Positions 1-39,962 of a DNA stretch of 39,962 bases are shown piece after piece. Position 1 is the first letter of the stretch; every line of letters begins with the position of its first letter. Source of the stretch: Ktedonobacteraceae bacterium (lineage in GTDB: Bacteria; Chloroflexota; Ktedonobacteria; Ktedonobacterales; Ktedonobacteraceae); assembly GCA_039937055.1 (NCBI GenBank), contig JBDTHH010000662.1:1-39962 (forward strand), given 5' to 3'. The notes beneath the pieces were generated by a model, which was given only the letters and a program-made list of their open reading frames with translations, did no database searches and was not told the DNA's origin. The position numbers and the translations under genes were made by a program.

Positions 1-889
1 CGAGGCCCAGAATTTCGCAGGCGCCGCGCACCTCGGCATGCACGGGAATAGCCTGCTCGTCAAGCGCAACTGAAACCTCCGACCCCAGGGCCATCTCGTT
101 GAGTGAAGTCGCGACCCCGCCGCGCGTTGGGTCTTTCAGACAATGGATGCCAGCGCCTGCCGCTTCCAGCAGAGCGGCGACCAGCGTGTGGAGCGGCGCG
201 CTATCGCTTTGAATGTCCGTTTCGATTTCAAGCGCCTCGCGTGCCAGCATAATAGCGATACCGTGATCTCCCACCGGCCCGCTCAATAACACCCGGTCTC
301 CCGGCTGCAAGCAGGTCTGTCCGATCGCTAAGGGCGCGCGAATAATCCCAATCCCTGCCGTGTTGATGAACATGCCATCAGCTTTGCCGCGCTGGACGAC
401 CTTCGTATCGCCTGTCACAATGGCCACACCCGCGGCCGCCGCCGCGCTGGCCATCGAGGCGACGATGGTGCGCAGGTCAGCAATGGGAAAGCCTTCCTCC
501 AGGATAAAGCCCGCCGAGAGGTATAAAGGTACAGCCCCGGACATGGCAAGGTCGTTGATCGTGCCATGCACGGCCAGTTTTCCGATATCTCCCCCTGGGA
601 AGAAAAGTGGGCTGACAACGTAGGTGTCGGTCGTGAAGGCCATCCGCTGGTCCGTTCCCTCAATGGCGAAGGTGGCGGCATCATCCATGGGATCGAGCAT
701 GGGATTGGAGAAAGCTGGCGCGATAACCCCCTCGATGAGATTGTGCGTAGATTTTCCGCCGCTGCCATGGCTGAGGGTAATCTTTTCATCGCGCAAATAG
801 AATTTATGGCGGCGCGCCTGTTTACTGCGCTCGATCTTCTTCAGGATGTCATCCAAGCGTGTCGCGTCACCTGTTACAAACGTATCCAT
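1..889 (-). CDS. hypE: Hydrogenase maturation protein HypE (carbamoyl dehydratase, PurM-like), 3' end truncated by the window edge
   Basis: Open-ended ORF with no stop before the edge, so it is absent from the ORF track. Translation from the ATG at 889: MDTFVTGDATRLDDILKK..EKITLSHGSGGKSTHNLIE..FTTDTYVVSPLFFPGGDIGKLAVHGTINDLAMSGA..IVTGDTKVV..GPVGDHGIAIM..LKDPTRGGVATSLNE, which are classic HypE motifs. SD aaggaagg lies 5 nt upstream, and the gene starts 21 nt after the hypD stop. Confidence 0.93.
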   Translation of the reverse strand, partial: MDTFVTGDATRLDDILKKIERSKQARRHKFYLRDEKITLSHGSGGKSTHNLIEGVIAPAFSNPMLDPMDDAATFAIEGTDQRMAFTTDTYVVSPLFFPGGDIGKLAVHGTINDLAMSGAVPLYLSAGFILEEGFPIADLRTIVASMASAAAAAGVAIVTGDTKVVQRGKADGMFINTAGIGIIRAPLAIGQTCLQPGDRVLLSGPVGDHGIAIMLAREALEIETDIQSDSAPLHTLVAALLEAAGAGIHCLKDPTRGGVATSLNEMALGSEVSVALDEQAIPVHAEVRGACEILGL

Positions 890-910
890 AGTACCTTCCT
901 TAGTGCATAT

Positions 911-2059
911 CTACGATCTGGCCATGGGTAGAATTGAGAGGCGTGTGCGCTCAGATGCCATAGAGAAGCGCCCGTAGTTGAAGTACGCGGCGCATGCGCC
1001 CTCCGGCGACACCATGCACGTGCCGATGGGTGTCTCAGGCGTGCAGGCAGTTCCGAAGACTTTGCACTCCCAGGGCTTAATGACGCCCTTGAGCACCTCG
1101 CCGCACTGGCAGGCCTTGGGGTCAGCCACACGCAGACCAGGCACCTGGAAGCGCGCCTCGGCATCCCAATCGACATACTCTGAACGCAGCTTCAAGGCGC
1201 TGTGCGTGATGAAGCCCAGGCCGCGCCACTCGAAGAACGGTCGGAGTTCCATGGTGGCAGCCATGGCCTGAAGCGCTTTCACATTGCCCTCCGCTCGCAC
1301 GACGCGCGCATACTGATTCTCGACCTCGGCGCGACCCTCGTCTAGCTGCTTCACCAGCATGTAGACCGATTGGATGATATCCAGCGGTTCGAAGCCGGCG
1401 ATCACCACGGGCTTGTGGTGGTCACGCGCCACAAAGTTGTAGGGACGCATGCCGATCACCATACTGACATGGCCGGCGCCGATGAAACCGTCCAGGCGCA
1501 GGTCGGGTGAGTCAAGAATGGCTTTCATGGCAGGAATGATCGTGACATGATTGCAGAAGACTGAGAAATTCTTGATCCCTTCGGCCTTTGCGCGCATGAG
1601 AGTGACGGCGGTCGAGGGAGCGGTGGTCTCAAAGCCGATGGCGAAGAAGACGACCTGGCGCTCGGGATGCTGGCGAGCAAGCTTGAGGGCATCGAGCGGC
1701 GAGTAGACGAAGCGCACATCAGCCCCGTCGGCTTTGGCATCCAGCAGGCTGCCTTTTGAGCCAGGCACGCGCATCATGTCGCCAAAGGTCGTGAAGATCA
1801 CGCCATCCAGACGCGCCATGGCGATGGCATCATCGATGAGGCCCATCGGCAAGACACAGACAGGGCAGCCCGGCCCATGCACCAGGTCGATGTTGGGCGG
1901 CAAGACATCCTCGATGCCATGCTTATAGATAGTATGCGTATGGCCCCCGCACACCTCCATAAACTTGAGAGGTCGGGAAGCTGAGAGTTTCGCAATTTCT
2001 TCACAGATGCGCTTTGCCAGTTCAGGATCGCGATACTCGTCAACATATTTCATGTCCAT
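911..2059 (-). CDS. hypD: Hydrogenase maturation Fe-S protein HypD
   Basis: Track ORF 911..2101. I moved the start to MDMKYVDEYRDPELAK (ATG at 2059, SD aggaga upstream), giving 382 aa. Motifs: VCGGHTHTI, GPGCPVCV, and the C-terminal Cys cluster ..CQCGEVL..CKVFGTAC..PEGACAAYF. Confidence 0.95.
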   Translation of the reverse strand: MDMKYVDEYRDPELAKRICEEIAKLSASRPLKFMEVCGGHTHTIYKHGIEDVLPPNIDLVHGPGCPVCVLPMGLIDDAIAMARLDGVIFTTFGDMMRVPGSKGSLLDAKADGADVRFVYSPLDALKLARQHPERQVVFFAIGFETTAPSTAVTLMRAKAEGIKNFSVFCNHVTIIPAMKAILDSPDLRLDGFIGAGHVSMVIGMRPYNFVARDHHKPVVIAGFEPLDIIQSVYMLVKQLDEGRAEVENQYARVVRAEGNVKALQAMAATMELRPFFEWRGLGFITHSALKLRSEYVDWDAEARFQVPGLRVADPKACQCGEVLKGVIKPWECKVFGTACTPETPIGTCMVSPEGACAAYFNYGRFSMASERTRLSILPMARS

Positions 2060-2121
2060 GGAACTTCTCCTTCTGGTCCTTGCTTTAAAACTACCGGGCA
2101 CGCAGCGTTGTAACTGTCCAT

Positions 2122-2799
2122 CTAAGATGTGGACCTCAATACTGCCTGAATTACCTCAAGAAGCGCATGATAGGCTGTTGCGTGCGCCTCCTGGATGCGC
2201 GGGATGTGGTCGCTGGGCGAGGTGATGCAATAGTCTACTGCCGGCGAGCGCGCGGTTTTTCCACCGTCATAACCAGCCAGCCCGATGGTCAGCAACCCCT
2301 GCTTCTTTGCCTGTTCAAGCGCTACCAGGACGTTGGTCGAATTGCCGCTGGTTGAAATACCCACGGCGATATCGCCCCGGCGCCCGAAGGCAATCATCTG
2401 TCGCGCATAGATATTGTCAAACCCGACATCGTTGGCGACGGCCGTGACGACCGCGATGTCGTTGGTAAGGGCGATGGCAGGCAGAGGCGTCCAGTCGGGA
2501 AAAGGCGGAGTCAGCAGGTCGGCCACCAGATCCTGGGCGTCAGTCGTACTTCCGCCATTGCCGAAAGCCAGCAGCGTGGCTCCATGCGCGAAGGCGAGCG
2601 CCATGGCGCGGCCAGCAGCAATGATGGACTCCAGGGAATATGCGAGCGTTGCGCGCCGCAGGGCTATCACCTCTCGACACTTCTCAAGCGTCGAGTGTTG
2701 CACCTGGGCCTGCACGTCCTCTATGCTGGACTTGCCTCCCTCAAAGAGATAGGGATAAAAGAGCCGGTCGTACTCTGACCCTTCGCTATCAGGCATCAT
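2122..2799 (-). CDS. SIS-domain protein (GmhA/DiaA-like sugar-phosphate isomerase fold), paralogue 2, embedded in the hyp cluster
   Basis: 225 aa with LLAFGNGGSTTDAQD, GISTSGNSTNV and GLAGYDGGK, the typical GmhA-type SIS motifs. The start overlaps the preceding gene by 11 nt. Confidence 0.85.
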   Translation of the reverse strand: MMPDSEGSEYDRLFYPYLFEGGKSSIEDVQAQVQHSTLEKCREVIALRRATLAYSLESIIAAGRAMALAFAHGATLLAFGNGGSTTDAQDLVADLLTPPFPDWTPLPAIALTNDIAVVTAVANDVGFDNIYARQMIAFGRRGDIAVGISTSGNSTNVLVALEQAKKQGLLTIGLAGYDGGKTARSPAVDYCITSPSDHIPRIQEAHATAYHALLEVIQAVLRSTS

Positions 2800-3076
2800 G
2801 CGCCTCGCCTACTCGTGAAATAGCCACGCCGCCATGCACCAGCAACATATCTCCCGCGCCAACATCGTCTACCAGCGAAATATCAACTTCTTCCAGCGCA
2901 TTGCTGATCGTCACAAAGGCGACCCCCAATTGTTGATCGACGCGCAGCACGCGAGCCTCTAATGCCTCGTCGGAACAGGTGATGCAATGTCCCTCTGTAT
3001 CAAGTTCGCAACTGGCGCTATTGTTGGAAGTTCCAAACTCTGTCAGCTCAATAGATGGCCTTTGCTCGTTGCTCAT
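2789..3076 (-). CDS. HypC/HupF-family-like hydrogenase assembly chaperone with an internal CxxC and no N-terminal Met-Cys
   Basis: 95 aa. ..GHCITCSDEALEARVLRVD..VDISLVDDVGAGDMLLVHGGVAI resembles the HypC/HupF OB-fold core. ATGA start/stop overlap with the upstream SIS gene indicates translational coupling. Confidence 0.72.
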   Translation of the reverse strand: MSNEQRPSIELTEFGTSNNSASCELDTEGHCITCSDEALEARVLRVDQQLGVAFVTISNALEEVDISLVDDVGAGDMLLVHGGVAISRVGEAHDA

Positions 3077-3684
3077 GTGAGTAATCCCTCATGTTCGAAG
3101 TAGATATGCACCAGCTCCCATAAAATGTGGTAAAGCGTCTCATGGGTCTCCTGGATGACCATTGGATCGCTGGTCTGCACAACGAAACAGTAATCGGCCT
3201 CGCTCTCTTTCAGCAACCCACCATTTCCTCCTGTGAGACCCAAAGTCAGTAAACCCATGTGCTTTGCTGTTTCCAGAGCTGCCACCACGTTCGGGCTGTT
3301 GCCATCCAGCGAGAAGCCCATGGCGATATCCTGCGGTCGGGCCAGCACCTTGAGCTGACGCACATAGGGCGTTTCAGCGTAGCCCTCATTTTGACTGCTG
3401 AGCGCGGCGCTATCGTTCGTCAACGCCAGGGCGGGGAGCGCTCGCTTGCCAACGATCACTGGATGCACAAACTCGACGGAAACGTGTTGCGCATCGGTTG
3501 CCAGCGCGCCATTGCCGAAGGCTAGCAAACGTCCTCCCTGGTGGAAGCGACGCGCCATGGCCCAGCAACACGCGGCTATGCGTTCCGCCTCTGCCGCAAA
3601 GAATATCTCAGGGACAGCCATACTTTGTGCAAAGCGCGCTGTCACGAGCGCCTTCAGTTGCGGCACATCCATCTCAGTTGGCAT
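3073..3684 (-). CDS. SIS-domain protein (GmhA/DiaA-like), paralogue 1
   Basis: Track ORF 3073..3687 starts at TTG. The ATG at 3684 sits 7 nt after SD aaggagg, giving 203 aa. Motifs: LLAFGNGALATDAQH, GFSLDGNSPNV, GLTGGNGG. Confidence 0.85.
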   Translation of the reverse strand: MPTEMDVPQLKALVTARFAQSMAVPEIFFAAEAERIAACCWAMARRFHQGGRLLAFGNGALATDAQHVSVEFVHPVIVGKRALPALALTNDSAALSSQNEGYAETPYVRQLKVLARPQDIAMGFSLDGNSPNVVAALETAKHMGLLTLGLTGGNGGLLKESEADYCFVVQTSDPMVIQETHETLYHILWELVHIYFEHEGLLT

Positions 3685-3744
3685 CAACCTGCCTCCTTGT
3701 CATGACCATATACTCCTGTTTCATCAAGCTTCATTGGGCAGAGT

Positions 3745-3860
3745 GACGGATGCGGCAAGCCGGGTCCCTACGCGAGAGGGGAAGCGTCCGTCACTCAATC
3801 TGGACGGATGCGGCAAGCCGGGTCCCTACGCGAGAGGGGAAGCGTCTGTTACTCAATTTG
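3745..3860. repeat. Two tandem copies of a 58-bp unit (55/58 identical); the second copy contains the last 4 codons and stop of hypC
   Basis: Unit 1 (3745..3802): gacggatgcggcaagccgggtccctacgcgagaggggaagcgtccgtcactcaatctg. Unit 2 (3803..3860) has the same head with the tail gcgtctgttactcaatttg. Each unit has an imperfect ~10-bp inverted repeat (tgacggatgc / gcgtccgtca). The repeat fills most of the 164-nt hypC-to-SIS gap. Confidence 0.9.
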
Positions 3861-4121
3861 ACTGGTGTGCAGCATATCGATTTCGTCGGTATACGCCTCT
3901 CCCATGAGCAGGAGGGCCTTCATGGTCTCGCGCGCCTCATGCTCGTCAATTTTACTCATGGCAAAGCCTACGTGGATCAAGACCCAATCTCCCGGCTCAA
4001 TGCCTTCTGGACGCACAAGGGCGATGCTCACGTTGCGTCTCACGCCGGAAACATTCACTTTGGCGATGGAATTGGCATCGTCCACGATATCTATAATCTG
4101 ACCCGGAATACCAAGGCACAT
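3849..4121 (-). CDS. hypC: Hydrogenase maturation chaperone HypC
   Basis: Track ORF 3849..4166. I moved the start to the canonical MCLGIPGQIIDIV (ATG at 4121, SD aaggaggg 6 nt upstream), giving 90 aa. Confidence 0.93.
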   Translation of the reverse strand: MCLGIPGQIIDIVDDANSIAKVNVSGVRRNVSIALVRPEGIEPGDWVLIHVGFAMSKIDEHEARETMKALLLMGEAYTDEIDMLHTSQIE

Positions 4122-4168
4122 GTGACCCTCCTTTTCAGGAACTATGGTGGACGCGATCAAGCGCATCC

Positions 4169-6526
4169 CTACATCTGTTGCAACCGGGTAGCCGCTACCG
4201 CAAGCTGGCCCAGGCTGATGCCGCCGTCGTTTGGCGGCACCTGTCGATTGATATATACCTGAAAATCCATCGCCTCCAGGCGGGCGATCAGCATTTCAAG
4301 CAACAGGCTGTTCTGAAATACGCCGCCGCTCAGGGCGACACGATTCAAGCCGGTCCCTTCGCGTACCTCGGAAGTTATCTCCGCCAGTATGCTGGCAAGC
4401 GAGCGATGGAAGCGCCTGGCAATCTGTGGCGCTGGTACTCCTCGCTGGATATCGCTGACGATGGCGCGTATCATAGGGGCGACATCCAATAGGGCAGGTG
4501 TTTGAGCACCAATGATCCATGGATATGCCTCCCTGCTAGCAGCGCTATGCGCATCCTGGCGGTCGCCAGGTGCGGATCGCGCCAGTATCTCAAGCTCGAT
4601 GGCGGCCTGGCCCTCGTAGATGACTTCGCTGCGCAGACCTAGCAGCGCGGCCACGGCGTCAAACAACCTTCCCAGGCTGGAAGTCGCTGGACTATTAAGG
4701 CCGCGCGCGATCATCCGCGAAAGTGTGCGCCACTTTGATCGATCTAACTGCTGTACGAACGGGATCGCGAGATCAAGAAAAGCCTCGCCGTAGGCGCGGT
4801 CGAGGTACGCCGCGGCTACGCGCCAGGGTTGCTGGATAGCCTGGGCACCACCAGGTAGCGGGATGTATGCCAGGTGCGCCAGGCGTGCAAAACCTGCCAG
4901 GTCCGCCGACATAATTTCGCAGCCCCAGATCGCGCCGTCGCTTCCAAAGCCGGTGCCATCGGCGGCCACGCCGATGACCGGCCCGCTCAAGCCGTGCTCG
5001 ACCAACACGCTGGCAATGTGGGCATGATGATGCTGGACAGCGATTTTGCGCGGGATGTCTGAATCGAGCGCGTATTTTGTCGCCAGGTATTCGGGGTGCA
5101 GATCATACGCGATAGCCTGCGGGAAGATAGCGAAGAGACGCTGGAAATGCGCAATCCCCTCCCGAAACGCGAGCAGCGTCTCCACATTCTCTAAGTCACC
5201 GATGTGCTGGCTGACAAACGCCTGTCTTCCCTTGCCCAGGCAAAAGGTGTTCTTGAAGTGGGCTCCGCAGGCAAGCAATGGCACGGGCAGCTCCGCAGTG
5301 AGCAACAGCGGCTCCGGCGCGTAGCCGCGCGAACGGCGGAGAAATTGCGCGCTACCAGCCACAATACGCATCACGCTATCATCGCAGCGCATGTGAATGT
5401 CGCGATTATGCGTGAGCATCCCGTCGGCGATGGCCGCCAGCCGTGTACGCGCATCTTCGTCATGGTAAGCAATCGGTTCATCGCTGACGTTGCCACTGGT
5501 CATGACCAGCGCGGCCGGTTTATCTGCTTCAACGCGAGAAGCAAAAGCGCGCAGGAGTAAGTAGTGCAACGGCGTGTATGGCAGCATGATACCCAACGTG
5601 TTATAGGATGCAGCGACACCCTGTAATACCGGGCAGCCGGCACGCTGTTCCAGCAAAACAATTGGCCGGCGGTGCGATTGCAACAAGGCTTCCTCGGCAT
5701 CGCTCACCGCGCACAGCAGACGCGCAGTTGCCACATCAGGCACCATCAGCGCGAAGGGTTTGGCCTCGCGCCGCTTGCGTACACGTAATTGCTGGACGGC
5801 CTCCACGTTCAATGCGTCGCATGCCAGGTGATAGCCACCCAGACCTTTAATAGCGAGAATGGCACCCGCTGCGAGCTGTTGGGCCGCCTCGTCTATGGCA
5901 TCAGCAGAGTACTGAGAAGAGGAGGAGGACCAAGCGAGCAGGCGAACCTGCGGCCCACAAAGCTGGCAAGCGTTCGGCTGGGCATGAAAACGCCGGTTGA
6001 GCGGATCGCCATACTCCTCCTGGCAGGCCGGACACATGGGAAAAACGTGCATGGTGGTTTTTTCACGATCATAAGGAATATCCTGTACGATGGTGAATCG
6101 TGGACCACAATTGGTACAGTTGATGAACGGATAGTGATAGCGGCGGTTGGCGGGATCGAACAACTCACGCAGGCAGTCGTCACAGGTTGCGCTATCGGGC
6201 GAGATAAGGGCCTGACGTTCAGGGCCTTTCTGACTGTGTACGATACTGAAGCTGTCCTCATGAGAGAGGGGTATGAGTTCTGTCACAACAGCATCGACGC
6301 GCGCCAGAGGAGGGAGCTGCTGGCTCAGAGCGAGCTGGAAGCCAGCGAGTGCTTCGACACTGCCCTCGACCTCAATGGTGACGCCCTGGCTATCGTTGAA
6401 CACAAAGCCGACCAGGTTCCAGCGCAAGGCCTGGCCGTAGACGAAGGGCCGGAAGCCTACGCCCTGGACAATGCCCTGAACGAGGATGCGTCGTCGCTGA
6501 ATTGTCGAATCCACTACCGATGACAT
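4169..6526 (-). CDS. hypF: Carbamoyltransferase HypF
   Basis: Track ORF 4169..6592. I moved the start to MSSVVDSTIQRRRILVQG (ATG at 6526, SD aaagga, 10 nt after the hypB stop), giving 785 aa. Evidence: acylphosphatase motif VQGVGFRPFVY; two Zn-finger pairs CDDC..CTNCGPRF and CPAC..CQLCGP; and YrdC-like plus Kae1-like C-terminal regions. Confidence 0.96.
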   Translation of the reverse strand: MSSVVDSTIQRRRILVQGIVQGVGFRPFVYGQALRWNLVGFVFNDSQGVTIEVEGSVEALAGFQLALSQQLPPLARVDAVVTELIPLSHEDSFSIVHSQKGPERQALISPDSATCDDCLRELFDPANRRYHYPFINCTNCGPRFTIVQDIPYDREKTTMHVFPMCPACQEEYGDPLNRRFHAQPNACQLCGPQVRLLAWSSSSSQYSADAIDEAAQQLAAGAILAIKGLGGYHLACDALNVEAVQQLRVRKRREAKPFALMVPDVATARLLCAVSDAEEALLQSHRRPIVLLEQRAGCPVLQGVAASYNTLGIMLPYTPLHYLLLRAFASRVEADKPAALVMTSGNVSDEPIAYHDEDARTRLAAIADGMLTHNRDIHMRCDDSVMRIVAGSAQFLRRSRGYAPEPLLLTAELPVPLLACGAHFKNTFCLGKGRQAFVSQHIGDLENVETLLAFREGIAHFQRLFAIFPQAIAYDLHPEYLATKYALDSDIPRKIAVQHHHAHIASVLVEHGLSGPVIGVAADGTGFGSDGAIWGCEIMSADLAGFARLAHLAYIPLPGGAQAIQQPWRVAAAYLDRAYGEAFLDLAIPFVQQLDRSKWRTLSRMIARGLNSPATSSLGRLFDAVAALLGLRSEVIYEGQAAIELEILARSAPGDRQDAHSAASREAYPWIIGAQTPALLDVAPMIRAIVSDIQRGVPAPQIARRFHRSLASILAEITSEVREGTGLNRVALSGGVFQNSLLLEMLIARLEAMDFQVYINRQVPPNDGGISLGQLAVAATRLQQM

Positions 6527-6536
6527 GCATGTTCCT

Positions 6537-7211
6537 TTAGTGTCGTGCCGCCCTGACAGATTGCGCGTGACGCAAGGTGACGAGCCAGGCACACCAGGCG
6601 TCGAGGCCCTCTCCTGTGCGACAGCTCACTTCGAAGATACGCAGGCGAGGATTGATCGCCAGCGCCTGCCGTCTGACCTTCTGCACATCGTAGTCAACAT
6701 AAGGCAGCAGGTCGATCTTGTTCACGACCATCACCTCCGCTACCGCAAACATCTGTGGGTACTTGCCTGGTTTATCGTCGCCTTCGCTTGTGCTCACAAC
6801 CACGACGCGCGTATCCTCCCCCAGATCCCATGCCGCCGGACAGACCAGGTTGCCAATGTTTTCGATCACCAGCAGGTCGAGGCTCGCCAGTTCAATCTGT
6901 GCGAGCGCGTCGCGGACCATATGCGCTTCAAGATGGCAGGCTCCGCGTGTATTGATCTGCACCGTCTGAGCGCCTGCCGCCTCGATCCGTTCCGCGTCGG
7001 CGCTTGTCTCCACGTCTCCTTCGATCACTCCGATAGCCAGCCGCCCGCGCAGCCGCTCAATCGTGCGTTCGAGCAGGGTTGTCTTACCCGCACCCGGTGA
7101 ACTCATGATATTGAGCACACAGATACCCTTTCCTGAAAGATCTCCCTGTATCTCGCGGGCAATGGTATCATTGGCCGCCAGGATATTTTGCGCAATGGTG
7201 ACTTTAACCAA
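6537..7211 (-). CDS. hypB: Nickel-inserting GTPase HypB
   Basis: 224 aa, TTG start preceded by gaggaggagg. P-loop MSSPGAGKTTLLE, ENIGNLVCP, NKIDL. No His-rich N-terminal tract. Confidence 0.93.
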   Translation of the reverse strand: MVKVTIAQNILAANDTIAREIQGDLSGKGICVLNIMSSPGAGKTTLLERTIERLRGRLAIGVIEGDVETSADAERIEAAGAQTVQINTRGACHLEAHMVRDALAQIELASLDLLVIENIGNLVCPAAWDLGEDTRVVVVSTSEGDDKPGKYPQMFAVAEVMVVNKIDLLPYVDYDVQKVRRQALAINPRLRIFEVSCRTGEGLDAWCAWLVTLRHAQSVRAARH

Positions 7212-7234
7212 TGGTATACCTCCTCCTCGCCTCG

Positions 7235-7585
7235 TTATGCAGATTCAATCTCCATCTCGATGATCTGGAGTTCGGTGCCAGCAATGACCTCGCTCGACCA
7301 TTCCTGACAGGTCGGGCACTGGACAATGAAGTTCATGACGGCGAACTCTTTGCCGCAGTGACGACAATAGGCGCGGTGCGGCACAGCGTCTATCAACAAC
7401 TGGGCGCCTGCCAGCACTGGATCGAGGCTGACCAGCATCTCGAAACAGAAGGTCAACGAAGCGCCGGCAATGCCGCTGGCCTCGCCAATCTTGAGCCGTA
7501 CGCCTTTCACGCACGTCGCGTTGCACGCGGTGGCCTTCTCCTCCACAGCATCGACGATACTCTGAGCAATAGCGAGTTCGTGCAT
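7235..7585 (-). CDS. hypA: Nickel metallochaperone HypA
   Basis: N-terminal MHELAIAQSIV (MHE Ni site) and the Zn site CRHCG..CPTCQ. The track ORF begins two codons earlier at a TTG (7591), so the start is ambiguous between TTG 7591 and ATG 7585. Confidence 0.9.
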   Translation of the reverse strand: MHELAIAQSIVDAVEEKATACNATCVKGVRLKIGEASGIAGASLTFCFEMLVSLDPVLAGAQLLIDAVPHRAYCRHCGKEFAVMNFIVQCPTCQEWSSEVIAGTELQIIEMEIESA

Positions 7586-7679
7586 GGCCAACCTCGTCTC
7601 CAGTTTTCACTACCTGTATGTGCTACAGCGAATGGATGCGCATAGAGCGCGGAATATGCAGAATATCATGTATGATCCG

Positions 7680-7784
7680 TTACATCGAACGCATCTTCAG
7701 GTAGCGCTGGATATCGGGAAGCGACTGCTGAAAAATCCAGGCACCTATGCCAATGGCAACGACTAAAAACAAGAGCTTGAACAT
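7680..7784 (-). CDS. 34-aa small single-pass membrane peptide MFKLLFLVVAIGIGAWIFQQSLPDIQRYLKMRSM (below the ORF-track cutoff)
   Basis: ATG with SD gaaaggaag 7 nt upstream, on the same strand as the operon, between the endopeptidase and hypA. It has a hydrophobic N-terminal helix followed by PDIxRYLKMRSM. From memory this resembles the small 'DUF6893-type' peptides annotated in actinobacterial hydrogenase loci; that identification is tentative. Confidence 0.6.
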   Translation of the reverse strand: MFKLLFLVVAIGIGAWIFQQSLPDIQRYLKMRSM

Positions 7785-7831
7785 GATAATCTTCCTTTCA
7801 CTAGACTGTATAGGCTACATCTTGACTGTGT

Positions 7832-8398
7832 TCACTTTTTCGCATGTTCCCCCGCGAGCATTTGCTCAACGAGCGAGTCAATCATCTTCACGGCCTCGTC
7901 GACGGCTGCCTGCACGGGTGCGCTTAATCCCATGTGCATCTCGGGGTAGTCCTCGCCAGCACTCAGGGGGACAGGCTCGCAGCCGACAAGCAGGGTATGG
8001 ATGGGTTTTGCGCCCAGGGCTCGGGCATACGCCAGAACCTTCACCGGGTCCATACTATGGTTATCCAGTGCCGCTCTACCAGCTTCTACGCCTGTCGCGG
8101 GGCTGATACCTGACAGATCTGGTTCAAGCAGGTAAAGCGTTCCCGGCGCGCCAGCGCGCGGCACTGCATCAACCAGCACGAGTTCGTCGTAGTCATCGAG
8201 TAAGGCGTAGGCCAGGTCCATGCCTCGAATACCAAAGTCGACAACGCGAATGCCTTCCGGGTATTGCCGGGCCAGGAGACGTTGGGCCACCTCGACTCCG
8301 AAGCCATCGTCACCCCAAAAGATATTGCCTATGCACGCAATCAGGGCCTGCCTGCTCTGGCGCTTCGTTGCTGATGCAGGCTGTACTACCTCTTCCAT
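7832..8398 (-). CDS. [NiFe]-hydrogenase maturation endopeptidase (HyaD/HupD/HybD family)
   Basis: 188 aa. ACIGNIFWGDDGFGVEVAQRL, VVDFGIRGMDLAY, LVLVDAV and DNHSMDP match the family's GDDG, Asp and His metal-ligand pattern. Confidence 0.9.
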   Translation of the reverse strand: MEEVVQPASATKRQSRQALIACIGNIFWGDDGFGVEVAQRLLARQYPEGIRVVDFGIRGMDLAYALLDDYDELVLVDAVPRAGAPGTLYLLEPDLSGISPATGVEAGRAALDNHSMDPVKVLAYARALGAKPIHTLLVGCEPVPLSAGEDYPEMHMGLSAPVQAAVDEAVKMIDSLVEQMLAGEHAKK

Positions 8399-8400
8399 AG

Positions 8401-8730
8401 CTAGCCTTCTCCGCCTGCCAGCGGCTCAACCTCTTCCGGGAAGAAAAAGAAATGATGACCCGGCAGGATACGGTCATCCAGCCGCATCTGCTCCATGGCC
8501 GGATCATCATCCGCCGTGACAACCAGGTAGATGCGATCCTCGAAATCCTGGTGGATGACCTCGATGGTTGCCGTCTTCCCATCAAGAATCAAGTCGAAAG
8601 CGTCAGCGCGGCCCTTTTTGGGATGCAGGAGTACCCGATCGCCAGCCCTTACCTCTCTGCCAGCGATAGTCACAGATTCTGGTGGGGGGTAATCCTCGCC
8701 TGGGAAGTTCCAGCCTTCACGACGCATCAT
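8401..8730 (-). CDS. Conserved hypothetical protein (109 aa) of the hydrogenase accessory block
   Basis: ATGA overlap with the upstream gene and a stop 2 nt before the endopeptidase start. No motif I can name (..GHHFFFFPEEVEPL). Confidence 0.7.
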   Translation of the reverse strand: MMRREGWNFPGEDYPPPESVTIAGREVRAGDRVLLHPKKGRADAFDLILDGKTATIEVIHQDFEDRIYLVVTADDDPAMEQMRLDDRILPGHHFFFFPEEVEPLAGGEG

Positions 8731-9788
8731 GCTTTTTCTCCTTTACTGACAGGGCGTAGGTCGCGGATGGCACCATGGAGCTTCATGAATTGCGCGGGCG
8801 TGAGAGCCTCAGTGCGCTCCAGTATCTCACGTGCGCGCTCGTCCTGCCGCATCTGCTCTTTCTCTTCATCGGTCAGCGTCAGGATGCGCAAACTGAGAAT
8901 TTCGTCGATCTCACCTCCATCGAAGAGGGGGCCGGGACTTTCTGGCGCAATCTGTGGATAGTCGTACAGGATGATGGGCGATGATACGAGCGCATCACGC
9001 TCTCCCTGGTTACCGACCAGCACCGGCCAGGTGTGGCGGTTTTGACAGGCCCTGACGAAGGGTTGCAACTCCTCAGGTGGCTCCAACAGCGAGATGAAGG
9101 CACCTTGACGTACCTGTAAGATAGTATGAGTGGAGACGAAGGATTGGAACACGGCAGCATCGCGCCGGTTTGTCACTCCGCCGGTATCGGGTGTCCTGTT
9201 TTCGATGTGAACACTGAGCTTGAAAAGATGCTCACCAACAGGCTCCGCTGCAAGGATAACGGCTCCCATAAGCGGTTGCTGCTCCAGAACGCTACGTGTC
9301 GTCAAGGGGGGAGAGCTTCCAGGGAGCGCGTCCGCATCATCCACGATACGGCCACCGGGAAAAGCCATCTCCACAACCCTGGGCCGGGCCACGAGTTCGC
9401 TCAATGAAAGGTCGAGTATACTCACCTCGCGTTCCACACCCTCCTGCTGTGGTTCGCCGGCAAAAAGGCCTGCCAGGCTCCACTCGTCAGCGCGCGCCTC
9501 GCCATCATCGACCTTCACGGGTTCGGGCTGCACAACAGTACGCGTAAGCAGGTGCAGAAACCTCACGGTGATAGCAAGCGATATATCTTGTAGCTCTCCC
9601 TCCAGCAGGCATTCGGTGTGCATTGTCCAGGGCTCTATAGCGCCGTTCGCCTCGCTATACTCCCGTGGATAGACCACGCCGAACGTCCAGCGGGTCCGAT
9701 TTTTGATGGCAGATTGCCGGTACGGATAGAGCAGATAGCCCTCGTAGAGCACCGCGTTAGCGATTTCCTTGATGTGTTCTATCCTCAT
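8727..9788 (-). CDS. Conserved hypothetical protein (353 aa) of the hydrogenase accessory block
   Basis: ATGA overlaps at both ends, on the operon strand. N-terminus MRIEHIKEIANAVLYEGYLLYPYRQSAIKN. No recognisable catalytic motif. Confidence 0.75.
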   Translation of the reverse strand: MRIEHIKEIANAVLYEGYLLYPYRQSAIKNRTRWTFGVVYPREYSEANGAIEPWTMHTECLLEGELQDISLAITVRFLHLLTRTVVQPEPVKVDDGEARADEWSLAGLFAGEPQQEGVEREVSILDLSLSELVARPRVVEMAFPGGRIVDDADALPGSSPPLTTRSVLEQQPLMGAVILAAEPVGEHLFKLSVHIENRTPDTGGVTNRRDAAVFQSFVSTHTILQVRQGAFISLLEPPEELQPFVRACQNRHTWPVLVGNQGERDALVSSPIILYDYPQIAPESPGPLFDGGEIDEILSLRILTLTDEEKEQMRQDERAREILERTEALTPAQFMKLHGAIRDLRPVSKGEKA

Positions 9789-10435
9789 GGTTGCACCTCC
9801 ACGCCACTTGCCTGCAACAGGCGCCCAAGAACATCCTCCCAGGTGGGAAGGCCATGGGTGATCTTATACTGGTAGAGTTGGTCGAAGACATCCTTATGCA
9901 TGCGAATCCAGGCGCTGTTGGGAAAGGAGGTCTCTATGGCTTCTTTCCAGAGCGCGACCGGCAGGCGATAGGTTGCTTCCTTCGACCAGGAAATTTGCGC
10001 GATCTGTACATTGTCTGCCTCGCCTTCATAGAAGATGGTGCCACTGAACAGGAAATTCAGAGGAATGTCGCCATCCTCCAGGGCATTGAAGTACTTGGTG
10101 CTCACCACCTCAAAGTCGTAGAGGCAGGGGACAGCCAGATCGAAGACGGTGTTCCCTGAGAAACGGGGCACGACTGCGGTGACGATGGTCCACAGGAAGG
10201 TGCGCAAGGTCGTGCCCCAGCGTGCCGGCTCACCAAAAAGCTCCTGCAGTTTGGCCTTCTCTTCGGCCTGGTAGCGCCTTTGTGTCACTGAGAGCATAAT
10301 CTGGCACTTCAGGTTGACGTTATGGATCTTCACATCTTCGCTCGCGTTGGCGATGCGCATTTTGAAGATGAGCATCGGCAGCACACTATACTTTGCAACC
10401 TCGGCGCCGGTTACCTCAAAGCTCAGGTCTAGCAT
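9785..10435 (-). CDS. Conserved hypothetical protein (216 aa; tentatively DUF6084-like) of the hydrogenase accessory block
   Basis: The start overlaps the upstream stop (TAATG) and the stop overlaps the downstream start (ATGA). The family name is from memory of annotations in group 1h loci and is not verified. Confidence 0.75.
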   Translation of the reverse strand: MLDLSFEVTGAEVAKYSVLPMLIFKMRIANASEDVKIHNVNLKCQIMLSVTQRRYQAEEKAKLQELFGEPARWGTTLRTFLWTIVTAVVPRFSGNTVFDLAVPCLYDFEVVSTKYFNALEDGDIPLNFLFSGTIFYEGEADNVQIAQISWSKEATYRLPVALWKEAIETSFPNSAWIRMHKDVFDQLYQYKITHGLPTWEDVLGRLLQASGVEVQP

Positions 10436-11162
10436 TAGCCTCTCCTCCAGGCAGGAGGACTATATGCCGGAGAGGTATCCGCAGCGTCCCCTTCTACCGT
10501 GATGGCCTTCTTCCGCAGGTCTGCGAAGAAGCCCGCGATAGCCTGCCAGACCTCCTCTCCGCCGCTCAGCCCTTTCCACTTGAGCCGGATCAAGCCGACA
10601 AGCTCGTAGCAGGCATCTATCGGCACAATATAGTGCTCACGATAGCTTGCGCCGCCCCGGTTCTGCACCCGGTTGATCAAGAGTGCTTCGACGTCAGGCT
10701 CCAGGTCGTTCAGGATAGGATTATTGCTGACAAGCGCATCCCACCCTTCCAGGGTGAGCGTAGACTCCATAGCCCCTGCCGGACTGGGATAGTAGGCCAT
10801 GATACGCCTGGCGCCTGTGCTGTGAAAGTATAGACCATGTTCACCGGAATCAGCAGTTCTTCCCACTGCTCATCCGTCATCTGGAAATCCGGCAAGAGCA
10901 GCGCGCGCGAGGGCACAAGTCGATACTTTCCCTGTCCGGCTCCAGGGTCACCAAAGAGGATTGAGCAGGGAATACACACACAGATCAGCGTATGGCTGGC
11001 GAGTGCCAGCAAGTGCCGGTGCTGCGCGGGAATCCCCGCGCTACATAGTTCGCACTGCTCCGTCGGAGGACGCATTTCCCGTTTGCGCGTGAACTGACGG
11101 AGCACATCAAGGGAGGGAGCGGAACGACCCTCACCGCTGTTTGTAGGTTCGAATGACGACAT
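10435..11162 (-). pseudogene. Conserved group-1h accessory gene (tentatively DUF5947-like) split by a -1 frameshift into ORFs 10710..11162 and 10435..10866
   Basis: The two ORFs overlap by 157 nt in adjacent frames. The N-terminal part has CELCSAGIPAQHRHLL..LICVCIPCSILF..YRLVPSR..LIPVNMV. The C-terminal part continues ..YFHSTGARRIMAYYPSPAGAMESTLTLEGWDAL..PDVEALLINR..YIVPIDACYELVGLIRLKWKG, reading as one protein of about 240 aa if one base is restored near 10828..10838. Confidence 0.6.
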
Positions 11163-11173
11163 GCTTGCTCACC

Positions 11174-11791
11174 TCATCTTACGTGTGGCAGTCCCTCCAC
11201 CACGCTCCATTCACCATCTCGCTTCGTCGGGCTGGCAGCATCCTTGTTCCGCCGTGGGGGAACGAATGTCACCGGTATGCTTGCACGCCGGGGTGGATCG
11301 CTGACGCCTTCAACCTGGATCCCCTCAAGATCTGGGGCCGCTTTGTAGAGGGCCTCCTCAATTGTCGATTTGAGTGTCATTGTTGAGCTGGAACAGCCAT
11401 GGCAACTGCCTTCGAGACGTAGATAGGCGACGCGATCCTCAACCTTGACGAATTCGACATTGCCCCCATGCGACTTGAGAGAGGGCCGTACTCCGTCCAG
11501 CGCCTGCAGGATGCGCGTTTCGAGATCCAGGGGATGCAGCCCATGGAGCAGAAATAAGGAACCTAACAGGTCGTCGCTCGCGAAGGTGTCGATTAATGCG
11601 AGACCCGCGGCGTCTGTCTGCGCGGTCATTTCGAGCAGCCGTGCCAGGGCTTCACCATACATAGTCAGGAGTGCCTGGACAAGCTCCTCAGCCGTGGCGC
11701 GCGCTCGTGAGTCAGGGAAAGCGGCTACCTCCTCGACCAGTTCCTCGATACGTGCCGCCTGGCGCTGGTGCGCCTGCACTTCTTGTGGCAT
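11174..11791 (-). CDS. NifU-like (Nfu C-terminal domain) putative iron-sulfur protein, HhyE-like
   Basis: 205 aa, SD agaggaga upstream. C-terminal ..LKSHGGNVEFVKVEDRVAYLRLEGSCHGCSSSTMTLKSTIEEAL is the NifU/Nfu CxxC domain. The position after the structural genes matches mycobacterial HhyE as I recall it. Confidence 0.85.
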   Translation of the reverse strand: MPQEVQAHQRQAARIEELVEEVAAFPDSRARATAEELVQALLTMYGEALARLLEMTAQTDAAGLALIDTFASDDLLGSLFLLHGLHPLDLETRILQALDGVRPSLKSHGGNVEFVKVEDRVAYLRLEGSCHGCSSSTMTLKSTIEEALYKAAPDLEGIQVEGVSDPPRRASIPVTFVPPRRNKDAASPTKRDGEWSVVEGLPHVR

Positions 11792-11825
11792 GACCCATTC
11801 TCCTCTTTAAGCTTCCCAGATACTA

Positions 11826-11856
11826 CCCTGGGCCAGACAGTGTTTCCGGCCCAGGG
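11826..11856 (-). promoter_or_regulatory. GC-rich intra-operon stem-loop between the structural genes and the accessory genes
   Basis: ccctgggcc (11826..11834) pairs perfectly with ggcccaggg (11848..11856). The stem is extendable to 11 bp with one G-U, giving a 9-nt loop. No U-tract follows, so it is more likely an mRNA-stabilising or processing element than a full terminator. Confidence 0.4.
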
Positions 11857-11891
11857 AATGGCAGTGTGATGTGCTGCCTGGTATGGCTATC

Positions 11892-12125
11892 TCAGGGTGC
11901 CTGCAAATGCGGGCTATCCGGGTCCACCGGTTCTTTCGGATTGATGCCCGTGGACGGCTCTCCCGTCAACGTACCAGCGGGGCGTTTAGCTTCCCCTGTG
12001 GCACCGGTATCCTGGCGACCAGCCTCCTTGCCCTCCTTTTTCTTCCGTTCCTCGCCTTTAGGCGTGCCCGGTATATGTGCAGGTTCAGGTTGAGCCGGAG
12101 CAGGCGATTTCTGCTCTTCTGCCAT
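11892..12125 (-). CDS. Hypothetical 77-aa Lys/Glu/Pro/Gly-rich (probably disordered) protein directly downstream of the large subunit
   Basis: ATG preceded by a strong SD (gaggagga, 6 nt spacing), on the operon strand. MAEEQKSPAPAQPEPAHIPGTPKGEERKKKEGKEAG..GINPKEPVDPDSPHLQAP. The low complexity makes the coding status uncertain. Confidence 0.45.
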   Translation of the reverse strand: MAEEQKSPAPAQPEPAHIPGTPKGEERKKKEGKEAGRQDTGATGEAKRPAGTLTGEPSTGINPKEPVDPDSPHLQAP

Positions 12126-12221
12126 CGTATTCCTCCTCTTACTATCCTTTGCAATGAATTGTTGCCCCTTGCAGAGATGAAAGGTTACGTTACAGCCACC
12201 CTCCCGACAGAGGTAGCGGTG

Positions 12222-14018
12222 CTATTTCATCTGGCCAAATGTTGGTGAGATGACCTGCTGAAGCTCTTTCCCATCACCCAGGTACATGTGAACACCACAT
12301 GGCAGGCAGGGGTCAAAGCTGCGCACTGCCCGCATGATGTCGATGCCCTTGAAGGTATCCGGGCCGTTCTCTTCGAAGATGGGTGTGTTTTGCACAGCAT
12401 CCTCGTAGGGGCCAAGCGTGCCATAGCTGTCGCGCACACTGCCATTCCAGGGCGTCGGCGGATAGGGATGGTAGTTGGCGATCTTGCCGTTCTCGATGAC
12501 CATGTGGTGGGAAAGCACACCGCGCACGGCTTCGTGGAACCCGCAGCCAATGGCCTCCTTTGGCACCGTGAAATCGCTCCAGGTCTTGGTGTGGCCGGCA
12601 CGCACCTCATCGAGCGCCTTCTCGATACAATGCAGCGCGACAGCAGCAGCGTAAGCCTGGAAGTATGTCCGCGCGCGGTTCCGCTCGATAGCATTGCTCC
12701 ACTTCGGGATCTTCCACTCGAACTCGACCGCCGGCTTCAAGGCGCTCTTGGGCAGTCGAATCTTGACACTGTGTCCGGTTGCCTCGACCAGGCCTCCCAG
12801 GTTCACGAGGCCAGCCAGGGCCGTTGACCACAGGCGAGCGAGGGGACCGCCGCCAGTATCCAGAGCCAGGTACTTGCCAGTGCGCTTGTCGTACCAGCGA
12901 GGCGACATCGTCCAGCTATATTTGTCGTTGAAGTCGCGTTTCTGCGGTTTGGGGATGGTGGTCTGATTCCAGGGATGATGTTTGTCGACCGGGTTGCCCA
13001 GTGGGTCGCGATCGACGAACATTCTCTGGTTGCCCCAATCCTCGTAGTAGGAACTTCCCAGCAAAATACGGATGCCCAGGTTGATATCTACCAGGCTGGT
13101 AGTGATCAGCTCGCCATCCACGATAATGCCAGGCGTGACGAACATGGCACGGCCCCATTTTTCCATGGTGCGATAATCGAAGTCGCACACGTCGGGGTCT
13201 TGCCACGAGCCCCAGCAACCGAGGAGCGTTTGGCGGTAGCCAACCTGCTCGTAACCGGGAAGGGCCTGGTACCAGAAGTCGAACAGGTCGTCATGCATGG
13301 GCACGACCTTCTTCATCCACTCGACGTACTTCATGAGGCGCACCAGGTAGTCGGTGAAGACCTGGACGGTGGCGACGGTTCCCACGCCTCCTGGATAGAG
13401 GGTCGAGGGATGGACGTGGCGACCTTCCATCAGACAGAATGCCTCGCGTGTATAGCGGCTGACATGCAGCGCCTCGCGGTAGAACTCGCCTGTGAAGGGG
13501 TTGAGCGAGCGCATGATGTCGCCGATGGTGCGATAGCCATGATCCGCGGCGTGGGGCGCTTCGGTTTTATTGGCCAGCTCAAGCACACCGGGATTGGTCT
13601 CTTTCACCATCTGCTCGCAGAAGTCAACGCCGACAAGGTTTTCCTGGAAGATGTTGTGGTCGAACATGTACTCCGCAGCTTCACCCAGGTTGATGATCCA
13701 CTCACCCAGGGCCGGAGGCTTTACGCCGTACGCCATATTCTGGGCATAGACGGAGCAGGTGGCGTGGTTATCGCCGCAGATGCCGCAGATGCGGCTGGTG
13801 ATGAAGTGGGCGTCGCGTGGGTCTTTGCCCTGCATGAAGAGGCTGTAGCCCCGGAAGATATGGGAGCTGCTATAGGCCTCGACGACCTTCTTCTGCTGAA
13901 AGTCGATTTTCGTATAGATGCCCAGGCTGCCAACGATGCGTGTCATGGGATCCCACGACATCTCTACCAGTTGCGGCGGCGGTGTCGGGGTCTCTTCGCG
14001 TTTCGCTTGCGTGGTCAT
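12222..14018 (-). CDS. hhyL: [NiFe]-hydrogenase large subunit, group 1h/5 (Hhy-type; nickel-dependent hydrogenase large subunit)
   Basis: 598 aa, SD aaggag upstream. L1 motif TSRICGICGDNH and L2 motif SFDPCLPCGVH, followed by a 21-aa C-terminal tail (MYLGDGKELQQVISPTFGQMK) of the kind removed by the endopeptidase. Confidence 0.97.
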   Translation of the reverse strand: MTTQAKREETPTPPPQLVEMSWDPMTRIVGSLGIYTKIDFQQKKVVEAYSSSHIFRGYSLFMQGKDPRDAHFITSRICGICGDNHATCSVYAQNMAYGVKPPALGEWIINLGEAAEYMFDHNIFQENLVGVDFCEQMVKETNPGVLELANKTEAPHAADHGYRTIGDIMRSLNPFTGEFYREALHVSRYTREAFCLMEGRHVHPSTLYPGGVGTVATVQVFTDYLVRLMKYVEWMKKVVPMHDDLFDFWYQALPGYEQVGYRQTLLGCWGSWQDPDVCDFDYRTMEKWGRAMFVTPGIIVDGELITTSLVDINLGIRILLGSSYYEDWGNQRMFVDRDPLGNPVDKHHPWNQTTIPKPQKRDFNDKYSWTMSPRWYDKRTGKYLALDTGGGPLARLWSTALAGLVNLGGLVEATGHSVKIRLPKSALKPAVEFEWKIPKWSNAIERNRARTYFQAYAAAVALHCIEKALDEVRAGHTKTWSDFTVPKEAIGCGFHEAVRGVLSHHMVIENGKIANYHPYPPTPWNGSVRDSYGTLGPYEDAVQNTPIFEENGPDTFKGIDIMRAVRSFDPCLPCGVHMYLGDGKELQQVISPTFGQMK

Positions 14019-14061
14019 GAAAACTATCTCCTTGTTAATAGGATTGGGCGCCGTGTGCTCT

Positions 14062-15090
14062 TTATCCTCTCCACGTTGGTCGATAGCCAGTGGTCAGTTC
14101 CCGGCCCGTGTGTCGCCAGGAGGGTTCCTTGTCGAGGGTGTCGTTGGTTAATTTGCGTAGACGGCGCAGGGTGCCGCCCCAGATGCTGACGACGGCGGTG
14201 GAGAGCTTCGCACCTGGTGGCTCATCCATAAAGGGCATAAATTTATCAGGGAAGCCCGGCATGGTACAGCCAATGCAGATGCCGCCAACGTTGGGGCAGC
14301 CGCCGATACCGTTCATCCAGCCGCGTTTGGGGACGTTGCAGTTGACGACGGGTCCCCAGCAGCCCAATTTGACGAGGCACTGCGGCGAGCCGTACTCGGT
14401 GGCGAACAGGCCCTCTTCGTAGTAACTGCCGCGATCGCAGCCTTCATGAACGGTTTTTTCGAAGAGCCAGGTAGGTCGCCCGACATCGTCGAGCGGTATC
14501 ATCGGGGCCATGCCCCCTGCCTGGTAAAGAAGATAAAGCACGGTCTCCATGAAGTTGTCAGGCTGGACGGGGCAGCCGGGGACGTTGATGATGGGGATAC
14601 CGGCTTTCGATTTCCAGTCCCAGCCCAGATAGTCAGCGACACCCATAGCGCCGGTAGGATTGCCCTGCATGGCATGAATGCCGCCATAGGTGGCGCAGGT
14701 CCCTACGGCTACCACAGCCAGCGCCTTGGGGGCCAGGCGATCAATCCAATCAGAGACAGGAATGGGTTGATTGGTTACAGGGTCAACGCCGAGGCCTGAC
14801 CAGTAGCCTTCGGCCTTGATCTTCTCGTTTGGCACCGAGCCTTCAAAGACGAGAACGAAGGGGTCGAGTTCACCCCGCTCGGCTTTATACCACCACTCCA
14901 TAAAATCTTTGCCCCACTCGTAGGCAATACATTTATTGTGGATATGCACTCTAGGGATGCCTGGAATAGCCCCTAGAACGAGATCCTCAATACTGGGTTG
15001 GGTGGCTGCCGTGACTGAGATAGTGTCTCCCTCACATCCCAGTCCCTCTACAATCCAGATGATGTGGACATCCTCCACTTTGGCCGCCAT
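14062..15090 (-). CDS. hhyS: [NiFe]-hydrogenase small subunit, group 1h/5, no Tat signal peptide
   Basis: Track ORF 14062..15120. I moved the start to MAAKVEDVHIIWIVEG (ATG at 15090, SD aggagg 6 nt upstream), giving 342 aa. Motifs: GLGCEGDT, VGTCATYGG, VPGCPVQPDN, CPNVGGICIGCTMPGFPDKF. Confidence 0.95.
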   Translation of the reverse strand: MAAKVEDVHIIWIVEGLGCEGDTISVTAATQPSIEDLVLGAIPGIPRVHIHNKCIAYEWGKDFMEWWYKAERGELDPFVLVFEGSVPNEKIKAEGYWSGLGVDPVTNQPIPVSDWIDRLAPKALAVVAVGTCATYGGIHAMQGNPTGAMGVADYLGWDWKSKAGIPIINVPGCPVQPDNFMETVLYLLYQAGGMAPMIPLDDVGRPTWLFEKTVHEGCDRGSYYEEGLFATEYGSPQCLVKLGCWGPVVNCNVPKRGWMNGIGGCPNVGGICIGCTMPGFPDKFMPFMDEPPGAKLSTAVVSIWGGTLRRLRKLTNDTLDKEPSWRHTGRELTTGYRPTWRG

Positions 15091-15778
15091 GTTGTACCTC
15101 CTGAAGCGTGTTCTGCTCATGGTCTCCCAGTATACTGTAATACAGTATAAGTGGAAAACATATTATAAGTACGACAAACGAAGGTAACGGTGAGGCATAT
15201 GCCACCTCGGGTGATCGGCGCATCATGCGGTGCGGGGTAGATTTTCGAGTAGGCTACACAGCAACCTGACCCATACTTCTTCCAAAGAAAGCCAGGATTT
15301 CAGACTATAGGAAATATGTATCTGCATCGAGGGGAGACACATATTCCTTTTTGCCCGCTAAAATATTTAGAATTATACTTTATTCCTGGCCCGTAATGAC
15401 TAGCAGAATCATCACTTTTCGATGATAACATATAGAAATACAATTATCAAGGGCTAATTGTTTATGCTTCAGTTTAGCGCTACAGTATCTCTGGCCTGGA
15501 GCTTCATAGTTCTCCTGCTTGCCTGAGAACGAGTGATGGCCATTTCCCTTTTCTCAAGTGCGTTCGCCCCTACTCAGGCCCCTCATAAAATCAGTATACA
15601 AACGGCTCCCAAATTTGGATGACATCCATGTACACTGGGACTGTGTTTGTATCAACCGGGGTCTGGGTGAAGAGGTCGATTCTGGTCACACTCATGCGCC
15701 ACACGTGATAAGATAACATGGAAGAGTGTCGAAACCGGCACCTTTCTTAATTTGAGCGACGCTAACGGAAAGAGTTTT
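15091..15778. promoter_or_regulatory. 688-bp AT-rich divergent intergenic/control region between hhyS (-) and the carboxylase gene (+)
   Basis: No convincing ORF, and visibly AT-richer than the flanks. Candidate hhyS promoter on the minus strand: -35 TTCCAC (15151..15156), 16-nt spacer, -10 TATACT (15129..15134), about 38 nt upstream of the ATG. Several short hairpins are also present. Confidence 0.45.
15131..15149. promoter_or_regulatory. 19-bp perfect palindrome tatactgta-a-tacagtata (candidate operator) overlapping the putative hhyS -10 element
   Basis: Read directly from the sequence as 9-1-9 perfect dyad symmetry. It lies in the spacer/-10 of the candidate promoter, 41 nt upstream of the hhyS ATG. 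Confidence 0.35.
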
Positions 15779-17614
15779 ATGCAGAAGAGGACTTTGCCGA
15801 TTACGGCTCCGCAGCAGGGAATGCTGGTATCCATCGATGTCAAAGTCGGTGATGTGGTGCATCGCGGACAGCCTATCGCCGTCATGGAAGCTATGAAAAT
15901 GGAGTTCATAGTGGAGGCCAACCTTGATGGTGTGGTGCGCGAGATCGTGGTGTCCGAAGAAGATGCTATAGCGACCGGGCAGCCTTTGCTGTTCATCGAG
16001 CCGGTAGAGGCTACCCGTGAGCGTGTGGAGCAGGTGAAGTCCATAGACCTGGACGCCATCCGTCCCGACCTGCGGGAAGCGCGGGAGCGGCATGCTATCG
16101 GGTGGGATGAGTCGCGACCGGAGGCCGTAGAGCGCCGCAGGCGCAGTGGGCAGCGCACCGTTCGCGAAAACATTGCCGATCTGTGCGACGCTGACAGTTT
16201 CATCGAGTATGGCGCCTTGGCGCTTGCTGCCCAGCGCCGGCGGCGTCCCCTGGAGGATTTGATCAAGCAAAGTCCGGCCGACGGCCTGGTGACGGGTATC
16301 GGGACGGTCAACGGCACAGTGTTTCCCGCTGAACAGTCGCGCTGCATGGTGCTGGCTTACGACTACACGGTATTCGCCGGCACGCAAGGTGTCATGAATC
16401 ACAAGAAGACCGACCGGCTCTTGCGCCTCGCCCGCCAATGGAAACTACCCATTGTGCTTTTCGCCGAGGGCGGCGGTGGGCGACCAGGCGATACTGACTG
16501 GTCGGGCGTGGCGGGCCTGGACAACACGACCTTCCTCAACTTCGCGCGCCTGAGCGGGCTGGTGCCGCTGGTGGGCATCGTCTCCGGGCGCTGTTTTGCC
16601 GGCAATGCCGCCCTGCTCGGCTGCTGCGACGTGATTATCGCCACGCAAGACGCGACCATCGGCATGGGCGGCCCGGCCATGATCGAGGGCGGCGGCCTGG
16701 GTACCTTCGCGCCGGAGGAGGTTGGCCCGGTCAGCATGCAAGCCCCCAATGGGGTCATCGATGTGCTGGTAGCCGACGAAGCTGAGGCGGTGCGCGTTGG
16801 CAAACAGTATCTGTCATATTTTCAAGGCAACACGACTGACTGGACCTGCCCCGATCAACGTCTGCTGCGCCAGCTTATCCCTGAGAATCGCCTGCGCATC
16901 TACGATATGCATACCGTGATCGAGACACTGGCCGACGAGGATTCAGTGCTGGAATTGCGCCGCCAGTTTGGTCCCGGCATCATCACGGCCTTCATCAGAA
17001 TCGAGGGCCGACCCCTGGGTGTGATCGCCAACAACCCGCAGCATCTGGGCGGTGCGATAGACGCCAACGCCGCCGACAAGGCCGCGCGCTTCATGCAGTT
17101 GTGCGACGCCTTCGGTCTGCCCATGCTTTCCTTATGCGACACGCCAGGCTTCATGGTCGGACCACAGGCGGAGCAGACGGCGCAGGTGCGGCACGTCTCC
17201 CGCATGTTTGTGACGGCCGGCAGCATCAGCGTGCCCTTCTTCAGTGTGATTGTGCGCAAGGGCTATGGACTGGGCGCGCAGGCCATGACCGGTGGCAGCT
17301 TCCACGCGCCTTTCTTCACCGTCGCCTGGCCAAGCGGGGAGTTTGGCGCCATGGGCCTGGAGGGGGCCGTGCGCCTGGGCTATCGCAAAGAACTCGCGGC
17401 CATCAACGACCCGCAGGAACGCCAGGCCACCTTTGAAACGATGGTCGATGAGGCCTACGAGCGCGGGAAGGCCATCAATATGGCCTCCTACCTGGAGATC
17501 GACGATGTCATTGACCCGCTGGAAACACGGCACTGGATTACGCGGGGTCTGCATTCTGTCCCGGCTTCAACCCCTGGCGAGGGTCGGCGGCGGCCTTTCA
17601 TCGATACATGGTGA
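15779..17614 (+). CDS. Biotinyl (BCCP-like) domain fused to an acyl-CoA carboxyltransferase (carboxylase beta-subunit) domain
   Basis: Track ORF 15752..17614 starts at TTG. The ATG at 15779 follows ggaaagag, giving 611 aa. The N-terminus VKVGDVVHRGQPIAVMEAMKMEFIVEA carries the biotinylation motif EAMKM. The remainder is a two-lobe CT domain (LFAEGGGGRPGD.., SLCDTPGFMVGPQAE, VIVRKGYGLGAQAM). Confidence 0.9.
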   Translation: MQKRTLPITAPQQGMLVSIDVKVGDVVHRGQPIAVMEAMKMEFIVEANLDGVVREIVVSEEDAIATGQPLLFIEPVEATRERVEQVKSIDLDAIRPDLREARERHAIGWDESRPEAVERRRRSGQRTVRENIADLCDADSFIEYGALALAAQRRRRPLEDLIKQSPADGLVTGIGTVNGTVFPAEQSRCMVLAYDYTVFAGTQGVMNHKKTDRLLRLARQWKLPIVLFAEGGGGRPGDTDWSGVAGLDNTTFLNFARLSGLVPLVGIVSGRCFAGNAALLGCCDVIIATQDATIGMGGPAMIEGGGLGTFAPEEVGPVSMQAPNGVIDVLVADEAEAVRVGKQYLSYFQGNTTDWTCPDQRLLRQLIPENRLRIYDMHTVIETLADEDSVLELRRQFGPGIITAFIRIEGRPLGVIANNPQHLGGAIDANAADKAARFMQLCDAFGLPMLSLCDTPGFMVGPQAEQTAQVRHVSRMFVTAGSISVPFFSVIVRKGYGLGAQAMTGGSFHAPFFTVAWPSGEFGAMGLEGAVRLGYRKELAAINDPQERQATFETMVDEAYERGKAINMASYLEIDDVIDPLETRHWITRGLHSVPASTPGEGRRRPFIDTW

Positions 17615-17711
17615 GATGAAACATGCTCTACAGCAACGCTGTTACTTAGATCATTTCCTCCCGTTCTAGTTAGAGTAAGCGAAATCATTCATCATCATAG
17701 AAAGATTACAG

Positions 17712-18626
17712 ATGGCCAATTCCGAGCACTCTCAAGCAGCAAATCAAGCAAACACTTCAGTTGAAGCAACCCCATTATCATGGGGCAACGCTTATCTTAT
17801 GTGTCCGCCCGACTACTTTGGGGTTTTCTACGAGATCAATCCCTGGATGCATCAAGAAATTCGTCCGAATTTCGAGCTTGCAGTTGAACAGTGGCACAAT
17901 CTCGTGGCCAACCTCCGGCGCGCGGGAGCAAAAGTCGAAATTATCGAGCCAGTGAAAGATCTGCCCGATATGGTCTTCGTCGCCAATGCGGGCCTTGTTG
18001 ATGGTCAGCGCCTTATCTTGAGCAGATTTCTCCATCCTGAGCGCCAGCCCGAATCAATCTACACCTCGCAGTGGTTCCAGGCTCGCGGTTGTGAAGTAGC
18101 AGAACTGGTTGGCGATAACGCTCTGTCCTTTGAGGGGTGTGGCGATGCCTTCCCATTTGCCGGCAGTCTGCTGGCTGGTTATGGGTTCCGTTCGGACATT
18201 GCCTCTCACGCTGTGCTCTCGCGGCTGCTGGGAGTCCCGGTACATTCGATCAAGCTCGTCGATCCGCGTTTCTACCATCTCGACATCAGCTTCTCTCCGC
18301 TTGATACTCGCCATGCGATCATTAATCCGGCTGCCTGGGATCGGGCGAGTAACGCCATCATCGAACAACTCGTACCTGAGCTGCTCGTGCTCAATCTGGA
18401 TGAAGCGCTGACCTTCTGCGCGAACTCTGTGGTTGTGGGCAAGGTCATTATTATGCCGGCCTGCCCTCCTCGTGTCGGTCGCATCCTCAACGGTTGGGGA
18501 TATGAGGTGTGCGTGTCACCAGTCAGCGAGTTTCTAAAGGCCGGAGGGGCGGTTCGCTGTTTGACTTTGCCACTAGATATGACTATTTCCAGCGCATCCA
18601 CCCCGCCACCTATCGAAGGGAAGTAA
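17712..18626 (+). CDS. Amidinotransferase / dimethylarginine dimethylaminohydrolase-like guanidino-group-modifying enzyme
   Basis: 304 aa. ..YEINPWM.., DMVFVANAG, FYHLDISF and the C-terminal GGAVRCLTLPL (catalytic Cys motif) are typical of the DDAH/arginine deiminase/amidinotransferase fold. Confidence 0.85.
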   Translation: MANSEHSQAANQANTSVEATPLSWGNAYLMCPPDYFGVFYEINPWMHQEIRPNFELAVEQWHNLVANLRRAGAKVEIIEPVKDLPDMVFVANAGLVDGQRLILSRFLHPERQPESIYTSQWFQARGCEVAELVGDNALSFEGCGDAFPFAGSLLAGYGFRSDIASHAVLSRLLGVPVHSIKLVDPRFYHLDISFSPLDTRHAIINPAAWDRASNAIIEQLVPELLVLNLDEALTFCANSVVVGKVIIMPACPPRVGRILNGWGYEVCVSPVSEFLKAGGAVRCLTLPLDMTISSASTPPPIEGK

Positions 18627-18644
18627 AGTCAACTCACGTTGACT
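18627..18644. terminator. Short hairpin between convergent genes (weak bidirectional terminator candidate)
   Basis: agtcaac-tcac-gttgact: a 7-bp perfect stem with a 4-nt loop, immediately after the amidinotransferase stop and 7 nt from the convergent DUF1801-like stop. No clean U-tract. Confidence 0.3.
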
Positions 18645-18651
18645 CTCTTCT

Positions 18652-19008
18652 TCAGGCAACATTGTGGGCGACGGCAGCACGAATGAGATCTTTCAAAGCT
18701 GACTCATCAACTGCGTCGCCCTCACGGAAGTCTATCGCTCGCGTTTTTTTCGCATCAAGGCCTGCATTGAAAAGTGTATGTGGGTCTTCCAAGGAGGCAC
18801 CCTGGAAAAAATTCATTTTTAGGGTTTGCTTGAAAGTGGCGACGGCACACACAAGCCCCTTGTGAGACCAGACCGCAGTCTCCCACTTCCATTCTTCAGT
18901 GATGTCGGGATCAACCTCAAGGATAAGTGCGCGCAGCCGGGCGAACAGTTGGCCGCGCCAGCCGGCAAGTTCTGCGATTTGTTGGTCGATACGTTCAGAT
19001 GGATTCAT
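18652..19008 (-). CDS. DUF1801 (YdhG-like) domain protein
   Basis: Track ORF 18652..19191. I moved the start to MNPSERIDQQIAELAGWRG (ATG at 19008, SD aagggaga), giving 118 aa. ..ITEEWKWETAVWSHKGLVCAVATFKQTLKMNFFQGASL is typical of DUF1801 proteins. Confidence 0.75.
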   Translation of the reverse strand: MNPSERIDQQIAELAGWRGQLFARLRALILEVDPDITEEWKWETAVWSHKGLVCAVATFKQTLKMNFFQGASLEDPHTLFNAGLDAKKTRAIDFREGDAVDESALKDLIRAAVAHNVA

Positions 19009-19045
19009 GTACTCTCCCTTTGTTACAATCCAACATCCAGGGTCT

Positions 19046-19270
19046 TCACGGCTTCCTCTGCATACGCCTTTGCGACACACGTTGTGCCGGGCCGCGCTGG
19101 GCTCGTGGCCTTCGTGGTAGGTAGGGAAGCAGCAGGTAGACGCATAGCAGAAGAATCGCCACGACAATGACCACGCGAACAAGCGCATCAAGACTCCCTG
19201 CGATCTCCAGGCCGACCAGGATACCTACAAGAAAGCAGGTGACGCCAAAGGTCATCTGACGCTTCGTCAT
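19046..19270 (-). CDS. Hypothetical small membrane protein (two hydrophobic helices, Arg-rich tail)
   Basis: Track ORF 19046..19294. The ATG at 19270 is preceded by SD gaggagga, giving 74 aa. MTKRQMTFGVTCFLVGILVGLEIAGSLDALVRVVIVVAILLLCVYLLLPYLPRRPRAQRG.. Confidence 0.5.
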   Translation of the reverse strand: MTKRQMTFGVTCFLVGILVGLEIAGSLDALVRVVIVVAILLLCVYLLLPYLPRRPRAQRGPAQRVSQRRMQRKP

Positions 19271-19538
19271 CGGGGTCCTCCTCTGCGATCTCATGTTGAA
19301 TACGCTAGCAGATGGTGATGCAACGCCTCAAGCATACCTTATTCCAACAGGAAAAACAAGCGTTCTAGTTGCAGTATGATTTTCCTGGATCTCTCTCTCT
19401 CTGCTGTCCAAAGAGAGCAAGATTGAAGAAGAAAAAGCACCATTGGTATGCTACACTTTCTTTGGGGATAGATATAGCCCTCGATAGAACTGTCTCTCCA
19501 AATTCCGCATAGTCATTGTGAAAGAAGGAAGTAAATCA

Positions 19539-19916
19539 ATGTTCAACGATACGAAAGCATTTTCCGGTTTTGCGGTAAACGACGTGCAAAAAGCGAAGGA
19601 GTTCTATGGCCAGACGCTTGGGCTAGACGTAACCGAAGCGCACGGGATGTTAGAGCTGCATATCGCTGGCGGGACGAAGATCTTGATGTATCCGAAGGAG
19701 AACCATACTCCGGCCACATTCACCATCCTGAATTTCCCTGTCGACAACGTTGAGCAAGCCGTAGACGAGCTGGCCAGGCGCGGCGTGCATTTTGAGTCCT
19801 ATAATGAAGAAGGTGGCCTGGTGACAGACGCAAAGGGGATTTTCCACGGCGGGGGTCCGAAGATCGCCTGGTTTAAAGACCCGGCCGGCAATATATTGTC
19901 GGTACTTGAAGGGTAG
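19539..19916 (+). CDS. VOC-family (glyoxalase / bleomycin-resistance / dioxygenase fold) protein
   Basis: Track ORF 19518..19916 starts at GTG. The ATG at 19539 follows gaaggaag, giving 125 aa. [29 protein letters not shown].. and ..[16 protein letters not shown] are typical VOC beta-alpha-beta-beta-beta module ends. Confidence 0.88.
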
Positions 19917-20046
19917 GTGGGAACAGGCGTTTCCTCCAGCTTGATACTAAAAAGGTACCCCTCAAGATCGAGCGCATCTGCGCAGATGCGCTCGATCTTG
20001 AGGGGTACCTTTTTAGTATCAAGCTGGAGGAAACGCCTGTTCCCAC
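19917..20046. other. Non-coding core of the palindrome (65 bp either side of the axis 19981|19982), lying between the two convergent VOC gene copies
   Basis: ...ctaaaaaggtacccctcaagatcgagcgcatctgc|gcagatgcgctcgatcttgaggggtacctttttag... As written it would fold into one long perfect hairpin with no loop. Confidence 0.9.
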
Positions 20047-20424
20047 CTACCCTTCAAGTACCGACAATATATTGCCGGCCGGGTCTTTAAACCAGGCGAT
20101 CTTCGGACCCCCGCCGTGGAAAATCCCCTTTGCGTCTGTCACCAGGCCACCTTCTTCATTATAGGACTCAAAATGCACGCCGCGCCTGGCCAGCTCGTCT
20201 ACGGCTTGCTCAACGTTGTCGACAGGGAAATTCAGGATGGTGAATGTGGCCGGAGTATGGTTCTCCTTCGGATACATCAAGATCTTCGTCCCGCCAGCGA
20301 TATGCAGCTCTAACATCCCGTGCGCTTCGGTTACGTCTAGCCCAAGCGTCTGGCCATAGAACTCCTTCGCTTTTTGCACGTCGTTTACCGCAAAACCGGA
20401 AAATGCTTTCGTATCGTTGAACAT
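20047..20424 (-). CDS. VOC-family protein (mirror copy)
   Basis: Exact reverse-complement twin of 19539..19916(+); identical translation. Confidence 0.88.
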
Positions 20425-20692
20425 TGATTTACTTCCTTCTTTCACAATGACTATGCGGAATTTGGAGAGACAGTTCTATCGAGGGCTATATCTATCCCCA
20501 AAGAAAGTGTAGCATACCAATGGTGCTTTTTCTTCTTCAATCTTGCTCTCTTTGGACAGCAGAGAGAGAGAGATCCAGGAAAATCATACTGCAACTAGAA
20601 CGCTTGTTTTTCCTGTTGGAATAAGGTATGCTTGAGGCGTTGCATCACCATCTGCTAGCGTATTCAACATGAGATCGCAGAGGAGGACCCCG

Positions 20693-20917
20693 ATGACGAA
20701 GCGTCAGATGACCTTTGGCGTCACCTGCTTTCTTGTAGGTATCCTGGTCGGCCTGGAGATCGCAGGGAGTCTTGATGCGCTTGTTCGCGTGGTCATTGTC
20801 GTGGCGATTCTTCTGCTATGCGTCTACCTGCTGCTTCCCTACCTACCACGAAGGCCACGAGCCCAGCGCGGCCCGGCACAACGTGTGTCGCAAAGGCGTA
20901 TGCAGAGGAAGCCGTGA
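20693..20917 (+). CDS. Hypothetical small membrane protein (mirror copy)
   Basis: Exact reverse-complement twin of 19046..19270(-). Confidence 0.5.
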   Translation: MTKRQMTFGVTCFLVGILVGLEIAGSLDALVRVVIVVAILLLCVYLLLPYLPRRPRAQRGPAQRVSQRRMQRKP

Positions 20918-20954
20918 AGACCCTGGATGTTGGATTGTAACAAAGGGAGAGTAC

Positions 20955-21311
20955 ATGAATCCATCTGAACGTATCGACCAACAAATCGCAGAACTTGCCG
21001 GCTGGCGCGGCCAACTGTTCGCCCGGCTGCGCGCACTTATCCTTGAGGTTGATCCCGACATCACTGAAGAATGGAAGTGGGAGACTGCGGTCTGGTCTCA
21101 CAAGGGGCTTGTGTGTGCCGTCGCCACTTTCAAGCAAACCCTAAAAATGAATTTTTTCCAGGGTGCCTCCTTGGAAGACCCACATACACTTTTCAATGCA
21201 GGCCTTGATGCGAAAAAAACGCGAGCGATAGACTTCCGTGAGGGCGACGCAGTTGATGAGTCAGCTTTGAAAGATCTCATTCGTGCTGCCGTCGCCCACA
21301 ATGTTGCCTGA
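20955..21311 (+). CDS. DUF1801 (YdhG-like) domain protein (mirror copy)
   Basis: Exact reverse-complement twin of 18652..19008(-). Confidence 0.75.
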   Translation: MNPSERIDQQIAELAGWRGQLFARLRALILEVDPDITEEWKWETAVWSHKGLVCAVATFKQTLKMNFFQGASLEDPHTLFNAGLDAKKTRAIDFREGDAVDESALKDLIRAAVAHNVA

Positions 21312-21318
21312 AGAAGAG

Positions 21319-21336
21319 AGTCAACGTGAGTTGACT
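21319..21336. terminator. Short hairpin between convergent genes (mirror copy)
   Basis: Twin of 18627..18644. Confidence 0.3.
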
Positions 21337-22251
21337 TTACTTCCCTTCGATAGGTGGCGGGGTGGATGCGCTGGAAATAGTCATATCTAGTGGCAAAGTC
21401 AAACAGCGAACCGCCCCTCCGGCCTTTAGAAACTCGCTGACTGGTGACACGCACACCTCATATCCCCAACCGTTGAGGATGCGACCGACACGAGGAGGGC
21501 AGGCCGGCATAATAATGACCTTGCCCACAACCACAGAGTTCGCGCAGAAGGTCAGCGCTTCATCCAGATTGAGCACGAGCAGCTCAGGTACGAGTTGTTC
21601 GATGATGGCGTTACTCGCCCGATCCCAGGCAGCCGGATTAATGATCGCATGGCGAGTATCAAGCGGAGAGAAGCTGATGTCGAGATGGTAGAAACGCGGA
21701 TCGACGAGCTTGATCGAATGTACCGGGACTCCCAGCAGCCGCGAGAGCACAGCGTGAGAGGCAATGTCCGAACGGAACCCATAACCAGCCAGCAGACTGC
21801 CGGCAAATGGGAAGGCATCGCCACACCCCTCAAAGGACAGAGCGTTATCGCCAACCAGTTCTGCTACTTCACAACCGCGAGCCTGGAACCACTGCGAGGT
21901 GTAGATTGATTCGGGCTGGCGCTCAGGATGGAGAAATCTGCTCAAGATAAGGCGCTGACCATCAACAAGGCCCGCATTGGCGACGAAGACCATATCGGGC
22001 AGATCTTTCACTGGCTCGATAATTTCGACTTTTGCTCCCGCGCGCCGGAGGTTGGCCACGAGATTGTGCCACTGTTCAACTGCAAGCTCGAAATTCGGAC
22101 GAATTTCTTGATGCATCCAGGGATTGATCTCGTAGAAAACCCCAAAGTAGTCGGGCGGACACATAAGATAAGCGTTGCCCCATGATAATGGGGTTGCTTC
22201 AACTGAAGTGTTTGCTTGATTTGCTGCTTGAGAGTGCTCGGAATTGGCCAT
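21337..22251 (-). CDS. Amidinotransferase / DDAH-like enzyme (mirror copy)
   Basis: Exact reverse-complement twin of 17712..18626(+). Confidence 0.85.
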   Translation of the reverse strand: MANSEHSQAANQANTSVEATPLSWGNAYLMCPPDYFGVFYEINPWMHQEIRPNFELAVEQWHNLVANLRRAGAKVEIIEPVKDLPDMVFVANAGLVDGQRLILSRFLHPERQPESIYTSQWFQARGCEVAELVGDNALSFEGCGDAFPFAGSLLAGYGFRSDIASHAVLSRLLGVPVHSIKLVDPRFYHLDISFSPLDTRHAIINPAAWDRASNAIIEQLVPELLVLNLDEALTFCANSVVVGKVIIMPACPPRVGRILNGWGYEVCVSPVSEFLKAGGAVRCLTLPLDMTISSASTPPPIEGK

Positions 22252-22348
22252 CTGTAATCTTTCTATGATGATGAATGATTTCGCTTACTCTAACTAGAAC
22301 GGGAGGAAATGATCTAAGTAACAGCGTTGCTGTAGAGCATGTTTCATC

Positions 22349-24184
22349 TCACCATGTATCGATGAAAGGCCGCCGCCGACCCTCGCCAGGGGTTGAAGCC
22401 GGGACAGAATGCAGACCCCGCGTAATCCAGTGCCGTGTTTCCAGCGGGTCAATGACATCGTCGATCTCCAGGTAGGAGGCCATATTGATGGCCTTCCCGC
22501 GCTCGTAGGCCTCATCGACCATCGTTTCAAAGGTGGCCTGGCGTTCCTGCGGGTCGTTGATGGCCGCGAGTTCTTTGCGATAGCCCAGGCGCACGGCCCC
22601 CTCCAGGCCCATGGCGCCAAACTCCCCGCTTGGCCAGGCGACGGTGAAGAAAGGCGCGTGGAAGCTGCCACCGGTCATGGCCTGCGCGCCCAGTCCATAG
22701 CCCTTGCGCACAATCACACTGAAGAAGGGCACGCTGATGCTGCCGGCCGTCACAAACATGCGGGAGACGTGCCGCACCTGCGCCGTCTGCTCCGCCTGTG
22801 GTCCGACCATGAAGCCTGGCGTGTCGCATAAGGAAAGCATGGGCAGACCGAAGGCGTCGCACAACTGCATGAAGCGCGCGGCCTTGTCGGCGGCGTTGGC
22901 GTCTATCGCACCGCCCAGATGCTGCGGGTTGTTGGCGATCACACCCAGGGGTCGGCCCTCGATTCTGATGAAGGCCGTGATGATGCCGGGACCAAACTGG
23001 CGGCGCAATTCCAGCACTGAATCCTCGTCGGCCAGTGTCTCGATCACGGTATGCATATCGTAGATGCGCAGGCGATTCTCAGGGATAAGCTGGCGCAGCA
23101 GACGTTGATCGGGGCAGGTCCAGTCAGTCGTGTTGCCTTGAAAATATGACAGATACTGTTTGCCAACGCGCACCGCCTCAGCTTCGTCGGCTACCAGCAC
23201 ATCGATGACCCCATTGGGGGCTTGCATGCTGACCGGGCCAACCTCCTCCGGCGCGAAGGTACCCAGGCCGCCGCCCTCGATCATGGCCGGGCCGCCCATG
23301 CCGATGGTCGCGTCTTGCGTGGCGATAATCACGTCGCAGCAGCCGAGCAGGGCGGCATTGCCGGCAAAACAGCGCCCGGAGACGATGCCCACCAGCGGCA
23401 CCAGCCCGCTCAGGCGCGCGAAGTTGAGGAAGGTCGTGTTGTCCAGGCCCGCCACGCCCGACCAGTCAGTATCGCCTGGTCGCCCACCGCCGCCCTCGGC
23501 GAAAAGCACAATGGGTAGTTTCCATTGGCGGGCGAGGCGCAAGAGCCGGTCGGTCTTCTTGTGATTCATGACACCTTGCGTGCCGGCGAATACCGTGTAG
23601 TCGTAAGCCAGCACCATGCAGCGCGACTGTTCAGCGGGAAACACTGTGCCGTTGACCGTCCCGATACCCGTCACCAGGCCGTCGGCCGGACTTTGCTTGA
23701 TCAAATCCTCCAGGGGACGCCGCCGGCGCTGGGCAGCAAGCGCCAAGGCGCCATACTCGATGAAACTGTCAGCGTCGCACAGATCGGCAATGTTTTCGCG
23801 AACGGTGCGCTGCCCACTGCGCCTGCGGCGCTCTACGGCCTCCGGTCGCGACTCATCCCACCCGATAGCATGCCGCTCCCGCGCTTCCCGCAGGTCGGGA
23901 CGGATGGCGTCCAGGTCTATGGACTTCACCTGCTCCACACGCTCACGGGTAGCCTCTACCGGCTCGATGAACAGCAAAGGCTGCCCGGTCGCTATAGCAT
24001 CTTCTTCGGACACCACGATCTCGCGCACCACACCATCAAGGTTGGCCTCCACTATGAACTCCATTTTCATAGCTTCCATGACGGCGATAGGCTGTCCGCG
24101 ATGCACCACATCACCGACTTTGACATCGATGGATACCAGCATTCCCTGCTGCGGAGCCGTAATCGGCAAAGTCCTCTTCTGCAT
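22349..24184 (-). CDS. Biotinyl domain::carboxyltransferase fusion (mirror copy)
   Basis: Exact reverse-complement twin of 15779..17614(+). Confidence 0.9.
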   Translation of the reverse strand: MQKRTLPITAPQQGMLVSIDVKVGDVVHRGQPIAVMEAMKMEFIVEANLDGVVREIVVSEEDAIATGQPLLFIEPVEATRERVEQVKSIDLDAIRPDLREARERHAIGWDESRPEAVERRRRSGQRTVRENIADLCDADSFIEYGALALAAQRRRRPLEDLIKQSPADGLVTGIGTVNGTVFPAEQSRCMVLAYDYTVFAGTQGVMNHKKTDRLLRLARQWKLPIVLFAEGGGGRPGDTDWSGVAGLDNTTFLNFARLSGLVPLVGIVSGRCFAGNAALLGCCDVIIATQDATIGMGGPAMIEGGGLGTFAPEEVGPVSMQAPNGVIDVLVADEAEAVRVGKQYLSYFQGNTTDWTCPDQRLLRQLIPENRLRIYDMHTVIETLADEDSVLELRRQFGPGIITAFIRIEGRPLGVIANNPQHLGGAIDANAADKAARFMQLCDAFGLPMLSLCDTPGFMVGPQAEQTAQVRHVSRMFVTAGSISVPFFSVIVRKGYGLGAQAMTGGSFHAPFFTVAWPSGEFGAMGLEGAVRLGYRKELAAINDPQERQATFETMVDEAYERGKAINMASYLEIDDVIDPLETRHWITRGLHSVPASTPGEGRRRPFIDTW

Positions 24185-24872
24185 AAAACTCTTTCCGTTA
24201 GCGTCGCTCAAATTAAGAAAGGTGCCGGTTTCGACACTCTTCCATGTTATCTTATCACGTGTGGCGCATGAGTGTGACCAGAATCGACCTCTTCACCCAG
24301 ACCCCGGTTGATACAAACACAGTCCCAGTGTACATGGATGTCATCCAAATTTGGGAGCCGTTTGTATACTGATTTTATGAGGGGCCTGAGTAGGGGCGAA
24401 CGCACTTGAGAAAAGGGAAATGGCCATCACTCGTTCTCAGGCAAGCAGGAGAACTATGAAGCTCCAGGCCAGAGATACTGTAGCGCTAAACTGAAGCATA
24501 AACAATTAGCCCTTGATAATTGTATTTCTATATGTTATCATCGAAAAGTGATGATTCTGCTAGTCATTACGGGCCAGGAATAAAGTATAATTCTAAATAT
24601 TTTAGCGGGCAAAAAGGAATATGTGTCTCCCCTCGATGCAGATACATATTTCCTATAGTCTGAAATCCTGGCTTTCTTTGGAAGAAGTATGGGTCAGGTT
24701 GCTGTGTAGCCTACTCGAAAATCTACCCCGCACCGCATGATGCGCCGATCACCCGAGGTGGCATATGCCTCACCGTTACCTTCGTTTGTCGTACTTATAA
24801 TATGTTTTCCACTTATACTGTATTACAGTATACTGGGAGACCATGAGCAGAACACGCTTCAGGAGGTACAAC
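24185..24872. promoter_or_regulatory. AT-rich divergent control region (mirror copy)
   Basis: Twin of 15091..15778. Candidate hhyS promoter: -35 TTCCAC 24807..24812 and -10 TATACT 24829..24834 on the + strand. Confidence 0.45.
24814..24832. promoter_or_regulatory. 19-bp perfect palindrome tatactgta-t-tacagtata (candidate operator, mirror copy)
   Basis: Twin of 15131..15149. Confidence 0.35.
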
Positions 24873-25901
24873 ATGGCGGCCAAAGTGGAGGATGTCCACA
24901 TCATCTGGATTGTAGAGGGACTGGGATGTGAGGGAGACACTATCTCAGTCACGGCAGCCACCCAACCCAGTATTGAGGATCTCGTTCTAGGGGCTATTCC
25001 AGGCATCCCTAGAGTGCATATCCACAATAAATGTATTGCCTACGAGTGGGGCAAAGATTTTATGGAGTGGTGGTATAAAGCCGAGCGGGGTGAACTCGAC
25101 CCCTTCGTTCTCGTCTTTGAAGGCTCGGTGCCAAACGAGAAGATCAAGGCCGAAGGCTACTGGTCAGGCCTCGGCGTTGACCCTGTAACCAATCAACCCA
25201 TTCCTGTCTCTGATTGGATTGATCGCCTGGCCCCCAAGGCGCTGGCTGTGGTAGCCGTAGGGACCTGCGCCACCTATGGCGGCATTCATGCCATGCAGGG
25301 CAATCCTACCGGCGCTATGGGTGTCGCTGACTATCTGGGCTGGGACTGGAAATCGAAAGCCGGTATCCCCATCATCAACGTCCCCGGCTGCCCCGTCCAG
25401 CCTGACAACTTCATGGAGACCGTGCTTTATCTTCTTTACCAGGCAGGGGGCATGGCCCCGATGATACCGCTCGACGATGTCGGGCGACCTACCTGGCTCT
25501 TCGAAAAAACCGTTCATGAAGGCTGCGATCGCGGCAGTTACTACGAAGAGGGCCTGTTCGCCACCGAGTACGGCTCGCCGCAGTGCCTCGTCAAATTGGG
25601 CTGCTGGGGACCCGTCGTCAACTGCAACGTCCCCAAACGCGGCTGGATGAACGGTATCGGCGGCTGCCCCAACGTTGGCGGCATCTGCATTGGCTGTACC
25701 ATGCCGGGCTTCCCTGATAAATTTATGCCCTTTATGGATGAGCCACCAGGTGCGAAGCTCTCCACCGCCGTCGTCAGCATCTGGGGCGGCACCCTGCGCC
25801 GTCTACGCAAATTAACCAACGACACCCTCGACAAGGAACCCTCCTGGCGACACACGGGCCGGGAACTGACCACTGGCTATCGACCAACGTGGAGAGGATA
25901 A
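24873..25901 (+). CDS. hhyS: [NiFe]-hydrogenase small subunit, group 1h/5 (mirror copy)
   Basis: Exact reverse-complement twin of 14062..15090(-). Confidence 0.95.
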   Translation: MAAKVEDVHIIWIVEGLGCEGDTISVTAATQPSIEDLVLGAIPGIPRVHIHNKCIAYEWGKDFMEWWYKAERGELDPFVLVFEGSVPNEKIKAEGYWSGLGVDPVTNQPIPVSDWIDRLAPKALAVVAVGTCATYGGIHAMQGNPTGAMGVADYLGWDWKSKAGIPIINVPGCPVQPDNFMETVLYLLYQAGGMAPMIPLDDVGRPTWLFEKTVHEGCDRGSYYEEGLFATEYGSPQCLVKLGCWGPVVNCNVPKRGWMNGIGGCPNVGGICIGCTMPGFPDKFMPFMDEPPGAKLSTAVVSIWGGTLRRLRKLTNDTLDKEPSWRHTGRELTTGYRPTWRG

Positions 25902-25944
25902 AGAGCACACGGCGCCCAATCCTATTAACAAGGAGATAGTTTTC

Positions 25945-27741
25945 ATGACCACGCAAGCGAAACGCGAAGAGACCCCGACACCGCCGCCGCAACTGGTAGA
26001 GATGTCGTGGGATCCCATGACACGCATCGTTGGCAGCCTGGGCATCTATACGAAAATCGACTTTCAGCAGAAGAAGGTCGTCGAGGCCTATAGCAGCTCC
26101 CATATCTTCCGGGGCTACAGCCTCTTCATGCAGGGCAAAGACCCACGCGACGCCCACTTCATCACCAGCCGCATCTGCGGCATCTGCGGCGATAACCACG
26201 CCACCTGCTCCGTCTATGCCCAGAATATGGCGTACGGCGTAAAGCCTCCGGCCCTGGGTGAGTGGATCATCAACCTGGGTGAAGCTGCGGAGTACATGTT
26301 CGACCACAACATCTTCCAGGAAAACCTTGTCGGCGTTGACTTCTGCGAGCAGATGGTGAAAGAGACCAATCCCGGTGTGCTTGAGCTGGCCAATAAAACC
26401 GAAGCGCCCCACGCCGCGGATCATGGCTATCGCACCATCGGCGACATCATGCGCTCGCTCAACCCCTTCACAGGCGAGTTCTACCGCGAGGCGCTGCATG
26501 TCAGCCGCTATACACGCGAGGCATTCTGTCTGATGGAAGGTCGCCACGTCCATCCCTCGACCCTCTATCCAGGAGGCGTGGGAACCGTCGCCACCGTCCA
26601 GGTCTTCACCGACTACCTGGTGCGCCTCATGAAGTACGTCGAGTGGATGAAGAAGGTCGTGCCCATGCATGACGACCTGTTCGACTTCTGGTACCAGGCC
26701 CTTCCCGGTTACGAGCAGGTTGGCTACCGCCAAACGCTCCTCGGTTGCTGGGGCTCGTGGCAAGACCCCGACGTGTGCGACTTCGATTATCGCACCATGG
26801 AAAAATGGGGCCGTGCCATGTTCGTCACGCCTGGCATTATCGTGGATGGCGAGCTGATCACTACCAGCCTGGTAGATATCAACCTGGGCATCCGTATTTT
26901 GCTGGGAAGTTCCTACTACGAGGATTGGGGCAACCAGAGAATGTTCGTCGATCGCGACCCACTGGGCAACCCGGTCGACAAACATCATCCCTGGAATCAG
27001 ACCACCATCCCCAAACCGCAGAAACGCGACTTCAACGACAAATATAGCTGGACGATGTCGCCTCGCTGGTACGACAAGCGCACTGGCAAGTACCTGGCTC
27101 TGGATACTGGCGGCGGTCCCCTCGCTCGCCTGTGGTCAACGGCCCTGGCTGGCCTCGTGAACCTGGGAGGCCTGGTCGAGGCAACCGGACACAGTGTCAA
27201 GATTCGACTGCCCAAGAGCGCCTTGAAGCCGGCGGTCGAGTTCGAGTGGAAGATCCCGAAGTGGAGCAATGCTATCGAGCGGAACCGCGCGCGGACATAC
27301 TTCCAGGCTTACGCTGCTGCTGTCGCGCTGCATTGTATCGAGAAGGCGCTCGATGAGGTGCGTGCCGGCCACACCAAGACCTGGAGCGATTTCACGGTGC
27401 CAAAGGAGGCCATTGGCTGCGGGTTCCACGAAGCCGTGCGCGGTGTGCTTTCCCACCACATGGTCATCGAGAACGGCAAGATCGCCAACTACCATCCCTA
27501 TCCGCCGACGCCCTGGAATGGCAGTGTGCGCGACAGCTATGGCACGCTTGGCCCCTACGAGGATGCTGTGCAAAACACACCCATCTTCGAAGAGAACGGC
27601 CCGGATACCTTCAAGGGCATCGACATCATGCGGGCAGTGCGCAGCTTTGACCCCTGCCTGCCATGTGGTGTTCACATGTACCTGGGTGATGGGAAAGAGC
27701 TTCAGCAGGTCATCTCACCAACATTTGGCCAGATGAAATAG
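25945..27741 (+). CDS. hhyL: [NiFe]-hydrogenase large subunit, group 1h/5 (mirror copy)
   Basis: Exact reverse-complement twin of 12222..14018(-). Confidence 0.97.
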   Translation: MTTQAKREETPTPPPQLVEMSWDPMTRIVGSLGIYTKIDFQQKKVVEAYSSSHIFRGYSLFMQGKDPRDAHFITSRICGICGDNHATCSVYAQNMAYGVKPPALGEWIINLGEAAEYMFDHNIFQENLVGVDFCEQMVKETNPGVLELANKTEAPHAADHGYRTIGDIMRSLNPFTGEFYREALHVSRYTREAFCLMEGRHVHPSTLYPGGVGTVATVQVFTDYLVRLMKYVEWMKKVVPMHDDLFDFWYQALPGYEQVGYRQTLLGCWGSWQDPDVCDFDYRTMEKWGRAMFVTPGIIVDGELITTSLVDINLGIRILLGSSYYEDWGNQRMFVDRDPLGNPVDKHHPWNQTTIPKPQKRDFNDKYSWTMSPRWYDKRTGKYLALDTGGGPLARLWSTALAGLVNLGGLVEATGHSVKIRLPKSALKPAVEFEWKIPKWSNAIERNRARTYFQAYAAAVALHCIEKALDEVRAGHTKTWSDFTVPKEAIGCGFHEAVRGVLSHHMVIENGKIANYHPYPPTPWNGSVRDSYGTLGPYEDAVQNTPIFEENGPDTFKGIDIMRAVRSFDPCLPCGVHMYLGDGKELQQVISPTFGQMK

Positions 27742-27837
27742 CACCGCTACCTCTGTCGGGAGGGTGGCTGTAACGTAACCTTTCATCTCTGCAAGGGGCA
27801 ACAATTCATTGCAAAGGATAGTAAGAGGAGGAATACG

Positions 27838-28071
27838 ATGGCAGAAGAGCAGAAATCGCCTGCTCCGGCTCAACCTGAACCTGCACATATACCGGGCACG
27901 CCTAAAGGCGAGGAACGGAAGAAAAAGGAGGGCAAGGAGGCTGGTCGCCAGGATACCGGTGCCACAGGGGAAGCTAAACGCCCCGCTGGTACGTTGACGG
28001 GAGAGCCGTCCACGGGCATCAATCCGAAAGAACCGGTGGACCCGGATAGCCCGCATTTGCAGGCACCCTGA
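27838..28071 (+). CDS. Hypothetical 77-aa disordered protein (mirror copy)
   Basis: Exact reverse-complement twin of 11892..12125(-). Confidence 0.45.
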   Translation: MAEEQKSPAPAQPEPAHIPGTPKGEERKKKEGKEAGRQDTGATGEAKRPAGTLTGEPSTGINPKEPVDPDSPHLQAP

Positions 28072-28106
28072 GATAGCCATACCAGGCAGCACATCACACT
28101 GCCATT

Positions 28107-28137
28107 CCCTGGGCCGGAAACACTGTCTGGCCCAGGG
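28107..28137 (+). promoter_or_regulatory. GC-rich intra-operon stem-loop (mirror copy)
   Basis: Twin of 11826..11856: ccctgggccgg-aaacactgt-ctggcccaggg in the mRNA sense. Confidence 0.4.
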
Positions 28138-28171
28138 TAGTATCTGGGAAGCTTAAAGAGGAGAATGGGTC

Positions 28172-28789
28172 ATGCCACAAGAAGTGCAGGCGCACCAGCG
28201 CCAGGCGGCACGTATCGAGGAACTGGTCGAGGAGGTAGCCGCTTTCCCTGACTCACGAGCGCGCGCCACGGCTGAGGAGCTTGTCCAGGCACTCCTGACT
28301 ATGTATGGTGAAGCCCTGGCACGGCTGCTCGAAATGACCGCGCAGACAGACGCCGCGGGTCTCGCATTAATCGACACCTTCGCGAGCGACGACCTGTTAG
28401 GTTCCTTATTTCTGCTCCATGGGCTGCATCCCCTGGATCTCGAAACGCGCATCCTGCAGGCGCTGGACGGAGTACGGCCCTCTCTCAAGTCGCATGGGGG
28501 CAATGTCGAATTCGTCAAGGTTGAGGATCGCGTCGCCTATCTACGTCTCGAAGGCAGTTGCCATGGCTGTTCCAGCTCAACAATGACACTCAAATCGACA
28601 ATTGAGGAGGCCCTCTACAAAGCGGCCCCAGATCTTGAGGGGATCCAGGTTGAAGGCGTCAGCGATCCACCCCGGCGTGCAAGCATACCGGTGACATTCG
28701 TTCCCCCACGGCGGAACAAGGATGCTGCCAGCCCGACGAAGCGAGATGGTGAATGGAGCGTGGTGGAGGGACTGCCACACGTAAGATGA
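28172..28789 (+). CDS. NifU-like putative Fe-S protein, HhyE-like (mirror copy)
   Basis: Exact reverse-complement twin of 11174..11791(-). Confidence 0.85.
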   Translation: MPQEVQAHQRQAARIEELVEEVAAFPDSRARATAEELVQALLTMYGEALARLLEMTAQTDAAGLALIDTFASDDLLGSLFLLHGLHPLDLETRILQALDGVRPSLKSHGGNVEFVKVEDRVAYLRLEGSCHGCSSSTMTLKSTIEEALYKAAPDLEGIQVEGVSDPPRRASIPVTFVPPRRNKDAASPTKRDGEWSVVEGLPHVR

Positions 28790-28800
28790 GGTGAGCAAGC

Positions 28801-29528
28801 ATGTCGTCATTCGAACCTACAAACAGCGGTGAGGGTCGTTCCGCTCCCTCCCTTGATGTGCTCCGTCAGTTCACGCGCAAACGGGAAATGCGTCCTCCGA
28901 CGGAGCAGTGCGAACTATGTAGCGCGGGGATTCCCGCGCAGCACCGGCACTTGCTGGCACTCGCCAGCCATACGCTGATCTGTGTGTGTATTCCCTGCTC
29001 AATCCTCTTTGGTGACCCTGGAGCCGGACAGGGAAAGTATCGACTTGTGCCCTCGCGCGCGCTGCTCTTGCCGGATTTCCAGATGACGGATGAGCAGTGG
29101 GAAGAACTGCTGATTCCGGTGAACATGGTCTATACTTTCACAGCACAGGCGCCAGGCGTATCATGGCCTACTATCCCAGTCCGGCAGGGGCTATGGAGTC
29201 TACGCTCACCCTGGAAGGGTGGGATGCGCTTGTCAGCAATAATCCTATCCTGAACGACCTGGAGCCTGACGTCGAAGCACTCTTGATCAACCGGGTGCAG
29301 AACCGGGGCGGCGCAAGCTATCGTGAGCACTATATTGTGCCGATAGATGCCTGCTACGAGCTTGTCGGCTTGATCCGGCTCAAGTGGAAAGGGCTGAGCG
29401 GCGGAGAGGAGGTCTGGCAGGCTATCGCGGGCTTCTTCGCAGACCTGCGGAAGAAGGCCATCACGGTAGAAGGGGACGCTGCGGATACCTCTCCGGCATA
29501 TAGTCCTCCTGCCTGGAGGAGAGGCTAA
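28801..29528 (+). pseudogene. Frameshifted DUF5947-like accessory gene (mirror copy; ORFs 28801..29253 and 29097..29528)
   Basis: Twin of 10435..11162(-). The same -1 frame break occurs near 29125..29135 (..ccggtgaacatggtctatactttcac..). Confidence 0.6.
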
Positions 29529-30178
29529 TGCTAGACCTGAGCTTTGAGGTAACCGGCGCCGAGGTTGCAAAGTATAGTGTGCTGCCGATGCTCATCTTCA
29601 AAATGCGCATCGCCAACGCGAGCGAAGATGTGAAGATCCATAACGTCAACCTGAAGTGCCAGATTATGCTCTCAGTGACACAAAGGCGCTACCAGGCCGA
29701 AGAGAAGGCCAAACTGCAGGAGCTTTTTGGTGAGCCGGCACGCTGGGGCACGACCTTGCGCACCTTCCTGTGGACCATCGTCACCGCAGTCGTGCCCCGT
29801 TTCTCAGGGAACACCGTCTTCGATCTGGCTGTCCCCTGCCTCTACGACTTTGAGGTGGTGAGCACCAAGTACTTCAATGCCCTGGAGGATGGCGACATTC
29901 CTCTGAATTTCCTGTTCAGTGGCACCATCTTCTATGAAGGCGAGGCAGACAATGTACAGATCGCGCAAATTTCCTGGTCGAAGGAAGCAACCTATCGCCT
30001 GCCGGTCGCGCTCTGGAAAGAAGCCATAGAGACCTCCTTTCCCAACAGCGCCTGGATTCGCATGCATAAGGATGTCTTCGACCAACTCTACCAGTATAAG
30101 ATCACCCATGGCCTTCCCACCTGGGAGGATGTTCTTGGGCGCCTGTTGCAGGCAAGTGGCGTGGAGGTGCAACCATGA
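29528..30178 (+). CDS. Conserved hypothetical protein, 216 aa (mirror copy)
   Basis: Exact reverse-complement twin of 9785..10435(-). Confidence 0.75.
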   Translation: MLDLSFEVTGAEVAKYSVLPMLIFKMRIANASEDVKIHNVNLKCQIMLSVTQRRYQAEEKAKLQELFGEPARWGTTLRTFLWTIVTAVVPRFSGNTVFDLAVPCLYDFEVVSTKYFNALEDGDIPLNFLFSGTIFYEGEADNVQIAQISWSKEATYRLPVALWKEAIETSFPNSAWIRMHKDVFDQLYQYKITHGLPTWEDVLGRLLQASGVEVQP

Positions 30179-31236
30179 GGATAGAACACATCAAGGAAAT
30201 CGCTAACGCGGTGCTCTACGAGGGCTATCTGCTCTATCCGTACCGGCAATCTGCCATCAAAAATCGGACCCGCTGGACGTTCGGCGTGGTCTATCCACGG
30301 GAGTATAGCGAGGCGAACGGCGCTATAGAGCCCTGGACAATGCACACCGAATGCCTGCTGGAGGGAGAGCTACAAGATATATCGCTTGCTATCACCGTGA
30401 GGTTTCTGCACCTGCTTACGCGTACTGTTGTGCAGCCCGAACCCGTGAAGGTCGATGATGGCGAGGCGCGCGCTGACGAGTGGAGCCTGGCAGGCCTTTT
30501 TGCCGGCGAACCACAGCAGGAGGGTGTGGAACGCGAGGTGAGTATACTCGACCTTTCATTGAGCGAACTCGTGGCCCGGCCCAGGGTTGTGGAGATGGCT
30601 TTTCCCGGTGGCCGTATCGTGGATGATGCGGACGCGCTCCCTGGAAGCTCTCCCCCCTTGACGACACGTAGCGTTCTGGAGCAGCAACCGCTTATGGGAG
30701 CCGTTATCCTTGCAGCGGAGCCTGTTGGTGAGCATCTTTTCAAGCTCAGTGTTCACATCGAAAACAGGACACCCGATACCGGCGGAGTGACAAACCGGCG
30801 CGATGCTGCCGTGTTCCAATCCTTCGTCTCCACTCATACTATCTTACAGGTACGTCAAGGTGCCTTCATCTCGCTGTTGGAGCCACCTGAGGAGTTGCAA
30901 CCCTTCGTCAGGGCCTGTCAAAACCGCCACACCTGGCCGGTGCTGGTCGGTAACCAGGGAGAGCGTGATGCGCTCGTATCATCGCCCATCATCCTGTACG
31001 ACTATCCACAGATTGCGCCAGAAAGTCCCGGCCCCCTCTTCGATGGAGGTGAGATCGACGAAATTCTCAGTTTGCGCATCCTGACGCTGACCGATGAAGA
31101 GAAAGAGCAGATGCGGCAGGACGAGCGCGCACGTGAGATACTGGAGCGCACTGAGGCTCTCACGCCCGCGCAATTCATGAAGCTCCATGGTGCCATCCGC
31201 GACCTACGCCCTGTCAGTAAAGGAGAAAAAGCATGA
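30175..31236 (+). CDS. Conserved hypothetical protein, 353 aa (mirror copy)
   Basis: Exact reverse-complement twin of 8727..9788(-). Confidence 0.75.
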   Translation: MRIEHIKEIANAVLYEGYLLYPYRQSAIKNRTRWTFGVVYPREYSEANGAIEPWTMHTECLLEGELQDISLAITVRFLHLLTRTVVQPEPVKVDDGEARADEWSLAGLFAGEPQQEGVEREVSILDLSLSELVARPRVVEMAFPGGRIVDDADALPGSSPPLTTRSVLEQQPLMGAVILAAEPVGEHLFKLSVHIENRTPDTGGVTNRRDAAVFQSFVSTHTILQVRQGAFISLLEPPEELQPFVRACQNRHTWPVLVGNQGERDALVSSPIILYDYPQIAPESPGPLFDGGEIDEILSLRILTLTDEEKEQMRQDERAREILERTEALTPAQFMKLHGAIRDLRPVSKGEKA

Positions 31237-31562
31237 TGCGTCGTGAAGGCTGGAACTTCCCAGGCGAGGATTACCCCCCACCAGAATCTGTGACTATCGC
31301 TGGCAGAGAGGTAAGGGCTGGCGATCGGGTACTCCTGCATCCCAAAAAGGGCCGCGCTGACGCTTTCGACTTGATTCTTGATGGGAAGACGGCAACCATC
31401 GAGGTCATCCACCAGGATTTCGAGGATCGCATCTACCTGGTTGTCACGGCGGATGATGATCCGGCCATGGAGCAGATGCGGCTGGATGACCGTATCCTGC
31501 CGGGTCATCATTTCTTTTTCTTCCCGGAAGAGGTTGAGCCGCTGGCAGGCGGAGAAGGCTAG
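31233..31562 (+). CDS. Conserved hypothetical protein, 109 aa (mirror copy)
   Basis: Exact reverse-complement twin of 8401..8730(-). Confidence 0.7.
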   Translation: MMRREGWNFPGEDYPPPESVTIAGREVRAGDRVLLHPKKGRADAFDLILDGKTATIEVIHQDFEDRIYLVVTADDDPAMEQMRLDDRILPGHHFFFFPEEVEPLAGGEG

Positions 31563-31564
31563 CT

Positions 31565-32131
31565 ATGGAAGAGGTAGTACAGCCTGCATCAGCAACGAAG
31601 CGCCAGAGCAGGCAGGCCCTGATTGCGTGCATAGGCAATATCTTTTGGGGTGACGATGGCTTCGGAGTCGAGGTGGCCCAACGTCTCCTGGCCCGGCAAT
31701 ACCCGGAAGGCATTCGCGTTGTCGACTTTGGTATTCGAGGCATGGACCTGGCCTACGCCTTACTCGATGACTACGACGAACTCGTGCTGGTTGATGCAGT
31801 GCCGCGCGCTGGCGCGCCGGGAACGCTTTACCTGCTTGAACCAGATCTGTCAGGTATCAGCCCCGCGACAGGCGTAGAAGCTGGTAGAGCGGCACTGGAT
31901 AACCATAGTATGGACCCGGTGAAGGTTCTGGCGTATGCCCGAGCCCTGGGCGCAAAACCCATCCATACCCTGCTTGTCGGCTGCGAGCCTGTCCCCCTGA
32001 GTGCTGGCGAGGACTACCCCGAGATGCACATGGGATTAAGCGCACCCGTGCAGGCAGCCGTCGACGAGGCCGTGAAGATGATTGACTCGCTCGTTGAGCA
32101 AATGCTCGCGGGGGAACATGCGAAAAAGTGA
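31565..32131 (+). CDS. [NiFe]-hydrogenase maturation endopeptidase (mirror copy)
   Basis: Exact reverse-complement twin of 7832..8398(-). Confidence 0.9.
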   Translation: MEEVVQPASATKRQSRQALIACIGNIFWGDDGFGVEVAQRLLARQYPEGIRVVDFGIRGMDLAYALLDDYDELVLVDAVPRAGAPGTLYLLEPDLSGISPATGVEAGRAALDNHSMDPVKVLAYARALGAKPIHTLLVGCEPVPLSAGEDYPEMHMGLSAPVQAAVDEAVKMIDSLVEQMLAGEHAKK

Positions 32132-32178
32132 ACACAGTCAAGATGTAGCCTATACAGTCTAGTGAAAGGAAGATTATC

Positions 32179-32283
32179 ATGTTCAAGCTCTTGTTTTTAG
32201 TCGTTGCCATTGGCATAGGTGCCTGGATTTTTCAGCAGTCGCTTCCCGATATCCAGCGCTACCTGAAGATGCGTTCGATGTAA
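32179..32283 (+). CDS. 34-aa small membrane peptide (mirror copy)
   Basis: Exact reverse-complement twin of 7680..7784(-): atgttcaagctcttg...cgttcgatgtaa. Confidence 0.6.
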   Translation: MFKLLFLVVAIGIGAWIFQQSLPDIQRYLKMRSM

Positions 32284-32377
32284 CGGATCATACATGATAT
32301 TCTGCATATTCCGCGCTCTATGCGCATCCATTCGCTGTAGCACATACAGGTAGTGAAAACTGGAGACGAGGTTGGCC

Positions 32378-32728
32378 ATGCACGAACTCGCTATTGCTCA
32401 GAGTATCGTCGATGCTGTGGAGGAGAAGGCCACCGCGTGCAACGCGACGTGCGTGAAAGGCGTACGGCTCAAGATTGGCGAGGCCAGCGGCATTGCCGGC
32501 GCTTCGTTGACCTTCTGTTTCGAGATGCTGGTCAGCCTCGATCCAGTGCTGGCAGGCGCCCAGTTGTTGATAGACGCTGTGCCGCACCGCGCCTATTGTC
32601 GTCACTGCGGCAAAGAGTTCGCCGTCATGAACTTCATTGTCCAGTGCCCGACCTGTCAGGAATGGTCGAGCGAGGTCATTGCTGGCACCGAACTCCAGAT
32701 CATCGAGATGGAGATTGAATCTGCATAA
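32378..32728 (+). CDS. hypA: Nickel metallochaperone HypA (mirror copy)
   Basis: Exact reverse-complement twin of 7235..7585(-). Confidence 0.9.
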   Translation: MHELAIAQSIVDAVEEKATACNATCVKGVRLKIGEASGIAGASLTFCFEMLVSLDPVLAGAQLLIDAVPHRAYCRHCGKEFAVMNFIVQCPTCQEWSSEVIAGTELQIIEMEIESA

Positions 32729-32751
32729 CGAGGCGAGGAGGAGGTATACCA

Positions 32752-33426
32752 TTGGTTAAAGTCACCATTGCGCAAAATATCCTGGCGGCCAATGATACCA
32801 TTGCCCGCGAGATACAGGGAGATCTTTCAGGAAAGGGTATCTGTGTGCTCAATATCATGAGTTCACCGGGTGCGGGTAAGACAACCCTGCTCGAACGCAC
32901 GATTGAGCGGCTGCGCGGGCGGCTGGCTATCGGAGTGATCGAAGGAGACGTGGAGACAAGCGCCGACGCGGAACGGATCGAGGCGGCAGGCGCTCAGACG
33001 GTGCAGATCAATACACGCGGAGCCTGCCATCTTGAAGCGCATATGGTCCGCGACGCGCTCGCACAGATTGAACTGGCGAGCCTCGACCTGCTGGTGATCG
33101 AAAACATTGGCAACCTGGTCTGTCCGGCGGCATGGGATCTGGGGGAGGATACGCGCGTCGTGGTTGTGAGCACAAGCGAAGGCGACGATAAACCAGGCAA
33201 GTACCCACAGATGTTTGCGGTAGCGGAGGTGATGGTCGTGAACAAGATCGACCTGCTGCCTTATGTTGACTACGATGTGCAGAAGGTCAGACGGCAGGCG
33301 CTGGCGATCAATCCTCGCCTGCGTATCTTCGAAGTGAGCTGTCGCACAGGAGAGGGCCTCGACGCCTGGTGTGCCTGGCTCGTCACCTTGCGTCACGCGC
33401 AATCTGTCAGGGCGGCACGACACTAA
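32752..33426 (+). CDS. hypB: Nickel-inserting GTPase HypB (mirror copy)
   Basis: Exact reverse-complement twin of 6537..7211(-). Confidence 0.93.
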   Translation: MVKVTIAQNILAANDTIAREIQGDLSGKGICVLNIMSSPGAGKTTLLERTIERLRGRLAIGVIEGDVETSADAERIEAAGAQTVQINTRGACHLEAHMVRDALAQIELASLDLLVIENIGNLVCPAAWDLGEDTRVVVVSTSEGDDKPGKYPQMFAVAEVMVVNKIDLLPYVDYDVQKVRRQALAINPRLRIFEVSCRTGEGLDAWCAWLVTLRHAQSVRAARH

Positions 33427-33436
33427 AGGAACATGC

Positions 33437-35794
33437 ATGTCATCGGTAGTGGATTCGACAATTCAGCGACGACGCATCCTCGTTCAGGGCATTGTCCAGG
33501 GCGTAGGCTTCCGGCCCTTCGTCTACGGCCAGGCCTTGCGCTGGAACCTGGTCGGCTTTGTGTTCAACGATAGCCAGGGCGTCACCATTGAGGTCGAGGG
33601 CAGTGTCGAAGCACTCGCTGGCTTCCAGCTCGCTCTGAGCCAGCAGCTCCCTCCTCTGGCGCGCGTCGATGCTGTTGTGACAGAACTCATACCCCTCTCT
33701 CATGAGGACAGCTTCAGTATCGTACACAGTCAGAAAGGCCCTGAACGTCAGGCCCTTATCTCGCCCGATAGCGCAACCTGTGACGACTGCCTGCGTGAGT
33801 TGTTCGATCCCGCCAACCGCCGCTATCACTATCCGTTCATCAACTGTACCAATTGTGGTCCACGATTCACCATCGTACAGGATATTCCTTATGATCGTGA
33901 AAAAACCACCATGCACGTTTTTCCCATGTGTCCGGCCTGCCAGGAGGAGTATGGCGATCCGCTCAACCGGCGTTTTCATGCCCAGCCGAACGCTTGCCAG
34001 CTTTGTGGGCCGCAGGTTCGCCTGCTCGCTTGGTCCTCCTCCTCTTCTCAGTACTCTGCTGATGCCATAGACGAGGCGGCCCAACAGCTCGCAGCGGGTG
34101 CCATTCTCGCTATTAAAGGTCTGGGTGGCTATCACCTGGCATGCGACGCATTGAACGTGGAGGCCGTCCAGCAATTACGTGTACGCAAGCGGCGCGAGGC
34201 CAAACCCTTCGCGCTGATGGTGCCTGATGTGGCAACTGCGCGTCTGCTGTGCGCGGTGAGCGATGCCGAGGAAGCCTTGTTGCAATCGCACCGCCGGCCA
34301 ATTGTTTTGCTGGAACAGCGTGCCGGCTGCCCGGTATTACAGGGTGTCGCTGCATCCTATAACACGTTGGGTATCATGCTGCCATACACGCCGTTGCACT
34401 ACTTACTCCTGCGCGCTTTTGCTTCTCGCGTTGAAGCAGATAAACCGGCCGCGCTGGTCATGACCAGTGGCAACGTCAGCGATGAACCGATTGCTTACCA
34501 TGACGAAGATGCGCGTACACGGCTGGCGGCCATCGCCGACGGGATGCTCACGCATAATCGCGACATTCACATGCGCTGCGATGATAGCGTGATGCGTATT
34601 GTGGCTGGTAGCGCGCAATTTCTCCGCCGTTCGCGCGGCTACGCGCCGGAGCCGCTGTTGCTCACTGCGGAGCTGCCCGTGCCATTGCTTGCCTGCGGAG
34701 CCCACTTCAAGAACACCTTTTGCCTGGGCAAGGGAAGACAGGCGTTTGTCAGCCAGCACATCGGTGACTTAGAGAATGTGGAGACGCTGCTCGCGTTTCG
34801 GGAGGGGATTGCGCATTTCCAGCGTCTCTTCGCTATCTTCCCGCAGGCTATCGCGTATGATCTGCACCCCGAATACCTGGCGACAAAATACGCGCTCGAT
34901 TCAGACATCCCGCGCAAAATCGCTGTCCAGCATCATCATGCCCACATTGCCAGCGTGTTGGTCGAGCACGGCTTGAGCGGGCCGGTCATCGGCGTGGCCG
35001 CCGATGGCACCGGCTTTGGAAGCGACGGCGCGATCTGGGGCTGCGAAATTATGTCGGCGGACCTGGCAGGTTTTGCACGCCTGGCGCACCTGGCATACAT
35101 CCCGCTACCTGGTGGTGCCCAGGCTATCCAGCAACCCTGGCGCGTAGCCGCGGCGTACCTCGACCGCGCCTACGGCGAGGCTTTTCTTGATCTCGCGATC
35201 CCGTTCGTACAGCAGTTAGATCGATCAAAGTGGCGCACACTTTCGCGGATGATCGCGCGCGGCCTTAATAGTCCAGCGACTTCCAGCCTGGGAAGGTTGT
35301 TTGACGCCGTGGCCGCGCTGCTAGGTCTGCGCAGCGAAGTCATCTACGAGGGCCAGGCCGCCATCGAGCTTGAGATACTGGCGCGATCCGCACCTGGCGA
35401 CCGCCAGGATGCGCATAGCGCTGCTAGCAGGGAGGCATATCCATGGATCATTGGTGCTCAAACACCTGCCCTATTGGATGTCGCCCCTATGATACGCGCC
35501 ATCGTCAGCGATATCCAGCGAGGAGTACCAGCGCCACAGATTGCCAGGCGCTTCCATCGCTCGCTTGCCAGCATACTGGCGGAGATAACTTCCGAGGTAC
35601 GCGAAGGGACCGGCTTGAATCGTGTCGCCCTGAGCGGCGGCGTATTTCAGAACAGCCTGTTGCTTGAAATGCTGATCGCCCGCCTGGAGGCGATGGATTT
35701 TCAGGTATATATCAATCGACAGGTGCCGCCAAACGACGGCGGCATCAGCCTGGGCCAGCTTGCGGTAGCGGCTACCCGGTTGCAACAGATGTAG
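33437..35794 (+). CDS. hypF: Carbamoyltransferase HypF (mirror copy)
   Basis: Exact reverse-complement twin of 4169..6526(-). Confidence 0.96.
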   Translation: MSSVVDSTIQRRRILVQGIVQGVGFRPFVYGQALRWNLVGFVFNDSQGVTIEVEGSVEALAGFQLALSQQLPPLARVDAVVTELIPLSHEDSFSIVHSQKGPERQALISPDSATCDDCLRELFDPANRRYHYPFINCTNCGPRFTIVQDIPYDREKTTMHVFPMCPACQEEYGDPLNRRFHAQPNACQLCGPQVRLLAWSSSSSQYSADAIDEAAQQLAAGAILAIKGLGGYHLACDALNVEAVQQLRVRKRREAKPFALMVPDVATARLLCAVSDAEEALLQSHRRPIVLLEQRAGCPVLQGVAASYNTLGIMLPYTPLHYLLLRAFASRVEADKPAALVMTSGNVSDEPIAYHDEDARTRLAAIADGMLTHNRDIHMRCDDSVMRIVAGSAQFLRRSRGYAPEPLLLTAELPVPLLACGAHFKNTFCLGKGRQAFVSQHIGDLENVETLLAFREGIAHFQRLFAIFPQAIAYDLHPEYLATKYALDSDIPRKIAVQHHHAHIASVLVEHGLSGPVIGVAADGTGFGSDGAIWGCEIMSADLAGFARLAHLAYIPLPGGAQAIQQPWRVAAAYLDRAYGEAFLDLAIPFVQQLDRSKWRTLSRMIARGLNSPATSSLGRLFDAVAALLGLRSEVIYEGQAAIELEILARSAPGDRQDAHSAASREAYPWIIGAQTPALLDVAPMIRAIVSDIQRGVPAPQIARRFHRSLASILAEITSEVREGTGLNRVALSGGVFQNSLLLEMLIARLEAMDFQVYINRQVPPNDGGISLGQLAVAATRLQQM

Positions 35795-35841
35795 GGATGC
35801 GCTTGATCGCGTCCACCATAGTTCCTGAAAAGGAGGGTCAC

Positions 35842-36114
35842 ATGTGCCTTGGTATTCCGGGTCAGATTATAGATATCGTGGACGATGCCAATTCCATCGC
35901 CAAAGTGAATGTTTCCGGCGTGAGACGCAACGTGAGCATCGCCCTTGTGCGTCCAGAAGGCATTGAGCCGGGAGATTGGGTCTTGATCCACGTAGGCTTT
36001 GCCATGAGTAAAATTGACGAGCATGAGGCGCGCGAGACCATGAAGGCCCTCCTGCTCATGGGAGAGGCGTATACCGACGAAATCGATATGCTGCACACCA
36101 GTCAAATTGAGTAA
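35842..36114 (+). CDS. hypC: HypC chaperone (mirror copy)
   Basis: Exact reverse-complement twin of 3849..4121(-). Confidence 0.93.
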   Translation: MCLGIPGQIIDIVDDANSIAKVNVSGVRRNVSIALVRPEGIEPGDWVLIHVGFAMSKIDEHEARETMKALLLMGEAYTDEIDMLHTSQIE

Positions 36115-36218
36115 CAGACGCTTCCCCTCTCGCGTAGGGACCCGGCTTGCCGCATCCGTCCAGATTGAGTGACGGACGCTTCCCCTCTCGCGTAGGGACC
36201 CGGCTTGCCGCATCCGTC
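36103..36218. repeat. Two tandem 58-bp units (mirror copy)
   Basis: Twin of 3745..3860. Confidence 0.9.
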
Positions 36219-36278
36219 ACTCTGCCCAATGAAGCTTGATGAAACAGGAGTATATGGTCATGACAAGGAGGCAGGTTG

Positions 36279-36890
36279 ATGCCAACTGAGATGGATGTGC
36301 CGCAACTGAAGGCGCTCGTGACAGCGCGCTTTGCACAAAGTATGGCTGTCCCTGAGATATTCTTTGCGGCAGAGGCGGAACGCATAGCCGCGTGTTGCTG
36401 GGCCATGGCGCGTCGCTTCCACCAGGGAGGACGTTTGCTAGCCTTCGGCAATGGCGCGCTGGCAACCGATGCGCAACACGTTTCCGTCGAGTTTGTGCAT
36501 CCAGTGATCGTTGGCAAGCGAGCGCTCCCCGCCCTGGCGTTGACGAACGATAGCGCCGCGCTCAGCAGTCAAAATGAGGGCTACGCTGAAACGCCCTATG
36601 TGCGTCAGCTCAAGGTGCTGGCCCGACCGCAGGATATCGCCATGGGCTTCTCGCTGGATGGCAACAGCCCGAACGTGGTGGCAGCTCTGGAAACAGCAAA
36701 GCACATGGGTTTACTGACTTTGGGTCTCACAGGAGGAAATGGTGGGTTGCTGAAAGAGAGCGAGGCCGATTACTGTTTCGTTGTGCAGACCAGCGATCCA
36801 ATGGTCATCCAGGAGACCCATGAGACGCTTTACCACATTTTATGGGAGCTGGTGCATATCTACTTCGAACATGAGGGATTACTCACATGA
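36279..36890 (+). CDS. SIS-domain protein, paralogue 1 (mirror copy)
   Basis: Exact reverse-complement twin of 3073..3684(-). Confidence 0.85.
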   Translation: MPTEMDVPQLKALVTARFAQSMAVPEIFFAAEAERIAACCWAMARRFHQGGRLLAFGNGALATDAQHVSVEFVHPVIVGKRALPALALTNDSAALSSQNEGYAETPYVRQLKVLARPQDIAMGFSLDGNSPNVVAALETAKHMGLLTLGLTGGNGGLLKESEADYCFVVQTSDPMVIQETHETLYHILWELVHIYFEHEGLLT

Positions 36891-37174
36891 GCAACGAGCA
36901 AAGGCCATCTATTGAGCTGACAGAGTTTGGAACTTCCAACAATAGCGCCAGTTGCGAACTTGATACAGAGGGACATTGCATCACCTGTTCCGACGAGGCA
37001 TTAGAGGCTCGCGTGCTGCGCGTCGATCAACAATTGGGGGTCGCCTTTGTGACGATCAGCAATGCGCTGGAAGAAGTTGATATTTCGCTGGTAGACGATG
37101 TTGGCGCGGGAGATATGTTGCTGGTGCATGGCGGCGTGGCTATTTCACGAGTAGGCGAGGCGCATGATGCCTGA
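36887..37174 (+). CDS. HypC/HupF-family-like CxxC protein (mirror copy)
   Basis: Exact reverse-complement twin of 2789..3076(-). Confidence 0.72.
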   Translation: MSNEQRPSIELTEFGTSNNSASCELDTEGHCITCSDEALEARVLRVDQQLGVAFVTISNALEEVDISLVDDVGAGDMLLVHGGVAISRVGEAHDA

Positions 37175-37841
37175 TAGCGAAGGGTCAGAGTACGACCGGC
37201 TCTTTTATCCCTATCTCTTTGAGGGAGGCAAGTCCAGCATAGAGGACGTGCAGGCCCAGGTGCAACACTCGACGCTTGAGAAGTGTCGAGAGGTGATAGC
37301 CCTGCGGCGCGCAACGCTCGCATATTCCCTGGAGTCCATCATTGCTGCTGGCCGCGCCATGGCGCTCGCCTTCGCGCATGGAGCCACGCTGCTGGCTTTC
37401 GGCAATGGCGGAAGTACGACTGACGCCCAGGATCTGGTGGCCGACCTGCTGACTCCGCCTTTTCCCGACTGGACGCCTCTGCCTGCCATCGCCCTTACCA
37501 ACGACATCGCGGTCGTCACGGCCGTCGCCAACGATGTCGGGTTTGACAATATCTATGCGCGACAGATGATTGCCTTCGGGCGCCGGGGCGATATCGCCGT
37601 GGGTATTTCAACCAGCGGCAATTCGACCAACGTCCTGGTAGCGCTTGAACAGGCAAAGAAGCAGGGGTTGCTGACCATCGGGCTGGCTGGTTATGACGGT
37701 GGAAAAACCGCGCGCTCGCCGGCAGTAGACTATTGCATCACCTCGCCCAGCGACCACATCCCGCGCATCCAGGAGGCGCACGCAACAGCCTATCATGCGC
37801 TTCTTGAGGTAATTCAGGCAGTATTGAGGTCCACATCTTAG
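37164..37841 (+). CDS. SIS-domain protein, paralogue 2 (mirror copy)
   Basis: Exact reverse-complement twin of 2122..2799(-). Confidence 0.85.
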   Translation: MMPDSEGSEYDRLFYPYLFEGGKSSIEDVQAQVQHSTLEKCREVIALRRATLAYSLESIIAAGRAMALAFAHGATLLAFGNGGSTTDAQDLVADLLTPPFPDWTPLPAIALTNDIAVVTAVANDVGFDNIYARQMIAFGRRGDIAVGISTSGNSTNVLVALEQAKKQGLLTIGLAGYDGGKTARSPAVDYCITSPSDHIPRIQEAHATAYHALLEVIQAVLRSTS

Positions 37842-37903
37842 ATGGACAGTTACAACGCTGCGTGCCCGGTAGTTTTAAAGCAAGGACCAGAAGGAGAAGT
37901 TCC

Positions 37904-39052
37904 ATGGACATGAAATATGTTGACGAGTATCGCGATCCTGAACTGGCAAAGCGCATCTGTGAAGAAATTGCGAAACTCTCAGCTTCCCGACCTCTCAAGT
38001 TTATGGAGGTGTGCGGGGGCCATACGCATACTATCTATAAGCATGGCATCGAGGATGTCTTGCCGCCCAACATCGACCTGGTGCATGGGCCGGGCTGCCC
38101 TGTCTGTGTCTTGCCGATGGGCCTCATCGATGATGCCATCGCCATGGCGCGTCTGGATGGCGTGATCTTCACGACCTTTGGCGACATGATGCGCGTGCCT
38201 GGCTCAAAAGGCAGCCTGCTGGATGCCAAAGCCGACGGGGCTGATGTGCGCTTCGTCTACTCGCCGCTCGATGCCCTCAAGCTTGCTCGCCAGCATCCCG
38301 AGCGCCAGGTCGTCTTCTTCGCCATCGGCTTTGAGACCACCGCTCCCTCGACCGCCGTCACTCTCATGCGCGCAAAGGCCGAAGGGATCAAGAATTTCTC
38401 AGTCTTCTGCAATCATGTCACGATCATTCCTGCCATGAAAGCCATTCTTGACTCACCCGACCTGCGCCTGGACGGTTTCATCGGCGCCGGCCATGTCAGT
38501 ATGGTGATCGGCATGCGTCCCTACAACTTTGTGGCGCGTGACCACCACAAGCCCGTGGTGATCGCCGGCTTCGAACCGCTGGATATCATCCAATCGGTCT
38601 ACATGCTGGTGAAGCAGCTAGACGAGGGTCGCGCCGAGGTCGAGAATCAGTATGCGCGCGTCGTGCGAGCGGAGGGCAATGTGAAAGCGCTTCAGGCCAT
38701 GGCTGCCACCATGGAACTCCGACCGTTCTTCGAGTGGCGCGGCCTGGGCTTCATCACGCACAGCGCCTTGAAGCTGCGTTCAGAGTATGTCGATTGGGAT
38801 GCCGAGGCGCGCTTCCAGGTGCCTGGTCTGCGTGTGGCTGACCCCAAGGCCTGCCAGTGCGGCGAGGTGCTCAAGGGCGTCATTAAGCCCTGGGAGTGCA
38901 AAGTCTTCGGAACTGCCTGCACGCCTGAGACACCCATCGGCACGTGCATGGTGTCGCCGGAGGGCGCATGCGCCGCGTACTTCAACTACGGGCGCTTCTC
39001 TATGGCATCTGAGCGCACACGCCTCTCAATTCTACCCATGGCCAGATCGTAG
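37904..39052 (+). CDS. hypD: HypD (mirror copy)
   Basis: Exact reverse-complement twin of 911..2059(-). Confidence 0.95.
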   Translation: MDMKYVDEYRDPELAKRICEEIAKLSASRPLKFMEVCGGHTHTIYKHGIEDVLPPNIDLVHGPGCPVCVLPMGLIDDAIAMARLDGVIFTTFGDMMRVPGSKGSLLDAKADGADVRFVYSPLDALKLARQHPERQVVFFAIGFETTAPSTAVTLMRAKAEGIKNFSVFCNHVTIIPAMKAILDSPDLRLDGFIGAGHVSMVIGMRPYNFVARDHHKPVVIAGFEPLDIIQSVYMLVKQLDEGRAEVENQYARVVRAEGNVKALQAMAATMELRPFFEWRGLGFITHSALKLRSEYVDWDAEARFQVPGLRVADPKACQCGEVLKGVIKPWECKVFGTACTPETPIGTCMVSPEGACAAYFNYGRFSMASERTRLSILPMARS

Positions 39053-39073
39053 ATATGCACTAAGGAAGGTACT

Positions 39074-39962
39074 ATGGATACGTTTGTAACAGGTGACGCG
39101 ACACGCTTGGATGACATCCTGAAGAAGATCGAGCGCAGTAAACAGGCGCGCCGCCATAAATTCTATTTGCGCGATGAAAAGATTACCCTCAGCCATGGCA
39201 GCGGCGGAAAATCTACGCACAATCTCATCGAGGGGGTTATCGCGCCAGCTTTCTCCAATCCCATGCTCGATCCCATGGATGATGCCGCCACCTTCGCCAT
39301 TGAGGGAACGGACCAGCGGATGGCCTTCACGACCGACACCTACGTTGTCAGCCCACTTTTCTTCCCAGGGGGAGATATCGGAAAACTGGCCGTGCATGGC
39401 ACGATCAACGACCTTGCCATGTCCGGGGCTGTACCTTTATACCTCTCGGCGGGCTTTATCCTGGAGGAAGGCTTTCCCATTGCTGACCTGCGCACCATCG
39501 TCGCCTCGATGGCCAGCGCGGCGGCGGCCGCGGGTGTGGCCATTGTGACAGGCGATACGAAGGTCGTCCAGCGCGGCAAAGCTGATGGCATGTTCATCAA
39601 CACGGCAGGGATTGGGATTATTCGCGCGCCCTTAGCGATCGGACAGACCTGCTTGCAGCCGGGAGACCGGGTGTTATTGAGCGGGCCGGTGGGAGATCAC
39701 GGTATCGCTATTATGCTGGCACGCGAGGCGCTTGAAATCGAAACGGACATTCAAAGCGATAGCGCGCCGCTCCACACGCTGGTCGCCGCTCTGCTGGAAG
39801 CGGCAGGCGCTGGCATCCATTGTCTGAAAGACCCAACGCGCGGCGGGGTCGCGACTTCACTCAACGAGATGGCCCTGGGGTCGGAGGTTTCAGTTGCGCT
39901 TGACGAGCAGGCTATTCCCGTGCATGCCGAGGTGCGCGGCGCCTGCGAAATTCTGGGCCTCG
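39074..39962 (+). CDS. hypE: HypE, 3' end truncated by the window edge (mirror copy)
   Basis: Exact reverse-complement twin of 1..889(-). Confidence 0.93.
   Translation, partial: MDTFVTGDATRLDDILKKIERSKQARRHKFYLRDEKITLSHGSGGKSTHNLIEGVIAPAFSNPMLDPMDDAATFAIEGTDQRMAFTTDTYVVSPLFFPGGDIGKLAVHGTINDLAMSGAVPLYLSAGFILEEGFPIADLRTIVASMASAAAAAGVAIVTGDTKVVQRGKADGMFINTAGIGIIRAPLAIGQTCLQPGDRVLLSGPVGDHGIAIMLAREALEIETDIQSDSAPLHTLVAALLEAAGAGIHCLKDPTRGGVATSLNEMALGSEVSVALDEQAIPVHAEVRGACEILGL

Follow-up and report, generated by a model that had tools for sequence, protein, structure and literature searches.

A 40-kb perfect palindrome in a Ktedonobacteraceae contig as a probable fold-back misassembly at a native 66-bp hairpin

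The window, which is the whole stretch of 39,962 nt analysed here, is a perfect palindrome over its entire length. It is very probably the product of a fold-back misassembly, as reconstructed below, in which the assembler turned round at a native hairpin of 66 bp. There is almost certainly no giant palindrome in the organism, and the real sequence amounts to 20 kb from the chromosome of a soil Ktedonobacteraceae bacterium.

Symmetry and unique content of the window

In a whole-window self-comparison, the window was found to be its own reverse complement, with 0 mismatches over all 39,962 positions. The base counts are A = T = 8558 and C = G = 11423. The symmetry axis lies between positions 19981 and 19982, with zero spacer, in agreement with the initial annotation of this DNA, which had described a perfect palindrome without a spacer. 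Self-complementarity extending from end to end cannot be due to chance. The ORFs form mirrored pairs with the same translations, for example 19518..19916 on the plus strand and 20047..20445 on the minus strand, as had also been reported. It follows from the exact self-complementarity that 19,981 nt are the whole of the unique information in the window, a figure already given in the initial annotation. The frameshift that it had noted in both arms is real. Compared with the sister strain, 1 nt is missing at about position 10829, and the DUF5947 gene is split as a result; the second arm shows the same frameshift only by virtue of being a copy of the first.

The real content of the window, as judged from domain and protein matches, is that of a single arm carrying a group 1h [NiFe]-hydrogenase cluster together with hyp maturation genes (Table 1). 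The sister contig reaches 340 nt beyond window position 1, and hypE is called there as a protein of 370 aa with AIRS/AIRS_C domains. Since the end of the window cuts hypE in mid-gene, the palindrome stops on its outer sides at arbitrary positions within a gene and not at natural boundaries.

Table 1. Features of the window, with coordinates in window positions
Feature	Coordinates	Strand	Remarks
Arm 1	1..19981		Sole real unique sequence; Ktedonobacteraceae-like chromosomal fragment, from the interior of hypE to the centre of the native palindromic hairpin
Arm 2	19982..39962		Reverse complement of 1..19981; very probably artefactual except for its first 33 nt; no independent information
Native palindrome	19949..20014		66 bp (33+33 nt, no spacer); fold-back centred on it; 3' of the VOC gene
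hypE	1..889	-	Truncated by the window end; last ~223 nt (3' end) absent
Group 1h-type [NiFe]-hydrogenase cluster with maturation genes	911..15120	-	Genes as listed: hypD, SIS, hypC-like, SIS, hypC, hypF, hypB, hypA, endopeptidase, two unnamed genes, DUF6084, DUF5947 (frameshifted), NifU-like, large subunit, small subunit; Pfam, and precomputed Pfam on the sister contig
Hydrogenase large subunit	12222..14018	-	Matches PDB 5AA5 HofG, 1098 bits
Hydrogenase small subunit	14062..15120	-	
Metabolic genes between the hydrogenase cluster and the axis	15752..19191		Pfam; gene order the same in L001 and L086
Biotinyl-carboxyltransferase fusion	15752..17614	+	Pfam
DDAH-like amidinotransferase	17712..18626	+	Pfam
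DUF1801 gene	within 15752..19191	-	Called as 118 aa; Pfam
VOC/glyoxalase-family gene	19539..19916	+	125 aa; Pfam PF00903; final gene before the axis

The native palindrome and the sequence beyond it in relatives

Arm 1 is collinear with the NCBI MAG contig JALYEO010000325.1 at 99.2-99.5% identity, with JALYEP010001094.1 at 94.5% and with a Logan contig at 96.4%. The relatives compared with the window are designated L001 (MAG contig of the sister strain, 99.2%), L002 (Logan contig of the sister strain, k = 31), L086 (94.5%) and L091 (Logan, 96.4%). L001 and L002 may come from one sample and are then perhaps not fully independent. Both encode a VOC protein identical to that of the window, and exact matches to the VOC protein and to HypC occur in sister-strain records. 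The homologues of the VOC protein bear the name Ktedonobacteraceae.

In L001 a perfect 33+33-nt palindrome without a spacer is situated at 10411-10476, centred exactly on the window axis. It begins 32 nt past the VOC stop codon and has a G+C-rich stem placed between a run of five A and a run of five T. A terminator scan scored the palindrome on both strands, with at least 20 pairs, 12 of them G-C, and T5 on each strand. Its RNA fold has an energy of -64.7 kcal/mol (z = -13.5). Going by these features, the 66-bp element looks like a bidirectional intrinsic terminator. It resembles Rho-independent terminators in the composition of the stem, the flanking A- and T-runs, the distance from the stop codon and, apparently, the retention of a hairpin in relatives. 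However, the stem is unusually long for a terminator of this type (~31 bp), and the element is wholly self-complementary, without a loop sequence of its own.

At the homologous site, L086 and L091 have an imperfect hairpin with a normal stem and a loop of ~10-12 nt. The perfect arms measure 7 and 5 nt in these two contigs, and neither has a long perfect palindrome. An alignment of the hairpin across the relatives gave 35 consensus pairs, 2 of which show compensatory changes (3 sequences only). Inside the stem the window has GT at 19955-19956, where L001 and L002 have CA. If the native right arm of the window strain were uncompensated at these two positions, the perfect core would be only 50 bp.

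Arm 1 contains no further local inverted repeat with a length of at least 16 nt, and the 66-bp palindrome is thus the only possible turning point. Searches for the 48-nt core of the palindrome gave no exact match in genome_contigs, metagenome_contigs or viral_contigs, showing that the palindrome is not a dispersed repeat in those three collections. Scans of the arm for Rfam families, tRNAs and tandem repeats returned nothing bearing on the axis.

The identity of L001 to the window stops at the last base of the palindrome, 20014, after which L001 continues into non-mirrored DNA. Downstream of the hairpin, L001, L086 and L091 have one common sequence that is without a match in the window, and the window beyond 20014 in turn matches none of the three. 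L086 runs on for more than 6 kb past the hairpin and carries other genes there. The order in the genome would accordingly be X-P-Y, where X stands for the 19.9 kb that extend from hypE to the VOC gene, P for the 66-bp palindrome and Y for unrelated DNA downstream. A chimeric origin of the X-P-Y join in L001 itself was rejected, because L086 and L091, which lack a long perfect palindrome, show the same adjacency of X, hairpin and Y. Homologues of P0003 that are 90% identical (L087-L090) lie in another gene neighbourhood with a different, shorter terminator and are uninformative on this locus. When the carboxyltransferase was searched against species-representative genomes, relatives were found only at up to ~73% identity (Pseudomonas, Paraburkholderia and others), which are uninformative for the axis.

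The initial annotation had also considered a hairpin-telomere origin. A linear replicon of 20 kb, closed covalently at its telomeres by hairpins, would in that case have been replicated into a head-to-head dimer, and the axis would be the telomere junction left unresolved. The likeness is a formal one: like the dimer junctions of the replicons of phage N15 and Borrelia, the window is a large and perfect inverted duplication with a short palindrome at its centre, and a perfect palindrome on the axis is reminiscent of a protelomerase target site. However, this origin is contradicted at both ends. The relatives pass through the axis into more chromosome, and the other "end" is in mid-gene within hypE, with the sister contig carrying on beyond it. 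The arm encodes chromosomal metabolism, and no protelomerase (TelN/TelK/ResT-type), replication or partition gene was found on it, either by Pfam among 20 ORFs or in the precomputed Pfam assignments of the sister-contig genes. The palindrome, moreover, has the A-tract and T-tract layout of a terminator and is replaced in relatives by an imperfect, looped hairpin. The probability of a telomere junction is therefore negligible.

Origin of the second arm

Up to k = 67, native k-mers suffice to spell out the whole fold-back path; from k = 68 upwards they do not. When a single-copy arm ending inside the native palindrome was used in a simulation, each of the runs with k = 51, 55 and 61 gave a single unitig that matched the 39,962-nt window exactly. 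The Logan contig L002, assembled with k = 31, terminates at window position 19978. This is the branch point predicted for a k = 31 graph when two different flanks enter the palindrome, and it supports an artefact, since no branch would exist at this position in a molecule that is really folded back. These results support one of the routes named in the initial annotation, in which a path in the de Bruijn graph reverses at a short native inverted repeat: the sister strain has a native palindrome on the axis, three relatives pass from it into non-mirrored, mutually homologous DNA, and the native k-mers of one arm are enough to regenerate the window.

Such a turn would arise in the following way. 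P is its own reverse complement, so that in a double-stranded de Bruijn graph both strands would share every k-mer of P, and a walk entering P from X may exit either into Y or into rc(X), the reverse complement of X. With k <= 67, shorter than P plus its flanks, and above all with a poorly covered P-Y junction, a "lonely inverted loop" would be left in the graph. The maximal unitig would then be the palindromic X-P-rc(X), both ends of which would be one and the same graph dead-end inside hypE. The window is probably a complete contig, since its length is not a round number and the axis is exactly centred, and it was probably made by a short-read de Bruijn assembler at a k step between ~45 and 67. 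The largest default k of metaSPAdes is 55, and MEGAHIT includes a step at k = 59. With a perfect core of only 50 bp, folding back at k = 55 would be possible only given a gap in coverage or chimeric reads.

Reads of that kind would be supplied if the DNA had folded back in vitro, by hairpin-primed snap-back during phi29/MDA strand switching or by hairpin end-repair/ligation in library preparation. Real chimeric X-P-rc(X) reads would then have led the assembler round the turn. A perfect 66-bp palindrome forming a hairpin of -64.7 kcal/mol is an obvious site for snap-back. MDA is known for inverted or palindromic chimeras that disturb assemblies, including mirrored contigs in single-cell assemblies, and its chimeras are similar to the window in that a sequence, favourably one that forms hairpins, is joined inversely to its own complement. 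They are usually short-microhomology joins, however, with a deletion between the segments, and occur at many different sites, whereas the junction in the window is seamless and falls at the exact centre of a native palindrome. Chimeric molecules are also not needed to explain it, as native k-mers alone give the exact window. There is no sign that the sample was amplified, and whole-contig palindromes occur also in SPAdes isolate assemblies of unamplified data (PMC9455707). Even if chimeric reads had been present, the assembler would have produced the 20-kb second arm by walking through the same k-mers again, and this arm would still not be independent sequence. A fold-back in vitro is thus unlikely. 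A long read running from the template into its complement, which had been suggested in the initial annotation, was rejected: the junction is seamless and lies exactly on the centre of the only long palindrome in the arm, and a long-read chimera is the less likely because its junction would be expected to fall at a random fragment end.

The fold-back might instead be real DNA in some of the cells, merely reported by the assembler. In this case the 66-bp palindrome would have given rise to an inverted duplication, or a palindromic amplification, at least 20 kb long, either because a broken strand folded back on itself or because a stalled replication fork switched template, and the high-affinity hydrogenase cluster would be doubled in those cells. 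Large palindromes do form in vivo at short inverted repeats, and the window has the same form as these amplifications, a large perfect inverted duplication with a short palindrome at its symmetry centre. This feature, however, is common to the artefact and does not discriminate between the two. The window differs from an amplification in vivo in that the relatives read through the site, all three keeping the ordinary order of X, hairpin and Y, and in that its outer ends lie inside a gene. Both of these ends stop at the same base of hypE, which fits an assembler dead-end but not a duplication with outer junctions of its own. Identical 20-kb arms are collapsed by short-read assemblers, so that a palindromic contig is no evidence for two physical copies. 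Furthermore, a 40-kb palindrome without a spacer is generally expected to be unstable in bacteria, and nothing in the window sequence supports palindromic amplification. A duplication in living cells is thus very improbable, clearly more so than a fold-back in the test tube.

Palindromic contigs in assemblies

Misassembly at the native hairpin would place the window among contigs of a known kind. Besides the isolate assemblies mentioned above, single-cell assemblies contain whole-contig palindromes or mirrored contigs as errors (bioRxiv 10.1101/2023.06.06.543983), and palindromic unitigs and inverted loops are known from theory to arise in doubled de Bruijn graphs (PMC9528984). The window resembles these assembler products in turning at an inverted loop in the graph and in having both contig ends at the same point, and nothing essential differs between them. 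Here, however, the responsible native palindrome could be named and the artefact could be recreated in silico, steps that the papers cited did not take for single contigs.

The 40-kb palindrome itself is no new biology, and its importance is mainly a matter of data hygiene. Palindromic contigs double gene counts, in this case those of a high-affinity hydrogenase cluster, and they exaggerate the length of the contig and the apparent dosage of its genes. There is also a risk that they are taken for genomes with inverted terminal repeats, for hairpin-telomere replicons or for amplification intermediates. Comparing each contig with its reverse complement and discarding those that are identical to it would eliminate such artefacts. 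A natural perfect palindrome of just 66 bp, longer than the commonly used k, suffices to cause the error, and in assemblies with k = 31 this element causes a break whose position can be predicted to the base.

Symmetry of the window and the hairpin at its axis

Over its 39,962 nt the window matches its own reverse complement with 0 mismatches; A is as frequent as T, and C as frequent as G. The symmetry axis lies between positions 19981 and 19982, lacking any spacer, and the ORFs occur as mirrored pairs having identical translations. The description in the initial annotation, of a perfect zero-spacer palindrome containing 19,981 nt of unique sequence, is correct on both points. The length of the window and its exact centring suggest that it is the complete contig.

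The axis is intergenic, 65 nt past the stop codon of the VOC gene. Searched by exact identity, the VOC protein was found in two records, which may share one source sample: L001, part of a sister-strain NCBI MAG contig (GCA_030155785.1, JALYEO010000325.1, 21,841 bp), and L002, a Logan contig (SRR18933242). The identity between L001 and the arm (positions 1..19981) is 99.2%. The match ends at position 20014, 33 nt beyond the axis, with complete divergence thereafter, because a native perfect palindrome of 33+33 nt is situated there, formed by AAAAAGCAACCCCTCAAGATCGAGCGCATCTGC followed without a spacer by GCAGATGCGCTCGATCTTGAGGGGTTGCTTTTT. The centre of this palindrome in L001 coincides exactly with the window axis. 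The window differs from both records at stem positions 19955-19956 (GT/CA). The 66-bp palindrome is predicted by a terminator scan to be an intrinsic terminator on both strands, and its RNA has a folding energy of -64.7 kcal/mol (z = -13.5 against shuffles).

A search for homologues of the VOC protein led to two more distant contigs that cover the axis region. One, L086, belongs to a separate MAG (GCA_030155765.1, JALYEP010001094.1; 94.5% identical, same gene order), and the other, L091, is a Logan contig (SRR33880238; 96.4% identical). At the axis position both have an imperfect hairpin whose loop measures about 10-12 nt and whose perfect arms are only 7 and 5 nt long, respectively. Across the three relatives (n = 3 sequences) the hairpin has 35 consensus pairs, two of them with compensatory changes. 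After the hairpin, L086 and L091 share the downstream sequence of L001; L086 continues for >6 kb past the VOC gene, with a DeoR regulator, an adenine glycosylase, an HTH_17 protein and an MmeI-type enzyme. The downstream DNA of L001, L086 and L091 has no match anywhere within the window. The shared hairpin and common downstream sequence indicate that X-hairpin-Y, where X is the ~19.9-kb stretch from hypE to the VOC gene and Y the downstream DNA, is the native arrangement. It is both the ancestral and the current arrangement of the lineage, and the X-hairpin-rc(X) of the window is without counterpart.

Probable fold-back through the hairpin in an assembly graph

The palindrome P is its own reverse complement, so that in double-stranded data the k-mers within it are common to both strands, and a walk entering P from X can exit either to Y or to rc(X). 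In a de Bruijn graph built from the native L001, the X-P-rc(X) walk is wholly spelled by native k-mers at every k up to 67; from k = 68 on, it fails. According to the model, a k=31 unitig that approaches from the VOC gene side must halt at window position 19978, because the next 31-mer lies wholly within P and has two predecessors. L002 terminates at exactly this position; a truly folded-back molecule would not branch there. Logan contigs are built on 31-mers, all of which are distinct by construction (PMC12424806), and Logan is therefore excluded as the source of the window.

Sufficiency was tested with a plain unitig walker given one arm only, ending within the native palindrome. It produced a single 39,962-nt unitig equal to the window at k = 51, 55 and 61, and both ends of that unitig are the same dead end. 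With k <= 41 the walk is interrupted by a 58-nt tandem repeat, inside which the Logan contigs L084 and L085 (k=31) begin; exact repeats in the arm reach at most 44 nt. Searching the whole arm for local inverted repeats of >= 16 nt revealed none besides P. By default metaSPAdes goes up to k = 55, and MEGAHIT includes a step at k = 59; both values lie in the 45-67 range where the model expects a de Bruijn assembler to have had a k step.

In SPAdes assemblies of unamplified M. bovis isolates, 81 contigs were palindromic over their whole length and were deemed assembly errors (PMC9455707). Rahman and Medvedev showed formally that doubled de Bruijn graphs of the SPAdes type give palindromic maximal unitigs at lonely inverted loops, which SPAdes and MEGAHIT emit whole (PMC9528984).

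The relatives and the k-mer tests support the fold-back chimera preferred in the initial annotation and sharpen it: the window is very probably a fold-back through the native 66-bp palindromic, terminator-like hairpin. Palindromic chimeras also have another known source, MDA. Snap-back at the hairpin in vitro, during MDA or library preparation, is nevertheless superfluous for explaining the window, and we consider it improbable. The seamless junction, placed on the sole long palindrome of the arm, makes a long-read chimera, in which the template runs into its complement, unlikely.

Outer ends of the palindrome

A look-up of HypC returned L083, the left part of the NCBI contig to which L001 belongs. 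It is collinear with window positions 1..14120 (99.5% identity) and reaches 340 nt past position 1. Position 1 falls within hypE, a gene that the sister contig carries as a 370-aa call with AIRS/AIRS_C domains. This location and the further extension of the sister contig indicate that both palindrome ends represent one arbitrary intragenic point and not the ends of a molecule.

The hairpin-telomere dimer, proposed earlier as an alternative, conflicts with the evidence at both ends and with the gene content, and its probability is negligible; no protelomerase, replication or partition function was found among the arm genes (Pfam, and precomputed Pfam of the sister contigs). A real inverted duplication in vivo is highly improbable. 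The outer ends are symmetric and mid-gene, three relatives keep the normal arrangement, and identical arms are collapsed by short-read assemblers, so that the contig is no positive evidence for such a duplication. The 40-kb palindrome itself is almost certainly not real; the genuine sequence is a single arm of 19,981 nt from a Ktedonobacteraceae-like chromosome, and it carries a group 1h hydrogenase cluster.

Gene content of the arm and variation between strains

Features of one arm and positions of the axis hairpin (Pfam here includes precomputed assignments for the genes called on sister contigs)
Feature	Position	Strand	Basis
hypE, truncated	1..889	minus	Pfam
hypD, SIS-domain (two), hypC-family (two), hypF, hypB, hypA, maturation endopeptidase	right of hypE		Pfam
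58-nt unit, 1.9 tandem copies, 96% identical, intergenic between hypC and SIS-domain gene	3745-3857 (mirror 36106-36218)		
Two genes without family assignment, then DUF6084, DUF5947, NifU-like	right of maturation genes		Pfam
DUF5947 gene	10435..11162	minus	Pfam
[NiFe]-hydrogenase large subunit	12222..14018		Pfam
[NiFe]-hydrogenase small subunit	14062..15120		Pfam
Biotinyl-carboxyltransferase fusion	15752..17614		Pfam
DDAH-like enzyme, then DUF1801 protein	between carboxyltransferase fusion and VOC gene		Pfam
VOC/glyoxalase gene	19539..19916		Pfam
Hairpin, window	19949-20014		
Hairpin, L001	10411-10476		
Hairpin, L086	~6420-6475		
Hairpin, L091	~995-1046		

The [NiFe]-hydrogenase cluster at positions 911-15120 is complete and of group 1h type (high-affinity, 5AA5-like), with the full hyp set, two SIS-domain and two hypC-family genes. 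The large subunit matches PDB 5AA5 (HofG) with 1098 bits. 5AA5 is the group 1h/5 "actinobacterial-type" enzyme of Ralstonia eutropha. Such a cluster is ordinary for soil Chloroflexota, but it makes up the real content of the window. The homology search with the VOC protein gave close homologues that carry the name Ktedonobacteraceae. Scans of the arm found no tRNAs or Rfam families.

The hydrogenase-associated DUF5947 gene has a 1-nt deletion at about 10829 relative to the sister strain (GAAAGATATAG to GAAAG-TATAG), outside a homopolymer. It splits the gene, intact at 242 aa in L001/L083, into ORFs of 143 and 150 aa, and is either a real pseudogene of this strain or an assembly error. The best species-representative matches of the carboxyltransferase fusion are from Pseudomonas, Paraburkholderia and Herbaspirillum (~70-73% identity), not Chloroflexota, which may be due to the search method (exact peptide words) or to horizontal transfer. 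The DDAH-like protein has 304 aa in the window and 310 aa in L001. Its low-complexity, Ser/Thr/Pro-rich C-terminal tail and the following spacer (18604-18638; L001 9026-9100) differ between the strains in length and sequence, and are the only non-alignable patch between window and L001 in ~20 kb.

In the lineage of L001, L002 and the window the hairpin has the perfect, spacer-less 66-bp form; both distant relatives have the imperfect, looped form. The differences cluster in the former loop and inner stem, as if intra-strand template switching had "corrected" a quasi-palindrome into a perfect one. A perfect palindrome of 66 bp is apparently tolerated in this genome. Beyond the hairpin, the DeoR regulator and adenine glycosylase genes of L086 (6482-8257) are absent from the corresponding part of L001 (10477-11000). 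The HTH_17 gene is next in both contigs, followed in L086 by the MmeI-type restriction-modification gene. The region just past the terminator is therefore strain-variable.
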